In this document: piece after piece, positions 1 through 29,199 of the stretch
Layout: each line of letters opens with the position of its first letter
How positions within the stretch are numbered: the first letter of the stretch is position 1
Origin: a virus
DNA length: 29,199 bases
Virus record (IMG/VR): IMGVR_UViG_3300028591_004246
Coordinates: 64,001 to 93,199 of that record
Reading direction: 5' to 3' (one strand)
Position numbers and translations under genes: made by a program
The notes under the pieces: generated by a model
Databases searched by the model: none
The model's input: only the letters and a program-made list of their open reading frames with translations
Told to the model about the DNA's origin: nothing

Positions 1-68
1 TTGGTGGTATAAACCAATAGAAGTAGAAAAAACTAAAATTAAAGTAGTATTACCTTGGGAAGATTAAT

Positions 69-1139
69 ATGGCTTTTTATGATAAAGATGAAGTTAAAAA
101 TGCCTTAGATATAGAAGATGTATTTGATATTTTAGAATCATTAAATGCTGAGCCAGACTTGCGGGAAGATTATATTATAGCTATTACAGTTTGTCATGGT
201 GGAGATAGTCATAAACTATATTATTATGATAATACTAAACTTTTCAAATGTTTTACTCATTGCGGAACAATGGATATCTTTGAATTATTAATGAAAATTA
301 AACAAATAGATTTAAATACTGCTGTATCTTATATTGTTAATTTCTTTAATTTGGGTTGGAAAATTAAAAATAAAGATAATATTGATAATTTTTTAGACTG
401 GAGAATATTAGATAAATATGAATATATAACTAATATTAAAATTAACAATCAAAAAGCAGTTTTTCCAGAAATTGATTCTAAAATTTTACAACATTTCCCG
501 CAACCTAGAATATTAAATTGGGAACAAGAACATATACCAAAAGAAATAAGTGATTATATGGACATTCATTATAATCCTTTAACCGGAGGTATCCTTATTC
601 CGCACACGGATGAAAATAATAGATTAATTGGTATTAGAGAAAGAACTTTAGTTCAAGAAAATGAGAAATATGGTAAATATCGTCCAGCAAGAATTAATGG
701 CAATATGTATAACCATGCTCTTGGATTTAATTTATATGGTTTCTATCAAGCTAAAGAAAATATTAAAAATACTCAAATTGCTTTAATTTTAGAAGCTGAA
801 AAAAGTGTTCTTCAAGCAATTAATTATTTAGGAATAGCAAATAATATAGCTGTTGCAGTTTGCGGATCAACCTTATCTTCATATCAATTGCAAATGCTAT
901 TGGACATAGGAGTAAAAGAAATTGCAATAGGTTTTGATGCTGATTATCAAAAAATTGGAGATAAAGAATATGAAGAAACTATAAAAAAATTTGAAAAAAT
1001 ATATAATAAATATTGTGGATATGTTAATATAAGTTTTTTATTTGATATAAATGGTGATTTATTAGAATATAAAAATTCTCCAACAGACAAAGGAAAAGAT
1101 GTATTTTTTCAATTATGGAGAAATAGAGTATTCTTATAA
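69..1139 (+). CDS. DNA primase, DnaG-like (zinc finger + TOPRIM)
   Basis: Intact 356-aa ORF with no in-frame TGA. The N-terminus carries a Cys/His zinc-binding pattern (CHGGDSH...KCFTHCG) like the primase CHC2 finger. Later acidic motifs (LILEAEKS, IGFDADYQ) fit a TOPRIM fold. It is the first gene of a replication gene cluster. Confidence 0.6.
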   Translation: MAFYDKDEVKNALDIEDVFDILESLNAEPDLREDYIIAITVCHGGDSHKLYYYDNTKLFKCFTHCGTMDIFELLMKIKQIDLNTAVSYIVNFFNLGWKIKNKDNIDNFLDWRILDKYEYITNIKINNQKAVFPEIDSKILQHFPQPRILNWEQEHIPKEISDYMDIHYNPLTGGILIPHTDENNRLIGIRERTLVQENEKYGKYRPARINGNMYNHALGFNLYGFYQAKENIKNTQIALILEAEKSVLQAINYLGIANNIAVAVCGSTLSSYQLQMLLDIGVKEIAIGFDADYQKIGDKEYEETIKKFEKIYNKYCGYVNISFLFDINGDLLEYKNSPTDKGKDVFFQLWRNRVFL

Positions 1140-1154
1140 AAGGAGGTTTTTAAA

Positions 1155-2912
1155 ATAAATATTAAAGAATATAATAGTCCAAATCCTTTATATACTCCAA
1201 TTCAACAAGTTCTTTATAACAGAGGTATTCCAATAGAAGAACAAGAAAAATGGTTAAATGCTGATTGAAGATATATTAATGATTGAAGAGCTTTTGGAGA
1301 AGAAAGGGTGCGGGAAGCAGCGTCAATTATTTATAAAGCTCTTAAAAATAATGAACGTATTTCAACAGTAGTTGACCCAGACGTTGATGGATTTACATCG
1401 GCCGCAATTATGATTAATTTTATTAATAATTATTTTCCAAAATATATTAATGAAAATTTTTACTATGTACTTCATTCTGGTAAACAACATGGTTTAGCTG
1501 ATATTGATTTACAAGATATTGTTGATAGAGGTACTAGTATAATGTGGATTGGTGATGCTGCTAGTAATGATTATGAACAACATAAGTTTTTAGTAGATAA
1601 CGGTATAGATGTAATTATTACAGACCATCACGAATGTGACGAATATAGTCCATATGCAATTACTATTAATAATCAAATGTGTGACTATCCAAATAAAAGT
1701 TTAAGCGGTGTTGGTGTTACTTGGCAACTTTGTAGAGCAATTGAAGAGATTTATCAATTAGGCGATTATACTTCTAAAATGGTTGATTTAGTTGCTTTAG
1801 GTGTTTTATCAGATATGATGGATTATCGGCAGATAGAAGTTAGAGCTTTAGTAAATCTTGGTTTAAATGCAATTACCAATCCTTTTTTCCGTGGAATGAC
1901 TATTAAGAATAAATACTCTATTGATAAAATGAATGGTATTAATTATTTTTCAACTGCTTTTTATGTAACTCCTTATATTAATGCAATCTGTAGAAGTGGA
2001 ACTCTAGCAGAAAAAGAAATTGTTTTTAAAGCTATGTGTATTCCATATGCTTTTCAAAAAATATTAACAACTAAAAGAGGTCATAAAGGTGAAACTGTTG
2101 CTTTATATGAAGAAGCTATTTTAATTGCAGATAGAGTAAAAAGACGTCAAACAAAATTACAAGATGCTTCAATGGCTTTGTTAAAAAATAAAATTGAAAA
2201 AGAGCAACTTCTTAATAATTCAGTAATAGTTCTTTTATGCAACCCTGGCGATGTAGAGCCAAACATTGCTGGATTATGTGCAAATAAAATTCAAGCAGAA
2301 TATCAACGTCCAACTCTTATCTTAATTAAAACACATCAGTTTAAAGATAAAGAAGATATTTATAGAGGCTCTGCCCGCAATTATAGTCAATGTGAAATTG
2401 AAGATTTTCGTAAAGTATGCGAAGATACTGGTGAAACAAGTTTAGCACAAGGCCATCAAGGAGCTTTCGGTTGCTGGATTCCCGAATCTAATTTAGATAA
2501 TTTTATTTTAAAAACAAATGAATATTATAAAAATCTAGATATGTCTCCTACCTATTGGGTTGATTATAATTGGAATAGTAATCAAATTGATTCTAAAATA
2601 CTTTTAGATTTAGCAGATTTAAATATTTTTGGTCAAGAAATACCAGAAGTATTTGTTGCAATAAAAGATGTTTCTTTATCAGAATCTAATGTTACTTTAA
2701 TGAGTCCTGATAAACATCCAACAATTAAGATACAAATAGGAGATGTCTCTATTATCAAATTTAAATCAAGTCAAGAAGAATATGAGAGTTTTATTCAACC
2801 AAATACAAAAATCACTTTAATAGGTAAGCCTGCTAAAAATGAATGGATGGGAAATGTATCTGCTCAGATTTTAATTGATAATTACGAATTAAAAACAGAA
2901 TGGGTATTTTAA
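1155..2912 (+). CDS. RecJ-like DHH-family ssDNA exonuclease/phosphoesterase (start codon uncertain)
   Basis: DHH motifs VVDPDVDGFTSAAIM and ITDHH are present. The reading frame is open back to the primase stop at 1137-1139. The upstream region (PLYTPIQQVLYNRGIPIEEQEKWLNADWRYINDW) resembles the RecJ N-terminus and contains two in-frame TGA codons (1266-1268, 1284-1286) read as Trp. A strong SD, AAGGAGG, sits at 1140-1146, but there is no ATG. The start is therefore placed tentatively at ATA 1155; the ORF track begins at GTG 1308. Confidence 0.6.
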
Positions 2913-2990
2913 CCTCTGCAAGCACGAATATTTAGCAAAAACACGCCTGGGAAATTTTTTAATCGAATCCCTTAAAAAGGAGAAAAACAA

Positions 2991-3158
2991 TGTCAAAAAA
3001 TAATCAAGTTCAAGATGATAATGAAAAACTTCGTAAAGATTTTAAGCGTTTTATTAATAGTAAAAAGTTTATTGATTTTATAGTTCAAAATGCTCCAGAT
3101 ATTTATGTTTCAACTATTATTTTTGAGGCTCTTGATAAAGCATTAAAGGAAATTTAAT
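2991..3158 (+). CDS. hypothetical small protein (55 aa)
   Basis: ATG preceded by AAAGGAGAAAAACA. Encodes a 55-aa basic protein (MSKNNQVQDDNEKLRKDFKRF...) that falls below the ORF-track length cut-off. It lies between the RecJ-like gene and the polymerase promoter. Confidence 0.4.
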
Positions 3159-3187
3159 TGACAACTTTTAATTTATAATGATATAAT
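3158..3187 (+). promoter_or_regulatory. sigma-70-type promoter upstream of Pol III alpha gene
   Basis: -35 TTGACA at 3158-3163, an 18-nt spacer, and an extended -10 TGaTATAAT at 3179-3187. It lies about 30 nt upstream of the GTG start at 3217, and an AAAGGTG SD follows. Confidence 0.6.
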
Positions 3188-3216
3188 ATTAATGTAAGAT
3201 AAAATAGTGACGAAAG

Positions 3217-6200
3217 GTGTCAATTTTGAATCAAAGGGTAAGCATTCATAATCACACTTATTTTAGTAATCTTCGCCTACTTGATGCTTTATCGTCACCA
3301 GAGGCGTTGATTGACAAAGCAATTGAATTAGGTCTTGCAGGAATCGGAATTAGTGACCATGAATCTTTATCAAGTCATGTTAGAGTAAATAAATATGCTC
3401 AAAAAATTAAAGAAGATTATCCAGATTTTAAAGTAATTCTAGGTAATGAAATTTATTTAACTAAAACTAGAGATTCAGGACAAAAATATTATCACTTTCT
3501 TTTAGCTGCTAAAGATGAAATTGGTCATAAAACTATGCGGGAATTATCAAGTATTGCTTGGTTAAATAGTTATTTTGATAGAGGTTTACAAAGAGTTCCT
3601 ACACTTTATGATGAATTAAAAGAAATTGTTTTAAAATATGGTAAAGGTCATCTTATTGCTAGTTCAGCATGTATAGGTTCAAATCTTGGACAAAATATTT
3701 TAAAAATGCGAGAAGCAGATATTATTGGAGATATTATTTCTCGTAAAGAAGCACATGATGATATTGTTAATCATGTATTATTTTGTCAAGATTTGTTTGG
3801 AGATGATTTTTATTTTGAAATTGCTCCAGCATTATATGAAGAACAAATTTATGTTAATCAAAAAACTTATGAATTAAGTAAAATATTTGGAACTAAAGTG
3901 ACAGTTCAAGATGATAGTCATAGAATAACTCAAGAAGATTATATCGCTCATAAAGCTCTCCTTAATAGTAAACAAGGAGAGCGAGAAGATATTGATAGTT
4001 TTTATCAATATACTTATCTTCAAAGTTATGAAGATATTAGAAAACATTTAGCTCCAACCAATTTAGATTGTGATGAACTGTTTGCTAATAGTATGGAAAT
4101 TTATAATAAAGTAGAAGAATATTCTTTACTTCATAATCAGAAAGTAGTTCAAGTAGCAGTACAAGATTTTCCTAAAAAAGAAAAAACTGAATTAGATAAA
4201 GAAAAATATCCTGTTTTAAATTCTTTATATAATAGTGACAATATTCAAGAAAGAAATTGGGTTAATCAATGTATTAATAAACTTAAAGAAAAAAATATCT
4301 TTAATGATTTATATTTAGCAGAATTAGAGTATGAAGCAGATATTCAAAAAGTTGTCGGAGAAAAATTAGGAACTTGCTTATTTGCTTATCCTCTTTTTCT
4401 TCAACACTATATTGATTTATTTTGGGAGTGCGGAAGTCCTGTTGGAGTCGCTAGAGGATCGGGCGCAGCTGGTCTTAACCACTATCTTCTTGGTATTACT
4501 CAGTTAGATCCCCTTAAAGAAGGTTTTAAATATTGGCGATTTCTTAATAAAGAGCGCCTAGAGCTACCAGATATAGATATAGATACGGCACCAGATCGAA
4601 AACAAGCAGTCTTTAGTAAAATAAGAGAAGAACGAGGTCCACTTGGTTTAGTTCAAATTTGTACATTTGGTACTCTAAGTAGTCGAGCATCTGTACAAAG
4701 TGCTTGTAGGGGTTATAGGTCAGCTGAATATCCAAATGGAATTGATGTAGATGAAGCTCAATATTTAACTTCTCTTATTGGTAGTGAGAGAGGTTTTGTA
4801 TGGAGTATCCATGATACTGTTTATGGTAATCCAGATAAAAATAGGAAACCTGTTAAAAATTTTGTTAATGCTGTTAGTAAATATCCAGGTTTATTAGATA
4901 TTATTCTTAAACTTGAAGGTTGTATATCTCATAGAGGTATTCATGCAAGTGGAGTTCTCTTTCTTGATAAAGGTCATGAGTATGATATTAATGCATTAAT
5001 GATGGCTCCTGATGGATCAATAACAACACAATATGACCTTCACGATGCAGAGTCAACTGGAAATGTTAAGTATGACTTTCTTTATACAGATGTTGAAAGC
5101 AAAATAGCTCAATGCCTACAACTTTTACAAGAACACGGTAAAATTGAAAAAGATTTAACTTTACGTGAAGCTTATAATAAATATTTACACCCAGATGTTC
5201 TTCCAATGGAAGAAGATAAGCTTTGGGATGCAATTGATAAAGCAAATATTCCTAGTCTTTTTCAATTAACTTCTATGGTTGGTTCTCAAACAGTTAAAAA
5301 ATTAAGACCTAGAAATATTAAAACATTAAATGATGTTAATGGTATTATGCGTCTTATGGCTGATGATAGTGGTGAGTCTCCAACAGATAGATATGCAAGA
5401 CTTCAAAATAATCCTCAACAATGGGAAGATGAAATGAATTATTATAATCTTACCCAAGAGGAAAAGAATGTTATTAGAGAGTATGTCAATAATGGAGTTT
5501 TAATTGATCAAGAGACTCTAATGAGAATTCTTATGGATGAAAGAATTTGTTCATTTTCTCTTAAGGAGTCTAATGCAGCTCGTAAAATCGTAGCTAAAAA
5601 ACAAATGAATCAAATTGAAAAACTTCATCAACAAATTCTTAATAAGGCAACAAGTGAAGCAATGGGAAAGTATCTATGGTTCCTCTTAGCTCCGTCTATG
5701 GGTTATTCATTCAGTTCCATTCATGGAACAAGTTATAGCTATATTGCCGTTCAATGTGCATATCTTGCCACATATTTTCCATCTATTTATTGGAATACTG
5801 CTTGTGTACGAGTAGATGCTGGATTAGGATTAGATGATACAACCGCATATGAAAAAATTGCTAGAGCATTAGGAAATATCAAAGAACAAGGTATTGGTAT
5901 TTCAACAATTGATATTAATAAATCTGGAATGTCTTTTGAACCAGATGAAAAAAACAATACAATTATTTATGGATTAAAAGCACTTAATGGAGTAGGTGGA
6001 GAAATTACTCAACAAATTATTGATAATAGACCTTATACTTCTGTTGATAATTTTAAAGAAAAAGTTAAAGTAAATAAAACTGTAATGATATCTTTAATTA
6101 AATCTGGTGCTTTTGATGAATTTGGTCCAAGAGACAAGATAATGAGAGATTATTTATATATCACGTGCGGGCCAAAGAAAAGAATTACTCTTCAAAATTT

Positions 6201-7041
6201 TAAAGGTTTAATGGATAGGAACCTTATCCCGCAAGAATTTGAATTTCAAAAAAGATTATTTGTTTTTAATAAAGCATTAAAAGCAAATTGTAAAATTGGT
6301 GATATGTATGGTATAAACTTTAATTATTATGATTTTTATGAAGAGTTTTTTGATACATCATTACTTGAACCTCTTGGTCAAGGTTTAGGAATTCCTCAAA
6401 AAACTTGGGATAAACTTTATAAAAATGGAATGGATCCTGTAAGAGATTATTTTAAAGCAAATCAACAAGAAATTTTAGATTTATTTAATAATACTCTTTT
6501 ACAAGAAGAATGGGATAAGTATGCTCAGGGAACTCTTTCTACATGGGAAATGGATTCTTTATCTTTTTATTCTCATGAACATGAATTAAGTCATATTGAC
6601 AATTCTAGATATAATATAGTAAACTATAATAGTCTTAAAAGAGAACCTGAAATTGAATATATGTTTAAAAGAAATGGACATGATATTCCTATTTATAAAA
6701 CTTTTAGAATTGCTGGAACTGTAATTGCTAAAAATAGCACTAAATCAATTGTAACTATTTTAACAACAGATAATAATGTTGTAGATGTTAAGTTTACAAG
6801 AGATTATTTTGCAAAATATAATAAAAGAATTAGCGAAATTGGCTCAGATGGGAAAAAACATATCATAGAAAAAGGATTCTTTGATAAAGGAACATTAGTA
6901 ATTATTAATGGTTTTAGACGTGGAGATATGTTTGTTTCTAAAAAATATTCAAGAACAAAAAGTCATCAATTATATAAAATTATTAAAATTAATCAAGATG
7001 GAAGTCTTGAGATAACAAATGATAGAGCAGGAGAAGAATAG
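3217..7041 (+). CDS. dnaE: DNA polymerase III alpha subunit (DnaE-type) with N-terminal PHP domain
   Basis: Uninterrupted 1274-aa ORF with a GTG start. The PHP motifs HNHTYFS...GISDHES are present. The catalytic-region motif GVARGSGAAGLNHYLLGITQLDPL matches the DnaE PGRGSAAGSLV..LGIT..DPL signature. At least 11 Trp residues are all encoded by TGG, with no TGA. Confidence 0.9.
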   Translation: MSILNQRVSIHNHTYFSNLRLLDALSSPEALIDKAIELGLAGIGISDHESLSSHVRVNKYAQKIKEDYPDFKVILGNEIYLTKTRDSGQKYYHFLLAAKDEIGHKTMRELSSIAWLNSYFDRGLQRVPTLYDELKEIVLKYGKGHLIASSACIGSNLGQNILKMREADIIGDIISRKEAHDDIVNHVLFCQDLFGDDFYFEIAPALYEEQIYVNQKTYELSKIFGTKVTVQDDSHRITQEDYIAHKALLNSKQGEREDIDSFYQYTYLQSYEDIRKHLAPTNLDCDELFANSMEIYNKVEEYSLLHNQKVVQVAVQDFPKKEKTELDKEKYPVLNSLYNSDNIQERNWVNQCINKLKEKNIFNDLYLAELEYEADIQKVVGEKLGTCLFAYPLFLQHYIDLFWECGSPVGVARGSGAAGLNHYLLGITQLDPLKEGFKYWRFLNKERLELPDIDIDTAPDRKQAVFSKIREERGPLGLVQICTFGTLSSRASVQSACRGYRSAEYPNGIDVDEAQYLTSLIGSERGFVWSIHDTVYGNPDKNRKPVKNFVNAVSKYPGLLDIILKLEGCISHRGIHASGVLFLDKGHEYDINALMMAPDGSITTQYDLHDAESTGNVKYDFLYTDVESKIAQCLQLLQEHGKIEKDLTLREAYNKYLHPDVLPMEEDKLWDAIDKANIPSLFQLTSMVGSQTVKKLRPRNIKTLNDVNGIMRLMADDSGESPTDRYARLQNNPQQWEDEMNYYNLTQEEKNVIREYVNNGVLIDQETLMRILMDERICSFSLKESNAARKIVAKKQMNQIEKLHQQILNKATSEAMGKYLWFLLAPSMGYSFSSIHGTSYSYIAVQCAYLATYFPSIYWNTACVRVDAGLGLDDTTAYEKIARALGNIKEQGIGISTIDINKSGMSFEPDEKNNTIIYGLKALNGVGGEITQQIIDNRPYTSVDNFKEKVKVNKTVMISLIKSGAFDEFGPRDKIMRDYLYITCGPKKRITLQNFKGLMDRNLIPQEFEFQKRLFVFNKALKANCKIGDMYGINFNYYDFYEEFFDTSLLEPLGQGLGIPQKTWDKLYKNGMDPVRDYFKANQQEILDLFNNTLLQEEWDKYAQGTLSTWEMDSLSFYSHEHELSHIDNSRYNIVNYNSLKREPEIEYMFKRNGHDIPIYKTFRIAGTVIAKNSTKSIVTILTTDNNVVDVKFTRDYFAKYNKRISEIGSDGKKHIIEKGFFDKGTLVIINGFRRGDMFVSKKYSRTKSHQLYKIIKINQDGSLEITNDRAGEE

Positions 7042-7059
7042 AAATATTCTTCTCCTTTT
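7030..7059 (+). terminator. perfect 11-bp stem-loop spanning the Pol III stop codon, followed by TTTT (attenuator or partial terminator)
   Basis: GGAGAAGAATA (7030-7040), loop GAAA, TATTCTTCTCC (7045-7055), then TTTTG. The TAG stop at 7039-7041 lies inside the stem. The RBS GGAGATAAAATG of the next gene follows immediately. Confidence 0.5.
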
Positions 7060-7068
7060 GGAGATAAA

Positions 7069-7383
7069 ATGAATGAATATTGATTTGTACATGAGCCTAA
7101 ACCTGAATGGGTGCGGGAATTGCAAGAACAAGGAATTTTAACTGGCCCTGAATATGCTGCTGTAACTATAGTATATACTTTTTATACAGGAGAACATAAA
7201 GATTATCTTTATGATGGAGATGCTTTAATTAAAACTACAGAAGGTATTATTGCTCCAATTTCTTATCAGTGGATAGACAGAGCTAAAAGAAAAAATCCAG
7301 ATATGAAATTATATTCACCAGTTGAAGGACAAATGGAAGAAATTCTTGCATCTATTTATTCCAATTTGGGCAAAAATAAATAA
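7069..7383 (+). CDS. hypothetical protein (104 aa)
   Basis: ATG at 7069 with SD GGAG 7-8 nt upstream. The frame is open through a TGA at 7081-7083 (Trp) and joins the track ORF 7111..7383. No recognisable motif. Confidence 0.5.
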
Positions 7384-7445
7384 ATTGTAAATTTTTAATT
7401 ATATTATAAATAAGTGAGCACAAAATCTAGTATAGGGAGGAATAG

Positions 7446-7649
7446 ATGATTACACTTTATAGTACAGGTTGTCCTCGTTGTAAAGTTTTAGAGCAAAAAC
7501 TTCAACAAAAAAATATTGATTTTAATATAGAATCAAATATGCAAACTATTATTGATATGGGTTTTAGAGCAGCTCCTATTCTTAAAGTAGATGAAAACTT
7601 TTATGATTTTGGAGGAGCTATTAAGTGGGTAAATTCATATGAAGATTAA
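7446..7649 (+). CDS. nrdH: glutaredoxin-like / NrdH-type redoxin
   Basis: 67-aa ORF with a CPRC redox motif near the N-terminus and an overall thioredoxin-fold pattern. SD GGGAGG lies upstream. It sits immediately upstream of nrdD and overlaps it by 11 nt. Confidence 0.6.
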   Translation: MITLYSTGCPRCKVLEQKLQQKNIDFNIESNMQTIIDMGFRAAPILKVDENFYDFGGAIKWVNSYED

Positions 7650-9603
7650 TATGAAATTAAACCGCAATTTTACAACTCAATATAATAAATTGCAAGGTGA
7701 ATTTGGAACAGAAATTGCAGAATTAAATGGTTTTGGAGATGAGCAACTTTCTTATACGGATTTTATTTCTAATTTTATAGATAAACAAACAGTAGCAGAT
7801 GCTTCTATTGATAGTAATTCAAATGTTAGTCATAAAGATATTGTAACTTTAGAAAGAGAAATGCCTAAACCCCACTCTAAACTTTTAGCTTTTAATAAAA
7901 TTTATTATGAAATTCAGAAGAAATATGGATTTAAAACAGCTAATGAATGGTTGCGGGCAGAGTGGATAGGTCAGCTTTATATGCACGACGCTCCATCATC
8001 AACATTTAGACACTATTGTTTTGCTTATGACTTAAAAGATTTAGCAGAAAGAGGGTTATACTTCTTTCCTGAAAGAAATGCTAAACCAGCAGAGCATTAT
8101 ACAACTTTTATTGATTTTGTAAAAGAGTTTGTTAATTATACTTGTAATCGATCTTCAGGTGCAGTAGGGTTGCCAAATCTTCTTCCATATATGTTTTACT
8201 TCTGGAAAAAAGATATAGATGACGATTATCTAGGCATACGAACTTCAGGCAATGAACGATATTATGCTGATCAGGGATTCCAACGATTTATTTACGCGGT
8301 AAACCAAAACATCATGAGAGATGGTTCACAATCAGCTTTCACAAATACATCAATTTTTGATCGGCCATATTTTGAAGCTCTTTTTGGTGGATCGACATTC
8401 CCTGATGGAACCTTTATGATTGATTATGAAGAAGAAATAATTGAATTTCAAAAATGGTATATGGAAGTTATGTCTGAAATTCGATCAACTAATATGTTAA
8501 CATTCCCAGTAAACACAATATCTCTTCTTCGTAAAGAAGGAAAATATGATTTAAACACTCTTGATGGTTTCGTTGATCAAAATTTTGCAGAGTGGGCTAT
8601 TAAACATAATATGAAATGGTCAGATTCAAATATTTTTCAAGATACATCTGTTAATAGTTTATCAAATTGTTGTCGATTAAAAAGTGATATTGCTGAGCTT
8701 GGCTATTTTAATAGCGTCGGGGGATCAGCACTTAAAGTCGGATCTGTTAAAGTATCGACAATAAATCTTGCTCGTTTAGCATTAGATACAGATTCAGAAG
8801 AAGAATATTTACAAGAACTTGAATATAGATTAATTTTAAATCTTAAAGCTCTTGATTGTGTTCGTCATATAATTCAAAGAAATGTTGACAAGGGTTTGCT
8901 TCCTAATTTTTCATATGGCTTAGTTGATTTCCCGCATCTTTATAATACAATTGGCTTCCTTGGTGTTTATGAAACAATGAAAAAATTTGGATACACTAAA
9001 GTAGATACGTTAGGTAATACTTATTATACTGATAAAGCTTCTTTGTTCGGTCAGAAAATTTTTGAAACTATTCGTGAAGTATCTAATCAATTTATTAAAG
9101 ATAATAATTTAGATTATAAGATTAATTGTGAACAAATTCCTGGTGAAAATGCAGCAGATAAATTAATGAAAAAAGATAAATTCTTTTATCCAAATGCCAA
9201 TATTTATGATTTACCATTATATGGTAATCAATTTATTCCTTTAGGAATTCAAACTACTGGGCAAGAAAGAGTTAGAATTCAAGCGCAATTTGATGCTTTC
9301 TGTAATGGAGGATCAATACTTCATTATAATATTGATGCACCTTTTACAAGTTACGAAAAAGCTTTATATATGACTAATTATATTGCTCAAAAAGGTGTTA
9401 CATATTTTGCATTTAATACTCGAATTTCTACATGTGAAGATAATCATGCATTTTATGGCAACGGGCTTTGTCCAGTCTGTGGTAAACCAAAAGATGCAGA
9501 GTTTACTAGAATTGTTGGCTTCTATACAAAAATTAACAGTTGGAGCCAGACTCGCAAAGATGAGTTTAAACTTCGTAAATGGGATAACATCAATGATAAT
9601 TAA
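7639..9603 (+). CDS. nrdD: anaerobic ribonucleoside-triphosphate reductase (class III), NrdD
   Basis: 654-aa intact ORF. It carries the conserved GGSALKVGSVKVSTINLARLAL segment, a C-terminal Zn ribbon (C..C...CPVCG), and a glycyl-radical motif TRIVGFYTK near the C-terminus. No TGA. Confidence 0.85.
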   Translation: MKINMKLNRNFTTQYNKLQGEFGTEIAELNGFGDEQLSYTDFISNFIDKQTVADASIDSNSNVSHKDIVTLEREMPKPHSKLLAFNKIYYEIQKKYGFKTANEWLRAEWIGQLYMHDAPSSTFRHYCFAYDLKDLAERGLYFFPERNAKPAEHYTTFIDFVKEFVNYTCNRSSGAVGLPNLLPYMFYFWKKDIDDDYLGIRTSGNERYYADQGFQRFIYAVNQNIMRDGSQSAFTNTSIFDRPYFEALFGGSTFPDGTFMIDYEEEIIEFQKWYMEVMSEIRSTNMLTFPVNTISLLRKEGKYDLNTLDGFVDQNFAEWAIKHNMKWSDSNIFQDTSVNSLSNCCRLKSDIAELGYFNSVGGSALKVGSVKVSTINLARLALDTDSEEEYLQELEYRLILNLKALDCVRHIIQRNVDKGLLPNFSYGLVDFPHLYNTIGFLGVYETMKKFGYTKVDTLGNTYYTDKASLFGQKIFETIREVSNQFIKDNNLDYKINCEQIPGENAADKLMKKDKFFYPNANIYDLPLYGNQFIPLGIQTTGQERVRIQAQFDAFCNGGSILHYNIDAPFTSYEKALYMTNYIAQKGVTYFAFNTRISTCEDNHAFYGNGLCPVCGKPKDAEFTRIVGFYTKINSWSQTRKDEFKLRKWDNINDN

Positions 9604-10057
9604 AGGTATTATTTCTGAAGATTTTATTAATTATAAAAAACCTTGTATGGTTATAGAATTTCCAGTTTGTAAAAATTTTAAATGCGGGCAAGCCTTATGT
9701 CAAAACGATCCATTAATAAAATATCCAGATATAGAAATTAGTTATTCTCAAATTGTTAAAAAATACATGGAAAATGATATTACACAAGCTATTGTTTTTA
9801 TGGGGCTAGAACCTTTTGATAGTCCGCATGATTTATTTCTTTTAATTGAAGAATTTAGAAAATATACAATGGATGATATTGTAATTTACACTGGATATTA
9901 CTGGAATGAAATTTCTACATATGTAGCTATGCTAGGGGATTATAAAAATATTATTATTAAATACGGTAGATACATTCCCAATCAAACTCCACACTATGAT
10001 GAAGTTTTAGGTGTAAAATTGGTAAGTGATAATCAATATGCTGCAAAGATCAGTTAG
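9593..10057 (+). CDS. nrdG: anaerobic RNR activating protein (radical-SAM), NrdG-like
   Basis: ATG at 9593 overlaps the nrdD stop (ATGATAATTAA). The 154-aa product has segments matching NrdG (AIVFMGLEPF ~ GISLSGGDPL; DIVIYTGYYWNEI ~ DIWVWTGYKLDEL). The Cys cluster is PCMVIEFPVCKNFKCGQALC. The track ORF 9383..10057 is a spurious N-terminal extension that overlaps nrdD. Confidence 0.7.
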   Translation: MIIKGIISEDFINYKKPCMVIEFPVCKNFKCGQALCQNDPLIKYPDIEISYSQIVKKYMENDITQAIVFMGLEPFDSPHDLFLLIEEFRKYTMDDIVIYTGYYWNEISTYVAMLGDYKNIIIKYGRYIPNQTPHYDEVLGVKLVSDNQYAAKIS

Positions 10058-10065
10058 GAATAAAT

Positions 10066-10308
10066 ATGTATTATAATAATTATTTTAACAACAACAATAA
10101 TACTACTATTTTAATTATAATTATAGCTTGTGCTCTTATAGTTGGTTTAAGTTTTCTTTTATTTGCTTTTGGCTATTGGCTAATAACTTTAATAGCTGCT
10201 CAAATTTTTAATTTTATAATTCCATTTGAATGGACATATGCTTTAGGAGCTTATGCAATATTAATAATTATTAAATTATTTATGTTACCAAGTGGTCAAT
10301 CTAAATAA
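10066..10308 (+). CDS. small hydrophobic membrane protein (80 aa, 2 predicted TM helices)
   Basis: Asn-rich N-terminus followed by two long hydrophobic stretches. It is the last gene before a rho-independent terminator. Confidence 0.5.
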   Translation: MYYNNYFNNNNNTTILIIIIACALIVGLSFLLFAFGYWLITLIAAQIFNFIIPFEWTYALGAYAILIIIKLFMLPSGQSK

Positions 10309-10313
10309 AAAAT

Positions 10314-10362
10314 GCCTCAACAAAAGAATAAAAAATTCTAATGTTGAGGCTTATTTTTTTTT
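10314..10362 (+). terminator. rho-independent terminator closing the pol/nrd operon
   Basis: Stem GCCTCAACA (10314-10322) pairs with TGTTGAGGC (10342-10350). It is followed by TTATTTTTTTTT. Confidence 0.75.
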
Positions 10363-10390
10363 GACATTTTATTTAATAATATAGTATAAT
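10361..10390 (+). promoter_or_regulatory. near-consensus sigma-70 promoter for the downstream small-ORF/dUTPase/RuvC/SPFH operon
   Basis: -35 TTGACA at 10361-10366, an 18-nt spacer, and -10 TATAAT at 10385-10390. It is followed by the SD AAAGGAG and the ATG at 10414. Confidence 0.6.
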
Positions 10391-10413
10391 ATAATAAAAC
10401 GAAAGGAGATTAT

Positions 10414-10812
10414 ATGGGAGATGTTTCTTTAGGTACTGTATATGATATTAATAAAACTGTATATAGTAATCAATCAGAAAAAATGCCAGAAGCTTTAGTT
10501 CAATCCATGTTAAAAAAAGTTTCAAGCTGGTTTAAAACTAAAGCTCTTTGTGAAGCACAATATTATATGTTTCTTTGTCGTGATCGTAATGATTATACAA
10601 TTTTTAATTTTATAAAAAATAATCCAGAAAAAGGAATCAAAGAATTAATTGAATTAATTCAATCTCGTGGAATTCTTAAAGATATTGTCTATAATGAAAA
10701 ATATAATTATTATGAATTTTGGATTAGTATAGATACAGAAGGATTTAGACCAGAAATGTATATGTATATTCTTTTTCCATGTAATGAATTTGTAATCGAG
10801 ATTGGAGATTAA
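10414..10812 (+). CDS. hypothetical protein (132 aa)
   Basis: Intact ORF with a good SD. No recognisable motif. Confidence 0.5.
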   Translation: MGDVSLGTVYDINKTVYSNQSEKMPEALVQSMLKKVSSWFKTKALCEAQYYMFLCRDRNDYTIFNFIKNNPEKGIKELIELIQSRGILKDIVYNEKYNYYEFWISIDTEGFRPEMYMYILFPCNEFVIEIGD

Positions 10813-10814
10813 AT

Positions 10815-11075
10815 ATGGATATGATGATTGCTGCTCGTCCCGCAGCTAATATTACAATTATGATTACGCAAGAAACTCCAGAATATGATGCTCAAATGGT
10901 AGCTTCTCAAACTGTTTTTGAAAAAGATTTGGAAAAAACAATTAGAAAATATTTAAATGATTATAAAATTGAAACAATATCTATATACGGTCCTTTAGAT
11001 TATATTGAACATTTAGCTGATACTCTTGGTAAAACTTTTAATCGTGAAATTACTATAATTGGAGCTGGTGTATAA
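10815..11075 (+). CDS. hypothetical protein (86 aa)
   Basis: Intact ORF that starts 3 nt after the previous stop. Its TAATG overlaps the start of the next ORF. Confidence 0.5.
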   Translation: MDMMIAARPAANITIMITQETPEYDAQMVASQTVFEKDLEKTIRKYLNDYKIETISIYGPLDYIEHLADTLGKTFNREITIIGAGV

Positions 11076-11356
11076 TGATTAAATATCTTCTTAAAACAAC
11101 TGAAGAATATCGTCTTGAAACTGTAGAAGATGTAAAAACTTTTCATAAAAAACTTCAACAAGATGCTATAAATCAAGGATATACGCTAAGCTCTTTTGGA
11201 TATACGCAAAAGTCAACAACTGCTCGTGGAGAAATTATTGATGAATGGTGTGTTGTAAAAGTTATAAAAATATTCCAAAAAGATAAAGAACCAGAAAATG
11301 CACTTAATAAAATTACTTATGAAACTTTTAATAGAGAGGAGTTTAATGGAGATTAA
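11075..11356 (+). CDS. hypothetical protein (93 aa)
   Basis: Intact ORF. Its stop overlaps the dUTPase start region. Confidence 0.5.
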   Translation: MIKYLLKTTEEYRLETVEDVKTFHKKLQQDAINQGYTLSSFGYTQKSTTARGEIIDEWCVVKVIKIFQKDKEPENALNKITYETFNREEFNGD

Positions 11357-11768
11357 AATAAAATATGAACATGATGATGTCCCTCGATTAAATAAAATTG
11401 TTCAAGGAGATTGAATTGATTTAACTTTAGATGAAGATATTCAATTAGATAAAGGGCAATCAGGACTATTTTCTTTAGGAGTGTGTATTCAATTACCAAA
11501 AGGATATGAAGCAATTTTAGCTCCAAGAAGTTCAACATTTAAACGTTATCATTTACTTCAAACCAACTCAATTGGTGTTATTGATAATTCTTATTGTGGA
11601 AATAATGATATCTGGAAAGTTAGTTTTTATGCCACCGAAACTACTTTTGTTCCAAGAGGAACAAGAATTTGTCAATTTAGAATAATTAAAAATCAGCCTG
11701 AAATTAATTTTATAGAAGTTTCATCCCTTAATAATCAAGATAGAAATGGTTTTGGTTCAACAGGATAA
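11346..11768 (+). CDS. dut: dUTP diphosphatase (dUTPase)
   Basis: ATG at 11346 with SD AGAGGAG upstream. The 140-aa product has dUTPase motifs (GVIDNSYCGNND, RICQFR, C-terminal NGFGSTG). One in-frame TGA (GDW) is read as Trp. This merges the track ORF 11481..11768 with upstream sequence. Confidence 0.8.
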
Positions 11769-12247
11769 TGATTTTATCTTTAGATCAAGCATTAGTCACA
11801 ACAGGTTGAGCAATTTTTGATGAAAATAAATTAATAGCTTATGACAGTTTTACTATAAATGGAAAAGATTCTATTGAAAAAAGATTAGGATTTATTTTTC
11901 AAAGATTAACAGAATTATATAATAAATATGAGTTTGATTATTTAGTATTTGAAGATATTCAACAGCAACAAAATCCAAGTACATATAAAAAACTTGCATA
12001 TGTTCAAGCGATTATTTTACTTTGATGTTTTTATAATCAAATTAATTTTACAGTATTAAGTCCTTCTCAATGAAGAAAAATATTAGGTGGTAATTTTGGT
12101 AGAAAAAGAGAAGAACAAAAACAAAAAGCTATTGATTTAGTAAAACAATATTATAATATAAATGTTGATTCAGATATAGCAGATGCAATTTGTATTGGTA
12201 AAGCTTATTTAGATAGTCATAAGCAATTAGGATTTGGGGTGATTTAA
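11768..12247 (+). CDS. RuvC-like Holliday junction resolvase
   Basis: ATG overlaps the dut stop (TAATG). The 159-aa product has ILSLDQALVTTGWAIFD at the N-terminus and SDIADAICIG near the C-terminus (the RuvC D-x-ADA-x-AI motif). Three in-frame TGA codons are read as Trp. Confidence 0.7.
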
Positions 12248-12248
12248 A

Positions 12249-13184
12249 TTGTTTCTCTTTATTATAACAATTATACTAGCACTAGCTCTTCTATTCTCTG
12301 CGGGCTATTGTAGAAAAACTAAAGATAATACCTATGATAATTATTCAAAAGCTACAGGACCTCTTATTGCTGCCGCAATTATAGTAGCATTAGTTGGAAT
12401 TCTTTTATCTTGTGTTTATACTCAAGATGTAGGTGAAGTTGTTATCCTTCGTAATTTTGGAGGTCAATTAGCTGGAACAACTGAAGAAGCAGGACTTCAT
12501 CTAAAAGCTCCTTGGCAAGATACAATTGATTATGATATCCGCAATAATATCATTAATCTTTATAGAGATGATGAATACTCTTATGATAACGGAACAGCTC
12601 ATGGAGCAGAAGTAACTGTTTATGATAAATCTGGTGCTCAAGCAAATGTTGATATACAAGTAATTTATTCTCTTGATCCAAATGCGGCAATTGATCTTTA
12701 TACTAAATACCAAGAGCAAGAGAATTTCATTCAAATTTCAGCAGTAAATAATGTGCGGGATGCGGCAAGAAATGTATCAGGACAATTTACTACAATTGAA
12801 ATGTTAAATGCCCGTGAAAACTATGCCAAAGCAATTTATGACAAACTTTCAACAGATTGGGATAAAATAGGATTACATGTTGAAGAAGTTAATGTACAGG
12901 ATATCAGATACAATCAAGAAATTGTCGATGCCTATAATACTGCTCAAAAAACAGAAATCTCCAAAGTTGAAGCATTAAATCAGCAAGAAACTGAAAAAGT
13001 TAAAATGGATACTGAAGTCATGAAAGCTCAAAAAGAAGCAGAAGCTAATAAAATTAGAAGTGATTCTCTAACTCCTGAAATTCTTCAACAAGAATATATT
13101 GAAGCTCTTAAAAATGGTAACGCTATTTATGTAGTTCCTGAAGGTTCTACTCCAATAGTCAATCTAGATAAGAAAGCAGAATAA
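12249..13184 (+). CDS. SPFH/band-7 (stomatin/HflK/C-like) membrane protein
   Basis: TTG start. It has an N-terminal TM segment followed by GEVVILRNFGGQLAGTTEEAGLHLKAPWQDTIDYDIR, which is typical of the SPFH domain, then a coiled-coil Lys/Glu-rich C-terminal half. 311 aa. Confidence 0.65.
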   Translation: MFLFIITIILALALLFSAGYCRKTKDNTYDNYSKATGPLIAAAIIVALVGILLSCVYTQDVGEVVILRNFGGQLAGTTEEAGLHLKAPWQDTIDYDIRNNIINLYRDDEYSYDNGTAHGAEVTVYDKSGAQANVDIQVIYSLDPNAAIDLYTKYQEQENFIQISAVNNVRDAARNVSGQFTTIEMLNARENYAKAIYDKLSTDWDKIGLHVEEVNVQDIRYNQEIVDAYNTAQKTEISKVEALNQQETEKVKMDTEVMKAQKEAEANKIRSDSLTPEILQQEYIEALKNGNAIYVVPEGSTPIVNLDKKAE

Positions 13185-13186
13185 AA

Positions 13187-13894
13187 TTGAAATTTTTAAA
13201 TATTCTTTTTATTGCAATTCTAAGTTTAAGTATTTTAGGATGTAATAAACCACAAACCCAAGAGAAGAAAGATGAAGAAGTAATAACTGTGCGGGACAAG
13301 GAAGCAACTCAGGATAGAAGTCAAGCCGGTTCTAATGCAGTCGATGTCCCGCACCTTCTCGCCACTTTAAATAATGAAAGATTTACTTATTCTTATTCAC
13401 CTATTGGGTATGACAATATTGATATTGAAATGACTAAAGATTTAAATTGTATAAAACAAATTACAAAATGCTTTGGTTATAATTTTGATATACAAAAATT
13501 TTATGATGATTATTTTGATAGTATAAATCTTCATACAGATACAACTCCAGTTATAGGAAATTTCGGACCTTCTGGATATGCAGAATTTACAACAAAATAT
13601 TATTTAGATAATAATATTCCAATAAGTATAGAAGAAATTTCTGGTATTGATTTTGAAACTTTTACAAATATTGTTAATCATAATTGGCCTATCATGGTAT
13701 GGTATACTTTAGATGATAGTCAATTTGGTGGAGAAATACAATATTGGCCTTTCCATTATCCAATGATTGCTACTAAAGTAGATAAAGAAAACGTTTATTT
13801 ATTTGATGCAATTAATGGTGAAAAAGTAGAATCTATTTCTGAATTCCAAAGAATTTGGGAGAAATGTGGGAATTATGGTTTAATCTTCTATTAA
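13187..13894 (+). CDS. lipoprotein with C39-like (papain-fold) cysteine peptidase-like domain
   Basis: Signal peptide with lipobox ILGC. The C-terminal region has Cys ... HYPMIATKVDKENVYLFDAING, which resembles the Cys/His/Asp arrangement of C39-like peptidase domains. 235 aa. Confidence 0.5.
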   Translation: MKFLNILFIAILSLSILGCNKPQTQEKKDEEVITVRDKEATQDRSQAGSNAVDVPHLLATLNNERFTYSYSPIGYDNIDIEMTKDLNCIKQITKCFGYNFDIQKFYDDYFDSINLHTDTTPVIGNFGPSGYAEFTTKYYLDNNIPISIEEISGIDFETFTNIVNHNWPIMVWYTLDDSQFGGEIQYWPFHYPMIATKVDKENVYLFDAINGEKVESISEFQRIWEKCGNYGLIFY

Positions 13895-13902
13895 AATAGA
13901 CA

Positions 13903-13948
13903 TAAAAAAATAAGGGGTACTCTTAATTGAGTACCCCTCTTTTTTTTT
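13903..13948. terminator. bidirectional rho-independent terminator between convergent early (+) and late (-) modules
   Basis: An A-run at 13903-13911 is followed by the stem AGGGGTACTC (13913-13922), the loop TTAATT, the stem GAGTACCCCT (13929-13938) and a T-run at 13939-13948. It is flanked by U-tracts on both strands. Confidence 0.75.
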
Positions 13949-15509
13949 ACCATTTATTATCATTTAAAGAGCATTGTAAGGCTTTAACAGATTCTCTACC
14001 AAAATATCCATCTACATCAATATCGTAACCTTTATTAACTAACCATTGCTGGAGAGCTCTTGAGGTCCCAGGGCCTCATTGACCATCAACTTCCGCACCA
14101 ACTTTACTTTGAATAGCTTCAACTAATTGAGAACCAGTTCCGCTATCATATTCAACATTATACATTCCTCAATGGTAATCTTTATTTCCAAGCCATTGAC
14201 CGCTAATAACACCATCTTCATAAGTACCTAATGTGTGCTGTAAATCAATAATAGTGTTTCATCCACCAATACCATCAATTTCAAGTTTTCCACCATCGCG
14301 ATTATTTTTTGGATCAGTTGAAACATCTGGTGTGAAATTTCCACTATCAGAATTACTATAATGAGGTCTAATAACATAGGCTACGTTACCCATATTACGA
14401 TATTTTTCTTGTACGGCATTACTAACATTACCTTCAATTGTTGGGAATCCAGAGCCATCAAAACTTCCTGTTGCAAATCCAATATGGTCAGTAGCTCCAT
14501 CTCAATCCCAATTAAAGATAACAATGTCTCCATACTGTACATTATATTTATCTACAGCATAATTTCTTGCGCCATTATTTAAAGCTAAATCTGTATTATA
14601 ACTTGGAAAACCTTTAACTACAACTCCTGCTTGCTCTAGACACCAACTTACAAACATGCAGCACCATCAAATTTCAACAGAAGGTCCAGCAAGCCAATCT
14701 TCATCTCATTTATCAGCTAATCAACGGCCATATTTTGAGCCTGGATTTGGATCATCAGGAGCATAATACCCTAATTCACCATAAGCAACGTCAATAACAC
14801 TTTTAGCTGTTCCACTCATTTGTTTACTTTCTTCTTCTTCTTTCTTTTCCTCTATTGGTTCATCAGTTTGAATAGTTTGTCCAGCAGCTATTCTTGCGGG
14901 ATAATCAATACAACATCAATCACAGTCATGATAACCACTAACATCATCAAACACGATATGACCATCAGACAATCTGATTCCGCCTTGCTGTCACATTCCG
15001 ATATCTCCAGCTTCGATTGGTCAAGAAGCTCTTCATCAAGCAATTCAATTAGCATAATCACGAAGTTCATCTGCATACATATTGTTTAATCATGCATTTC
15101 CACCAGTATAAAGTCCTGCATAATATCCTCTATTACGAAGAGTATCGCAAAAAACTTTAATAACATCAGTTAAAGCACGTGCTGATAATTGAAATTGTCT
15201 TGGATCTTCAACATCTGTATAACAAGGTAAATCAAATTTATATCCATCAAGCAAATCTGCAAAATGATTAGCATCTTTTCTTGAATTCTCTGTATCTGTA
15301 GTAACTGTATAATAATATGCTCCAACATGGAGTCCAGCAGCTACAGCTTTTTTATAATTATTTTCAAATTGTCCGTCTTTGTAACGTCCTAAATTTGTTT
15401 CATTTCCACCAGCTTTAATAATAACGCCTCAGAGTCCTCTTTGACGTTTTCAAGCTGCTAAATCAATATCTCCATCTCAATGAGAGATATCAAGAACAAG
15501 TTCTTTCAT
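13947..15509 (-). CDS. modular endolysin: GH25 muramidase + CHAP peptidase/amidase + PG_binding_1 cell-wall-binding domain
   Basis: ATG at 15509 with SD AAGAGGTG, and a TAA stop. Reading TGA as Trp gives a continuous 520-aa protein (about 17 TGA). The N-terminus MKELVLDISHWDGDIDLAAWK...IIKAGG matches the GH25 signature, with TGA at the conserved Trp. The middle region (...WCCMFVSWCLEQAG ... TDHIGFATG) is CHAP-like with Cys/His. The C-terminus VDGQWGPGTSRALQQWLVNKGYDIDVDGYFGRESVKALQ matches PG_binding_1. Confidence 0.85.
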
Positions 15510-15530
15510 TTTCCGCACCTCTTTTCTATA

Positions 15531-15577
15531 TAAAAAAAGAGTCCCATATTTCAGGGACTCTTTTTATTTTATTTTTT
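15531..15577. terminator. stem-loop terminator between holin and endolysin genes (U-tracts on both strands)
   Basis: AAAAAAA, then stem AAGAGTCCC (15537-15545), loop ATATTTCA, stem GGGACTCTT (15554-15562), then TTTTATTTTATTTTTTT. Confidence 0.55.
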
Positions 15578-15859
15578 TAGATGAGCAGGCTGCTTTTTTA
15601 ATTCACGCATTAGTATGTCTGCTTGAAGAGCGGGTTGAGTAAAGCTGTTATTCTTCCATCAAGCAATAATAGAAGCTAAAATAACAGCAACACCTGAAGC
15701 AATTTCATAAATATTGTTTTCATCAATATCAATAGGAGTTCACCCAAGTAAAGCGCAAAAAGCATTAACTAATGCGATAAATAGAACGATGGTTCTAGCA
15801 ATAGTCCCAGGTTCAATTGAAAGCAATCCATCTAAATTAATTGTTTTTGCTTCAGCCAT
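15569..15859 (-). CDS. holin (phiLC3/LL-H-type, Phage_holin_1-like)
   Basis: ATG at 15859 with SD GAAGGTG. The 96-aa product has central hydrophobic segments (IVLFIALVNAFCALLGW, GVAVILASIIAWW) and a charged C-terminus (MRELKKQPAHLKK). It contains 2 TGA-Trp codons and lies immediately upstream of the endolysin. Confidence 0.7.
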
Positions 15860-15884
15860 TTAAAACACCTTCTTAATTAACTAA

Positions 15885-16685
15885 TTATTCTCCAGAACTG
15901 CTTCCACCAGCAACGAGTTCATCAATCTCTGCATTAGTAGCAAATGTAATATCTGCATCTAAGACATATGGAGAAAGATCAACGAAGCCAGGAAGTACAT
16001 CGAACTTATATGCAGGAGACTGACCAGTTGTATCAGTATCAACAACAACTACATTGGTTCCAGCAGGATAGGTCTTAGTTGTTCCACTAGCATATTCAAC
16101 GAAATCGCTAGTAATAGTAAAGGAGTCAGTAACATTATAAACGTTACCAAGGACACCAACAGCTAGAGTTGGTAGACTTGCAAATGCTACAGAACCAGCA
16201 GGTTTATAAACAGTAGCAATCTGAGCAGCTACAGTGTCATCAACATAAGTTTTAACAGCTGCACCTGTTGGAAGTTTTTCGTCATTAGTAAGTGTAGTCT
16301 CAACGTCTTTATAAGCAGCAGCGTCAAGACCATGAACGGCTACATCTGAACCATTAACAGCAACAGTACCATTTGTAGCACCTTCGGCAACTGTAACATT
16401 AACTTTCTTGGTTGTGCTATCAGGAGTTAAATCTGTAGCATTAACTTGGACACCAAGAACTGGAATTGTTACGTCAACCTTTTTGTTAGCATCAGGAGTT
16501 AAATCAGCACTATTAACTTGAACACCAAGAATTGGAACTTCAACATCAACAGCACCATTAGAATCCTGTGTTAGAGCTGTACCGTTACGTTTAACAGTTT
16601 TTACTGCACCAGCAGGAGCAAAAGTTTCTGTAGCTTTCTGCCATAAACGTTGAATACCAGCCCAATCAACGAGTTTCATCGCCAT
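15885..16685 (-). CDS. hypothetical virion/structural protein with internal tandem 24-aa repeat (Ala/Val/Thr/Gly-rich, acidic)
   Basis: Intact 266-aa ORF (ATG at 16685, SD AAAGGGTG, TAA stop). The local GC content is clearly higher than in the flanks. Its Trp codons are TGG, with no TGA. A 72-nt unit is tandemly duplicated. Confidence 0.6.
   Translation of the reverse strand: MAMKLVDWAGIQRLWQKATETFAPAGAVKTVKRNGTALTQDSNGAVDVEVPILGVQVNSADLTPDANKKVDVTIPVLGVQVNATDLTPDSTTKKVNVTVAEGATNGTVAVNGSDVAVHGLDAAAYKDVETTLTNDEKLPTGAAVKTYVDDTVAAQIATVYKPAGSVAFASLPTLAVGVLGNVYNVTDSFTITSDFVEYASGTTKTYPAGTNVVVVDTDTTGQSPAYKFDVLPGFVDLSPYVLDADITFATNAEIDELVAGGSSSGE
16422..16565 (-). repeat. 2 x 72-bp imperfect tandem repeat inside the 266-aa gene
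   Basis: AGGAGTTAAATC...TTAGCATC at 16422-16493 matches AGGAGTTAAATC...TTAGAATC at 16494-16565. It encodes the duplicated ...VDVxxPxLGVQVNxxDLTPD... segment. Confidence 0.7.
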
Positions 16686-16702
16686 ATAATCACCCTTTCT
16701 TT

Positions 16703-17329
16703 CTAATTACCTTGTATAATTTCTTCTATTTCATCATCTGTAACAGCTCTAAATCCAAAGTCCTCTAATGTTTGATTCCCTGTAAGTTCAACTCCATTAA
16801 TAGAAGGTTTATTTGTAACATAAAGATAATCTGTTACGCCTTCGAGTTCAACTTCTTCTAATCATTTTGTAATATCTTCTACACTTTGATTCATAACTAT
16901 TGCAGCTTGTGAAAACAAATTATAATCATCAGAAGCAATAAATTTATCTAAATCTATTGGGTCTGCGGAAATAGTAACTTGAAAATCATCTGTTCCAATT
17001 AAACTATTATTATCAACTTTTTCAATTTTACAAATAATATGTCCTTCTTGAATCATTTTTGATGGTCAAGCTATTTCTCAGACTGGATTAATTTTTAAAG
17101 TTTTATCTCCAACTTCAATACAATTAAATACATTATAGCCTTGAATATCTAATTCTTGATGATGCCATTTTAAATAAATTTTAGTAGAAGAAGTAAAAAC
17201 AGAAGCAGCTTCTTGAGAAAAAATTACTTTTAATTTTTTTCCATTAATATCATTGCCACTAAATATCATATCTTCTATTGGTTGATAAAAAGATTTTATT
17301 TCTAAAATACAAGAAGTTAATGATAACAT
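16703..17329 (-). CDS. hypothetical protein (208 aa; 3 TGA-Trp codons)
   Basis: Track ORFs 17078..17335 and 16862..17056 share one frame and are joined by in-frame TGA codons (17078-80, 17066-68, 16862-64). The frame continues to a TAG at 16703-16705. A likely ATG is at 17329 (GAGAGGTG upstream), or alternatively GTG at 17335. Confidence 0.5.
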
Positions 17330-17376
17330 ATTCACCTCTCCCTCTAATCAATTCTCACTAAAATTATTATAAAATA

Positions 17377-17405
17377 GGGCATCTTACTTTTTGTAAAATG
17401 CCCTA
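17377..17405. terminator. weak hairpin downstream of giant gene
   Basis: AGGGCAT (17377-17383) pairs with ATGCCCT (17399-17405) around a 15-nt loop. There is only a short flanking A/T tract. Confidence 0.3.
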
Positions 17406-17414
17406 AAATTTTTA

Positions 17415-20400
17415 TTAATTTTGTTCTGGAATATAGAAGTAGCCCTTGTCTGTATTATTATTAACAGAACCATCTTTACGATAAGCAATATAAATAGTAT
17501 GCGGGATTCCTTCCAAATTCTCAAACTTTGCTTCTTTATAATTCATATTAGAGTTACCATAAGTATTATAATTATAACTACTAGTAGTTGGTTGAGCATC
17601 TATCTTCATAATCAAATAGTCATAATTAGATTCTCCATATGAACAATATTTAATAATAAATGTATCATATCCATCAATATTAATCATACAAGTATCAGTA
17701 GTGTTATGTTGATTTGTATGTTTACTACTATAATATACTGTATGACCATCTACTTGAGTTCCACTATCAGCTCATTCATCATTGTTAAGGTCTATAGTAT
17801 ATTCTTGTTGAATTAATATTACTCTTAATATCTTTGTAGCAGTTATACTATTATCATAAATACTAGTAGCTGTAATAATTAAAGTATCTCCATCAGAAGC
17901 ATTTACTAATTTAACTAGACCATTAGTATCAATAGTAGCATTACCTTCAATAGACCAAGTCACTCCACGATATTGCGGGTCAACATCAATACTATCATCT
18001 GGGTCTATATAGACAGGAGTTAATTGAGCAACTCTATCATAAACATCTTGTTTATAACAATTGATAGTTTCAATATTGGAATCTAATCTTATAGATACTA
18101 ATTCTTTATCAGAGCCATCTTTAAAAGCGCTTAAAACATTTTTCCATTGATAAGCTGCTTTATATGTTGGGAATAAACTTAATGGAATATAAATAGAGGT
18201 TACACCAGTAGAAGAAAGATATGTATTAGTATCTGAATTAAAGTTTTTAAATACTCCACGAGCATAAACTGTTCTAAGATTTGTCGCATATCTAAATATT
18301 TCTGATGTAGAATTAACTGCTGAAAAATCTCAACCAGAAATATCTATTGTATTTAATTTATCACAATAATAAAATAATCCATATAAATCTGTGACTGTTG
18401 AGAATGTTCATTTAGACATATCGAGTTCAGTAATTGCTCTATCATATCAAAACATTTGTCTAATAGTAGTAAGATATGGAGTATGCATTTCTCCAAAATG
18501 AATACTTGTTAAACTAGGATTATTTGCAAACATAGCTTGCATTGTAGTGACATTTGTTACATCCAATAGATCAAAGTCAAAAGTTTTAATTCTTGTTTCA
18601 TTAAAAGCATGACTTAAACTAGTAATTTGTGAGGTTTCACTATTAATAATATCAAAAGAGCCAATCTGATAACGACCACTTAAAGTAATATAAGTTCCAC
18701 TAAAATTATTAAATGTAATATTTAATGTACCAGCGCTAATATCATTCATAGTAGAAATAATGGTACTAATTCTACCGCAATCACTACAATTAATAAATTC
18801 TGTATTGGTAATTTTACTATCATAACGAAACATGTTAGATACATTTGCGGAAGATGGTATATTTGGAATAATAACACTCGTTAAATTTGAACAATTTGCC
18901 ATTGAATATTGTAAATTATTAATTTTATCAACAGATAATTTTGTAGCATCAAGAGTTGTCATTTTACCTTCATAGAAAGCATAATTAAAATTACAATCTG
19001 CTTGTTCTCGCATATTTCATTTTGAAGTATCTAAAATAGTTAAATAAGGACACATATGGAAACAATATGTATAATTAGTTACATTTGAAAAATCCATATT
19101 AATATCTTTAAGATTATGAATTCCAGTTCCCGCATAAGCATAATTTAATGAATTAGGTTTATTTCTTTCATGAATAACAATTTCTCCATTATTACTTTCA
19201 ATTCAATCAATCATATTAATATTTTTAATTCTAATAGCACTTCTAATAAATTCATTAAAATTATTATTAATAGTACCTTCAACAATTAAAGTAATAAAAC
19301 TATTACTATTATTAGCTCCATTACAAATTCATCTAATTAAACTATTTCCACCTGTTCAACCATTACATTCAGAAAAATAAATATTTTGAAGAGCAGAACA
19401 ACCTTTTAAACAATCAGTAGCATAGCCACTACTATAATCATAAAGTTGCTTAGCATTCCTAAATTCAATTGTGTCAAGAGTAATACAATTTTCAAACATA
19501 TGAGTCATATGTAAATAATAAGCTCGATTAGCAACTACTAAATTTGGAAATTCTATATAATCAATAGACGTACATTCTGCAAACATATAATCATAATAAA
19601 TATCTGTTCCTTTATTAATATTCATATTATAATTTTCAGGGAAAATAATCGTTTCAAGTAAACCACATTGATAAAACATATATCTTGAATTTTGAATTTT
19701 AGTAAAATTAGAATAACCAATATCTACAGTTATTAAATTAATACATCCAGAAAACATATACTGAGTATTATTTACATTTCCAACATTTCAAGTAGTCATA
19801 TTTATTTCTGTAATAAATACTTCCATATTATTTACAGTAGTTCCAGAATCTTCCATAAATTTAATTTTAGTTATTGCTCTACAATTTTGAAACATGTAAG
19901 ACATATTAGTAATAGGAGAAATATCAGCATCATTTGTAGTTGTTGTTAATCTAAATCAATCAATATAATCTAATTCATAACAATCTTGGAACCAACCTTG
20001 CATACTAGTAATTCCAATAAATTTAGAATATTTTAAATCAATAGATTTTAAAGCTCAACATCCAGCAAATAAATATTGAGCGCCAGAATCACTTAATTCA
20101 ACAAAATTTACACTACTTAAAGTTAAATTTGTTAAAGAATGACAATTAATAAACATTCTGCTAATATTAGTAGCTCTACATGGATTAGTAAATAAATAAT
20201 TAATATTTAAAGTTTCAAGAGCATAACAATTTCCAAACATATATTCTAAGCTTCTATCACCAGCTCATGGATAACTATTATTATTTTGTCCAACTCTTGT
20301 AAATGAAACATTATGTAAATCTAAAGATTTTAAAGCTCTGCAATGATTAAACATACCTTGACAATACATAACATTAGAAAATAATCAGCCATTATCTCCT

Positions 20401-23400
20401 TGATGTGTATTAATTTCTTCAAGAGCATAACAATTTTGTAACATACAGGTTGTACTATAAGCACCAATCATATTAAAGTGTTGATTTAAAGTTTTTAAAG
20501 TATAACAGTGTTGAAACATATATTGGAAATTAGTACATTTTTGAGAAATAAAACTATCAGGAAAAGTTAATTCTTCAAGAGCATGGCATCCTTCAAACAT
20601 CCCGTCAACTCTTTGAAGATTTGCTCCTCCAAAGGTTTCTGGAATTCTAATTGATTGAAGAGCATAACATCATTGAAACATTCTTTCTGCACTAGTATTA
20701 TTTATCATTGTAAAAGTATCTGGAAGATATAATTCTTCAAGAGACTCACAATAACAAAACATATACGTAGCATTATCTCCACTTCATAAAGAAGTATTAA
20801 AATTAGGAATCAAGAGATGCTGTAATGATTTACAATTATAAAACATTTGATAAAAATCAGAACATTTAATAGTATTAAAACTTGTTAAATCTAACTCTTG
20901 TAAAGATTGACAATCATAAAACATTTCATACATTGTAGTAACATTTTCTGTTGAAAAATTATTAAAATCTAAAGTTTCAAGTTTAGTACATGCATAAAAC
21001 ATTTCATTAAAAGTAGTTACTAAATCTGTATTTAATGGAGTTAAATCAAAAGTTACTAAAGAAGAACAATAACAAAACATATTAGCACAATTAGTTAAAC
21101 TGTGTCAATATTCCATACCACTAATATCTAAAGTAGTTAAATTAATACAATCATAAAATAAATTAGATACATTTTTAATACTTTGTCCTTGAGCCCCTCA
21201 TGTAGACATATCAATAGTAGTACCTCTATATCCTCTAAATAAATTAGCAATACTAGTACAAGTATTAATATTTCACTCTTCTAGATGAAGATCAACACTA
21301 CTACCACAATAAGTTCCGCCTATTGATTTTCCTGCTAAATAGAAAGTATTATTTCTATAAATAACTCTTTGTAATGCTGAGCATCCTCAAAATTGAGCCT
21401 GAATATTTTTAACATGTTCAGTCCAAAAACTAGAAAGATTAATAGTTCGAATAGTATTAGCATTTAAAAACATTACTGCTCAATTAATAGAAGTAGTTGT
21501 TTCTTGAATATTTCATTGAGACAAATCTACACTAGTTCCCTTATAGCCACTAAACATTGCTACAAAACTTGTTTGCTGTGAAACATCTCAATGACCAATG
21601 TTTAAAGGAATTTTAATATTATAAAACATTTGCCCAACTGCTGTATAATATGTATATCTCATACTTCCATTAGTACCAGTATCAATTCATCTTGTAGAAT
21701 AGTTTTCATTACTTCAATAATCAATTGAATTAGCCTTCATTATAAATGAATTTGTTTCAAAAGTTTTAAGTTTAGAACAATTATAAAACATAGCTTCAAA
21801 ATTTACAACTTTAGAAGTATTAAATGTTTGAATTTTTAAAGTAATTAAATTAGTACATTCAGCAAACATTTCTGCCATACTTGTTCCTTGAGAAGTATCT
21901 CAATTAGAAAATATTAATTCCGTACCTTTATAACCATAAAACATTCTAATAAAATATTTCATTAAAGAGGTATTAAAAAGAGTCAAATCATGAATTTGTC
22001 CTATACTTCCATTGAACATGTCTCTAACATTTACACTAGAATGGAACTTTCATTCATTTGTTATATACAAATCCTGTAAATTAGAGGTTCCATAAAACAT
22101 TTCTGACATATTGGTACAAAATTCAATATTAAAGTCTGAAAGAGTAATTGTAATTGCCTTACAGTTATAAAACATTTGTGACATATTAATACAAGATTCG
22201 GTATTAAAATCTAAAAGAGTAACTGTAGTTGCTTTACATTCTCTAAACATCTGCGACATATTGGTACAAACTTCTGTATTAAAATTTGAAAGTGCGATTG
22301 TAGTTAATACAACATTTGTATTATAAAACATTTGATACATTGTTGTTACATGAGAAACATCTCAAGTAGAAATATTAATTTCTGGAAGAAAACATCCACC
22401 AAACATATAAGTCATATCTGTAACTGAAGAAGTATCCCAAGTATTAAATAAAATTCAAGGAGCATGTACATCTGCAAAAGTATTAATCATATTCTGTACA
22501 GAAGAAATATCTCAAGTAGATAAATCTAATCCATTAGTAAAAGTAGACAGCCTAAACATAGCTCTGAAAGAAGTAATATTAGAAACATTTCAATTTGCAA
22601 CGTTTATATTTGTAAAAGTTGAACGATACAACATTGCTCTTAAATTAGTAATATTACTAAAATCTAAATTTTCAGCTTCTAATGTTCCAATAGTAGAATC
22701 ATAAAAGAAACTAAAATCACTATCTCAACTAGGAATATTTGTTAAACTAGTAATATCTCAATCTGTAATATTAATTAAATTTGCAGTACATCCTCTAAAA
22801 ATAAATTGCATATTAGTACAATTACTCATATCTCAGGTTCTTAAATCTAATTCAAGACTAGATGTTCCCATTTCTCTAAACATACCACTAGCATTTAAAA
22901 CTTCACTAGTATCAAGAATATCTAATCCTTCAATAGACTGCAAACCTTTTAATTTATAAAACATATTCATACTATTAGCATTTAAAATAATAGGTGCTGC
23001 AACTTCAAAAGTAATAGTAATTGTTCCAGTATTATTATCTCAATTAGCTACTACTGGAGAACCTTGAGAACCAATAGCAATACCAGATTTTTGAATACCA
23101 TTTTCAAATATTATATGTTTAATTTTAGTATCTTCAAAATTACCATCTGTAACATTACTTCCATTTGCCATACGTTTAATAGTATAAGAAAATTCACCAC
23201 CAGAAATTAATCTAGAATTATATTTTTCTGGAAGAAGCGGAAAATCATAATATGTTTCTACTTTAATAGGAATATCTTCATTTCAAACAGTATACATATT
23301 TTGAACACCAGTATACATATCTTTAGGAAATTGCATTGGATATAAAACTATATTATAATCTAAGTAAGTAGGAGAGACATAGAAAAACGCTCTATCCTCA

Positions 23401-26400
23401 TTTGAATCAACACTACCATCCTTACGATAAAGTAAAGTAATAATATGCGGATTATCATCATAAATTTCATATACAACTGTAGTATATGCTGTACTTGGTT
23501 TTTGATAAGTATGATATTCACAATTAGAAGTTGATAATCCAGAAGTTTGATCGAGTTTACTAACAATTAAATAATCATAACTTGATTCTCCATTAGAACG
23601 AACTCTAATAGAAAATCTTGAATAACCTTGTATAGTTAAATAACAATAAGCATTTCCATTAGCAATATGATAATTAGAATTACTTTTATAAATTTGAGAA
23701 CCATTTATAGCATTATCACCATCTTCAATCCATTGGTCATTTAAATCAATAGATCAAGAAGCATCAGATAGGTGTTTAATAGAATATCCTTCTATTTCTG
23801 CATTTCTAGCAGTATCATAAAATTGTCCTATATCCATTTGCTGCATAGCTAAACAATTATATAAACCATTCTCTTTTTCAGTATAATTAAATAACGTTCT
23901 ATGTTTGCGGAAATCGAGGTATGTCATACTTTCACAACCAGAAAAAATTTCTCGCATATCCCGCAAATAATTAGAACACAATAATACTATATTAGTTTCA
24001 ATAGCTTTGCAATTCATCATCATTTGATAAGCTGAAACTACAGTGTTAAATATAATTTCAGGATAGGCTTCTTGTTTAATTTCTGTTAAATTATAACAAT
24101 TCTTAAACATTTTATCAGCATTTTTAATATACATAAAAGGAAATACTTTAGTAACTAAATCATATGTAGGAGCTGCACCTGTAGATTTTGTTCCTTTTGG
24201 TCAAATAATTTTTTCAAGTTCATAACAATTTTCAAACATTGATGACATATTACCAATATTTTCAGATGTTAAACCAAGATTACCATTATTATTATATGGT
24301 AATCCAGTAGCTTGAGCTAAATTATGATAAGTTTGGAACATTCAAGTACTTAAATCAATTTCTTGTAATTTTCTACAATCTTTAAATATTCTAACAAATC
24401 AATATTTTTGACTATTACTAGTATTTTCAGAAGGAGAATATTCGGTTGTAGTACCTCTTCAATCACCAAATTTTAGATTAACTAAAACTAAATTTTCAAG
24501 ATTATAACAACCATCAAAAGTTCCTTCAAATTCTTGAGTTGTATTATAATTAGTAATATCTATAGGTCTATCATTTGGAAATTTAATACTTGTAATTTTA
24601 CGACAATTATAGAAAGTTTCTTTTAATGAAGTTAATTGAATATCATAACCGCCATATTGTAATCAACTTCTACTATATCCTGTAATTCAATTATAACCAG
24701 CATTAGGATCAATCTTAGAAATAAATTTAGAAAAATCTATACTCATTTCTAAATTTTTACAATTATAGAAAGTTTGACTTAAATTTCATAAAACCATATT
24801 TTGAGAGCCATTACTTGATTTATCAAATTGACCATTAGTAGTAATACTCTTTAAATTAGTAATATCAATTAATGACCCACAATTATAAAACATTTGTTTA
24901 AATTGATTATTAGAATGTCTATCAACATAATAAGTTCAATTATTAGAAGTATAATATCTTCTAAATGCTAAATTAATTTTTTCAGGTAAAATAATATGTT
25001 TAACATTTATACATTCTTTAAACATTCCTTCATAACAAGGACCATTAAAAACATTTGAATATTTTAAATTAATTTCTTCTAAAGATTTACAATTATAAAA
25101 TAAATAAGAATAATCGTATAAATTTGTAAAAAAGAAATATTTTAAATCTAAATTTTGTAAAGATTCACAATTATAAAAACATCTACCTACTAATTCAGTC
25201 TTTCTTCAATAAGCACTAAAACCAAGAGGCTGAGCATATTGTCCATGTAAATCTGTAATTGTAATTAAGGATTTACAATTATAAAAAATTCTATCAAAAT
25301 TACAATATAAATAACAATTAGACATATCAAGTGCGGGAAGAGATTCACAATTTTCAAACATACTAGCAGCTTTTACAAGACGTCCATGAAATTCCATTTT
25401 AACAAAATCTAAATTAATTAAAGATTTACAATTACAGAACATATAAGAAACATCTGTGACACCTCTTGTTCTTCATCTATCAAAAATAATAGATATTAAA
25501 GATTCACAGTTTAAAAACATTTGATTTGTAGAGTATAATCATGGACTTTCAACATCTCCCATATCCAAAGATTGGAGATTAATACAGTCTTTAAACATTT
25601 TTTTAATATCTCTAGCCATATGCCAATTAAAATTAGATAAATCTAATTGAGTTGCCAAACAACCCTCAAATAAATTATTAAAATAAATATTTTCTTTATT
25701 AAATTGTGCGGTCAATTGCTCATAAATCACATCTGGCAACCAAGCAAAAATATAATCTTTCTTTCTTGGAAATATAATTGAAGAAATATCAATTTCTCTT
25801 AAATTATTACATCCAGTAAACATATATGACATATCTTGAACATTAATTGTATTAAAATTAGATAAATCTGCAAAAAGTAAGGAAGCACAATTATAAAACA
25901 TATAAGACATATCTATAACATTATTTGTATCAAAATCTTTAAAATCAATTAAACTTAAAGATTCACAATTACTAAATAAATGTGTCATATCTGTTACTTT
26001 AGAAGTATCTATATTTTCAGGAAGTATAAGTTCTTTAAGATTTTTACATCCATTAAACATATATTCCATATCTATAACGTTAGAAAAATTAAAATGAGAT
26101 AAATCAATATAATCAAATAATTCACAATTATTAAACATATAACTTGTATCAGTTAATGTTTGTAGTTCTAAATTAGATAAATCTACGGTAATAAGCGAAA
26201 AACATCCGTCAAACAAATGAGAAATATTTGTAATATTTTCCCATTGAATCTTATTGAAATTGTTTATGCGTCGTAATTCCCGCATATCATAAAAAGTATA
26301 TTCTGCATTATCTCTAATTACAAAATTTTCAGCTCTGGTTTGAATAATAATTTTTTTAGTGTCACTATTATAATAAATGTATGGCCCAACATATTCTATA

Positions 26401-29186
26401 TCATTAATAGTAGTTACATATTGAGTACCATGTGGACTAACAATTCTTGTTCTAAAGTCTATACTTTTAATTTCTTGTAAAGAAACACCTTTAGTTGCAG
26501 AATAATTTTCTATCATATTCCGCAATGCCATCCCTGAATAAAATATATTATTATCAAAGCCATATGTTCTTTCTAGCAGCTCTTGGGTTACAGCTCTTTC
26601 TCTAATATATTTTCCAGGCCCATCAATTAAACCAGTAACATTAATATTAAAATTAGGAATAATACTTTCTTTAGTAGTATCATATTTTGATAAAATAACT
26701 TCGTTATCATTGTTAAGAGGAAGCTTATATCAAGGTTCATCCGTTGTTAATTGTTCATAACCATCTGTCTTTTCATAACTTTTATTAATTATAACAACAT
26801 TTGCTGTTGGAATATAATTTTTTAAACATTTTCTTAAAGTAGAATTATAAGATTTTGTTGCTCTATTAATAGTTTTCATTCTTCCTCAATCAACATCTGA
26901 GAAATTAATAGAACGTAAATCTGAACAACCTTTAAACATAGTATCTAAACCATAGATATAATATCAATCATAGTACTTTTCATCATATCCTCTATGTGTT
27001 TTTCTATAATTAGTCACATCTTCAAGATATATTTCATCACAAGGATCTTGAAAAGGAATTAATTCTTCTCTTGTAACAACAGGATTCATTTTAAAATTAG
27101 TAATATCAGTTAATCTCTCATCATCATTAAACATATATGCATAATTACAACAATAACTAGTATTAATTTTTTCAAAAGAAAAATCTTCAAGATAAATCAT
27201 TCCAGAGAACATACCAGAACCATCTGCTGGAATATAAAATTCATTTTCTGGTGTTGCTACAATTAATGTTTTAGTATCATGGTCATAATCTCATGTTAAA
27301 CTATTAGAATAAACTTTTTTACTATATTCATCTACTCTAACAACCAAACTATTAGGAAGCGGGAATAATACATTCGTTCTTCATTCTATATGTTTTATTA
27401 CTTTTCCAGCAAATTGTTTACTAAAATTTTGACCTAAGAAATTATGCATAGAAGGATATTCATAATAAGGCTCTGGTTTGACTATACAATCTTCTCTAAT
27501 ATATCTACCTATTTGATGAAGATTTAATTGATAAGTTCTAATACCAGTATTTTGTTCTATCATATAATATGGTAAAGCTAATCCAATATCTTTTAAATAT
27601 CCATCTCTATTTTGGTCAAGACCTAATAAACTAGAAGCAGCATCTTTATTCATTCCTGCATCAACTGCTAATTTAAATAAATCTTGCATATAAGCTTGTA
27701 CGTATTTGTCTTGAATATAATCACTATATGGAAGATTTACTGCTGGAGTATATTGACTATTCATATTAGTAAACATACCCTCTTGTACCATATTACCAGT
27801 AGTTAAATCCATTACTTCTTGAGTAACTGCTTCCGTATATGACATTCTTCAATCAATACGGAGTCCAGCTTCTACACTATTTAATAAATCATATCCTGGC
27901 ACTCCACTAATATTATATCCCATAAATGCACTACTAGAAGTCATTGTATTAACTTCTGTATAAGTAGTAATACTAGGTTTAATTCCTTCAACTGTTTGAA
28001 AATCTTGTCGTGGACTATAAGCATCATAGTGTGCAATTTGTCATCCATTTACACTTAACATAGTTCTAGAACCTGTTAAAATTTCTTGTAAATTTCAACA
28101 ATTATGAAAAGGAGAATTTATATGCAATGTTTCTTTACCAGAATAGAAGAAATTAATTCAATTAGTTCAATCAATTTTCTTTAATTGGTAACATTCAGAA
28201 AACATTCCTGAAATATTATTAATTGAAAAAACTGGACTATCAAAAGTAAATTCTTCAAGAGAAATACAAAAATGAAACATAAAACTTACATCTTTAAGAG
28301 ATGGAACTTTTCAAAATAAATTTTTAGGATTTGTTTTTAAACTATAACAATGAGAAAACATGTTTTTCATTGAAACCAAATTTGGAGCAAATATAGGTTC
28401 AATATTAACAGTAGTTAAATTAGGACAGTATGCAAATGTTTCTTGCATATATGTAACTTTACTGATATCAATACCTTGAAGATTTGCTTCTACGAGATTC
28501 GGACATTCAGAAAACATTTGAGTCATATTACTAGAACGTAATACTTTATCTCCATAAAATCTAAAATTAACAAATCCACATTGAGAAAACATTCCAATCA
28601 TTTCACATTCATGATAAAAAGTTGGAAGTTTAACCTCAACTAAACAAGAACAGTTTTTAAACATTCAATTTAGAATTCTAACATTGGAAGCGTCCCAAGA
28701 GGTCAAGTCAATTGTATTAATACTTAAACAACCTTGAAATCAACCCTGAAAACTTTTAACTAATGAAGTATCTAAATTACCTATATTAAAGATAAGTCAT
28801 AATTCACTCATACCAGAAAACATATTGGTCATATCTTCTGGAACTACAACTTTTCCATTAAATACAATATTTTTAATTTCACTATTATAAGCAGACCATG
28901 GATTAGTAAGATATTCTTCTGATAGGTAGGTAACTTTATCAGGATCACCAATTACTAATGTCCCATGGTTTGTAATAGCCCAAGGACAATCACCATTATA
29001 TCCAGAATAAATAATTTCTCCACCTCGAATATATTTTTCAAGGTCAGACATTTCTTTTCCTGGAAGGTCATCAATAGCAGAAGAAAATTCGTAAGGCATA
29101 TAGGTTTCATCTCGCCCATTCTTCTCACGAATAGCATCTGCAATATCCGTTAAAACAGATTTTTTAATAAATACTTCTTCTGCCAT
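17415..29186 (-). CDS. giant BspA/DUF285-type leucine-rich-repeat protein (3,923 aa with TGA=Trp); likely tail fiber / host-adhesion protein
   Basis: ATG at 29186 with SD AAGGAG 6 nt upstream. All 14 minus-strand track ORFs between 17415 and 29186 lie in one frame. I read every gap between them codon by codon and found only TGA (61 in total), with no TAA or TAG until the TAA at 17415-17417. The product consists of dozens of ~25-aa repeats of the form ..MFxxCxxL..lDlSnFnTSnVtdMsxMF.. The conserved S-W-D-x-S-N-V tryptophans are encoded by TGA. Confidence 0.75.
22103..22330 (-). repeat. three near-identical 75-bp tandem units (DNA-level) within the giant gene
   Basis: TGACATATTGGTACAAAATTC..., TGACATATTAATACAAGATTC... 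and CGACATATTGGTACAAACTTC... occur with a 75-nt period. Each unit encodes one 25-aa DUF285 repeat. Confidence 0.7.
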
Positions 29187-29199
29187 TTTATCTCCTTTT

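What the first reader, a model, noticed from the sequence alone, without database searches (positions are those of the whole stretch)
1..29199. TGA is read as Trp, and the recoding is concentrated in the late (minus-strand) module
Seen in sequence: the 3,923-codon ORF at 17415..29186 contains 61 in-frame TGA codons and no TAA or TAG until its terminal TAA. TGA falls on conserved Trp positions: the GH25 SHW motif of the endolysin, the S-W-D-x-S-N-V tryptophan of DUF285 repeats, GDW in dUTPase, and the Trp residues of RuvC. The endolysin has about 17 TGA, the holin 2 and the 208-aa gene 3. In contrast, Pol III alpha (1274 aa, at least 11 Trp, all TGG), NrdD, NrdG, the primase, the SPFH protein and the lipoprotein have none. 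The whole rightward module has only about 7 TGA in roughly 5,000 codons. All stops are TAA or TAG. Established knowledge: Mollicutes use code 4 genome-wide, and stop-codon-recoded phages with recoding biased to late or lysis genes have been reported from metagenomes. Inference: this phage relies on TGA suppression mainly for late gene expression. A suppressor tRNA-Trp(UCA), or the host, must supply the decoding. No tRNA gene is present in this window.
Basis: partly seen in the sequence, partly recalled or inferred. Interest (0 to 1): 0.85.

Follow-up and report, generated by a model that had tools for sequence, protein, structure and literature searches.

The report
Phage reads TGA as tryptophan late
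This is part of a ~148-kb gut (probably rumen) phage related to SPbeta. It writes tryptophan as the stop codon TGA in its tail, lysis and other late genes but avoids TGA in its DNA-replication genes, a timing device already described for recoded gut phages in 2022.

Summary
The minus-strand genes hold 83 in-frame TGA against 23 TGG. The plus-strand genes hold 7 against 48 (Fisher p = 4e-16). All 21 genes end in TAA or TAG.

TGA means Trp. Twelve of the 17 endolysin TGAs align with TGG in a homolog that has no in-frame TGA. The dUTPase TGA is the W of QGDWIDL in SPbeta YosS.

The real anomaly is avoidance in early genes. Every other NNA/NNG codon pair is about 90% A-ending in both modules, so the late genes (78% TGA) sit near equilibrium and the replication genes (13%) are under selection.

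The endolysin (GH25, CHAP, PG-binding) and SPP1-type holin imply a walled Firmicute host, not a Mollicute.

No tRNA was found in the window or in about 88 of the 148.5 kb of the genome I could read. A relative carries a tRNA-Trp-like UCA tRNA just upstream of its lysis cassette.

This matches the published TGA-recoded, roughly 127-kb "Agate"-type phages of Borges et al., so it is a new member of a known kind.

A side finding may be new: that suppressor tRNA carries a copy of the Trp CCA anticodon hairpin in its variable arm, in at least 27 phage contigs.

The parts
69..1139 (+). Primase-like gene (g01); 0 TGA / 4 TGG
   Evidence: Weak CHC2 zinc-finger match; counts; 100% identical in IMG/VR contig 3300031992_002114.
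1155..2912 (+). RecJ-like exonuclease (g02); 2 TGA near the N-terminus, 8 TGG; probable ATA or ATT start after the RBS AAGGAGG at 1140-1146
   Evidence: DHH, DHHA1 and RecJ_OB domains. Sequence read. The second TGA aligns with TGG-Trp in L002 RecJ.
3217..7041 (+). DNA polymerase III alpha (g03); 0 TGA / 12 TGG
   Evidence: Counts. It is 36-38% identical to the SPbeta YorL-type polymerases of Bacillus and Enterococcus phages. All Trp codons shared with L002 are TGG in both.
7069..7383 (+). Small gene of unknown function (g04); 1 TGA at codon 5, or none if translation starts at GTG 7111
   Evidence: No family match.
7446..7649 (+). Thioredoxin/NrdH-like gene (g05); 0 TGA
   Evidence: PHROG 22 thioredoxin domain.
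7639..9603 (+). Gene read as the anaerobic ribonucleotide reductase NrdD (g06); 0 TGA / 8 TGG
Evidence: Counts.
9560..10057 (+). NrdG-like activating enzyme (g07); 0 TGA; start approximate
   Evidence: Fer4_12 match; counts.
11346..11768 (+). dUTPase (g12); 1 TGA (codon 23) / 1 TGG
   Evidence: Aligns residues 1-140 with SPbeta YosS and B. subtilis YncF, E = 1e-44. The TGA falls on the W of QGDWIDL.
11768..12247 (+). RuvC-type Holliday junction resolvase (g13); 3 TGA / 0 TGG
   Evidence: Pfam RuvC. Codons 86 and 102 align with TGG-Trp in L002 RuvC.
12249..13184 (+). SPFH/Band 7 membrane protein (g14); 0 TGA
   Evidence: Pfam Band_7, E = 5e-26.
13187..13894 (+). Putative lipoprotein (g15); 0 TGA / 4 TGG
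   Evidence: Lipobox-like LGC motif in the translation. No family match.
13912..13939 (.). Bidirectional intrinsic terminator between the convergent early and late modules
   Evidence: Stem of 10-11 bp with T runs on both strands.
13947..15509 (-). Endolysin (g16): GH25 muramidase, CHAP and PG-binding domains; 17 TGA / 7 TGG; first TGA at codon 11
   Evidence: Pfam. W is the commonest residue in 16 of the 17 TGA columns across 47 homologs. Twelve of 17 align with TGG in the TGA-free homolog L139. Also PDB 1jfx.
15569..15859 (-). SPP1-type holin (g17); 2 TGA / 1 TGG
   Evidence: Pfam Holin_SPP1, E = 4e-24.
15885..16685 (-). Late gene of unknown function (g18); 0 TGA / 2 TGG
   Evidence: PHROG 38190. 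With only two Trp, the absence of TGA is not significant.
16703..17329 (-). Late gene of unknown function (g19, 208 aa); 3 TGA / 1 TGG
17415..29186 (-). Giant 3,923-aa DUF285 / BspA-type LRR protein, probably a tail fibre or adhesin (g20); 61 TGA / 12 TGG
   Evidence: Pfam DUF285, E = 1e-164, 16 stretches, plus LRR_5. The W of the repeat motif is TGA six times and TGG once.

Best explanation
The window is about 20% of a ~148.5-kb SPbeta-like siphophage that infects a walled, standard-code Firmicute of an animal gut.

The phage genome as a whole is adapted to TGA = Trp. No gene uses TGA as a stop. In the late genes TGA has drifted almost to the level expected from the genome's A-ending bias.

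Genes that must be translated by the unmodified host machinery right after infection are kept free of TGA by purifying selection. These are the primase, Pol III alpha, NrdDG and, upstream of the window, the gyrase-like genes, the ligase and most of DnaB.

Structural, lysis and some DNA-processing genes (RuvC, dUTPase, RecJ) can be completed only once a phage-induced decoder makes TGA readable. The stop codon therefore works as a translational lock that delays tail, adhesin and above all lysis proteins.

The decoder is most likely a phage-encoded tRNA-Trp-like suppressor with anticodon UCA, as in the relative L002, located in the part of the genome I could not read.

Shown: the codon statistics, TGA = Trp, the domain content, and the relatives with the same pattern. 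Inferred: the standard-code host, the timing role, and the identity and location of the decoder in this phage.
For: **Codon statistics.** The TGA fraction of Trp codons is 0.13 in early genes and 0.78 in late genes. Thirteen other NNA/NNG pairs are about 0.9 in both modules, and GC3 is equal.

**The pattern extends beyond the window.** In near-identical contigs the late genes hold 160 TGA against 43 TGG. The upstream replication genes hold 1 TGA against about 30 TGG.

**Selection has been sustained.** Window and L002 Pol III are 56% identical in protein, yet 12 of 12 and 19 of 19 Trp codons are TGG. Replication genes of more distant relatives are also nearly free of TGA.

**TGA = Trp.**

**Walled Firmicute host.** GH25, CHAP and PG-binding domains plus an SPP1-type holin. 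The nearest cultured relatives are SPbeta-like phages of Bacillus and Enterococcus. The dUTPase is YosS-like.

**A relative carries a decoder.** L002 shows the same split, and a UCA tRNA sits directly upstream of its lysis cassette.

**Operon layout.** The two modules converge on a bidirectional terminator.

**Published precedent.** The same pattern and model appear in Borges et al..
Against: No suppressor tRNA, release-factor gene or TrpRS was found in the window, nor any tRNA in about 88 of 148.5 kb of the genome. The decoder of this particular phage is therefore unknown.

The host is inferred, not identified. The only genome hits are phage-like contigs binned into ruminant MAGs.

The early/late labels rest on gene function and operon layout, not on expression data.

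Some genes among the replication genes (RecJ, dUTPase, RuvC, a ThyX-like gene) carry TGA, so the switch is not cleanly replication versus structure.

The base after TGA shows no bias toward weak-termination contexts.
Confidence: 0.8

Rival explanations
1. The host itself uses genetic code 4 (a Mollicute or another TGA = Trp bacterium). The phage simply shares its code, and the shortage of TGA in early genes is ordinary gene-to-gene variation.
For: GC is 28%. DUF285 is a family named after Mycoplasma proteins. No suppressor tRNA was found in the 88 kb read.
Against: The endolysin carries a GH25 muramidase, a CHAP peptidase and PG-binding domains alongside an SPP1-type holin. That makes sense only against a peptidoglycan wall.

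The early/late difference has p = 4e-16 and is specific to TGA/TGG.

Pol III keeps 12 of 12 and 19 of 19 TGG in two lineages that are saturated at synonymous sites.

The relative L002 carries its own UCA tRNA, which a code-4 host would make redundant.

The nearest cultured relatives infect Bacillus and Enterococcus.
Confidence: 0.05
2. Mosaic origin. The replication module was recently acquired by recombination from a standard-code phage and has not yet had time to accumulate TGA. No selection or regulation is involved.
For: Phage genomes are mosaic. Borges et al. report code changes between genomes of more than 90% ANI. The two modules are separate convergent units.
Against: GC, GC3 and all 13 other A/G-ending codon pairs are indistinguishable between the modules.

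The same TGA-free state is seen in Pol III, RecJ and gyrase homologs of relatives at 40-75% protein identity. That implies long-term maintenance.

RecJ, dUTPase and RuvC inside the same module do carry TGA at Trp positions.
Confidence: 0.07
3. The phage encodes no suppressor tRNA. TGA is read by the host's own tRNA-Trp(CCA), or another host tRNA, after a phage protein weakens release factor 2 or alters the ribosome or tRNA.
For: No tRNA was found in about 60% of the genome. Borges et al. found suppressor tRNAs in only 35% of code-4 phage genomes. Several early genes have no known function.
Against: Sixty-one TGAs in one ORF need near-complete decoding at every site. The relative L002 and many large phages solve this with a dedicated UCA tRNA. 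About 60 kb of the genome is still unread. No RF-like or TrpRS-like gene was seen.
Confidence: 0.2
4. TGA encodes something other than Trp (Gly as in code 25, Sec, Cys or Ser), or the TGA-rich ORFs are pseudogenes.
For: ARAGORN labels the relative's UCA tRNA 'tRNA-SeC' because of its long variable arm.
Against: W is the commonest residue in 16 of the 17 endolysin TGA columns, and Gly appears once in 47 homologs.

Twelve of 17 align with TGG codons in a TGA-free homolog. The dUTPase TGA is the W of YosS.

The UCA tRNA has the A1-U72 and G73 features of tRNA-Trp and the same arms as neighbouring phage tRNA-Trp(CCA) genes.

A 3,923-codon frame without TAA or TAG cannot be a decayed gene.
Confidence: 0.02

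Closest known systems
TGA-recoded 'Agate'-type phages of Borges et al. (bioRxiv 10.1101/2021.08.26.457843; Nat Microbiol 2022)
   Same: - Genomes of roughly 127-154 kb from cattle, pig and tortoise guts, with predicted Firmicutes hosts.
- TGA read as Trp.
[quoted passage not shown]
- A recoded tail protein next to the lysis cassette, recoded transmembrane proteins, and recoded intron endonucleases inside early genes. The last is seen here in relatives L002, L123 and L128.
- TGA abandoned as a stop codon.
- A suppressor tRNA detected in only some genomes.
   Different: Clade membership could not be tested because no Agate reference sequence was available to the tools. This genome is 148.5 kb. 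Its late genes are far along in recoding (about 79% of Trp codons), whereas the paper stresses recent, partial recoding.
SPbeta-like phages (Bacillus SPbeta/phi3T; Enterococcus EF1, H1, VRE9)
   Same: - Pol III alpha of the YorL type, 36-38% identical over 99% of its length.
- A YosS-type dUTPase, E = 1e-44.
- A head-region protein shared at about 29% identity.
- Genomes of 130-150 kb with a very long tail operon and Firmicute hosts.
   Different: The cultured members use the standard code throughout. Identity is low (family level or beyond). No integrase or lysogeny genes were seen in the parts I read.
phAss-1 / proposed 'Phassvirus' (OQ749652, PMC10607447)
   Same: A roughly 136-kb gut phage with Pol III alpha, NrdG, dUTPase and holin. 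Its virion genes and several DNA-processing genes are interrupted by a recoded stop codon. A head-region protein is 33% identical.
   Different: It recodes TAG to Gln, not TGA to Trp. It carries 36 tRNA genes, including three CUA suppressors. It comes from the human gut.
Mollicute phages and other phages that share a code-4 host
   Same: TGA = Trp, low GC, DUF285 repeats.
   Different: Those phages use TGA throughout and need no wall-degrading lysin. This one avoids TGA in early genes and encodes a muramidase, CHAP and PG-binding endolysin.

Membership tests
Stop-codon-recoded phage, code 4 (TGA = Trp), with late-gene-biased recoding | In-frame TGA inside genuine genes; gene structure restored by reading TGA as sense | tested here: met
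   Under table 11 the minus-strand region breaks into ORFs of at most 330 aa. Under code 4 it gives five contiguous genes with known domains.
Stop-codon-recoded phage, code 4 (TGA = Trp), with late-gene-biased recoding | TGA positions correspond to Trp in homologs that do not use TGA | tested here: met
   Internal repeat evidence.
Stop-codon-recoded phage, code 4 (TGA = Trp), with late-gene-biased recoding | Recoded codon enriched in structural and lysis genes and depleted in replication genes | tested here: met
   7/48 against 83/23, p = 4e-16, with controls on other codon pairs. Extended to neighbouring genome regions.
Stop-codon-recoded phage, code 4 (TGA = Trp), with late-gene-biased recoding | Host uses the standard code | tested here: inconclusive
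   Inferred from the wall-degrading endolysin, the SPbeta-like relatives and the TGA avoidance in early genes. The host was not identified.
Stop-codon-recoded phage, code 4 (TGA = Trp), with late-gene-biased recoding | Phage-encoded TGA suppressor tRNA (frequent but not universal: 35% of published code-4 genomes) | tested here: inconclusive
   None in the window or in about 88 of 148.5 kb. Present in relative L002. About 60 kb is unread.
Stop-codon-recoded phage, code 4 (TGA = Trp), with late-gene-biased recoding | TGA not used as a stop codon | tested here: met
   All 21 genes end in TAA or TAG.
Agate clade (Borges et al.) | Placement in the clade by large-terminase phylogeny or gene-sharing network | not testable with these tools
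   No Agate reference sequences were available, and the terminase lies outside the parts read. Only the descriptive traits match.
SPbeta-like phages | Shared replication and nucleotide-metabolism core (YorL-type Pol III alpha, YosS-type dUTPase) and a genome of about 130-150 kb | tested here: met
   Similarity is only at 29-38% protein identity, so this is a distant relationship, not genus membership.
Phage of a code-4 (Mollicute) host | Wall-less host, so no peptidoglycan-degrading lysis system; TGA used uniformly | tested here: not met
   GH25, CHAP and PG-binding endolysin. Strong non-uniformity of TGA use.
Code 25 (TGA = Gly) phage of Gracilibacteria/Absconditabacteria | TGA at conserved Gly positions | tested here: not met
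   Gly occurs once in the 17 endolysin TGA columns across 47 homologs. W is the commonest residue in 16 columns.

The most novel reading that the evidence does not exclude
The code switch in this phage lineage may be carried out by an undescribed kind of suppressor tRNA.

It is a tRNA-Trp look-alike with A1-U72, G73 and the same D and anticodon arms as ordinary phage tRNA-Trp. Its anticodon is UCA. Its long variable arm is a covarying 4-7-bp hairpin whose loop keeps the Trp anticodon loop core U-CCA-A.

That second loop would act as a decoy anticodon, letting the standard-code host's TrpRS (which needs C34-C35-A36) charge a TGA-reading tRNA with Trp.

The design is present in relative L002, next to its lysis cassette, and in at least 27 distinct IMG/VR phage contigs. 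The window's phage would carry one in its unread 60 kb.
Probability: 0.3. Interest if true: 0.75.

Novelty: new member of a known kind. Interest (0 to 1): 0.3.

Why it matters
For annotation, it matters a lot. Under the standard table about half of this window, including a 3,923-aa adhesin and the endolysin, falls apart into fragments.

For biology, it is one more clean example that a phage of a standard-code host can use a reassigned stop codon as a late-gene lock. This example also supplies a useful internal control. Because all other A/G-ending codon pairs are equal between the modules, the selection can be located in the early genes (avoidance) rather than in the late ones.

The phenomenon itself is not new.

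The side observation is more promising if nobody has described it. A suppressor tRNA with a copy of the Trp anticodon hairpin in its variable arm would give a directly testable answer to an open question: how these phages get a UCA tRNA charged with Trp by a host enzyme that reads the anticodon.

Tried and rejected
**Searches that found nothing useful**
- Megablast of 14 kb against GenBank phages gave no match.
- Exact-protein look-ups for Pol III and the endolysin were not on record. The look-up for g18 returned only a 2.6-kb contig.
- PHROGs and Pfam on ten small or unassigned proteins revealed no release factor, TrpRS or other translation factor.
- Four literature searches and four papers did not describe the two-hairpin tRNA. 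Absence from the open-access library is not proof of novelty.

**The hunt for the suppressor tRNA**
- I walked the genome through IMG/VR and JGI contigs. This reached about 88 of 148.5 kb with no tRNA.
- A tRNA-pattern scan of IMG/VR was capped at 80 loci and did not include this phage's contigs. A narrower pattern found only L002's contig and one unrelated contig.
- A protein search meant to allow one more walking step returned no long contig of this phage.

**Host prediction**
- The genome collection returned only phage-like contigs binned into ruminant MAGs.

**Hypotheses considered and rejected**
- A Mollicute host, code 25, selenocysteine, pseudogenes, and a recent mosaic origin of the early module. 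See the rival explanations.
- A weak-termination context after TGA. The base that follows TGA does not differ from the background (p = 0.17).


Full report

Yes. The window (29,199 bp, 28.3% GC) contains a minus-strand frame at 17415..29186 with 3,923 codons. It holds 61 TGA and 12 TGG, and has no TAA or TAG before the terminal TAA. At this composition a random frame of that length would hold hundreds of TAA and TAG.

Read with TGA as sense, the minus strand from 13947 to 29186 gives five back-to-back genes:
- an endolysin with GH25, CHAP and PG-binding domains;
- an SPP1-type holin;
- two genes of unknown function;
- a giant DUF285 / BspA-LRR protein.

Under table 11 the same region breaks into ORFs of at most 330 aa.

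- Endolysin 17 TGA / 7 TGG, holin 2/1, the 208-aa gene 3/1, the giant gene 61/12.
- Pol III alpha 0/12, NrdD 0/8, NrdG 0/1, primase 0/4, SPFH 0/2, lipoprotein 0/4.
- The plus strand has 7 TGA in 4,486 codons: RecJ 2, g04 1, dUTPase 1, RuvC 3.
- All 21 genes stop with TAA or TAG.

ARAGORN and Rfam find no tRNA or other known RNA in the window.

**2. Is the strand difference more than chance or composition?**

The split is 7/48 against 83/23, Fisher p = 4e-16.

The informative control is the set of 13 other codon pairs that differ only by A or G at the third position. Their A-fraction is 0.86-0.98 in both modules, apart from the rare CGA/CGG pair. GC3 is 0.125 against 0.114.

So composition predicts about 90% TGA among Trp codons everywhere. 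The late genes (78%) are close to that. The early genes (13%) are far below it. The anomaly is avoidance of TGA in the early genes.

**3. What does TGA encode?**

Trp, on five lines of evidence.
- In an alignment with 47 endolysin homologs, W is the commonest residue in 16 of the 17 TGA columns and a clear majority in 14. Four of the columns are invariant W. Gly appears once.
- One homolog whose DNA I could read (L139, a 90-kb contig binned in a rumen Bacillota MAG) has 22 TGG and no TGA. Twelve of the window's 17 TGAs align with its TGG codons.
- The dUTPase aligns end to end with SPbeta YosS and B. subtilis YncF (E = 1e-44). Its TGA is the W of QGDWIDL.
- RuvC codons 86 and 102 and one RecJ TGA align with TGG-Trp in relative L002.
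- Within the giant protein, the W of the DUF285 motif W-D/N-x-S is written TGA six times and TGG once.

**4. What genome is this?**

IMG/VR holds near-identical sequence (97.6-100%) split over two contigs of one sample, 64.7 kb and 83.8 kb, that abut at window position about 2913. A JGI contig of 148,493 bp (Ga0247610_10000088) is 99% identical in the tape-measure region. The genome is therefore about 148.5 kb.

The nearest cultured relatives by Pol III alpha are the SPbeta-like phages of Enterococcus and Bacillus, at 36-38% identity over 99% of the length. A head-region protein links the phage more distantly to the same Enterococcus phages and to the TAG-recoded gut phage phAss-1.

Homolog records carry ruminant labels (RUG, Sheep_Jejunum). 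My recollection that the JGI sample numbers are rumen metagenomes is from memory and was not tested.

**5. Does the pattern hold outside the window?**

Yes.
- Upstream replication genes are almost free of TGA. The gyrase-like pair, the ligase, DnaB and others hold 1 TGA against about 30 TGG.
- The late operon continues on the same strand through three large genes (1,186, 1,217 and 1,379 aa), two of about 550 aa, and a tape-measure protein of more than 2,827 aa. Together with the window's late genes this gives 160 TGA against 43 TGG.
- The split follows function rather than strand. About 10 kb further upstream a ThyX-like gene has 5 TGA / 1 TGG, and a few others carry TGA among TGA-free neighbours.
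- Relative L002 (Pol III 56% identical) shows the same picture: Pol III 0/19, RecJ 0/14, RuvC 3/3, a GIY-YIG-like endonuclease gene 3/0, and a probable lysin gene (not scanned) 9/6.
- At that divergence synonymous sites are saturated. Retention of TGG at every Trp codon of Pol III in both lineages therefore indicates sustained selection.
- More distant relatives have nearly TGA-free replication genes, interrupted by small ORFs with 4-5 TGA and no TGG. I read these, by inference, as homing endonucleases.

**6. Host and decoder**

A muramidase, CHAP and PG-binding endolysin with an SPP1-type holin implies a peptidoglycan wall, which excludes Mollicutes. Early-gene avoidance implies that TGA is not readable at the start of infection, so the host uses the standard code. 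This is an inference.

I looked for the decoder and found no tRNA in about 88 of the 148.5 kb. I found no release-factor or TrpRS gene among the window's proteins.

Relative L002 has a 97-nt tRNA with anticodon UCA directly upstream of its lysis cassette, on the late strand. It scores 39 bits against the Rfam tRNA model.

So a phage-encoded suppressor is the likely decoder in this lineage, but it is not shown for this phage. The two modules of the window converge on a bidirectional terminator at 13912-13939.

**7. Comparison with what is known**

Borges et al. (bioRxiv 10.1101/2021.08.26.457843, later Nat Microbiol 2022) describe the following:
- TGA-recoded 'Agate' phages of about 127 kb (clade mean 154 kb) from cattle, pig and tortoise guts;
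- predicted Firmicutes hosts;
- preferential recoding of an intron endonuclease, of a tail protein beside the lysis cassette, and of a transmembrane protein;
- loss of TGA as a stop codon;
- suppressor tRNAs detected in only 35% of code-4 genomes.

They also propose the same model, that recoding blocks premature synthesis of late and lysis proteins. The window fits every descriptive point.

I could not test clade membership for lack of reference sequences. The finding is therefore a new member of a known kind. It is well supported but not surprising to a specialist.

**8. A side finding that may be new**

ARAGORN labels the L002 tRNA 'tRNA-SeC' because of its long variable arm.

A pattern scan of IMG/VR returned 80 loci, the cap. 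About 60 carry such a tRNA. Part of these are ordinary selC-like genes with a GGAAG or GGGAG start and no special variable-arm loop.

At least 27 distinct sequences share a different design:
- most have A1-U72, and all have G73;
- the D arm and anticodon arm are nearly identical to the ordinary tRNA-Trp(CCA) gene that often sits beside them in large phage tRNA arrays;
- the anticodon loop is CUUCAAA;
- the variable arm forms a hairpin whose 7- or 9-nt loop always contains U-CCA-A, the core of the Trp anticodon loop.

The 27 stems are all different in sequence. They average 5.1 bp, against 2.7 in shuffled flanks (maximum 3.4 in 200 shuffles).

Bacterial TrpRS uses the CCA anticodon and G73 as identity elements (established knowledge). 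A UCA suppressor would therefore be a poor substrate. A second, decoy CCA loop could restore charging. This is an inference and needs biochemistry.

I found no description of this design in four full-text searches and four papers. That does not prove it is undescribed.

**9. Verdict**

Confidence in the main explanation is 0.8. Novelty is low for the finding itself, and interest is 0.3. The most novel reading still open concerns the decoder, not the recoding pattern.

Noticed in passing
L002 23262-23358 (-), same as L091 375-471; also L067 8971-9066, L065 737-832, L070 9967-10062, L077 1638-1733, L092 1856-1951, L109 11911-12007 and about 20 more loci: These are tRNA-Trp-like genes of 93-100 nt with anticodon UCA. 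Their long variable arm is a covarying hairpin with a U-CCA-A loop, a copy of the Trp anticodon stem-loop. ARAGORN calls them tRNA-SeC. In large phage tRNA arrays they often sit beside an ordinary tRNA-Trp(CCA). The loop may be a decoy anticodon for host TrpRS.
   Followed up: partly
window 1140-1161: The RecJ-like gene has no ATG, GTG or TTG near its true N-terminus. A strong RBS (AAGGAGG, 1140-1146) is followed by in-frame ATA (1155) and ATT (1161). It probably starts on a rare Ile-type start codon, and two TGAs follow within the next 45 codons.
   Followed up: partly
L002 16563-17123; L123 16318 and 19026; L128 1858, 9142, 11826, 16677: Small ORFs among the TGA-free replication and nucleotide genes of relatives write all or nearly all their Trp as TGA (3/0, 5/0, 5/1, 4/0). 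The L002 one has a GIY-YIG-like N-terminus. This matches the recoded intron endonucleases reported for Agate phages.
   Followed up: no
L092 138-214 and L099 3898-3974: Two large phage contigs (117 and 120 kb) carry both the two-hairpin UCA tRNA and a CUA tRNA (labelled tRNA-Pyl by ARAGORN) in one array. They may suppress two stop codons.
   Followed up: no
L121 3565-4173 (IMG/VR 3300031992_002114, about 10 kb upstream of the gyrase-like genes): A ThyX-like gene of the same phage (assigned from a sequence motif only, not scanned) has 5 TGA / 1 TGG among mostly TGA-free neighbours. A nucleotide-metabolism gene is therefore as heavily recoded as the lysis genes.
   Followed up: no
window 15885-16685; L010 725-2764: Two late genes escape recoding. 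g18 has only two Trp, both TGG. The 679-aa repeat protein upstream of the giant gene has no Trp at all. Both are rich in short V/T/D repeats.
   Followed up: no
window 17415-29186: A single 3,923-aa protein is built almost entirely of DUF285 / BspA-type LRR repeats (16 Pfam stretches). Its two C-terminal-type modules end in near-identical motifs (…YRKDGSV-x-N…FY). It is very large for a phage adhesin.
   Followed up: no
late genes of window, L010, L030, L031: TGG is followed by C or T more often than TGA is (p = 0.003, with only 43 TGG). TGA is rarely followed by C (6%). The cause is unknown.
   Followed up: partly

What the first reader, a model, noticed from the sequence alone, without database searches (positions are those of the whole stretch)
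160..26284. GC-rich heptamer TGCGGGA is massively over-represented (16 exact copies on both strands) and recruits the rare CGG Arg codon
Exact TGCGGGA occurs on the plus strand at 160, 1309, 3536, 7112, 12754, 13290, 14895, 17500 and 25332. It occurs as TCCCGCA at 496, 6227, 8930, 10838, 13347, 23959 and 26278. At this base composition, my rough estimate of chance occurrences over both strands is below 1. There are many further one-mismatch variants (TGCGGGC at 6167, 7951 and 9684; TGCGGGT at 17975; AGCGGGA at 27359; TTCCGCA at 15512 and 26519). Extended forms recur: GGGTGCGGGAA twice (1306, 7109) and TGTGCGGGA twice. In the coding sense it appears most often as (L/V/M)-R-(E/D) using CGG. That codon is otherwise rare in such an AT-rich genome. 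It also appears in other frames as P-A, P-H or P-Q. This points to selection at the DNA level rather than the protein level. At 13289-13354 two copies form a perfect 9-bp inverted repeat, GTGCGGGAC...(48 nt)...GTCCCGCAC. Candidate roles include a Chi-like recombination hotspot of the host AddAB/RecBCD (known Chi sites are short G-rich motifs such as AGCGG or GAAGCGG), a binding site for a phage DNA-binding protein, a priming site, or a packaging site. None can be decided from sequence alone.
Basis: partly seen in the sequence, partly recalled or inferred. Interest (0 to 1): 0.65.

Follow-up and report, generated by a model that had tools for sequence, protein, structure and literature searches.

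The report
Chi-like GC-rich word saturating a phage
An AT-rich, uncultivated SPbeta-like phage from ruminant guts carries the 7-base word TGCGGGA about 60 times more often than chance on both strands. The word is kept up by selection on the DNA itself, and it most likely acts like a Chi site that tames the host's DNA-end-degrading nuclease, but this is unproven because the host is unknown.

Summary
Dinucleotide shuffles give 0.3 and synonymous-codon shuffles give 0.7. In 69 kb of the same phage it occurs 48 times against 0.8 expected.

The heptamer is the local form of a shorter core, TGCGG (44 vs 5.7 in the window). That core is enriched 4-8x in every member of a large metagenomic clade of SPbeta-like phages. 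It is not enriched in SPbeta, Enterococcus VRE9_3 or Mammaliicoccus phi6255.

Selection acts on the DNA:
- Sites lie in all reading frames and on both strands.
- They are made by synonymous changes, for example a conserved Arg recoded as CGG.
- They turn over quickly between relatives while their density stays constant.
- Successive sites alternate strand more often than chance.
- The enrichment is patchy on the phage replication-protein tree.

My best explanation (about 0.4) is mimicry of the host AddAB/RecBCD Chi site. The core is one base from the B. subtilis Chi AGCGG, and the density matches the Chi-rich phages P1 and LLS. The main rival is a site for a phage-encoded tracking enzyme such as the primase. 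The host could not be identified, so the mechanism is inferred, not shown.

The parts
160..166 (+). TGCGGGA copy, sense in the primase gene (TTG CGG GAA = L-R-E)
496..502 (-). TGCGGGA copy, antisense in the primase gene (TTC CCG CAA = F-P-Q)
1309..1315 (+). TGCGGGA copy at the 5' end of the RecJ-like gene (GTG CGG GAA). It is part of GGGTGCGGGAA.
3536..3542 (+). TGCGGGA copy, sense in the DnaE-type polymerase gene (ATG CGG GAA = M-R-E). The Arg is conserved in four relatives, which use AGA, CGA or CGT.
6227..6233 (-). TGCGGGA copy, antisense in the polymerase gene (ATC CCG CAA = I-P-Q). It forms a convergent pair with TGCGGGC at 6166.
7112..7118 (+). TGCGGGA copy at the 5' end of a 90-aa ORF (GTG CGG GAA). 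It is part of GGGTGCGGGAA.
8930..8936 (-). TGCGGGA copy, antisense in nrdD (TTC CCG CAT = F-P-H). It is lost in relative L039 (TCCCACA).
10838..10844 (-). TGCGGGA copy, antisense in an 86-aa ORF (CGT CCC GCA = R-P-A)
12754..12760 (+). TGCGGGA copy, sense in the SPFH/Band-7 gene (GTG CGG GAT = V-R-D)
13289..13354 (.). Convergent pair of heptamers at 13290 (+) and 13347 (-). They form a 9-10 bp inverted repeat, GTGCGGGAC(A)...(T)GTCCCGCAC, inside the gene 13187-13894.
14895..14901 (+). TGCGGGA copy, antisense in the TGA-recoded endolysin gene (TAT CCC GCA = Y-P-A)
17500..17506 (+). TGCGGGA copy, antisense near the 3' end of the giant DUF285/LRR gene (ATC CCG CAT = I-P-H)
19128..19134 (-). It is sense in the giant gene and the only sense copy in the GCG GGA (A-G) frame. 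It is absent from relative L039.
23959..23965 (-). TGCGGGA copy, sense in the giant gene (TTG CGG GAT = L-R-D). It forms a convergent pair with TGCGGAA at 23906.
25332..25338 (+). TGCGGGA copy, antisense in the giant gene (CTT CCC GCA = L-P-A)
26278..26284 (-). TGCGGGA copy, sense in the giant gene (ATG CGG GAA = M-R-E)
261..26524 (.). 27 further copies of the core TGCGG that are not full heptamers. On +: 261, 861, 4429, 6166, 7952, 9683, 12299, 12683, 12761, 16964, 17974, 18846, 23446, 23906, 25707. On - (start of CCGCA): 600, 1402, 2375, 5843, 7662, 9824, 12373, 12539, 14093, 15513, 18775, 26520. Together with the heptamers this makes 44 TGCGG sites against 5.7 expected.

Best explanation
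TGCGGGA is this phage's version of a dispersed, orientation-dependent DNA signal whose core is TGCGG. The signal is kept at about one heptamer per 1.4 kb, and one core site per 0.6 kb, by selection on the DNA sequence.

The most likely mechanism is Chi mimicry. The word would be, or would resemble, the Chi sequence of the unidentified low-GC Gram-positive host's AddAB/RecBCD-type helicase-nuclease. When that enzyme enters any double-strand end of phage DNA, it soon meets a correctly oriented site. Such ends include injected ends, concatemer tails and broken forks. At the site the enzyme stops degrading the 3' strand and switches to loading RecA. The result is that phage DNA is repaired or recombined instead of destroyed. 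By extension from published work on Chi and CRISPR adaptation (recalled, not checked here), it would also yield fewer spacer substrates.

Shown here:
- the enrichment;
- its DNA-level nature;
- the shared core across the clade;
- site turnover at constant density;
- strand alternation;
- independence from phage replication-gene phylogeny.

Inferred: that the reader of the signal is the host end-processing nuclease.
For: 1. Size of the effect. There are 17 copies against 0.3-0.7 expected in the window. There are 48 against 0.81 in 69 kb of the same phage. The core TGCGG occurs 122 times against 14 expected.

2. Selection is on DNA, not protein.
- Core sites occur in all six frame and strand classes.
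- 44% of all [LMV]R[DE] tripeptides and 71% of [FILV]P[HQ] tripeptides are written with the motif, although CGG and CCG are rare codons.
- The Arg at 3536 is conserved but is spelled AGA, CGA or CGT in relatives.

3. Density is conserved, position is not.
- TGCGG sites in the polymerase gene sit in different alignment columns in five phages.
- Against a relative about 12% diverged in DNA, 2 of 9 heptamers are lost and 5 new ones have appeared. Of 17 other core sites, 10 are lost, and 14 core sites in all (heptamers included) are new in the relative.
- Against a strain about 2% diverged, 5 core sites are lost and 4 gained.

4. Orientation matters.
- Successive core sites alternate strand: 79 runs against 61 expected, P = 3.5e-4.
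- The same trend holds across ten relatives' loci, Stouffer z = 2.84.
- Same-strand spacing is more even than with permuted strand labels, P = 4e-4.
- The near 1:1 strand balance holds although GC skew of about 0.17 should favour the G-rich strand about 2.8-fold (my arithmetic).

5. Resemblance to Chi.
- TGCGG differs by one base from the B. subtilis AddAB Chi AGCGG.
- It keeps the GxGG core that PMC3321194 describes as shared by Chi sequences. Firmicute Chi sequences are listed in bioRxiv 10.1101/2021.07.08.451572.

6. Precedent in phages.
- Phages LLS (1 Chi per 1.86 kb) and P1 (50 in 94.8 kb, 31 on the top strand) accumulate host Chi at the same density (PMC12315714).
- In the first 50 kb of P1 I counted 15+ and 12- sites, interleaved.

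7. The determinant looks external to the replication machinery. On a DnaE tree the enrichment is patchy:
- L006 (5.6x) groups with VRE9_3 (1.0x).
- L007 (3.4x) groups with SPbeta (0.8x).
- L009 (1.2x) is sister to the enriched core clade.
Against: - The host is unknown, so the key facts are untested: that the host's nuclease recognises this word, and that the host genome is rich in it with replication-oriented skew. No close prophage was found in 185,579 species genomes.
- SPbeta itself shows no excess of its host's Chi: AGCGG 37 against 47 expected. Chi accumulation is therefore not a family habit.
- The phage encodes its own Sak4-type annealase and a RecJ-like exonuclease. In lambdoid phages, high Chi goes with lacking a recombination module (PMC12315714).
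- The preferred 3' extension differs among fairly close relatives: GA here, AA, CA or AT elsewhere. That is easier to explain by a fast-evolving phage protein than by a slowly evolving host Chi.
- Known Chi sequences end in GxGG, whereas here GCGG is followed by a selected GA.
- The excess of convergent pairs 30-100 bp apart (13 against 3 divergent) has no obvious Chi rationale.
- Cos-type Chi-rich phages show strong one-strand bias: 20:3 in LLS and 32:0 in MD8.
Confidence: 0.4

Rival explanations
1. The word is a recognition or initiation site for a phage-encoded enzyme that tracks along single strands. The most plausible candidate is the DnaG/YorJ-type primase encoded at 69-1139. A GC-rich priming site in a 28% GC genome would give stable short primers. 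It would have to be maintained by selection on both strands at roughly Okazaki-fragment spacing.
For: - Per-strand spacing of core sites is about 1.1-1.2 kb and is more even than chance. Orientation matters.
- Phage primases do read 4-5-base template words: T7 reads 5'-(G/T)2GTC-3' and AtTwinkle reads 5'-(G/C)GGA-3' (abstracts of PMC12839067 and PMC5737085).
- The preferred flanks of TGCGG differ between relatives. That would be expected if a phage protein's specificity drifts.
- The window encodes primase, DnaB (just upstream), DnaE and a type II topoisomerase of its own.
Against: - I know of no precedent for genome-wide enrichment of primase sites in a phage.
- Homologous primases are present in SPbeta, VRE9_3, L009 and the Bacillus prophage, none of which shows enrichment.
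- Enrichment does not follow the DnaE or primase trees.
- With a fixed origin or rolling-circle mode, only the lagging-strand template should be selected. That would give strand bias, not balance.
Confidence: 0.2
2. The word is a DNA uptake-type sequence. It would be accumulated by molecular drive because the host's competence machinery prefers DNA that carries it. The phage, as a prophage or as free DNA, would be repeatedly taken up and recombined.
For: - Density is about 1 per kb, both orientations are equal, and sites lie mostly inside genes in a few preferred frames.
- Turnover is fast at constant density. This is the pattern described for Haemophilus USS and Neisseria DUS.
- From memory, the Haemophilus USS core AAGTGCGGT contains TGCGG, and its GCGG is the critical part.
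Against: - Sequence-specific uptake is known only in Pasteurellaceae and Neisseriaceae, not in Gram-positive bacteria. This phage has a Gram-positive-type endolysin (GH25 + CHAP) and SPbeta-type genes.
- There is no conserved extension beyond 7-8 bases and no AT-rich flanking tracts.
- Strand alternation is not expected for an orientation-blind uptake signal.
- Drive would require frequent recombination of phage DNA through transformation.
Confidence: 0.08
3. The word is the target of a sequence-specific modification or restriction-related system. One form is a phage or host methyltransferase site kept frequent by a very-short-patch-like repair bias. Another is a decoy or 'self' mark for a defence nuclease with a 5-7 bp asymmetric site.
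For: - Asymmetric 5-7 bp words are typical of Type IIS, III and ISP systems.
- GCGGG/CCCGC and CCGC are known restriction sites (FauI and AciI, from memory).
- SPbeta-group phages carry multispecific cytosine methyltransferases (mtbP in SPbeta).
- CpG is otherwise depleted in these phages, with observed/expected of 0.36-0.75.
Against: - Restriction targets are normally avoided by phages, not enriched 60-fold.
- Type III and ISP enzymes cut at head-to-head pairs, which are in excess here. That would be the worst arrangement for the phage.
- Known repair-driven biases such as Dcm/Vsr are small.
- No methyltransferase gene was seen in the 69 kb examined, although not every ORF there was searched against family libraries.
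- The 5-mer core turns over faster than background, and neighbours that would be deamination products are not depleted.
Confidence: 0.07
4. There is no function. The excess would be a by-product of composition, codon usage, a repeated protein motif or assembly error.
For: - A Markov model of order 4-5 'explains' the count.
- Other over-represented words in the window (TATATGTTT, CAAATGTTT) do come from a protein repeat.
Against: - High-order models are built from the motif's own sub-words.
- Synonymous-codon shuffles that keep all proteins give 0.69 against 17 observed.
- The sites lie in unrelated proteins, in several frames and on both strands.
- Two independent assemblies at 2% divergence keep all heptamers.
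- The signal recurs in more than 12 independent relatives.
Confidence: 0.03

Closest known systems
Chi sites of RecBCD/AddAB and Chi-rich phage genomes (E. coli phages P1 and LLS, Pseudomonas phage MD8)
   Same: - A short, G-rich, asymmetric word with a GxGG core. TGCGG compares with B. subtilis AGCGG and S. aureus GAAGCGG.
- It is the top over-represented word of the genome.
- Density is one per 1.4-1.9 kb, mostly inside ORFs.
- It is present on both strands, as in P1.
- Nearby one-off variants are also frequent.
- Sites come and go over time.
   Different: - The host and its Chi are unknown.
- The first base is T, not A, and there is a selected 3' GA extension.
- This phage has its own annealase and exonuclease.
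- The strands alternate rather than cluster towards the genome ends.
- Close convergent pairs are in excess.
- The cultured relative SPbeta does not accumulate its host's Chi.
DNA uptake sequences (Haemophilus USS AAGTGCGGT, Neisseria DUS)
   Same: - About one copy per kb, with no strand bias.
- Located in coding regions in preferred frames.
- Turnover at constant density.
- Inverted pairs occur.
- The GCGG core is shared with the USS (from memory).
   Different: - USS and DUS are 9-12 bases long with flanking context, and belong to two Gram-negative families.
- Nothing comparable is known in Firmicutes.
- No consensus beyond 7-8 bases is seen here.
- The alternation indicates dependence on orientation.
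Primase recognition sites of phage primase-helicases (T7 5'-(G/T)2GTC-3')
   Same: - A 5-base, strand-specific word read on single-stranded template.
- It is needed repeatedly on the lagging-strand template.
- The spacing here is close to Okazaki-fragment length.
   Different: - T7-type sites are common words, and I do not know them to be enriched by selection.
- The specificity of this phage's YorJ-type primase is unknown.
- The enrichment does not track primase phylogeny.
Asymmetric restriction targets of Type III / Type ISP enzymes (e.g. EcoP15I CAGCAG, LlaGI)
   Same: - A 5-7 bp asymmetric word.
- The relative orientation of neighbouring sites (head-to-head) is what matters to the enzyme.
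   Different: Phages under such pressure lose sites or put them all on one strand. Here the sites are enriched about 60-fold and head-to-head pairs are in excess.

Membership tests
Chi (crossover hotspot instigator) sequence used by a phage | Strongly over-represented in the genome relative to composition and codon usage | tested here: met
   17 against 0.3-0.7 in the window and 48 against 0.81 in 69 kb. It is the top 7-mer.
Chi (crossover hotspot instigator) sequence used by a phage | G-rich word with the GxGG core shared by known Chi sequences | tested here: met
   TGCGG contains GCGG and differs at one base from B. subtilis AGCGG. The selected 3' GA has no counterpart in known Chi sequences.
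Chi (crossover hotspot instigator) sequence used by a phage | Recognised by the host RecBCD/AddAB enzyme, with attenuation of nuclease activity | not testable with these tools
   This needs the host enzyme. The host was not identified.
Chi (crossover hotspot instigator) sequence used by a phage | Over-represented and co-oriented with replication in the host chromosome | not tested
   No host chromosome sequence could be obtained. The single genome-collection scan returned only distant homologues.
Chi (crossover hotspot instigator) sequence used by a phage | Action depends on orientation | tested here: inconclusive
   Strand alternation (P = 3.5e-4 here; z = 2.84 in relatives) and even same-strand spacing show that orientation is under selection. 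The direction of action cannot be read from sequence, and one 10-kb stretch does not alternate.
Chi (crossover hotspot instigator) sequence used by a phage | Association with absence of a phage recombination module or RecBCD inhibitor (the rule in lambdoid phages) | tested here: not met
   A Sak4-type AAA_24 protein and a RecJ-like DHH exonuclease are encoded next to the replication genes. The genome is incomplete, so the presence or absence of an inhibitor is unknown.
DNA uptake sequence (USS/DUS) | About one copy per kb with no strand bias, largely in coding DNA | tested here: met
   TGCGG occurs 1.7 times per kb, 68+ and 54-. All window copies lie in ORFs.
DNA uptake sequence (USS/DUS) | Extended 9-12 base consensus with conserved flanks | tested here: not met
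   Flanks of the 17 copies show no conservation beyond a weak preference for A after the heptamer. Only positions 1-5 are strict.
DNA uptake sequence (USS/DUS) | Host is naturally competent with sequence-biased uptake | not testable with these tools
   The host is unknown.
Primase recognition site | The phage primase initiates primers at the word | not testable with these tools
   Biochemistry is required. The primase gene is present at 69-1139.
Primase recognition site | The signal follows the primase lineage | tested here: not met
   Homologous primases occur in non-enriched SPbeta, VRE9_3, L009 and L017. Enrichment is patchy on the primase and DnaE trees.
Restriction-modification target | The word is avoided, or strand-biased, in phages exposed to the system | tested here: not met
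   It is about 60-fold enriched, the strands are balanced, and head-to-head pairs are in excess.

The most novel reading that the evidence does not exclude
The word is not borrowed from the host. It would be a phage-lineage 'self' signal read by a phage-encoded tracking machine. Candidates are the primase-helicase or an unrecognised helicase-nuclease that spares DNA carrying frequent, alternately oriented TGCGG sites while host DNA is degraded. Its specificity would co-evolve with the phage (GA, AA and CA extensions in different relatives), and the close convergent pairs would act as two-way stops. This would be a new kind of genome-wide, orientation-coded signal in phages.
Probability: 0.15. 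Interest if true: 0.8.

Novelty: new variant of a known kind. Interest (0 to 1): 0.6.

Why it matters
If the Chi reading is right, three things follow.
- The phage sequence gives the Chi sequence of an uncultivated rumen Firmicute lineage for free: TGCGG, extended here to TGCGGGA.
- Chi accumulation as an anti-nuclease strategy would be extended from enterobacterial and Pseudomonas phages to a very abundant family of large, stop-codon-recoded Gram-positive phages. It may also work against CRISPR adaptation.
- The word becomes a practical host-matching marker for this family: look for genomes rich and skewed in it.

If the reading is wrong, a 60-fold enriched, strand-alternating word that turns over rapidly at constant density is still an unexplained, strongly selected genome-wide signal. 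It could then lead to a new sequence-reading enzyme.

Tried and rejected
1. Protein-motif or codon-usage origin. Rejected by the frame analysis and by synonymous-codon shuffles.

2. CGG reassignment (CGG read as something other than Arg). Rejected for the site checked: the CGG at 3536 aligns with conserved Arg in four relatives.

3. Structured RNA, tRNA or mobile-element ends.
- No tRNA and no Rfam hit.
- Site flanks are unrelated.
- The convergent pair in the polymerase gene aligns to relatives without any gap, so it does not bracket an insertion.
- Pair partners share only the core word.

4. A general property of SPbeta-like or low-GC phages. Rejected:
- SPbeta, VRE9_3, phi6255 and a Bacillus prophage show no excess.
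- Phages carrying homologous endolysins (L022, L023) show none either.

5. Link to the Lactococcus Chi in relatives L009/L010, which are enriched in GCGC/CGCGC instead. GCGCGTG itself occurs once in each, so this gives no support.

6. Host identification. All routes failed.
- Megablast against phages: no hit.
- Protein search of cultured phages: 36-38% identity at best.
- One genome-collection scan: only a distant Bacillus prophage and Bacteroidota dnaE.
- Homologues of the endolysin, NrdD and SPFH proteins all lie on phage-sized contigs.

7. Literature search for the heptamer itself: no paper holds it.

8. Positional conservation as a sign of site-specific function.
- Heptamers are not significantly more conserved than random 7-mers at 12% divergence: 7 of 9 against 60% for the control.
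- All heptamers are kept at 2% divergence, where about 2 changes were expected by my estimate. That is not significant.

9. Even spacing of all sites taken together: not significant. Only the strand-aware tests are significant.

10. Convergent-pair excess in relatives: not reproduced overall (12/7/16). It may be particular to this phage.

Full report
**The observation**

The window is 29,199 bp with 28.3% G+C. TGCGGGA occurs 17 times.
- Nine copies are on the + strand: 160, 1309, 3536, 7112, 12754, 13290, 14895, 17500, 25332.
- Eight are on the - strand: 496, 6227, 8930, 10838, 13347, 19128, 23959, 26278.

The expected number depends on the null model.
- Markov models of order 0-2 give 0.33-0.43.
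- 100 dinucleotide-preserving shuffles give 0.30, with a largest value of 3.
- 1000 shuffles of synonymous codons give 0.69, with a largest value of 4. These keep every protein sequence and the early-gene and late-gene codon usage.
- Only models of order 3 or higher approach the count. They are built from the motif's own sub-words.

TGCGGGA is the most over-represented heptamer of the window. Several coordinates for the one-mismatch variants are off by one.

**What the window is**

The + strand genes from 48 to 13894 are a replication and nucleotide-metabolism module:
- a DnaG/YorJ-type primase;
- a RecJ-like DHH exonuclease;
- a 1274-aa DnaE-type polymerase;
- NrdD and NrdG;
- a dUTPase;
- an SPFH protein.

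This module has the gene order of Bacillus phage SPbeta, yorG to yorL. The polymerase is 36-38% identical to those of SPbeta-group and Enterococcus phages. Just upstream lie GyrB, GyrA, a DNA ligase, YorF, a Sak4-type AAA_24 protein and DnaB.

The - strand from 13947 to the end of the window is a late module read with TGA as a sense codon.
- The frame 17415-29186 is one gene of 3923 codons, a DUF285/BspA leucine-rich-repeat protein. It has 61 in-frame TGA codons and no TAA or TAG.
- The GH25+CHAP endolysin (13947-15563) has 17 in-frame TGA codons.
- The + strand genes have no in-frame TGA, and all of them end in TAA or TAG.

This early-standard, late-recoded layout is the pattern described for recoded gut phages (bioRxiv 10.1101/2021.08.26.457843).

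The same phage is present in other assemblies.
- An ENA assembly holds it.
- An IMG/VR contig of 64.7 kb holds it at 97.6-98.4% identity.
- A 93-kb JGI contig holds its endolysin.
- Close relatives reach 150 kb.

Sample names point to ruminant gut metagenomes. That reading of the names is my inference.

**The heptamer is the tip of a shorter, family-wide core**

In the window, TGCGG occurs 44 times against 5.7 expected, and GCGG occurs 54 times against 14.

I joined the window to flanking pieces of the same phage to make 69,128 bp. In that composite:
- TGCGGGA occurs 48 times (28+, 20-) against 0.81 expected;
- TGCGG occurs 122 times against 14 expected.

Positions 1-5 of the word are strict. 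In the first 49-kb composite, AGCGGGA, CGCGGGA and GGCGGGA occur 1, 2 and 0 times. Positions 6-7 are looser: TGCGGAA 11 against 1.4, TGCGGGC 11 against 0.3, and TGCGGCA 5 against 0.7.

Every related metagenomic phage examined has TGCGG enriched 4-8-fold, usually with [A/G/C]A after it. These loci are L003, L004, L006, L008, L024, L025, L029, L034-L036, L038 and L039. Their polymerases are 41-97% identical to this one. Several relatives have both TGCGGAA and TGCGGGA among their top heptamers.

Other phages show no excess.
- SPbeta (100 kb sampled), Enterococcus phage VRE9_3, Mammaliicoccus phage phi6255 and a Bacillus prophage show none.
- SPbeta shows no excess of its host's Chi, AGCGG.
- Relatives L009 and L010 are enriched in GCGC/CGCGC instead.

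**Selection is on the DNA**

All 44 core sites of the window lie inside ORFs, 22 sense and 22 antisense, in every frame.

The full heptamer prefers the phase in which CGG (sense) or CCG (antisense) is a codon.
- 8 of the 18 [L/M/V]-R-[D/E] tripeptides of the proteome are spelled with it.
- 5 of the 7 [F/I/L/V]-P-[H/Q] tripeptides are spelled with it.
- Only 1 of 24 x-A-G sites is.
- CGG makes up 13 of about 280 Arg codons.

In a codon alignment of the polymerase, the Arg at 3536 is conserved. Relatives spell it AGA, CGA or CGT. CGG therefore means Arg, and the site was made by synonymous change.

Positions are not conserved.
- The five phages compared have 4-11 core sites in the polymerase gene, almost all in different columns.
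- Against the strain at 2.1% divergence, all heptamers are kept while 5 other core sites are lost and 4 gained.
- Against L039, at about 12% DNA divergence, 7 of 9 heptamers are kept, compared with 60% for random 7-mers. Five new heptamers have arisen elsewhere.
- In the same comparison only 7 of 17 other core sites are kept, compared with 67% for the control, and 14 core sites in all (heptamers included) are new in L039.

The number of sites is therefore maintained, not their places.

**Orientation is under selection**

The word has four G and one C. With the GC skew of about 0.17 on the coding strands, composition alone should favour the coding strand nearly three-fold. That figure is my arithmetic. 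The observed ratios are close to 1:1.

Successive core sites alternate strand more often than chance.
- There are 79 runs against 61.2 expected, P = 3.5e-4 by label shuffling.
- In the 59-kb composite, same-strand spacing has a coefficient of variation of 0.85, against 1.00 for permuted labels, P = 4e-4.
- The first extra 10 kb I added reproduced the alternation.
- The last 10 kb, inside a 3014-codon gene, did not. It has a run of + sites.
- Across ten loci of relatives the same tendency is significant when combined, Stouffer z = 2.84.

Core sites 30-100 bp apart are mostly convergent (TGCGG ... CCGCA): 13 convergent, 3 divergent and 7 in the same orientation, P = 0.001.
- Spacings run from 36 to 93 bp.
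- The partners share only the core word.
- The pair in the polymerase gene aligns without a gap to relatives, so it does not bracket an inserted element.
- This excess was not reproduced in relatives. I leave it unexplained.

**What reads the signal**

The properties shown are:
- a short, asymmetric, G-rich word;
- about one copy per 1.4 kb;
- both strands populated, each covered fairly evenly;
- position free and turnover rapid.

These fit a site read by an enzyme that tracks along one strand and must meet a site soon wherever it starts. Two such readers are known.

The first is the host double-strand-end processing nuclease.
- Firmicute Chi sequences are AGCGG (B. subtilis), GAAGCGG (S. aureus) and GCGCGTG (L. 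lactis) (bioRxiv 10.1101/2021.07.08.451572).
- Chi sequences share a GxGG core that is read by AddB (PMC3321194).
- TGCGG is one base from AGCGG.
- Phages that accumulate host Chi are documented. LLS has one per 1.86 kb. P1 has 50 in 94.8 kb, on both strands (31 on the top strand). In both, Chi is the most frequent octamer (PMC12315714 and the bioRxiv paper).
- In the first 50 kb of P1, I found 15 + and 12 - sites, interleaved.

The second is the phage's own primase. T7 primase reads a pentanucleotide, and the per-strand spacing here is close to Okazaki-fragment length.

One result separates the two, though not decisively. On neighbour-joining trees of the polymerase and primase the enrichment is patchy.
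- L006 (5.6x) groups with non-enriched VRE9_3.
- L007 (3.4x) has SPbeta (0.8x) as its closest polymerase.
- L009 (1.2x) is sister to the enriched core clade.

A determinant outside the replication machinery, such as the host, explains this more simply than vertical inheritance of primase specificity.

Several facts count against the Chi reading.
- The phage has its own annealase and exonuclease.
- SPbeta does not accumulate Chi.
- The 3' extension varies among relatives.
- The convergent pairs have no Chi rationale.

**Limits**

I could not identify the host.
- Megablast against cultured phages found nothing.
- Homologues of the endolysin, NrdD and SPFH protein all sit on phage-sized contigs.
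- Phages with related endolysins have 37-57% G+C and no enrichment, so the endolysin says little about the host.

The defining Chi tests are recognition by the host enzyme, and abundance with skew in the host chromosome. They remain undone.

I put the Chi-mimicry explanation at about 0.4, a phage-encoded reader at about 0.2, an uptake-type signal at about 0.08, a modification or restriction target at about 0.07 and an artefact at about 0.03. The rest is for something not yet thought of.

**Verdict**

It is best filed as a new variant of a known kind: a phage genome saturated with a Chi-like word. It has two features not described for Chi-rich phages, namely strand alternation and close convergent pairs. 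Interest is moderate to high. The function is testable as soon as a host is linked.

Noticed in passing
window 13947-29186 (- strand) versus 48-13894 (+ strand): The genetic code is split by module. The - strand late genes use TGA as a sense codon: 61 in the 3923-codon gene 17415-29186, 17 in the endolysin and 4 in 16703-17383. In those genes TGA outnumbers TGG 82 to 22. The + strand replication genes have no in-frame TGA (45 TGG) and all end in TAA or TAG. Under the standard code the late module looks like dozens of short ORFs in a single frame.
   Followed up: yes
L008 (IMGVR_UViG_3300001528_000534) and L003: Within the same phage family, the relative L008 appears to be TAG-recoded instead. 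Coverage by long ORFs rises from 0.47 to 0.86 when TAG is read as sense. L003 is TGA-recoded like the window. L004, L006, L007 and L009 look standard in the parts seen.
   Followed up: partly
window 17415-29186 (-); composite 29199-59136 (L015, L033, L037): There is a run of very large late genes. The first is a 3923-aa DUF285/BspA-type leucine-rich-repeat protein. Upstream of it lie ORFs of 1187, 1238, 680, 749, 558, 594, 1849 and 3014 codons. The close relative L039 has a 3916-aa counterpart of the first.
   Followed up: partly
window, mainly 17415-29186: The other strongly over-represented words are TATATGTTT (17 against 2.2) and CAAATGTTT (11 against 1.1). They correspond to Y-M-F and Q-M-F of the repeated '...(Y/Q)MF.(N/E)C..L' unit of the giant LRR protein. 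This is a k-mer excess that does come from a protein repeat, in contrast to TGCGGGA. It was judged by eye from the translation, not counted.
   Followed up: partly
window about 13900-13950: At the point where the + and - modules converge there is a hairpin, GGGGTACTC-ttaatt-GAGTACCCC, flanked by an A run on one side and a T run on the other. It looks like a two-way intrinsic terminator (sequence).
   Followed up: no
composite of the same phage; window pairs 1309/1402, 6166/6229, 12299/12373, 13290/13349, 23906/23961: Core sites 30-100 bp apart are predominantly convergent: 13 convergent, 3 divergent and 7 in the same orientation, P about 0.001. Spacings are variable (36-93 bp) and nothing is shared beyond the core. 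This was not reproduced in relatives and remains unexplained.
   Followed up: partly
L009 and L010 (IMG/VR relatives): These relatives lack the TGCGG excess. Instead they are enriched in GCGC, CGCGC and GCGCGC, for example CGCGC 25 against 3.4, dispersed along the locus. CpG is not depleted there (observed/expected 0.95).
   Followed up: partly
L034 and L035 (IMG/VR relatives, structural region): The top heptamer is the homopolymer CCCCCCC/GGGGGGG, 19 and 13 overlapping hits against about 0.5 expected. This suggests long poly-C/G tracts in or near tail genes.
   Followed up: no
L039 4391-7351; L008 and L009 polymerase region: In the close relative L039, nrdD is split in two by a GIY-YIG endonuclease gene, which looks like an intron-type insertion. 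In L008 and L009 the polymerase match spans 5.1 kb instead of 3.8 kb, which suggests an intein or intron.
   Followed up: no
window 12170-12800: All five TGCGG losses and two of the four gains relative to the 98%-identical IMG/VR strain fall in the SPFH gene or just upstream of it. This region therefore seems to be a local hotspot of divergence between strains.
   Followed up: no

What the first reader, a model, noticed from the sequence alone, without database searches (positions are those of the whole stretch)
13947..15859. Peptidoglycan-directed lysis cassette (GH25+CHAP+PG_binding endolysin, phiLC3-type holin) in a TGA=Trp genome implies a cell-walled Gram-positive host
The modular endolysin has a C-terminal cell-wall-binding domain, and the holin type is characteristic of phages of Firmicutes. 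Mollicutes are the classic code-4 bacteria, but they lack peptidoglycan. The genome therefore cannot be a Mycoplasma or Spiroplasma phage, even though the code and the DUF285 repeats look Mollicutes-like. Either the host is a cell-walled lineage that uses code 4, or it is a standard-code Firmicute infected by a recoded phage. The strong TGA paucity in the early genes favours the second option.
Basis: partly seen in the sequence, partly recalled or inferred. Interest (0 to 1): 0.6.

Follow-up and report, generated by a model that had tools for sequence, protein, structure and literature searches.

The report
Stop-codon-gated lysis genes of a rumen phage
This is an intact holin-plus-cell-wall-hydrolase lysis cassette in a roughly 148-kb gut/rumen phage that reads the stop codon TGA as tryptophan only in its late genes, which is a clear example of an already published phenomenon and points to an ordinary walled, standard-code Gram-positive host.

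Summary
With TGA read as sense, window 13947-15509(-) encodes a 520-aa endolysin and 15569-15859(-) a 96-aa holin. The endolysin has GH25, CHAP and a weakly supported C-terminal PG_binding_1-like domain. It carries 17 TGA against 7 TGG, and the holin 2 TGA against 1 TGG.

One label is wrong: the holin is SPP1-type (PF04688/TIGR01592), not phiLC3-type.

TGA means Trp. Verified standard-code homologs carry TGG at 11-12 of the 17 TGA positions. The gene is under purifying selection (dN/dS 0.07-0.11).

Replication genes have about 0 TGA against 39 TGG, and late genes 83 against 23 (p=4e-18).

Walking into 98-99%-identical contigs of the same phage found a 25-tRNA array with a tRNA(UCA), and a sortase-anchored LPXTG pilin-like gene. 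The polymerase is closest to those of ~135-kb Enterococcus and Bacillus phages.

The best reading is a recoded phage of a walled, standard-code Gram-positive, probably Bacillota. Recoding would act as a translational lock on lysis. This matches the TGA-recoded phages, including 'Agate', described by Borges et al., so it is a new member of a known kind.

The one unusual item lies outside the window. The tRNA(UCA) has a long variable arm and is swapped as a cassette for a tRNA-Sec-like allele in a sister phage.

The parts
13947..15509 (-). Endolysin CDS: 520 aa, 17 in-frame TGA and 7 TGG, stop TAA. The first TGA is codon 11. The open frame extends to 15563.
   Evidence: Exact protein P0001 is in the public collection. 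There are 305 homologs with E<=1e-10, and most of the 120 listed have the same ~520-aa architecture.
14988..15491 (-). GH25 muramidase domain (aa 7-174). D7, D99 and E101 align to D9, D98 and E100 of cellosyl.
   Evidence: Pfam PF01183, E=6e-23. Alignment to 1jfx. Foldseek top hits are LytC, CTP1L, Psm, cellosyl, PlyB and Cpl-1, each with probability 1.0. The residues are invariant in A1.
14427..14666 (-). CHAP cysteine peptidase/amidase domain (aa 282-361). C283/C284, H342, E359 and N361 are conserved.
   Evidence: Pfam PF05257, 33.5 bits against a cut-off of 26. Invariant columns. PHROG endolysin families 21825 and 21357.
13950..14303 (-). C-terminal helical domain (aa 403-520), PG_binding_1-like and probably two repeats. 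This is the presumed cell-wall-binding module.
15569..15859 (-). Holin, SPP1 family: 96 aa, two hydrophobic segments (about aa 20-42 and 50-68), basic C-terminal tail, 2 TGA (codons 40 and 67) and 1 TGG.
   Evidence: PF04688, E=4e-24. TIGR01592, 65.3 bits against 47.3. PHROG 263, holin. Hydropathy.
15534..15565 (.). Terminator-like palindromic hairpin with a T-run, in the 59-nt spacer between holin and endolysin. It may be an attenuator; its function is untested.
13912..13939 (.). Bidirectional intrinsic-terminator-like hairpin (10-11 bp stem, 6 GC pairs, T-runs on both strands). It lies between the convergent ends of the endolysin and the last + strand gene.
   Evidence: 5 terminator-like sites found against 1.7 expected.
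15866..15872 (-). Shine-Dalgarno GAAGGTG, 6 nt before the holin ATG. The endolysin has AGAGGTG at 15516-15522.
   Evidence: Read directly from the sequence.
69..11356 (+). Early/replication block compatible with the standard code: primase-like, RecJ-like, Pol III alpha, NrdD, NrdG-like and small ORFs. It has 39 TGG and a single TGA, at codon 5 of one small ORF and probably upstream of the true start. No gene ends in TGA.
   Evidence: The pattern extends about 10 kb further left (GyrB/GyrA-like, ligase-like and DnaB-like genes by sequence inspection) with 1 TGA against 36 TGG.
11298..12247 (+). Code boundary on the + strand: dUTPase (1 TGA, 1 TGG) and RuvC-like resolvase (3 TGA, 0 TGG).
   Evidence: The same pattern is seen in relative L081.
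15885..29186 (-). Late genes upstream of the cassette: a 266-aa protein (0 TGA), a 210-aa protein (3 TGA) and a 3923-aa DUF285/BspA-type LRR protein (61 TGA, 12 TGG), presumed to be a tail or adhesin protein.

Best explanation
The interval is the functional lysis cassette of a ~148-kb tailed phage from ruminant-gut metagenomes. The phage uses TGA as a tryptophan codon in its late genes and infects a cell-walled Gram-positive bacterium, most likely a low-GC Bacillota, that uses the standard code.

Shown here:
- The holin and endolysin genes are intact and conserved.
- TGA occupies conserved Trp positions.
- Replication genes contain no TGA, either as sense or as stop.
- The phage encodes a tRNA with anticodon UCA.

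Inferred mechanism:
1. Early in infection the host ribosomes and RF2 read TGA as stop. Only the TGA-free replication genes are made in full. Any endolysin message would terminate at codon 11 and any holin message at codon 40.
2. As the phage tRNA(UCA) accumulates, TGA is read through as Trp. Structural genes, the holin and the endolysin then become translatable.
3. The two-TM SPP1-type holin permeabilises the membrane. The endolysin, which has no signal peptide, reaches the wall. There its GH25 domain cuts the glycan strand, its CHAP domain cuts the peptide stem or cross-bridge, and its C-terminal domain holds it on peptidoglycan.

Recoding therefore works as a translational lock on lysis timing.
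For: Cassette and domains.

TGA=Trp:
- Standard-code homologs that translate under table 11 have TGG at 12/17 (L082) and 11/17 (L089) of the TGA positions, with Tyr or Phe at most of the rest.
- Cellosyl has Trp at W11, W140, W155 and W159.

Functional constraint: dN/dS is 0.07, 0.11 and 0.31. GC3 is 13%, like the rest of the genome.

Code partition:
- 1 TGA/39 TGG in early genes against 83/23 in late genes, p=4e-18, with many out-of-frame TGA in the early genes.
- 0 of 19 genes end in TGA.
- The flanks behave the same way: 1/36 in the replication genes and 189/58 in the late genes.

Suppressor tRNA:
- tRNA(UCA) within a 25-tRNA array on a contig 99.1% identical to the window.
- The same allele lies on the 148,493-bp contig that also carries the syntenic cassette, with a 98%-identical endolysin.

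Walled Gram-positive host: an LPXTG pilin-like gene scoring above curated cut-offs.

Bacillota lineage:
- Pol III alpha is 36-38% identical over 99% of its length to 134-142-kb Enterococcus and SPbeta-like Bacillus phages.
- Pilin-like hits on plasmids are all in Bacillota.

Published model: Borges et al., bioRxiv 10.1101/2021.08.26.457843.
Against: - No host is identified. No CRISPR or prophage link was obtainable, and the genome scan gave only 3 loci.
- Endolysin relatives occur in both Bacillota and Actinomycetota (Coriobacteriales, Atopobiaceae, Bifidobacterium and Actinomyces phages). The lysin alone therefore cannot fix the phylum.
- The tRNA(UCA) has a long variable arm, which is the classical SerRS determinant, so its charging with Trp is inferred from codon positions and not shown.
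- No RF1, TrpRS or anti-RF2 gene was seen, but about 50 kb of the genome was not read.
- The tRNA and LPXTG genes were read from 98-99%-identical sister contigs, not from the window's own contig.
- The timing (lock) function is a hypothesis from the literature and has not been demonstrated for any such phage.
Confidence: 0.8

Rival explanations
1. The host is itself a cell-walled bacterium that uses code 4, and the phage simply shares its host's code. Candidates are the recently described Eggerthellaceae genera Equivita and Gorillivita, or an unrecognised Bacillota lineage.
For: Such hosts now exist in mammalian guts, with envelope genes mostly intact and 31-40% GC (PMC13462651). The CHAP plus wall-binding half of the endolysin is related to lysins in Coriobacteriales and Atopobiaceae MAGs (47-61% identity) and in Bifidobacterium and Actinomyces phages.
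Against: - A code-4 host gives no reason to purge TGA from replication genes in a 28%-GC genome. The counts are 1/39 against 83/23 and 1/36 in the flank.
- Only about half of the genes have in-frame TGA. Borges et al. report about 90% for phages predicted to share a recoded host's code.
- The phage carries its own tRNA(UCA), and 32 of 34 of those MAGs already encode one.
- The polymerase lineage is that of Bacilli phages.
- Those Eggerthellaceae were recovered from stool of equids, primates and elephants, with sheep detected only by profiling. Relatives of this phage come from samples named for rumen or sheep gut.
Confidence: 0.06
2. The phage infects a wall-less Mollicute, the classic code-4 bacteria. 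The peptidoglycan hydrolase would then be vestigial or used against bystander bacteria.
For: The phage has TGA=Trp, 28% GC and abundant DUF285 repeats, a family named after Mycoplasma.
Against: - The endolysin is under strong purifying selection with invariant catalytic residues.
- It sits in a canonical arrangement of holin, endolysin and terminator.
- An LPXTG sortase substrate is useless without peptidoglycan.
- Early genes avoid TGA.
- From general knowledge, not tested here: DUF285/BspA-type LRRs also occur widely in walled Firmicutes.
Confidence: 0.02
3. TGA is not decoded as tryptophan. One version has the long-variable-arm tRNA(UCA) charged by SerRS, inserting Ser. Another has the codon read as Gly (code 25) or as selenocysteine.
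For: ARAGORN labels the tRNA as SeC. The sister-phage allele passes the Rfam tRNA-Sec gathering score (50 bits against 47). The window-phage allele has a 23-nt variable arm.
Against: - TGA sits at columns that are Trp (TGG) in standard-code homologs, including invariant W155, W159 and W173. It never sits at Ser or Gly columns there.
- More than 250 TGA codons in late genes, with no SECIS context, exclude Sec.
- Both alleles have A1-U72 and G73. From memory these fit bacterial tRNA-Trp identity, whereas tRNA-Ser and tRNA-Sec have G1-C72.
- dN/dS is low when TGA is treated as a single sense codon.
Confidence: 0.05

Closest known systems
TGA-recoded 'Agate' phages and the stop-codon-recoding model of Borges et al. 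(bioRxiv 10.1101/2021.08.26.457843; later published in Nature Microbiology 2022)
   Same: - Animal-gut (including cattle) phages of about 127-154 kb with TGA read as Trp.
- Replication genes in standard code; structural and lysis genes recoded.
- TAA-dominated stop usage with TGA stops lost.
- Low GC.
- Suppressor tRNA in some genomes.
- Homing-endonuclease insertions in early genes: the relative L081 has a GIY-YIG gene splitting NrdD.
- A heavily recoded tail protein immediately upstream of the lysis cassette.
   Different: - Clade membership (terminase phylogeny) could not be tested.
- Here the endolysin itself is among the most recoded genes (17 of 24 Trp codons), whereas that paper singled out a TM protein, a tail protein and an intron endonuclease.
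- The GIY-YIG gene in L081 has no TGA.
- The tRNA(UCA) here has a long variable arm.
TGA-recoded 'Jade' phages with a code-change module (suppressor tRNA, TrpRS, RF1) just upstream of the lysis cassette (same paper)
   Same: TGA is read as Trp, the host is a Firmicute, and the lysis genes carry in-frame TGA.
   Different: No TrpRS or RF1 was seen in the ~100 kb read. The tRNA(UCA) lies about 35 kb from the cassette in a 25-tRNA array, not next to it.
Two-catalytic-domain endolysins of Gram-positive phages, e.g. the CHAP plus GH25 (Acm) plus SH3b lysins of Streptococcus agalactiae phage B30 (PlyGBS) (recalled from memory)
   Same: A muramidase and a CHAP peptidase sit in one polypeptide with a C-terminal wall-binding module. 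The enzyme depends on a holin and has no signal peptide.
   Different: The domain order is GH25 then CHAP. The binding module is PG_binding_1-like, not SH3b. The gene has 17 in-frame TGA.
Bifidobacterium phage Bbif-1 lysis cassette (GQ141189)
   Same: An SPP1-family holin lies directly upstream of an endolysin that is homologous to the CHAP plus binding half (37% identity over aa 234-520).
   Different: It uses the standard code, has a high-GC actinobacterial host and has no GH25 domain.
Mycoplasma and Spiroplasma phages (code-4 hosts)
   Same: TGA is read as Trp and the genome is AT-rich.
   Different: From general knowledge, those phages share the host's code across all genes and need no peptidoglycan lysin. 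Here TGA is partitioned by gene class, and both a PG-directed lysin and an LPXTG protein are present.

Membership tests
GH25 muramidase (Pfam PF01183, CAZy GH25) | Domain model matched above the curated cut-off | tested here: met
   82.4 bits against 27, aa 7-174.
GH25 muramidase (Pfam PF01183, CAZy GH25) | Catalytic acidic residues: N-terminal Asp in the DxSxWQG-like motif, and the D-x-E motif | tested here: met
   D7 in LDISHWDG and D99/E101 in TDVED align to cellosyl IDVSHWQG and LDIE. They are invariant in 13 homologs. Which residues are catalytic is taken from the literature.
GH25 muramidase (Pfam PF01183, CAZy GH25) | GH25 barrel fold | tested here: met
   The 23 best Foldseek matches (E<=0.001) are almost all GH25 enzymes (LytC, CTP1L, Psm, cellosyl, PlyB, Cpl-1), each with probability 1.0. 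pLDDT is 82-96 over most of aa 1-200.
GH25 muramidase (Pfam PF01183, CAZy GH25) | Muramidase activity on peptidoglycan | not testable with these tools
   Needs expression of a TGA-to-TGG version.
CHAP domain (PF05257) | Domain model above the cut-off, and conserved Cys/His catalytic residues | tested here: met
   33.5 bits against 26. C283/C284, H342, E359 and N361 are invariant.
PG_binding_1 cell-wall-binding domain (PF01471) | Domain model above the curated cut-off | tested here: not met
   19.7 bits against 23. PG_binding_3 scores 23.9 against 24.6. Many homologs do carry a precomputed PF01471 hit.
PG_binding_1 cell-wall-binding domain (PF01471) | Three-helix PG-binding fold and repeat signature (DG-x-G-x-T-x-x-A-L/V-x-x-F/L-Q) | tested here: inconclusive
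SPP1-type holin (PF04688 / TIGR01592) | Family models above the cut-offs; small protein with two TM segments and a charged C-terminus; position next to the endolysin | tested here: met
   85.1 bits against 27. 65.3 bits against 47.3, an equivalog model. Two hydrophobic segments. It lies 59 nt upstream of the endolysin.
   No such family was reported at E<=0.01 in Pfam or NCBIfam. PF04531 is instead the holin next to the standard-code homolog in L089.
Stop-codon-recoded (TGA to Trp) phage of a standard-code host (Borges et al.) | In-frame TGA at Trp positions | tested here: met
Stop-codon-recoded (TGA to Trp) phage of a standard-code host (Borges et al.) | Recoded codon confined to late (structural and lysis) genes; early genes readable in standard code; TGA not used as a stop | tested here: met
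Stop-codon-recoded (TGA to Trp) phage of a standard-code host (Borges et al.) | Phage-encoded suppressor tRNA for the recoded codon | tested here: met
   A tRNA(UCA) is present in sister contigs of the same phage, and on one 148.5-kb contig together with the cassette. It is not inside the window.
Stop-codon-recoded (TGA to Trp) phage of a standard-code host (Borges et al.) | Host uses the standard code | not testable with these tools
   No host linkage is available. This is inferred from the codon partition only.
'Agate' clade specifically | Placement in the terminase large-subunit tree with at least 95% bootstrap support | not tested
   The Agate genomes are not in the searchable collections and the terminase was not identified. 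Size (~148 kb), code and gene-class pattern agree.
Phage of a code-4 Mollicute | TGA used as sense throughout all gene classes; no dependence on peptidoglycan | tested here: not met

The most novel reading that the evidence does not exclude
The UGA decoder of this phage lineage may not be an ordinary tRNA-Trp derivative. It may instead be an exchangeable 96-nt cassette built on a long-variable-arm scaffold.

- In the window's phage it is a 7/5 cloverleaf with a 23-nt extra arm.
- In a sister phage, flanks that are ~99% identical hold a very different allele at exactly the same place. That allele passes the Rfam tRNA-Sec gathering score.

If these tRNAs derive from selC-like or allo-tRNA-like genes and are nevertheless charged with Trp, or are charged with something else, this would be a new route by which phages rewrite a host's code. 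It would also explain why most code-4 phages appear to lack a detectable suppressor.
Probability: 0.2. Interest if true: 0.6.

Novelty: new member of a known kind. Interest (0 to 1): 0.3.

Why it matters
The partition of TGA by gene class separates a recoded phage in a standard-code host from a phage that shares a recoded host's code. That distinction now matters, because walled code-4 bacteria have been reported (PMC13462651).

The biology itself was described in 2021-22: late and lysis genes locked behind a recoded stop codon. This locus therefore adds a well-resolved example and not a new principle.

Practical value:
- The endolysin, with 17 TGA changed to TGG, is a ready probe for finding the host's wall type.
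- The endolysin family offers matched recoded and standard-code versions (L081, L088 and L131 against L082 and L089) for testing the lysis-timing hypothesis.

Tried and rejected
- Megablast of 25 kb against 50,697 phage records gave no match.
- The exact-protein look-up of the window's endolysin was not on record. The parent 93-kb contig could not be fetched, so 98-99%-identical contigs were used.
- The tRNA and Rfam scans of the window found nothing. Seven further IMG/VR scans were needed to walk about 30 kb left and 38 kb right. No tRNA lies in the window, the 38 kb to its right or the 20 kb to its left.
- Host inference from prophages failed. The single genome scan returned only 3 loci: one Bacillota MAG contig that itself looks like a phage, and two Coriobacteriia MAGs matching only the C-terminal half.
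- Foldseek on the C-terminal domain was not significant.
- The full-length model's fold hits were dominated by GH25, with only a weak CHAP hit (PlyPy, E=0.036).
- Alignment of the RuvC-like protein to PDB RuvC was too distant to say anything about its 3 TGA codons, apart from W14 aligning with Tyr.
- Code 25 (Gly) and selenocysteine were considered and rejected on the aligned residues.
- Recent horizontal import of the cassette was suggested by its 35-37% GC against 27% elsewhere. It was rejected because GC3 is 13%, like the rest of the genome.
- The supplementary tables of Borges et al., which hold the clade and host assignments, are not held.
- A literature search for long-variable-arm phage suppressor tRNAs found nothing specific.
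Full report
**1. What is in the sequence**

Under the standard bacterial code, 13947-15859 holds only ORFs shorter than 90 aa on both strands. Allowing TGA as sense raises the summed length of ORFs of at least 100 codons in the window from 19.6 kb to 31.7 kb. It also produces open frames at exactly the reported coordinates: 13947-15563(-) with 17 in-frame TGA, 15569-15859(-) with 2, and a 3923-codon frame at 17415-29186(-) with 61.

The sequence gives the following features:
- Holin ATG at 15859, with GAAGGTG 6 nt upstream.
- Holin stop at 15569.
- A terminator-like palindrome in the 59-nt spacer (15534-15565).
- AGAGGTG 6 nt before the endolysin ATG at 15509.
- Endolysin stop at 13947.
- A bidirectional terminator-like hairpin at 13912-13939, shared with the convergent + strand operon.

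**2. Identity of the two proteins**

The 520-aa protein matches Glyco_hydro_25 (aa 7-174, E=6e-23) and CHAP (aa 282-361, E=6e-8), both above Pfam's curated cut-offs. It also matches several PHROG endolysin families.

The C-terminal PG_binding_3 and PG_binding_1 matches (aa 483-517) fall just below their cut-offs. I tested this domain separately:
- A profile of aa 403-520 from 12 homologs hits PG_binding_1 modules of solved proteins: 4nso at 2e-4, SleB at 5e-3 and phiKZ gp144 at 0.012.
- Foldseek found nothing significant.

A wall-binding module is therefore likely but not proven.

The full-length model (pLDDT 79) matches solved GH25 lysins (LytC, CTP1L, Psm, cellosyl, PlyB, Cpl-1) with probability 1.0. 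D7, D99 and E101 align with the acidic residues of cellosyl. Together with CHAP residues C283/C284, H342, E359 and N361, they are invariant across 13 homologs of 54-70% identity.

The N-terminus has no hydrophobic signal, so the enzyme should depend on the holin.

The 96-aa protein is an SPP1-family holin (PF04688, E=4e-24; TIGR01592 equivalog, 65 bits against 47) with two hydrophobic segments and a basic tail.

**3. What TGA encodes**

I avoided circularity by using homologs whose genes translate correctly under table 11:
- L082/L085, a Bacillota MAG contig at 37% GC.
- L089, a temperate element at 57% GC.

At the 17 TGA positions, L082 has TGG-Trp at 12 and L089 at 11. Most of the rest are Tyr or Phe. 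Neither homolog has Ser or Gly at any of these positions.

Cellosyl has Trp opposite W11, W140, W155 and W159.

The recoded relatives L001, L081, L088 and L131 keep TGA at most of the same positions.

Read with TGA as sense, the gene shows dN/dS of 0.07 and 0.11 against close relatives and 0.31 against a 65%-identical one. The gene is functional and TGA means Trp, or at the least sits where Trp is required.

**4. The code is partitioned by gene class**

The + strand block at 69-11356 holds a primase-like gene, a RecJ-like gene, Pol III alpha, NrdD, an NrdG-like gene and small ORFs. It has 39 TGG and one TGA. That TGA is at codon 5 of a small ORF whose ortholog is annotated 11 codons shorter.

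The - strand late genes have 83 TGA and 23 TGG, and Fisher's test gives p=4e-18. Out-of-frame TGA is common in the early genes, for example 75 in one frame of the polymerase gene. The absence of in-frame TGA is therefore due to selection, not composition.

None of the 19 genes ends in TGA.

The last + strand genes blur the boundary: dUTPase has 1 TGA and RuvC has 3 TGA with 0 TGG.

In the flanks read from sister contigs, the ten-gene replication block from the GyrB-like gene to the RecJ-like gene has 1 TGA against 36 TGG. The 23 late genes have 189 TGA against 58 TGG.

Roughly half of all genes carry an in-frame TGA.

**5. The rest of the phage**

The window's proteins recur in several contigs:
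- IMG/VR contigs of 64.7 and 83.8 kb. The latter is 99.1% identical in nucleotide sequence over a 2.86-kb overlap.
- A JGI contig of 148,493 bp, with a 98%-identical endolysin in the same gene order.
- ENA contigs of about 150 kb.

Tiling these contigs suggests a genome of about 148 kb.

To the right of the window lie two more DUF285 proteins, a fibre-like protein, baseplate-like proteins, a 2573-aa tape-measure-like protein (identified by inspection) and head-region genes. Most of them are TGA-rich, and there are no tRNAs.

To the left, two features bear directly on the finding.
- **(a) A pilin-like protein.** A 515-aa protein has GramPos_pilinBB and SpaA domains and an LPXTG sorting signal: LPSTG, a hydrophobic stretch, then KKSKK. 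PF00746 scores 24.9 against 20 and TIGR01167 scores 25.1 against 15.9. It is a sortase substrate that must be anchored to peptidoglycan.
- **(b) A tRNA array.** The 25-tRNA array includes tRNA-Trp(CCA) and a 96-nt tRNA with anticodon UCA. Rfam scores the latter as a general tRNA (56 bits) with a 23-nt insertion in the variable region. This exact allele also lies on the 148,493-bp contig that carries the cassette.

**6. Host**

A wall-less Mollicute is excluded as far as sequence can exclude it, by the selected PG hydrolase, the canonical cassette and the LPXTG protein.

A walled code-4 host had to be considered seriously, because Parks et al. 2026 (PMC13462651) describe code-4 Eggerthellaceae with envelope genes mostly intact. 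In addition, the lysin's C-terminal half resembles lysins in Coriobacteriia MAGs and in Bifidobacterium and Actinomyces phages.

Against that option:
- TGA has been purged from the replication genes.
- Only about half of the genes carry in-frame TGA. [quoted passage not shown]
- The phage carries its own tRNA(UCA).
- The phage is 28% GC.
- Its Pol III alpha is closest, at 36-38% identity over 99% of its length, to those of 134-142-kb Enterococcus and SPbeta-like Bacillus phages.

Hits to the pilin-like protein on plasmids are all in Bacillota, although that collection is biased.

The lysin family occurs in elements ranging from 28% to 60% GC, so it cannot assign the phylum. Its GC3 of 13% shows that it is a long-term resident of this AT-rich genome.

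My estimates are:
| Property of the host | Probability |
|---|---|
| Walled Gram-positive | about 0.93 |
| Standard code | about 0.85 |
| Bacillota | about 0.7 |

**7. Mechanism**

The mechanism follows the model of Borges et al.; the timing is inferred, not shown.
1. Replication genes are translated with the host's code.
2. Expression of the tRNA array supplies a UGA reader.
3. Late genes become translatable only then.
4. Before that point the endolysin message would stop at codon 11 and the holin message at codon 40.
5. Lysis proceeds through holin lesions. GH25 then cleaves the glycan strand and CHAP cleaves the peptide, with the enzyme tethered by its C-terminal domain.

**8. Comparison and novelty**

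The size, the code, the gene-class pattern, the loss of TGA stops, the low GC and the animal-gut origin all match the TGA-recoded 'Agate' phages of Borges et al. Homing endonucleases in early genes of relatives also match. Clade membership could not be tested.

**9. What remains odd**

Between the window's phage and a sister phage, the flanks are ~99% identical right up to the tRNA ends. Yet the 96-nt tRNA(UCA) is replaced by a very different allele, and that allele passes the Rfam tRNA-Sec gathering score (50 bits against 47).

Both alleles share A1-U72, G73, the anticodon loop CUUCAAA and a variable-arm loop GUCCAAA. A long variable arm is the classical SerRS determinant, which sits uneasily with TGA lying at Trp positions. 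The identity of the amino acid carried needs an experiment.

A ROOL RNA (298 bits) lies inside the same tRNA array. That context is typical of this RNA class (PMC5737381).

Noticed in passing
L126:3041-3136 and L125:3437-3532 (sister contigs, about 35 kb left of the window): The 96-nt tRNA(UCA) is swapped as a precise cassette between ~99%-identical flanks. One allele is a 7/5 cloverleaf with a 23-nt variable arm (Rfam tRNA, 56 bits). The other passes the Rfam tRNA-Sec gathering score (50 bits against 47). Both have A1-U72, G73 and a GUCCAAA variable-arm loop. Which amino acid they carry is unknown.
   Followed up: partly
L126:10001-11545 (= L101:54-1601): The phage encodes a SpaH/EbpB-like pilin protein with isopeptide domains and an LPSTG sortase anchor (2 TGA, 0 TGG). 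This is unusual cargo for a large and apparently virulent phage. Only one other phage record in INPHARED has a relative.
   Followed up: partly
L126:7067-7714: A full-length ROOL RNA (RF03087, 297.6 bits, model positions 1-574) is embedded in the phage's 25-tRNA array.
   Followed up: partly
L126:2930-3004 against L125:3320-3394: The same tRNA body carries anticodon UAC (Val) in one phage and UAG (Leu) in the sister phage. A single anticodon base differs, along with one other base.
   Followed up: no
L126:2906-2929, 3365-3388 and 9272-9295: A ~24-nt motif (CGTGATAGTTAAAACAGTTACTTC) recurs just 5' of several tRNAs: 3 copies within 3 mismatches against 0 expected. Looser copies are visible in the alignment. 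Its role is unknown; it may be a processing site or a promoter.
   Followed up: partly
window 17415-29186(-); L097:2764-6417 and 6428-9988: Three consecutive giant DUF285/BspA-type LRR proteins (3923, 1217 and 1186 aa) lie upstream of the lysis cassette. They are presumably receptor-binding or adhesin proteins. The largest has 61 TGA.
   Followed up: partly
window 14001-17000: A GC-rich island (34-37% against about 27%) covers the lysis cassette and a 266-aa Ala/Val/Thr-rich protein (15885-16685) that has no TGA at all. GC3 is as low as elsewhere, so the cause is amino-acid composition and not recent transfer.
   Followed up: yes
window 15534-15565: A terminator-like palindrome with a T-run sits between the holin and the endolysin. 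It could uncouple or attenuate endolysin transcription.
   Followed up: no
window 11298-12247(+): The code boundary falls inside the + strand operon. dUTPase (1 TGA) and RuvC (3 TGA, 0 TGG) are recoded although they follow TGA-free replication genes on the same strand. The same is true in L081.
   Followed up: partly
L081:15897-18857: In the ~150-kb relative, NrdD is split by a GIY-YIG endonuclease gene, whereas it is intact in the window (7639-9603). Unlike the intron endonuclease highlighted by Borges et al., this one has no TGA.
   Followed up: partly
L089 (ENA WILK20 scaffold, 57% GC); L088 (ENA 147-kb contig): The same three-domain endolysin family (60-65% identity) occurs in two other settings. 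One is a standard-code, high-GC temperate element, next to a serine recombinase and a Phage_holin_1 holin. The other is an unrelated TGA-recoded large phage, next to a 14-tRNA array. The lysin module therefore moves across codes and host GC ranges.
   Followed up: partly
window 12249-13894(+): An SPFH/Band_7 membrane protein and a 235-aa predicted lipoprotein (lipobox LSILGC) end the + strand operon. They abut the lysis cassette across the shared terminator. A role in lysis control or superinfection exclusion is possible but was not examined.
   Followed up: no

What the first reader, a model, noticed from the sequence alone, without database searches (positions are those of the whole stretch)
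15885..16685. Compositional island: a GC-rich, TGA-free 266-aa tandem-repeat protein gene sits between the TGA-rich late genes
The 266-aa gene is visibly richer in G and C than its flanks. It uses only TGG for Trp and has no TGA, yet lies between TGA-containing genes (the 208-aa ORF and the holin). The product is Ala/Val/Thr/Gly-rich and acidic, and has a duplicated 24-aa unit (...VDVEVPILGVQVNSADLTPD / VDVTIPVLGVQVNATDLTPD...). Inference: this could be a recent horizontal acquisition from a standard-code, higher-GC donor, for example a host-derived or other-phage fiber or decoration module. Alternatively the gene must be expressed before suppressor activity is established. Its location next to the giant LRR gene and the lysis cassette suggests it is part of the host-recognition apparatus.
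Basis: partly seen in the sequence, partly recalled or inferred. Interest (0 to 1): 0.55.

Follow-up and report, generated by a model that had tools for sequence, protein, structure and literature searches.

The report
Resident phage fibre gene, not foreign DNA
The GC-rich, TGA-free 266-codon gene is an ordinary, long-resident fibre protein gene of a TGA-recoded phage, and it looks GC-rich mainly because its protein is full of alanine, valine, threonine and glycine, not because the DNA was recently imported.

Summary
Window 15885-16685 (- strand) encodes a 266-aa acidic protein rich in Ala, Val, Thr and Gly. It has two 24/25-aa repeat units, is the GC maximum of the window (0.40 vs 0.28) and has 0 TGA and 2 TGG codons.

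The horizontal-transfer reading fails.
- The excess GC sits at codon positions 1 and 2 (0.60/0.45). GC3 is 0.16, close to the rest of the genome.
- Amino-acid composition alone predicts GC 0.372.
- In 32 homologous loci from phages of 25-61% GC, GC1+2 of this gene stays near 0.50. GC3 tracks the resident genome (r = 0.95).
- Diverged relatives (73-82% aa identity) keep the gene in the same place (giant LRR gene, 208-aa gene, fibre, SPP1 holin, endolysin) with the same composition. One of them uses TGA at a conserved Trp.

TGA-freeness rests on two Trp codons (P = 0.04).

A small, stable, gene-specific codon bias remains (T3/C3/G3 and TGG preferred). It suggests selection on translation rather than foreign origin.

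The protein belongs to a large uncharacterised fibre family (phrog_38190). Members carry tail-fibre modules and sit next to baseplate genes. It is most likely a short trimeric tail fibre with a C-terminal knob. Interest is low.

The parts
15885..16685 (-). 266-aa fibre protein gene (ATG 16685, TAA 15887-15885). GC 0.402; GC1/2/3 = 0.603/0.446/0.157; 0 TGA, 2 TGG.
   Evidence: phrog_38190 E = 8.7e-25; 947 homologs at E <= 0.001
16691..16698 (-). Shine-Dalgarno-like AAAGGGTG, 5 nt upstream of the ATG. The intergenic spacer to the 208-aa gene's TAG stop is 17 nt.
   Evidence: read directly from the sequence
16611..16685 (-). N-terminal segment, aa 1-25 (predicted helix 8-21), holding both Trp codons (TGG at codons 8 and 15). 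The motif (Y/L)(V/L)D..G...(F/L)W.K recurs at the N-termini of many family members. Inferred to be the attachment end.
16479..16550 (-). Repeat unit 1, aa 46-69: VDVEVPILGVQVNSADLTPDANKK
16404..16478 (-). Repeat unit 2, aa 70-94: VDVTIPVLGVQVNATDLTPDSTTKK. It shares 17 of 24 residues with unit 1. Relatives carry 1 to 7 such units.
16332..16403 (-). Degenerate beta-strand segment, aa 95-118 (VNVTVAEGATNGTVAVNGSDVAVH), which continues the shaft. Predicted strands at 99-101, 107-110 and 113-116.
16209..16265 (-). Predicted neck helix, aa 141-159
15951..16208 (-). Conserved C-terminal globular beta domain, aa 160-245 (YKPAGSV...GNVYNVTD...YKFDVLPGFVDLS.Y). Mean pLDDT per 10-residue block is 92-95 over about aa 161-230. 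It holds almost all of the invariant and nearly invariant family columns.
16703..17329 (-). Upstream operon partner: 208-aa gene of unknown function (3 TGA, 1 TGG). Its C-terminus matches phrog_24985. It is conserved next to the fibre gene in lineage relatives.
15569..15859 (-). Downstream SPP1-type holin gene (2 TGA, 1 TGG)
13947..15509 (-). Endolysin with GH25, CHAP and PG-binding domains (17 TGA, 7 TGG). GC 0.354, also explained by amino-acid composition.
17375..17405 (-). Terminator-like hairpin between the giant LRR gene and the 208-aa gene. Probable upstream boundary of the 208-aa / fibre / holin / endolysin unit.
13912..13939 (.). Terminator-like hairpin scored on both strands, after the endolysin, at the point where the two convergent gene blocks meet

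Best explanation
The gene encodes a short, probably trimeric, virion fibre protein. The layout is an N-terminal attachment helix, a shaft of about 24-aa beta repeats, a neck helix and a conserved C-terminal knob. It is a long-standing resident of this TGA-recoded, Firmicutes-type phage lineage. It is transcribed with the 208-aa gene, the holin and the endolysin as a late unit.

Its GC richness is a by-product of its amino-acid composition. Ala, Val, Thr, Gly, Asp and Pro codons are G/C-rich at positions 1 and 2, and they stand out in a 28% GC genome. The lack of TGA mostly reflects having only two Trp codons.

A small gene-specific codon bias remains: T- and C-ending codons, AAG/GAG/CAG and TGG are preferred. 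It is kept in diverged orthologs. It is best read as selection on translation of a well-expressed structural protein, not as a trace of import.

Shown: composition, synteny, family membership and repeat architecture. Inferred: trimeric state, tail rather than head location, receptor binding and the expression level.
For: Composition:
- GC1/2/3 = 0.603/0.446/0.157, against 0.06-0.19 GC3 in the other real genes.
- Simulated back-translation with the genome's codon usage gives GC 0.372 +/- 0.006 against the observed 0.404. Against a background of 0.280, about 74% of the excess is due to amino acids.
- Across 32 homolog loci, GC1+2 of the gene is 0.50 +/- 0.02 whatever the genome. GC3 follows the flanking genes (r = 0.95). 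The gene is an 'island' in the AT-rich phages L004 and L060 (+0.11 to +0.13) but not in phages of about 55% GC.

Residency:
- Orthologs in L074/L075 and L076 keep the order giant LRR, 208 aa, fibre, holin.
- The fibre is the best conserved gene of the block: 81-82% aa identity, against 62-72% for the 208-aa gene and the holin and 64-73% for the C-terminus of the giant gene; order.
- Four-fold third positions are only 64-71% identical, so the synonymous divergence is substantial.
- The orthologs still have GC 0.39-0.42 and GC3 0.16-0.20, and the same T3/C3/G3 bias.
- The L076 ortholog uses TGA at the conserved Trp.

Fibre identity:
- 77 of 78 family members hit phrog_38190. The functionally annotated PHROGs they also hit are all tail fibre, tail or virion structural families.
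- P0088 joins the same C-terminal domain to Pfam Phage_fiber_2 and to a phi29-type head-fibre segment.
- The top BFVD fold matches are named 'L-shaped tail fiber protein' and 'Tail fiber protein' (E = 1.7e-5 and 8e-5, probability 1.00).
- In Faecalibacterium phages Roos and Taranis the homolog directly follows the baseplate J, P2-I-like and putative tail-fibre genes.
- Repeat copy number varies from 1 to 7 among relatives, as expected for a fibre shaft.
- The AF2 model has a confident C-terminal beta domain.

Operon: no terminator-like site between the 208-aa gene, the fibre and the holin; spacers are 17 and 25 nt.
Against: - A residual synonymous deviation is statistically real: GC3 0.158 against 0.095 expected, P about 0.001. 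The Fisher tests for T3, C3 and G3 give P = 0.0006-0.0016. The expression-linked reading of it is untested because the host and its tRNA set are unknown. Enrichment of AAG/GAG/CAG is not, from my own knowledge of low-GC Firmicutes, the usual sign of translational selection.
- Tail versus head fibre is not resolved.
- The model is a monomer with pTM 0.44.
Confidence: 0.8

Rival explanations
1. Recent horizontal acquisition of a fibre or decoration module from a standard-code, higher-GC donor (host or another phage). On this view the gene is not yet ameliorated and has not yet picked up TGA codons.
For: - The gene is the GC maximum of the window.
- GC3 and G/C-ending two-fold codons are modestly but significantly above expectation.
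- Many family members live in phages of 54-61% GC.
- Fibre genes are, from general knowledge, frequent targets of mosaic exchange.
Against: - GC3 is only 0.157, and 74% of the surplus GC is explained by amino-acid content.
- Homologs in high-GC phages have GC3 of 0.49-0.96 (mostly 0.62-0.78), so a recent import would be obvious.
- Orthologs in relatives whose synonymous sites have diverged substantially occupy the same slot with the same composition and the same codon bias.
- The gene is more conserved than its neighbours rather than discordant with them.
- One ortholog already carries TGA.
- The closest relatives of the C-terminal domain include another AT-rich phage (L060: GC 0.28, 63% identity).
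Confidence: 0.05
2. TGA is avoided on purpose, so that the fibre protein can be translated without the suppressor system. That would allow synthesis earlier than, or independently of, the other late proteins, or at a higher yield because no ribosomes are lost to RF2 termination.
For: - Pooled over three diverged orthologs, the fibre gene has 1 TGA and 7 TGG. Its immediate neighbours have 33 TGA and 6 TGG (Fisher P = 2e-4).
- Trp codons in the neighbouring genes do switch between TGA and TGG at this level of divergence.
- The gene has its own Shine-Dalgarno site.
- Its other synonymous choices are also gene-specific and conserved.
Against: - There are only 2-3 Trp codons per gene, all within the first 20 codons. 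The orthologs are not independent samples.
- The L076 ortholog has TGA at the first conserved Trp, so independence from the suppressor is not required.
- The gene shares a transcription unit with TGA-rich genes.
- Borges et al. (bioRxiv 10.1101/2021.08.26.457843) report that only a few gene families in recoded phages significantly prefer the recoded codon. Late genes with few or no recoded codons are therefore not unusual.
Confidence: 0.12
3. The protein is a head fibre or capsid decoration protein rather than a tail fibre.
For: - One family member (P0088) matches part of the Pfam phi29 head-fibre model.
- Two weaker BFVD matches are named 'Head fiber protein' and one 'Dec protein'.
- The gene is separated from the giant LRR gene by a terminator-like site and is not embedded in a recognisable baseplate cluster in this window.
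Against: - The query itself has no PF11133 match.
- The P0088 match covers only profile positions 210-260 of 277 in the Phage_head_fibr model.
- The strongest fold matches and all functionally annotated PHROG co-hits are tail fibre, tail or virion structural families.
- In Roos and Taranis the homolog follows the baseplate and tail-fibre genes.
Confidence: 0.12

Closest known systems
PHROG family phrog_38190 (function unknown), including the orf24 protein of Faecalibacterium phage Roos (XAI97454.1) and AUV56868.1 of phage FP_Taranis
   Same: The HMM match has E = 8.7e-25 over aa 78-241. Identity is 42-44% over aa 78-260. The proteins share the YKPAGSV...GNVYNVTD...YKFDVL.GFVDLS.Y C-terminal domain. 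The genes sit at the distal end of the tail module.
   Different: Those phages have about 54-56% GC and use the standard code, and the annotated baseplate J and sheath-initiator genes point to contractile tails. Their proteins are longer (331-341 aa) and have different N-terminal parts. No member has been characterised experimentally, as far as the records show.
Modular phage tail fibre proteins with the Pfam Phage_fiber_2 repeat (PF03406) and tail-fibre PHROGs (9729, 32680, 7389, 295, 381, 454)
   Same: Family members combine the same C-terminal domain with these modules. They have an elongated repeat shaft with variable copy number. BFVD fold matches go to proteins named tail fibre.
   Different: The window protein itself has no Pfam match. 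Its 24-aa VPVLGVQVNG.DLTPD repeat is not PF03406. No receptor, trimer state or virion location is known.
phi29 gp8.5 head fibre (Pfam PF11133)
   Same: A short fibre with an N-terminal base and an elongated stalk. One family member matches profile positions 210-260 of 277 in the model.
   Different: The query has no match. The C-terminal domain is unrelated by sequence and is not detectably similar by fold to any PDB entry.
Stop-codon-recoded (code 4, TGA to Trp) gut phages with standard-code replication genes and recoded structural and lysis genes (Borges et al., bioRxiv 10.1101/2021.08.26.457843)
   Same: - Late - strand genes have 83 TGA and 21 TGG; + strand replication genes have 5 TGA and 47 TGG.
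- The genome is AT-rich.
- The lysis genes are heavily recoded.
- TGA aligns with conserved Trp residues of a GH25 lysozyme (together).
   Different: No suppressor tRNA lies in this 29-kb window. Clade membership (for example Agate) was not tested. The nearest cultured polymerase relatives are SPbeta-like Bacillus phages and Enterococcus phages of about 134-142 kb, at 35-37% identity.

Membership tests
Recently acquired foreign DNA (compositional island) | Synonymous-site composition (GC3, codon usage) shifted towards a donor and away from the resident genome | tested here: not met
   GC3 is 0.157, against 0.06-0.19 in the other genes. 74% of the excess GC is predicted from the amino-acid sequence. 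The residual is only +0.06 in GC3.
Recently acquired foreign DNA (compositional island) | Patchy presence: absent, or differently placed, in close relatives of the genome | tested here: not met
   Orthologs sit in the same slot in L004 (97.7% nt identity), in L074/L075 and in L076, which are diverged relatives. Only short contigs were available for the diverged relatives.
Recently acquired foreign DNA (compositional island) | Discordant divergence relative to flanking genes, or mobility signatures at the borders | tested here: not met
   The fibre gene is the most conserved gene of the block, not an outlier in the other direction. The intergenic spacers are 17 and 25 nt, leaving little room for mobility elements at the borders. 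No systematic repeat or integrase search was run.
phrog_38190 fibre-like family | Significant match to the family HMM and possession of the conserved C-terminal domain | tested here: met
   E = 8.7e-25. 77 of 78 aligned homologs also match. The invariant columns G164, N184 and F195 and 28 nearly invariant columns are present.
Phage tail fibre proteins | Elongated repeat-built shaft with a distal globular domain | tested here: met
   Two clear repeat units of about 24 aa plus degenerate beta units. Copy number is 1-7 in relatives. The C-terminal beta domain is confident, with mean pLDDT of 92-95 per 10-residue block.
Phage tail fibre proteins | Gene located in or next to the tail or baseplate module | tested here: inconclusive
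   Met for homologs in Roos and Taranis, where the gene follows baseplate J, the P2-I-like gene and the tail-fibre gene. In this window the neighbours are a giant LRR gene and the lysis cassette, and no baseplate genes are in view.
Phage tail fibre proteins | Homotrimer, present in virions, binds a host surface receptor | not testable with these tools
   Only monomer prediction was available. There are no proteomic or binding data.
phi29-type head fibre (PF11133) | Match to the Phage_head_fibr model | tested here: not met
   No Pfam family matched at E <= 1 for the 266-aa protein. Only P0088 among 78 relatives matches, and only over part of the model.
Code-4 recoded phage with late-gene recoding | In-frame TGA at conserved Trp positions in structural and lysis genes, with replication genes readable in the standard code | tested here: met
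   Code 4 roughly doubles the length of long ORFs and restores a 520-aa endolysin and an ORF of more than 3,900 aa. Late genes have 83 TGA and 21 TGG; early genes have 5 and 47. The TGA-encoded Trp11 and the WIAWW motif align with Trp in lysozyme 4kru.
Code-4 recoded phage with late-gene recoding | Phage-encoded TGA suppressor tRNA or other code-change machinery | tested here: inconclusive
   No tRNA was found in the 29-kb window. The rest of the genome was not available. Borges et al. detected suppressor tRNAs in only 35% of code-4 genomes.

The most novel reading that the evidence does not exclude
Within a TGA-recoded phage, one late structural gene is kept under gene-specific selection for suppressor-independent, host-optimal codons. 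TGG is used at 7 of 8 Trp codons across orthologs, against about 15% in the neighbours, and there is a conserved shift towards T3, C3 and G3. If so, recoded phages would tune the choice between TGA and TGG gene by gene, to set the yield or timing of individual virion proteins. They would not simply switch the whole late block on.
Probability: 0.15. Interest if true: 0.45.

Novelty: new member of a known kind. Interest (0 to 1): 0.15.

Why it matters
The main value is as a caution. In very AT-rich genomes, a gene for a protein rich in Ala, Gly, Val and Thr will always look like a GC island. Position-specific GC (GC3) and comparison with orthologs separate this from real foreign DNA.

The result also adds one more uncharacterised fibre family (phrog_38190, no Pfam model, no solved structure). 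The family is widespread in gut Firmicutes phages. It would be a reasonable target for structural work or receptor-binding studies.

The small, conserved TGG and codon bias offers a cheap, testable hint that codon choice inside recoded late operons may be tuned gene by gene.

Tried and rejected
- Tandem Repeats Finder on 15800-16800 found nothing, because two diverged copies fall below its score. The repeat was confirmed by direct alignment instead.
- Pfam gave no hit for the 266-aa or the 208-aa protein.
- A PDB sequence-profile search gave only chance LAMTOR2 hits at E = 0.13.
- The weak Pfam hits of the repeat region in P0005 and P0006 (Mur_ligase, DUF6305) were judged to be repeat or composition artefacts.
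- An NCBIfam scan failed because one input contained TGA stops, and it was not repeated.
- Overlapping or antisense genes inside the locus were considered, because long stop-free frames appear at 15860-16426 (-) and 15963-16430 (+) under relaxed stop-codon sets. They were rejected as by-products of the GC-rich, stop-poor sequence. They have no standard-code support and no homologs were sought.
- Promoter-like hits in the block are no more frequent than in shuffled sequence (17 against 16.6), so they were not used.

Full report
**What the window is**

Under the standard code the - strand from about 13,900 to the end of the window is broken into fragments. Reading TGA as sense restores four things: a 520-aa endolysin (13947-15509), a 96-aa holin (15569-15859), a 208-aa ORF (16703-17329) and an ORF of more than 3,900 aa that runs off the window (17415-29186+).

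Pfam and PHROGs identify the endolysin as GH25 + CHAP + PG-binding and the holin as SPP1-type. Every Trp codon in the first 250 codons of the endolysin is TGA, and Trp11 and the WIAWW motif align with Trp residues of the Clostridium autolytic lysozyme 4kru. TGA therefore encodes Trp.

The + strand (69-13894) carries replication and nucleotide-metabolism genes. By my reading of the translations these are a primase, a DHH protein, PolIII-alpha, NrdD/NrdG, dUTPase and RuvC. They are almost free of TGA: 5 TGA against 47 TGG, compared with 83 against 21 on the late strand.

This is the layout described for code-4 recoded gut phages, with replication genes in the standard code and structural and lysis genes recoded (Borges et al., bioRxiv 10.1101/2021.08.26.457843). 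No tRNA lies in the window. The nearest cultured polymerase relatives are SPbeta-like Bacillus phages and Enterococcus phages of about 134-142 kb, at 35-37% identity. Together with the endolysin and holin types, this points to a Gram-positive, Firmicutes-type host (inference).

**Checking the observation**

The ORF is exactly as described: ATG at 16685, TAA at 15887-15885, 266 aa. A Shine-Dalgarno-like AAAGGGTG lies 5 nt upstream.

- GC is 0.402, against 0.283 for the window. This is the highest 801-bp GC in the window (z = 3.4).
- The gene has 0 TGA and 2 TGG codons.
- The protein is rich in Val, Ala, Thr and Gly and is acidic.
- Units aa 46-69 and aa 70-94 share 17 of 24 residues.

Two qualifications apply. 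The raised GC spans the whole lysis block (endolysin 0.354, holin 0.34). And with two Trp codons and 80% TGA usage in the neighbours, the chance of seeing no TGA is 0.04.

**Why the gene is GC-rich**

GC by codon position is 0.603/0.446/0.157. GC3 is inside the range of the other genes (0.06-0.19).

I back-translated the protein 4,000 times with the codon usage of all the other genes. This gives an expected GC of 0.372 +/- 0.006. Against a background of 0.280 and an observed 0.404, amino-acid content accounts for about three quarters of the excess. The same calculation explains the endolysin's raised GC almost completely (0.347 expected, 0.355 observed).

The family gives an independent test. 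In 32 loci from phages of 25-61% GC, GC1+2 of the homologous segment is 0.50 +/- 0.02. GC3 follows the flanking genes (r = 0.95). The gene exceeds its flanks by 0.11-0.13 in the AT-rich phages L004 and L060 and by about 0.01 in phages of about 55% GC. The 'island' is therefore a property of the protein seen against an AT-rich background.

**Residency in the lineage**

L004 is the same phage at 97.7% nucleotide identity.

More useful are L074/L075 and L076. These are short metagenomic contigs carrying orthologs at 81-82% aa identity over the aligned part. All have the order giant LRR C-terminus, 208-aa gene, fibre, SPP1 holin, and then the endolysin start where the contig reaches that far.

- The fibre is the best conserved gene of the block. 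The 208-aa gene is at 63-64%, the holin at 62-72% and the giant gene's C-terminus at 64-73%.
- Four-fold third positions are only 64-71% identical. I estimate about 0.54 for two unrelated sequences with this T/A bias, so the synonymous divergence is substantial.
- The orthologs nevertheless have GC 0.39-0.42 and GC3 0.16-0.20.

**The TGA question**

The L076 ortholog has TGA at the conserved first Trp (codon 9). The gene is therefore not required to be free of TGA.

The gene is 17 nt from a gene with three TGA codons and 25 nt from the holin. Terminator-like hairpins occur only before the 208-aa gene (17405-17375) and after the endolysin (13939-13912). It therefore belongs to the late transcription unit.

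Borges et al. note that many genes in recoded phages carry at least one in-frame recoded stop codon, yet only a few gene families significantly prefer the recoded codon. A late gene with none is not unusual.

**What is left over**

A small synonymous deviation is real.

| Measure | Fibre gene | Elsewhere in the window |
|---|---|---|
| GC3 | 0.158 | 0.095 expected (P about 0.001) |
| T3/(T3+A3), four-fold families | 0.73 | about 0.58 |
| C3, two-fold pyrimidine families | 0.23 | 0.08 |
| G3, Lys/Glu/Gln | 0.33 | 0.10 |

The orthologs keep the same pattern, with T3 0.78-0.82, C3 0.26-0.37 and G3 0.28-0.38, despite that synonymous divergence. Pooled Trp codons in the three orthologs are 1 TGA to 7 TGG, against 33 to 6 in their neighbours (Fisher P = 2e-4). 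These counts are not phylogenetically independent.

A bias that persists through this much synonymous change looks like an equilibrium held by selection on this gene. An import that was still ameliorating should instead decay towards the background. I read the bias as weak translational selection on a well-expressed structural gene. This step is an inference, because the host and its tRNAs are unknown and the G3 enrichment is not a classic Firmicutes signature.

NrdD, the SPFH gene and the holin show comparable GC3 residuals. The fibre gene is therefore not unique in this respect.

**What the protein is**

There is no Pfam match. It matches phrog_38190 (function unknown) with E = 8.7e-25. A search of 5.8 billion clustered proteins returned 947 relatives at E <= 0.001, nearly all without names.

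The sequences show a modular family:
- an N-terminal motif, (Y/L)(V/L)D..G...(F/L)W.K;
- variable numbers of shaft repeats, either the 24-aa V.V.VPVLGVQVNG.DLTPD...KK unit (1-7 copies) or GKGLS.NDYT..EK.KL-type units;
- a neck;
- a strongly conserved C-terminal domain, YKPAGSV.F..LP...GNVYNVTD.FT.T.DFVEG....YPAGTNVV......YKFDVL.GFVDLS.Y.

Of 78 aligned members, 77 hit phrog_38190. The functionally annotated PHROGs they also hit are all tail fibre, tail or virion structural families. One member fuses the domain to Pfam Phage_fiber_2 and to part of the phi29 head-fibre model.

In Faecalibacterium phages Roos and FP_Taranis the homolog directly follows the baseplate J, P2-I-like and putative tail-fibre genes. 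In other loci it lies within runs of fibre-like genes next to holins.

The AF2 model has mean pLDDT 77.6. It shows a helix at 8-21, beta units through about residue 116, a helix at 141-159 and a confident beta domain, with mean pLDDT of 92-95 per 10-residue block over about residues 161-230.

No PDB structure matches. The best BFVD matches are virome proteins named 'L-shaped tail fiber protein' and 'Tail fiber protein' (E = 1.7e-5 and 8e-5).

**Most likely mechanism**

- Inferred: three chains assemble into a short fibre.
- Inferred: the N-terminal helix docks on another virion component. Candidates are the adjacent 208-aa protein or the giant LRR protein.
- Partly shown: the repeats form the shaft, whose length varies by repeat number among relatives.
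- Inferred: the conserved C-terminal knob contacts the host cell surface.

A head-fibre location is a minority alternative.

**Verdict**

The fibre or host-recognition guess is reasonable.

The object is a new, uncharacterised member of a known kind (phage fibre proteins) in a known kind of genome (a code-4 recoded phage). Interest is low. The only mildly novel thread is the conserved TGG and codon bias inside a recoded late operon.

Noticed in passing
window 17415-29186 (- strand, runs off the window end): A single code-4 ORF of more than 3,900 aa with 61 in-frame TGA codons. It is built of LRR-like repeats (my reading of the translation; no domain search was run) and has internal DNA repeats of 68-91% identity (most 68-80%). 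An Ig-like segment near its C-terminus also rests on my reading of the sequence. The gene is followed by a terminator-like hairpin. Its C-terminal 500 aa are 64-73% identical in the lineage relatives L074 and L075.
   Followed up: partly
window 11768-12247 (+), 11298-11768 (+), 7069-7383 (+): Recoding is not strictly limited to the late strand. The RuvC-like gene has 3 TGA and 0 TGG. The dUTPase-like ORF and the 104-aa ORF each have 1 TGA. All other + strand genes are TGA-free.
   Followed up: no
window 13900-13950: The sign of the GC skew flips here (the cumulative skew peaks near 13,700). A terminator-like hairpin scored on both strands (13912-13939) sits between the convergent early and late gene blocks. 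This may mark a replication terminus or origin.
   Followed up: no
window 16703-17329 (-) and 15885-15950 (-); L058 5653-5928: The 208-aa protein and the fibre protein end with a similar motif: ...AVTDDEIEEIIQ against ...ATNAEIDELVA. Many family members end in ITNAEIDTI. The 208-aa protein's NKPSINGVELTG segment resembles NQPQINSITLL in the small ORF just upstream of the fibre homolog in L058. The two genes may form a conserved pair.
   Followed up: no
window 7639-9603 (+), 12249-13184 (+), 15569-15859 (-): The NrdD, SPFH-like and holin genes also have GC3 significantly above the value expected from genome codon usage (0.168 against 0.109, 0.135 against 0.094, 0.188 against 0.113). Mild heterogeneity in codon bias is therefore spread across the genome.
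   Followed up: partly
window 15534-15565: A 12-bp-stem palindromic hairpin flanked by A and T runs lies in the 59-nt spacer between the holin and the endolysin. It could attenuate or stabilise the lysis transcript on either strand.
   Followed up: no
window 1140-1410 and 9293-9603: Start sites are ambiguous. Code 4 extends the DHH-protein ORF upstream through an in-frame TGA (590 against 541 codons, stop to stop). The NrdG-like ORF has a long upstream extension that overlaps the end of NrdD and contains one TGA.
   Followed up: no
L003 10386-12026 and 13276-14457; L002 15005-16066: In Faecalibacterium phages Taranis and Roos, a reverse transcriptase lies a few genes downstream of the fibre homolog. 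In Taranis a nearby protein is annotated as a DGR target. The fibre homolog itself is not annotated as the target.
   Followed up: no

What the first reader, a model, noticed from the sequence alone, without database searches (positions are those of the whole stretch)
17415..29186. A single 11.8-kb ORF encodes a 3,923-aa BspA/DUF285-type LRR protein and was hidden by TGA fragmentation
The ORF track shows 14 fragments of 60-330 aa. They share one frame, and every gap contains only TGA, which I checked codon by codon. The result is one of the largest phage ORFs, running from a good SD and ATG at 29186 to a TAA at 17415. The product is built almost entirely of ~25-aa DUF285/BspA-like repeats (MF.nC.sL.slDlSnFnTsnVtnMsyMF). 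This repeat family is abundant in surface proteins of Mollicutes and some Firmicutes. Its position upstream (in transcription order) of the holin-endolysin cassette is the canonical location of tail fiber and receptor-binding genes, so a host-adhesion or receptor-binding role is inferred.
Basis: partly seen in the sequence, partly recalled or inferred. Interest (0 to 1): 0.8.

Follow-up and report, generated by a model that had tools for sequence, protein, structure and literature searches.

The report
Giant TGA-recoded BspA phage tail gene
A phage that reads the stop codon TGA as tryptophan in its late genes carries one intact 11.8-kb gene for a 3,923-residue leucine-rich-repeat (BspA/DUF285) protein in its tail-fibre region; it is real and probably helps the virus stick to its host, but both the recoding and phage BspA proteins are already known.

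Summary
The minus-strand frame 29186→17415 is 3,923 codons with an ATG start, an AAGGAG Shine-Dalgarno site and a TAA stop. It contains 61 in-frame TGA and no TAA or TAG (chance about 1e-122). A 97-99 % identical IMG/VR contig carries the same ORF (3,924 codons, 62 TGA) with an in-frame TAA five codons upstream of the ATG. The two copies differ by one codon indel, dN/dS is 0.18, and five Trp positions switch between TGA and TGG. Pfam gives DUF285 E=1.3e-164 and BspA LRR_5 8e-45, with about 82 repeat units. The window is a phage. Its early replication genes use 0 TGA and 37 TGG; its late genes use 83 TGA and 23 TGG. The GH25/CHAP endolysin implies a walled host, not a mollicute. This is the pattern Borges et al. 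published for TGA-recoded 'Agate' phages. In the relative, the gene order is tape measure, tail proteins, fibre, two smaller BspA paralogues, the giant, holin, lysin. The giant has no signal peptide or anchor. It carries two copies of a β-sandwich with no Pfam model that usually ends BspA proteins. A virion adhesin or receptor-binding role is likely but unproven. Larger phage DUF285 genes exist (6,417 aa). Verdict: a new member of a known kind.

The parts
17415..29186 (-). Giant ORF: 3,923 codons plus TAA, 61 in-frame TGA read as Trp; BspA/DUF285 LRR protein
29192..29197 (-). Shine-Dalgarno AAGGAG, five nt upstream of the ATG
   Evidence: An in-frame TAA upstream of it is seen in relative L010
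28830..29186 (-). N-terminal leader module (aa 1-119), shared at 32-36 % identity with the two upstream BspA paralogues. Motif LxDIAxAIRxK...YxPxExxxAI, then YSGxxGxCxW
   Evidence: The AlphaFold model was unusable (pLDDT 47)
28077..28829 (-). LRR block 1 (aa 120-370)
27219..28076 (-). Non-repeat insert A (aa 371-656); no Pfam or PHROG match
26223..26870 (-). Non-repeat insert B (aa 773-988); no Pfam match
23895..26222 (-). LRR block 2 (aa 989-1764), with irregular repeats
23352..23753 (-). β-sandwich copy 1 (aa 1812-1945), CUB/MAM/CBM-like. This domain is normally C-terminal, so the copy probably marks a fusion or duplication boundary
18306..22970 (-). LRR blocks 3-4 (aa 2073-3627); the most regular DUF285/LRR_5 repeats
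17817..18089 (-). Possible Ig-like (Big_2-type) domain, aa ~3700-3790; weak
   Evidence: aBig_2 E=0.0022, below the cut-off
17418..17771 (-). β-sandwich copy 2 (aa 3806-3923) at the C-terminus; 39 % identical to copy 1; dN/dS 0.03
17375..17405 (-). Terminator-like hairpin (13 pairs plus a T-run) directly after the TAA-TAA stop
16703..17329 (-). 208-aa ORF downstream of the giant (3 TGA); function unknown (phrog_24985)
15885..16685 (-). 266-aa ORF, GC 0.40, no TGA; phrog_38190, function unknown
15569..15859 (-). SPP1-type holin (2 TGA)
13947..15509 (-). Endolysin with GH25, CHAP and PG-binding domains (17 TGA). The first TGA aligns with the Trp of the GH25 DxSHWQG motif
69..11356 (+). Early replication module (primase-like, RecJ, YorL-type Pol III alpha, NrdD, NrdG and small ORFs) written in standard code: 0 TGA, 37 TGG

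Best explanation
The region is one real late gene of a large tailed phage. The phage is related through its replication genes to SPbeta and the large Enterococcus phages, and it behaves like the published TGA-recoded 'Agate' phages. Its early replication genes are written in the standard code. Its late structural and lysis genes use TGA for tryptophan, so they can be translated in full only after the infected cell has been switched to reading TGA as sense. In this lineage the switch is probably made by a phage tRNA with anticodon UCA.

The gene encodes a 3,923-aa protein with no export or anchoring signal. It has an N-terminal leader shared with two smaller BspA paralogues encoded just upstream, about 82 BspA/DUF285 leucine-rich repeats in four or five solenoid blocks, and two copies of a CUB/CBM-like β-sandwich, one in the middle and one at the C-terminus. 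The layout looks like two 'LRR array + β-sandwich' units joined in series.

The gene sits after the tape-measure, tail-tip and fibre genes and before the holin and lysin. I therefore infer that the protein is assembled onto the distal tail as a long adhesin or receptor-binding appendage, with the LRR surfaces and β-sandwich modules binding host cell-wall ligands.

Shown: ORF integrity, TGA=Trp, family membership, purifying selection, gene order and the early/late code split.
Inferred: presence in the virion, ligand binding and the code-switch mechanism.
For: ORF integrity: 3,923 codons with no TAA/TAG, P about 1e-122. An independent 64.7-kb contig has the same ORF, differing by one codon indel, and its start is bounded by an upstream in-frame TAA.

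Selection: dN/dS is 0.18 overall, below 0.5 in every segment and 0.03 in the C-terminal domain.

TGA=Trp: five TGA/TGG interchanges between the two strains. TGA and TGG occupy the same repeat position...S/T-W-D-x-S.... The first TGA of the lysin aligns with W of the GH25 DxSHWQG motif in 1JFX.

Family: DUF285 538 bits against a cut-off of 25; LRR_5 152 bits against 27.7.

Code split: early genes 0 TGA and 37 TGG, late genes 83 TGA and 23 TGG, Fisher p=1e-18. The same layout occurs in L002, whose polymerase is 56 % identical. L002 also carries a tRNA with anticodon UCA beside its late genes.

Walled host: GH25+CHAP+PG-binding endolysin and an SPP1-type holin.

Tail context: tape measure >2,853 aa, large tail proteins, a 679-aa fibre-like protein with Phage_head_fibr-type repeats, and three tandem BspA paralogues.

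No export signals: no hydrophobic N-terminus, no TM-like segment (maximum 19-aa Kyte-Doolittle mean 1.11) and no LPXTG.

Precedents for the repeat in virions: a P2-like Klebsiella phage baseplate protein combines Tail_P2_I, Big_2 and LRR_5/DUF285. Two DUF285 proteins were detected in purified AaV particles (PMC7507832).
Against: There is no direct evidence that the protein is in the virion. Nothing in it matches a known tail-attachment or fibre domain, and PHROGs and Pfam are silent on the N-terminus and the inserts. The N-terminal model failed at pLDDT 47. The leader motif also heads BspA-like proteins in bacterial contigs with no obvious phage context.

In the cultured Butyrivibrio phage Bo-Finn the DUF285 gene sits beside the terminase genes, not in the tail module, so position is not a fixed rule. 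The β-sandwich matches are generic, with TM-scores of 0.35-0.56.

No suppressor tRNA was found in the window or in about 55 kb of the close relative. The one found in L002 is a type II tRNA with a long variable arm, which is not the shape of a tRNA-Trp. The host is unidentified.
Confidence: 0.6

Rival explanations
1. The gene is real and late-expressed, but its product is not a structural tail component. It would be an accessory adhesin or decoy released at lysis. Alternatives are a capsid or tail decoration that tethers virions to mucus, biofilm matrix or animal-host surfaces, or a cell-associated protein that blocks superinfection.
For: [quoted passage not shown] Phage DUF285 genes are scattered outside tail modules in jumbo phages and in Butyrivibrio phage Bo-Finn. 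There is no recognisable tail-attachment domain. A terminator-like hairpin sets the gene apart from the downstream ORFs.
Against: The gene lies inside a contiguous same-strand block of tail, fibre and lysis genes. It has no signal peptide or anchor for display on a living cell. Three tandem paralogues share one N-terminal leader, which looks like alternative cargoes for a single docking site. A P2-like phage fuses the same repeat type to baseplate protein gpI.
Confidence: 0.22
2. There is no phage-specific code switch. The element infects, or resides in, a host that itself uses genetic code 4 (a mollicute or similar), and the DUF285 protein is an ordinary mycoplasma-type surface protein gene.
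For: DUF285 was defined on Mycoplasma proteins, and TGA=Trp is the mollicute code. GC content is 28 %.
Against: The endolysin has GH25, CHAP and peptidoglycan-binding domains, which would have no target on a wall-less host. Nine early genes (3,224 codons) use TGG 37 times and TGA never, whereas late genes prefer TGA 83 to 23. The replication genes resemble those of phages of walled Firmicutes such as SPbeta and the Enterococcus phages. There is no lipoprotein or signal sequence. The same split is published for phages of standard-code hosts.
Confidence: 0.06
3. TGA in this phage is decoded as an amino acid other than tryptophan, for example serine or selenocysteine through a type II tRNA(UCA), or glycine as in code 25. 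The protein sequence given here would then be wrong at 61 positions.
For: The only suppressor tRNA seen in the lineage (L002:22953-23046) has a long variable arm, G73 and anticodon UCA. ARAGORN calls it tRNA-SeC, and it is not tRNA-Trp-like.
Against: All five polymorphic TGA sites alternate with TGG and with nothing else. TGA falls at the conserved Trp position of the repeat, where other units have TGG, and at the invariant Trp of the GH25 motif. The tRNA comes from a relative whose polymerase is only 56 % identical, not from this phage.
Confidence: 0.05
4. The long frame is an artefact or a decayed gene. Either the TGAs are genuine stops that split it into many small ORFs or pseudogene pieces, or the length comes from misassembly of repeats.
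For: The standard-code ORF track shows 15 fragments. The protein is repetitive.
Against: The chance of no TAA/TAG is about 1e-122. dN/dS is 0.18, with third-position bias in 105 of 192 differences. A second contig from another sample has the same length, differing only by a 3-nt indel. Internal DNA repeats are at most 88 % identical and short.
Confidence: 0.02

Closest known systems
TGA-recoded 'Agate' phages (Borges et al., bioRxiv 10.1101/2021.08.26.457843; published as 'Widespread stop-codon recoding in bacteriophages may regulate translation of lytic genes')
   Same: In-frame TGA=Trp is concentrated in the structural and lysis genes, while the replication genes stay in standard code. The genome is low in GC. 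TGA is not used as a stop. A tail protein just upstream of the lysis cassette is preferentially recoded. Relative L002 has a TGA-containing homing endonuclease among its early genes. A suppressor tRNA(UCA) occurs in some members.
   Different: Clade membership is defined by terminase phylogeny, which I could not test because no terminase is in the sequence held. That paper does not mention BspA/DUF285 proteins or a gene of this size. No suppressor tRNA was found in this phage's available sequence.
Vibrio phage vB_pir03 ORF200 (6,417 aa, DUF285/'PARCEL') and the BspA-family proteins of other jumbo phages (PAU gp103, Aeromonas LAh10, Edwardsiella pEt-SU)
   Same: These are very large phage-encoded DUF285/BspA LRR proteins of unknown function.
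   Different: They share only 21-24 % identity with the giant. [quoted passage not shown] They are not in a defined fibre-to-lysis position. None is reported with tandem paralogues or the C-terminal β-sandwich.
Klebsiella phage ST16-OXA48phi5.4 'tail protein' (Tail_P2_I + Big_2 + LRR_5/DUF285)
   Same: A BspA-type LRR serves as the distal part of a recognised phage baseplate protein, next to the tail-fibre gene. This is the best precedent for the proposed role.
   Different: It is 1,008 aa with a recognisable gpI attachment domain. The giant has no recognisable attachment domain and about 82 repeats.
[quoted passage not shown]
   Same: Same repeat family, similar sizes (2,000-6,500 aa), and frequently the same C-terminal β-sandwich.
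   Different: The bacterial proteins carry signal peptides and anchors or dockerins (for example PF00404 in many hits). The phage protein has none and sits in a phage late operon.
Carbohydrate-binding modules decorating siphophage tails (lactococcal phage tail extension, neck-passage and fibre proteins; F5/8 type C domains)
   Same: The giant's duplicated β-sandwich gives its best viral structure matches to such proteins and resembles CBM, CUB and MAM folds.
   Different: TM-scores are modest and there is no sequence similarity. Ligand binding has not been tested.

Membership tests
DUF285 (PF03382) / BspA-type LRR_5 (PF13306) repeat proteins | Profile HMM match above the curated gathering score | tested here: met
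   DUF285 538.5 bits (cut-off 25, 18 stretches); LRR_5 152.3 bits (cut-off 27.7, 8 stretches)
DUF285 (PF03382) / BspA-type LRR_5 (PF13306) repeat proteins | Tandem units of about 25-26 aa with an MF..C..L...DLS.F.TS.V core | tested here: met
   About 82 units with the consensus SYMFYNCKSLQTIDLSNFNTSNVTNM, at a spacing of mostly 25-27 aa
Secreted or anchored bacterial BspA surface proteins | N-terminal signal peptide or lipobox, plus a C-terminal anchor (LPXTG, T9SS CTD, dockerin, TM) | tested here: not met
   The N-terminus is acidic and hydrophilic (MAEEVFIKK...). The maximum 19-aa hydropathy is 1.11. There is no LPXTG. The C-terminus is a β-sandwich. This was a simple scan, not SignalP.
Stop-codon-recoded (code 4) phages with an early/late code split | In-frame TGA at sense positions in late genes | tested here: met
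   83 TGA in five late genes and 61 in the giant, with no TAA/TAG
Stop-codon-recoded (code 4) phages with an early/late code split | TGA corresponds to tryptophan | tested here: met
   Five TGA/TGG swaps between strains. TGA sits at the Trp position of the repeat and at the Trp of the GH25 DxSHWQG motif.
Stop-codon-recoded (code 4) phages with an early/late code split | Early or replication genes compatible with the standard code | tested here: met
   0 TGA and 37 TGG in 3,224 early codons, Fisher p=1e-18 against late genes. The same holds in L002.
Stop-codon-recoded (code 4) phages with an early/late code split | Phage-encoded means of code change (suppressor tRNA-UCA, RF1, TrpRS) | tested here: inconclusive
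   None was found in the window or in L001, L010, L011, L012, L015 or L016. A tRNA with anticodon UCA is present in the more distant relative L002. Only part of the genome is available.
'Agate' clade of Borges et al. | Placement in the large-terminase phylogeny | not testable with these tools
   No terminase is in the window or the fetched loci, and their genomes are not in the searchable collections (megablast against phages found no match).
Phage tail fibre / receptor-binding protein | Gene located in the tail module downstream of the tape-measure and baseplate genes | tested here: met
   Gene order in the relative contig: tape measure >2,853 aa, then 1,817, 542, 552 and 747 aa (weak phrog_1887 'tail'), a 679-aa fibre-like protein, BspA x2, the giant, holin and lysin
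Phage tail fibre / receptor-binding protein | Homology to a known tail-attachment or fibre domain | tested here: not met
   Pfam and PHROGs find nothing outside the LRRs. The N-terminal model was too poor to search.
Phage tail fibre / receptor-binding protein | Physical presence in virions and a role in adsorption | not testable with these tools
   This needs proteomics, cryo-EM or genetics.

The most novel reading that the evidence does not exclude
This phage lineage may use BspA/DUF285 leucine-rich-repeat solenoids as its main receptor-binding apparatus, in place of classical trimeric β-helical fibres. Three tandem paralogues share one N-terminal docking leader. The largest is a 3,923-aa double unit with two lectin-like β-sandwich heads, and its 61 TGA codons make its synthesis strictly dependent on near-complete reassignment of the stop codon late in infection. 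If so, BspA LRR arrays ending in this unannotated β-sandwich would be a distinct, widespread and so far uncharacterised class of phage and bacterial adhesin modules.
Probability: 0.3. Interest if true: 0.6.

Novelty: new member of a known kind. Interest (0 to 1): 0.4.

Why it matters
Gene callers that use the standard code break this gene into about 15 pieces. The intact protein is absent from a 5.8-billion-protein database, and only short fragments of its relatives appear there. Recoded phages therefore hide their largest and probably most host-specific proteins from routine annotation.

If the BspA paralogues are the receptor-binding proteins, they would be a handle for host prediction in an abundant group of gut or rumen Firmicute phages.

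The gene is also a stringent natural reporter of how completely TGA is reassigned. With 61 TGA codons in one reading frame, only about 54 % of ribosomes would reach the end even at 99 % read-through per site (my arithmetic).

The duplicated β-sandwich belongs to a family with no Pfam model and more than 2,300 cluster representatives, usually at the C-terminus of BspA proteins. It deserves a family definition.

Tried and rejected
- Megablast of 25 kb against 50,697 phage records found no match.
- An exact-sequence lookup of the polymerase found nothing on record.
- The genome-collection scan with the polymerase found no close prophage. The best was a 35 % Bacillus SPbeta-like element, so the host is not identified.
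- ARAGORN and Rfam found no tRNA or other RNA in the window or in six loci of the close relative.
- PHROGs and Pfam found nothing for the non-repeat segments (aa 1-129, 371-656, 700-980, 1945-2100) or for the 1,379/1,817-aa and 542-aa upstream proteins.
I then used TGA-free segments.
- The N-terminal 129-aa AlphaFold model had pLDDT 47, so I ran no fold search on it.
- I asked whether the N-terminal leader is phage-specific. It also heads BspA-like proteins in high-GC bacterial contigs with no clear phage context, so I rejected it as evidence for virion attachment.
- I considered a missing PHP domain or a split polymerase. The ORF simply continues upstream in frame with a non-ATG start, so I rejected this.
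- I considered code 25 (TGA=Gly) and rejected it on the TGA/TGG swaps and the conserved Trp positions.
- The word-index search suggested the β-sandwich was rare, with only 8 hits. The exhaustive search corrected this to 2,343 hits.

Full report

Yes. The minus-strand frame from 29186 to 17415 is 11,772 nt. It starts with ATG and ends with TAA (followed by a second TAA). It contains 61 in-frame TGA and no TAA or TAG, whereas the other two frames of that strand contain 219 and 452 TAA/TAG. With this base composition, the chance of 3,923 consecutive codons without TAA/TAG is about 1e-122.

AAGGAG lies five nt upstream of the ATG. The window ends 13 nt upstream of the ATG, so the start cannot be bounded inside the window. 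A 97-99 % identical IMG/VR contig (IMGVR_UViG_3300031992_000092, 64.7 kb; loci L001, L010-L012, L015) has an in-frame TAA five codons upstream of the same ATG.

Under the standard code the frame breaks into 15 ORFs of 61-330 aa.

**2. Is it a functional single gene?**

The relative contig carries the same ORF, with 3,924 codons and 62 TGA. The two copies differ at 170 codons (102 synonymous, 68 non-synonymous) and by a single one-codon indel. Of 192 nucleotide differences, 105 are at third positions.

Nei-Gojobori under code 4 gives dS 0.049, dN 0.009 and dN/dS 0.18. The ratio is below 0.5 in every segment and 0.03 in the C-terminal domain. dS is patchy along the gene (0.003-0.21), which suggests recombination between strains.

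DNA repeats within the gene are short and only 60-88 % identical. Together with the independent contig, this makes assembly collapse unlikely.

**3. What does TGA encode?**

Tryptophan, on three lines of evidence:
- At the five Trp-codon positions that differ between the strains, the alternatives are always TGA and TGG.
- Within the repeats, TGA occupies the ...S/T-W-D-x-S... position that other units fill with TGG.
- With TGA masked as X, the first TGA of the endolysin aligns with the Trp of the GH25 DxSHWQG motif in cellosyl 1JFX.

**4. What is the element?**

It is a phage.

The plus strand (69-13,894) encodes a DnaG-like primase, RecJ, a YorL-type Pol III alpha, NrdD, NrdG, dUTPase, RuvC and an SPFH fragment. 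The polymerase is 35-37 % identical to those of SPbeta and the ~140-kb Enterococcus phages.

The minus strand encodes a GH25+CHAP+PG-binding endolysin, an SPP1-type holin, two small ORFs and the giant gene. The endolysin implies a host with peptidoglycan, not a mollicute.

Trp codon use is sharply split. Nine early genes (3,224 codons) have 0 TGA and 37 TGG. The five late genes have 83 TGA and 23 TGG (Fisher p=1e-18). RuvC, at the end of the plus-strand block, has 3 TGA and 0 TGG.

A more distant relative, L002 (polymerase 56 % identical), shows the same split. It also carries a tRNA with anticodon UCA next to its late genes. ARAGORN detects it, and the Rfam tRNA model scores 39 bits against a gathering score of 29. 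Its anticodon loop is CU-UCA-AA, and it has G73 and an encoded CCA. It has a long variable arm, so it is not shaped like a tRNA-Trp. I leave that unexplained.

No tRNA was found in the window or in about 55 kb of the close relative.

This behaviour is what Borges et al. described for TGA-recoded 'Agate' phages of about 127 kb from cattle and other animals:
- Structural and lysis genes accumulate TGA.
- Replication genes stay in standard code.
- TGA is avoided as a stop.
- Only about 35 % of such genomes have a detectable suppressor tRNA.

They do not mention BspA/DUF285. I could not test clade membership because no terminase is in the sequence held.

**5. What is the protein?**

Pfam gives DUF285 E=1.3e-164 (18 stretches) and BspA-type LRR_5 E=8e-45. 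A profile built from the protein's own repeats finds about 82 units with the consensus SYMFYNCKSLQTIDLSNFNTSNVTNM. Non-repeat segments lie at aa 1-119, 371-656, 683-747, 773-988, 1765-2072, 3277-3354, 3453-3527 and 3628-3923.

There is no signal peptide-like N-terminus, no TM-like segment and no LPXTG. This differs from bacterial BspA surface proteins.

The word-index search found only 8 homologues. An exhaustive HMMER search found 2,343 cluster representatives (1,375 at E ≤ 1e-10), mostly at the C-terminus of proteins of 300-2,500 aa. Six of the seven top carriers are themselves BspA-type LRR proteins. One more example, in L024, is on a standard-code contig of 44 % GC.

So 'LRR array + C-terminal β-sandwich' is a recurrent architecture. 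The giant looks like two such units in series, with the internal copy marking an old fusion or duplication boundary. That last point is inference.

*N-terminus.* The first ~115 aa are shared at 32-36 % identity with two smaller BspA paralogues encoded immediately upstream in the relative contig (1,217 and 1,186 aa, with 14 and 15 TGA). The giant's first ~730 aa are collinear with those paralogues.

The leader motif LxDIAxAIRxK...YxPxEMAxAI also heads BspA-like proteins in unrelated high-GC bacteria, so it is not phage-specific. Its AlphaFold model was unusable at pLDDT 47.

**6. Genomic position**

Walking the relative contig gives this order:
- tape-measure protein of more than 2,853 aa
- proteins of 1,817, 542 and 552 aa
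- a 747-aa protein with a weak phrog_1887 'tail protein' hit
- a 679-aa fibre-like repeat protein (Phage_head_fibr-type repeats; 'virion structural protein' PHROG)
- BspA paralogue of 1,217 aa
- BspA paralogue of 1,186 aa
- the giant gene
- ORFs of 208 and 266 aa
- holin
- endolysin

. A 13-pair terminator-like hairpin follows the giant's stop codon.

**7. Mechanism**

The most likely reading (confidence about 0.6) is a virion-associated distal-tail adhesin or receptor-binding appendage. It would be made only after the infected cell reads TGA as Trp.

Precedents:
- A P2-like Klebsiella phage has a baseplate protein made of Tail_P2_I, Big_2 and LRR_5/DUF285.
- Two DUF285 proteins were detected in purified particles of the algal virus AaV (PMC7507832).

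Weaknesses:
- There is no recognisable attachment domain.
- There are no proteomic data.
- In Butyrivibrio phage Bo-Finn the DUF285 gene lies by the terminase genes, not in the tail module.

The main rival (about 0.2) is a non-structural accessory adhesin or decoration. A code-4 host, a non-Trp reading of TGA and an artefact are each unlikely, for the reasons given in the rival section.

**8. Novelty and score**

Stop-codon recoding confined to late genes is published. Phage-encoded BspA/DUF285 proteins are already in 85 of 50,697 deposited phage records, including a 6,417-aa gene in Vibrio phage vB_pir03 annotated as 'PARCEL'.

All homologues of the giant are only 22-33 % identical. The intact protein is absent from the protein database, presumably because standard-code gene calling fragments it.

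New here:
- the specific combination of a giant double-unit BspA protein as the third of three tandem paralogues in the fibre-to-lysis region of a TGA-recoded Firmicute-type phage
- recognition of the unannotated β-sandwich family

I rate it a new member of a known kind, with interest 0.4.

Noticed in passing
window 69-11356 (+) versus 13947-29186 (-): Trp codon use is split by module. Early replication genes have 0 TGA and 37 TGG, and late genes have 83 TGA and 23 TGG (Fisher p=1e-18). RuvC (11768-12247) has 3 TGA and 0 TGG, and dUTPase has 1 TGA. No listed gene ends in TGA, but ORFs were called with only TAA/TAG as stops; the large early genes have no in-frame TGA at all.
   Followed up: yes
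L002:22953-23046 (-): In a relative whose polymerase is 56 % identical, a tRNA with anticodon UCA (reads TGA) sits beside the late genes. It is 61 % GC in a 31 % GC genome and has G73 and an encoded CCA. It has a long variable arm (type II, called tRNA-SeC by ARAGORN), so it is not tRNA-Trp-like. Which amino acid it carries is unclear.
   Followed up: partly
window 17418-17771 and 23352-23753 (-): The duplicated β-sandwich belongs to a large family with no Pfam model: 2,343 cluster representatives at E ≤ 1e-3. It is usually the C-terminal domain of BspA-type LRR proteins. Conserved motifs are GES.YDY and YRKDGSV..N.D.
   Followed up: yes
window 10815-11075 (+): An 86-aa early ORF gives a weak, sub-threshold hit to baeRF_family5, a bacterial archaeo-eukaryotic release-factor-like family (E=1.2e-3, 19.5 bits against a cut-off of 27). 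It would be interesting in a stop-codon-recoded phage if real, but it may be chance.
   Followed up: no
window 15885-16685 (-): This 266-aa ORF between the giant-gene region and the holin has 40 % GC, against about 26 % for its neighbours, and no TGA. It matches only an unknown-function PHROG (38190) and may be a recent acquisition.
   Followed up: no
window 7069-7383 (+): This 104-aa ORF has a TGA at codon 5. It is the only TGA in an ORF of the early block (the one in the 9293-10057 ORF lies in a spurious upstream extension). Either the ORF starts later or is spurious, or one early gene is recoded.
   Followed up: no
L002:16251-16811 (+): A GIY-YIG-like endonuclease ORF with 3 TGA and 0 TGG lies among TGA-free early genes next to the ribonucleotide-reductase ORFs. 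This matches the recoded intron endonuclease that Borges et al. describe in Agate phages.
   Followed up: no
window 17375-17405 (-) and 13912-13939 (both strands): A strong terminator-like hairpin lies directly after the giant gene's TAA-TAA stop. A bidirectional terminator lies between the convergent early and late blocks.
   Followed up: partly
L015:1-8562 (+): The tape-measure protein of the close relative is more than 2,853 aa (17 TGA) and is cut by the locus end, which implies a very long tail. The next gene encodes 1,817 aa.
   Followed up: no
window 17415-29186 versus L010:10001-21775: Synonymous divergence between the two strains is patchy along the giant gene (dS 0.003 in aa 2073-2700, 0.10 in aa 989-1764, 0.21 in aa 3806-3923). 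This suggests recombination mosaics within the gene.
   Followed up: partly
window 3235-3535 (+): The Pol III alpha ORF continues in frame about 100 codons upstream of the first ATG (HNHTYFSNLRLLD..., the PHP region). The true start is therefore a non-ATG codon, and ATG-only ORF calling truncates the gene.
   Followed up: partly
L018:3933-6959 (Klebsiella phage ST16-OXA48phi5.4): The annotated 'tail protein' combines Tail_P2_I, Big_2 and BspA LRR_5/DUF285. BspA-type repeats are thus fused to a baseplate protein in P2-like prophages; 16 Klebsiella phage records matched the LRR query.
   Followed up: partly

What the first reader, a model, noticed from the sequence alone, without database searches (positions are those of the whole stretch)
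23200..23700. The giant ORF is an in-frame head-to-tail fusion of two paralogous ~1,950-aa modules, with an internal Met aligned to the N-terminal start
The protein's N-terminus (MAEEVFIKK...GRDETYMPYEF...IRGGEIIYSGYNGD...SEIKNIVFNGKVV) is repeated internally after about 1,950 aa (MQFPKDMYTGVQN...IKVETYYDFP...ISGGEFSYTIKRMANGSNVTDG...TKIKHIIFENGIQ). The internal Met (plus-strand CAT at 23334-23336) sits exactly 29 residues before the conserved ETY, as does the true start. Likewise the ~90-aa C-terminal domain (...YDYLI...YRKDGSV...FY) that ends the protein at 17415 is also found just upstream of the internal Met, at about 23400-23690. No stop codon (TAA, TAG or TGA) and no SD separates the two modules. 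Inference: this is either an ancestral tandem gene pair whose terminator was lost or a recent duplication. The two halves may still be produced separately through internal initiation or proteolysis.
Basis: seen in the sequence. Interest (0 to 1): 0.7.

Follow-up and report, generated by a model that had tools for sequence, protein, structure and literature searches.

The report
Giant two-tipped phage adhesin gene
The giant gene is real, but only when TGA is read as tryptophan, and it encodes one very long phage adhesin that carries the same sugar-binding-like end domain twice (mid-chain and at the tip); it is not two matching half-genes with a hidden second start.

Summary
Partly right. The minus-strand ORF 29186..17415 (3,923 aa) is open only if TGA is a sense codon. 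It holds 61 in-frame TGAs, one of them 17 codons after the "internal Met". Five TGA<->TGG swaps in a 98%-identical relative show that TGA = Trp.

The repeat of the C-terminal domain is real: residues 1806-1941 vs 3791-3923, 38% identity, E ~1e-19 to 1e-21. It is a ~130-aa beta-sandwich of an unnamed family (1,338 clusters) that sits at the extreme C-terminus in 108 of its 150 best representatives.

The N-terminal repeat is not real. The alignment score is reached by 26-31% of shuffles. A 78-instance profile of the true N-terminal leader hits only residues 7-42. ETY occurs twice where 1.05 is expected. The halves are not colinear, whereas the tandem paralogs A and B pass the same test 17/17 and 16/16.

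Residues 1-1941 match a canonical complete gene plan (leader, BspA/DUF285 repeats, C-domain; 337-780 aa elsewhere, and in the one case examined it sits in the receptor-binding-protein slot). Residues 1942-3923 form an extra leaderless unit that opens like an internal repeat-array boundary.

The two C-domains are anciently diverged, so this is not a recent duplication. Met1951 has no Shine-Dalgarno sequence (-0.2 kcal/mol). Best reading: one modular late protein built by old accretion.

The parts
17415..29186 (-). Giant late gene, 3,923 codons plus TAA. It is readable only with TGA = Trp (61 TGA, 12 TGG).
   Evidence: The ORF is intact (3,924 codons, 62 TGA) in the 98.4%-identical relative L150, with 102 synonymous and 68 nonsynonymous codon differences and 5 TGA<->TGG swaps.
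29061..29168 (-). N-terminal leader, residues 7-42 (IKKSVLTDIADAIREKNGRDETYMPYEFSSAIDDL). It is the presumed virion-attachment module and the only copy in the protein.
   Evidence: Leader HMM i-E 1.2e-16, with no second hit. phrog_29123 E 1.7e-5. The motif lies within ~15 residues of the first start codon in most (about four in five) of the 55 phage ORFs.
28047..28844 (-). DUF285 (BspA-like LRR) array I, residues ~115-380.
   Evidence: PF03382 at 75.9 bits against a cutoff of 25, best stretch 220-343. Motif map.
27126..27599 (-). Segment S2, residues 530-687: non-LRR insert plus the internal array-start cap that opens array II.
   Evidence: S2 vs S3 Smith-Waterman z 7.9, 0 of 500 shuffles. HMM.
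26202..26660 (-). Segment S3, residues 843-995: a duplicate of S2 that opens array III.
23817..26309 (-). DUF285 array III, residues ~960-1790.
23364..23771 (-). C-domain copy 1, residues 1806-1941: a beta-sandwich (MAM/CUB/CBM-like).
23088..23363 (-). Junction linker, residues 1942-2033. It contains Met1951 (23334-23336) and the in-frame TGA at codon 1968 (23283-23285). No homologs were found and there is no leader.
22929..23087 (-). Internal array-start cap that opens array IV, residues 2034-2086.
   Evidence: An HMM built from S2, S3 and the internal caps of paralogs A and B gives i-E 6.6e-6, the best non-training hit.
18207..22928 (-). DUF285 array IV, residues ~2087-3660.
17808..17963 (-). 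Possible Ig-like spacer, residues ~3742-3793. The match is weak.
   Evidence: aBig_2 E 0.0057, 16.9 bits, below the 27-bit cutoff. Tentative only.
17418..17816 (-). C-domain copy 2, residues 3791-3923, at the protein's C-terminus.
13947..17335 (-). Downstream late genes: 210-aa and 266-aa proteins of unknown function (16703-17335 and 15885-16685), holin (15569-15859), and a GH25 + CHAP endolysin (13947-15518, 17 TGA).

Best explanation
This is one continuous late gene of a TGA-to-Trp recoded phage. It encodes a single giant modular adhesin, most likely a tail fibre or receptor-binding protein.

Layout: one N-terminal leader (presumed anchor to the virion); four DUF285/BspA-type leucine-rich-repeat solenoid arrays, each opened by its own cap; a lectin-like beta-sandwich C-domain in mid-chain; and a second, anciently diverged C-domain at the tip, preceded by a possible Ig-like spacer.

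Residues 1-1941 reproduce, stretched about three-fold or more (the others are 337-780 aa), a canonical complete gene plan (leader, LRR, C-domain). Residues 1942-3923 are an extra leaderless LRR-(Ig)-C-domain unit that was added long ago, either by fusion or recombination with another family member or by cassette accretion.

Because only the first unit has the leader, the second unit probably reaches the virion only through the covalent link, so the protein most likely acts as one chain with two potential glycan-binding heads.

Shown: the reading frame, TGA = Trp, the domain map, the leader's uniqueness, the age of the C-domain split, and the lack of start signals. Inferred: virion attachment, glycan binding, and the route of accretion.
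For: CODE.
- 61 in-frame TGAs in the giant gene, but 0 TGA and 31 TGG in the replication genes; no gene ends in TGA.
- Five TGA<->TGG swaps with the relative and no TGA-to-other change.
- The pattern matches published TGA-recoded phages (bioRxiv 10.1101/2021.08.26.457843).

ONE GENE.
- The ORF is intact in an independent assembly at 98.4% nt identity.
- Met1951 has a Shine-Dalgarno duplex of -0.2 kcal/mol, weaker than 120 of 148 internal Mets.
- No strong Shine-Dalgarno plus start codon lies at any module boundary.
- No promoter or terminator excess at the junction.

ARCHITECTURE.
- C-domain pair.
- C-domain family of 1,338 clusters, at the extreme C-terminus in 108 of the best 150.
- 11 of 150 representatives have leader at the N-terminus and C-domain at the C-terminus; LRR_5 or DUF285 lies between them in all 10 scanned.
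- One of them lies between Sipho_tail/Prophage_tail and Holin_SPP1. The giant gene itself lies between two DUF285 paralogs and the holin and endolysin.
- Single leader.
- Internal-type cap at 2034-2086.
- S2/S3 duplication.

FOLD.
- Viral structural neighbours are tail fibres, minor tail proteins and CBMs.

AGE.
- C-domains are 38% identical and rank 63rd and 18th of 173 in each other's hit lists.
Against: - No experimental evidence shows that the protein is made or is in the virion.
- The leader's anchoring role and the C-domain's ligand are inferred from position and fold only.
- No relative more distant than ~98% was found, so the history (fusion vs cassette accretion) cannot be read from comparisons.
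- No suppressor tRNA was found in the ~62 kb examined.
- Structural matches are to a very common beta-sandwich fold, with TM 0.4-0.67 and pLDDT 75.
- LRR_5/DUF285 proteins are also ordinary bacterial surface proteins.
Confidence: 0.6

Rival explanations
1. First reader's model. Two colinear paralogous ~1,950-aa genes were fused head to tail by loss of a terminator, or by a recent duplication. The second gene's N-terminus and start Met are still recognisable, and the halves may still be made separately.
For: - The C-domain normally ends proteins (108 of 150) and occurs just before the junction.
- The phage does carry tandem DUF285 paralogs (A and B), so raw material for a fusion exists.
- A Met lies in the linker.
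Against: - The N-terminal similarity is at chance level.
- The leader profile is silent in the second half.
- The halves fail the colinearity test that A and B pass 17/17 and 16/16.
- There is no preferred diagonal in the self-comparison.
- The C-domains are anciently diverged.
- Met1951 has no Shine-Dalgarno sequence and ranks 120th of 148.
- A TGA codon follows it 17 codons downstream.
Confidence: 0.1
2. Polyprotein-like maturation. The single translation product is cleaved near the junction (after C-domain 1). This gives a leader-bearing fibre and a second LRR-C-domain chain that stays associated non-covalently.
For: - The first unit ends exactly where canonical proteins end.
- The 92-aa linker (1942-2033) has no homologs.
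- From general knowledge, some phage fibres and tailspikes undergo maturation cleavage.
Against: - No protease, intramolecular-chaperone or autocleavage domain was detected (Pfam, PHROGs, NCBIfam).
- The leaderless second chain has no evident docking module.
- This model cannot be tested with sequence tools.
Confidence: 0.1
3. The protein is not a receptor-binding tail component. It is instead a capsid or tail decoration, or a released adhesin, that binds environmental glycans or non-host surfaces.
For: - BspA/DUF285 LRR proteins are mostly cell-surface adhesins.
- The C-domain occurs in bacterial lipoprotein-like proteins such as P0012.
- Function is inferred only from gene position.
Against: - The N-terminal leader is shared with many phage ORFs (56 loci).
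- The one canonical leader-LRR-C-domain gene whose context was examined sits in the slot between the tail genes and the holin.
- The giant gene lies between fibre-like genes and the lysis cassette.
Confidence: 0.15
4. Artefact. The long frame is an accident of low GC content, a misassembly of repeats, or a string of fragments ended by genuine TGA stops.
For: - Under table 11 the region yields only fragments.
- GC content is 26%.
- The content is repetitive.
Against: - 3,923 codons without TAA or TAG at 26% GC.
- DUF285 and C-domain homology continue across the TGAs.
- TGA<->TGG swaps occur at 5 codons.
- Synonymous differences exceed nonsynonymous ones, 102 to 68.
- The same structure is found in an independent assembly.
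- The lysin and holin also need TGA = Trp.
Confidence: 0.02

Closest known systems
Leader / BspA-type LRR / C-domain proteins of phages and prophages (unnamed metagenomic proteins such as P0089, P0093, P0123; 337-780 aa)
   Same: Same three parts in the same order: the N-terminal LTDIADAIRxKxG...Y.P.EM..AI leader, an LRR_5 or DUF285 solenoid, and a C-terminal ~130-aa beta-sandwich. In the one case examined (P0089) the gene sits in the same slot before the holin and lysin.
   Different: The giant is 5-12 times longer. It has four LRR arrays with non-LRR inserts, and it continues for 1,982 residues after the first C-domain into a second leaderless unit with its own C-domain.
DUF285 (PF03382) / LRR_5 BspA-like leucine-rich repeat surface proteins
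   Same: The repeat arrays score well above Pfam's threshold (75.9 bits against 25). They have an adhesin-type solenoid architecture.
   Different: Phage-encoded and TGA-recoded. No signal peptide or lipobox was seen by eye (not tested); an N-terminal phage leader occupies that position. Combined with two beta-sandwich modules.
Multi-copy C-domain proteins (P0003, P0005, P0006, P0010: C-domain, LRR, C-domain; P0012: tandem copies)
   Same: They show that more than one C-domain per chain, separated by an LRR block, is a recurrent design (18 of 151 representatives).
   Different: In those proteins the spacing is 400-700 aa. In P0003 the two copies look much more alike (by eye, not measured). Here the spacing is 1,856 aa and the copies are only 38% identical.
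MAM / CUB / carbohydrate-binding-module beta-sandwiches, and the matched part of Vibrio VesC (PDB 6bqm)
   Different: No sequence-level membership: no Pfam, NCBIfam, PHROG or PDB-sequence hit. The ligand is unknown.
TGA-recoded (code 4) gut phages described by Borges et al. (bioRxiv 10.1101/2021.08.26.457843)
   Same: In-frame TGA is concentrated in structural and lysis genes, while replication genes are compatible with the standard code. GC content is low. TGA is not used as a terminator.
   Different: No suppressor tRNA was seen in the stretch examined. Clade membership was not tested.

Membership tests
DUF285 (PF03382) repeat proteins | Pfam HMM score above the gathering threshold | tested here: met
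   75.9 bits against a cutoff of 25 for residues 1-996; 27.2 bits for the junction fragment.
Unnamed C-domain family (profile A2) | Full-length match to the ~130-position profile, with the conserved SxGES-YDY ... Y(R/S)KDGS...D motifs | tested here: met
   Both copies match: 207 and 181 bits. The family has 1,338 clusters at E<=1e-3.
Canonical leader-LRR-C-domain phage proteins | Leader within ~10 residues of the N-terminus | tested here: met
   Residues 7-42, i-E 1.2e-16.
Canonical leader-LRR-C-domain phage proteins | Protein ends with the C-domain | tested here: not met
   The chain continues for 1,982 residues after C-domain 1. Only the whole protein ends in a C-domain.
   Leader HMM gives no hit at domain E 1000. 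Smith-Waterman score is at the shuffle level.
   No preferred diagonal. Winner counts for second-half chunks: first half 7, A 6, second half 5, B 3. The positive control A/B gives 17/17 and 16/16.
   C-domain 1 at 1806-1941.
   Only ~98%-identical relatives with the same fused ORF were found.
TGA-to-Trp recoded phages | In-frame TGA in late genes at Trp positions, and TGA not used as a stop | tested here: met
   61, 17 and 2 TGAs in the giant gene, lysin and holin. All 20 genes end in TAA or TAG. Five TGA<->TGG swaps.
TGA-to-Trp recoded phages | Phage-encoded suppressor tRNA (UCA anticodon) | tested here: inconclusive
   None in the window or in L001, L002 and L023. Most of the relative's 148-kb contig was not examined. 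The paper reports such tRNAs in only 35% of code-4 phages.
TGA-to-Trp recoded phages | The host uses the standard code | not testable with these tools
   Indirect only: a GH25 + CHAP + PG-binding lysin implies a host with peptidoglycan, not a Mollicute.
MAM / CBM beta-sandwich lectin-like domains | Fold match plus a family-specific sequence profile or ligand site | tested here: inconclusive

The most novel reading that the evidence does not exclude
The ORF is a TGA-gated 'two-in-one' receptor-binding protein. A complete leader-LRR-lectin fibre is extended by a second, independently diverged LRR-lectin unit that has no anchor of its own. The product would either be one ~440-kDa chain presenting two different glycan-binding heads (dual-receptor recognition), or be cleaved at the junction like a polyprotein to yield two fibre components from one late, suppression-dependent message.
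Probability: 0.12. Interest if true: 0.55.

Novelty: new variant of a known kind. Interest (0 to 1): 0.32.

Why it matters
The result separates a real feature from a pattern-matching coincidence. The real feature is a giant recoded phage adhesin whose canonical gene plan is extended by a second LRR-lectin unit. The coincidence is the ETY and Met alignment.

Three practical consequences follow.
1. Annotation of this phage group needs code 4. Otherwise a 3,923-aa structural gene, the lysin and the holin are shredded into fragments.
2. Two undescribed but widespread modules could be curated and would help find phage receptor-binding proteins in gut metagenomes. One is an N-terminal leader seen in at least 56 phage loci. 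The other is a ~130-aa beta-sandwich with 1,338 clusters and no Pfam, NCBIfam or PHROG model.
3. The protein offers a natural test of whether phage fibres gain host range by adding whole binding units in cis.

Tried and rejected
- Megablast of the gene against 50,697 phage records: no match.
- Word-index protein searches. The junction query found only two short C-domain proteins. The N-terminal 141 aa found nothing. The non-LRR insert 381-685 found nothing.
- Seventy phage loci sharing the downstream 266-aa protein: none has the giant gene or a C-domain, and only L092 has a 761-aa DUF285 ORF.
- Nineteen other phage loci with a C-domain: unrelated phages with 440-1,650-aa proteins; not informative about the fusion.
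- Metagenome scan with the junction: found only the same population, Ga0247610_10000088, which is 100% identical to the IMG/VR relative over their overlap.
- The contig of P0001 is only 2 kb, so it gave no context.
- Whole-protein self-BLAST returns only the identity hit; it was replaced by a chunked comparison.
It was rebuilt as A2 from TGA-free stretches.
- The afdb50 fold library was unavailable.
- Considered and dropped: Met1951 as a start (no Shine-Dalgarno sequence); the exact 29-residue spacing as meaningful (one match among nine invariant positions); code 25 (TGA = Gly), given the TGA<->TGG swaps; a Mollicute host, given the muramidase/CHAP lysin.


Full report
**The reading frame**

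Under the bacterial standard code the region 17415-29199 has no long ORF. If TGA is read as sense, a single minus-strand frame runs from ATG 29186 to TAA 17415-17417, 3,923 codons, preceded by AAAGGAG. It contains 61 in-frame TGAs and 12 TGGs.

TGA use splits by gene class across the window:
- The replication genes (primase-like, DHH/RecJ, DNA polymerase III alpha, NrdD; 69-9603, plus strand) have 0 TGA and 31 TGG.
- The endolysin has 17 TGAs and the holin 2.
- All 20 genes end in TAA or TAG.

A relative from independent assemblies (IMGVR_UViG_3300031992_000092 and Ga0247610_10000088) is identical between the two assemblies over their overlap and 98.4% identical to the window across this gene. 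It keeps the whole ORF open: 3,924 codons and 62 TGAs. It differs at 102 synonymous and 68 nonsynonymous codons and one single-codon indel. Five codons interchange TGA and TGG, and none changes TGA to anything else. TGA is therefore Trp.

The early/late split matches the published pattern of TGA-recoded phages (bioRxiv 10.1101/2021.08.26.457843). The lysin is GH25 + CHAP + PG_binding_3, so the host has peptidoglycan and is not a Mollicute.

Codon 1968 (23283-23285) is a TGA, 17 codons after the 'internal Met'.

**What is repeated**

A BLAST of residues 1-1950 against 1951-3923 gave one colinear non-repeat hit: 1806-1937 vs 3791-3919, 37.6% identity over 133 aa, E 9e-19. In a chunked self-comparison of the whole protein this is the strongest off-diagonal hit (78 bits, E 4e-21). 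All the other hits are DUF285 repeats spread over offsets from 79 to about 3,400, with no excess near 1,950. No hit involves residues 1-120 or 1938-2045.

The alleged N-terminal repeat fails every test:
- Smith-Waterman score 32, reached by 258 of 1000 and 155 of 500 shuffles.
- ETY occurs twice where composition predicts 1.05 (P = 0.28).
- Met is 3.8% of residues, with three Mets within 14 positions at the junction.

**The real N-terminal module**

In the relative, two DUF285 paralogs lie just upstream of the giant gene: A (1,217 aa) and B (1,186 aa). They share a clear leader with the giant's N-terminus, with 21 invariant positions among the three.

The leader core (consensus LISESVLTDIADAIREKNGSSTTYKPSEMAAAILALD) recurs in 56 phage loci. 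In most of them (about four in five) it lies within ~15 residues of the first start codon. It also hits phrog_29123. A profile built from 78 instances finds the giant only at residues 7-42 (i-E 1.2e-16). It finds nothing in the second half, even with a domain E-value limit of 1000.

**How the second half begins**

Each DUF285 array in this family opens with a cap. A profile built from the caps that open arrays II and III of the giant (S2 and S3) and the internal arrays of A and B, excluding the junction, picks residues 2034-2086 as its best non-training hit (i-E 6.6e-6). This is well above generic repeats and above the N-terminal cap. S2 and S3 are themselves duplicates (z 7.9). The second half therefore opens like an internal array boundary, not like a gene start.

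**Are the halves paralogs?**

A and B provide a positive control. In 120-aa chunks, A's best hit is B in 17 of 17 chunks and B's best hit is A in 16 of 16, at 68-72 bits on average. The giant's two parts score 41-42 bits against each other, the same as against A, B or themselves. Winners for second-half chunks are split: first half 7, A 6, second half 5, B 3. The two parts have identical GC content (26.3%) and similar TGA use.

**The C-domain**

A profile search of 1.84 billion representatives finds 1,338 clusters. Of the best 150, 108 carry the domain at the extreme C-terminus, 16 near the N-terminus and 26 internally. Partner domains are LRR_5, DUF285 and Big_2.

Eleven of the 150 have the leader at residues ~5-40 and the C-domain at the very end, and are 337-780 aa long. 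All ten that were scanned have LRR_5 or DUF285 in between. One of them, P0089, lies between Sipho_tail/Prophage_tail genes and a holin. This is the usual receptor-binding-protein slot, and it parallels the giant's position upstream of the holin and lysin.

Residues 1-1941 of the giant therefore form a stretched version of a complete canonical gene, and 1942-3923 form an extra unit.

Against over-reading this: 18 of 151 representatives have two or more C-domains, some arranged as C-domain, LRR (400-700 aa), C-domain. An internal copy is therefore an accepted design in the family.

**Age of the C-domain split**

The two C-domains are 38% identical. Each is closer (42-46% identity) to proteins from other metagenomes. 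The partner copy ranks 63rd and 18th of 173. A recent duplication is excluded.

**Expression signals**

- Met1951 has a Shine-Dalgarno duplex energy of -0.2 kcal/mol, against -5 to -13 for real starts in the window. It is weaker than 120 of 148 internal Mets.
- No in-frame ATG, GTG or TTG at a module boundary has a strong Shine-Dalgarno sequence.
- Promoter-like sites at 22800-24000 number 9 against 9.3 expected, and there are no terminator-like sites.
- The junction is conserved in the relative, but that relative is too close to be informative.

**Conclusion**

The feature is a single late, TGA-recoded gene for a giant modular adhesin. Its parts, in order, are:
- one leader;
- four LRR arrays with their caps;
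- a mid-chain lectin-like domain;
- a possible Ig-like spacer (weak aBig_2 match);
- a terminal lectin-like domain.

The N-terminal repeat, the aligned Met, the 'no TGA' statement, the colinear paralogy of the halves and the recent-duplication option are not supported.

The second unit was probably added long ago to an already complete leader-LRR-C-domain gene. Whether this happened by fusion with another family member that lost its leader or by cassette accretion cannot be decided without more distant relatives, and none was found. Because the only leader is at the N-terminus, I infer that the second unit depends on the covalent link to reach the virion. This favours a one-chain, two-head adhesin. 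Cleavage at the junction remains possible but untested.

Noticed in passing
window 69-9603 (+) vs 11768-12247 (+), 13947-15859 (-), 17415-29186 (-): The genetic code splits by gene class. Replication genes have 0 TGA and 31 TGG. The RuvC-like gene (3 TGA, 0 TGG), endolysin (17 TGA), holin (2) and giant gene (61) need TGA = Trp. No gene ends in TGA. This is the published pattern of TGA-recoded phages, and standard-code gene callers will shred these genes.
   Followed up: partly
L150 4397-16171 vs window 17415-29186: Five TGA<->TGG interchanges (codons 164, 1508, 1615, 3065, 3681) between two 98.4%-identical genomes. This is direct evidence for the Trp reading and shows that recoding is still in flux.
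   Followed up: yes
window 1-29199; L001, L002, L023: No tRNA gene, and hence no UCA suppressor, in the window or in ~33 kb of the relative. The related metagenome contig is 148 kb while the IMG/VR record is 64.7 kb, and the window runs past the start of both, so the genome size and the source of TGA decoding are open.
   Followed up: partly
L002 725-2764, 2764-6417, 6428-9988: Directly upstream of the giant gene in the relative lie a 679-aa repeat-rich fibre-like protein and two tandem DUF285 paralogs (A 1,217 aa, B 1,186 aa). Both carry the leader. In B it follows an extra ~135-aa N-terminal domain. They share a different C-terminal end (40% identity over the last ~75 aa) and have no C-domain.
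   Followed up: partly
window 27126-27599 and 26202-26660 (-), residues 530-687 and 843-995: There is an internal duplication within the first half: a non-LRR insert plus an array-start cap (z 7.9). The gene therefore also grew by local cassette duplication. The inserts at 381-640 and 771-960 have no detectable homologs.
   Followed up: partly
residues 1806-1941 and 3791-3923; profile A2: The C-domain belongs to a large family (1,338 clusters at 50% identity) with no Pfam, NCBIfam, PHROG or PDB-sequence counterpart. It is usually C-terminal, and is often paired with BspA-type LRRs or Big_2. It is a candidate for curation as a new domain family.
   Followed up: partly
L095-L149 (e.g. L102 ~10001-10258; L100, L117): The N-terminal leader motif occurs in 56 phage loci, in front of very different bodies (LRR_5, DUF285, and sequences that look by eye like metallophosphatase and Ig-like regions). 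In some high-GC contigs (possibly actinobacterial prophages) it is present twice in tandem. It looks like a portable adaptor for variable distal proteins.
   Followed up: partly
giant gene, codons 1401-1600, 2901-3200, 3801-3900 vs 2001-2700: Divergence from the relative is patchy: up to 24 differences per 100 codons in hot patches, and 0-1 across codons 2001-2700. This suggests recombination tracts or localized diversification inside the gene.
   Followed up: no
window 15885-16685 (-): The C-terminal part (about residues 78-260) of the 266-aa protein between the giant gene and the holin is shared at 42-64% identity with ~70 otherwise unrelated phage contigs (phrog_38190, unknown function). 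It contains no TGA although it lies inside the recoded late block.
   Followed up: no
window 9290-10057 (+): The NrdG-like ORF downstream of NrdD overlaps the NrdD 3' end by ~300 nt in the mechanical ORF call and has one in-frame TGA. Its true start was not resolved.
   Followed up: no
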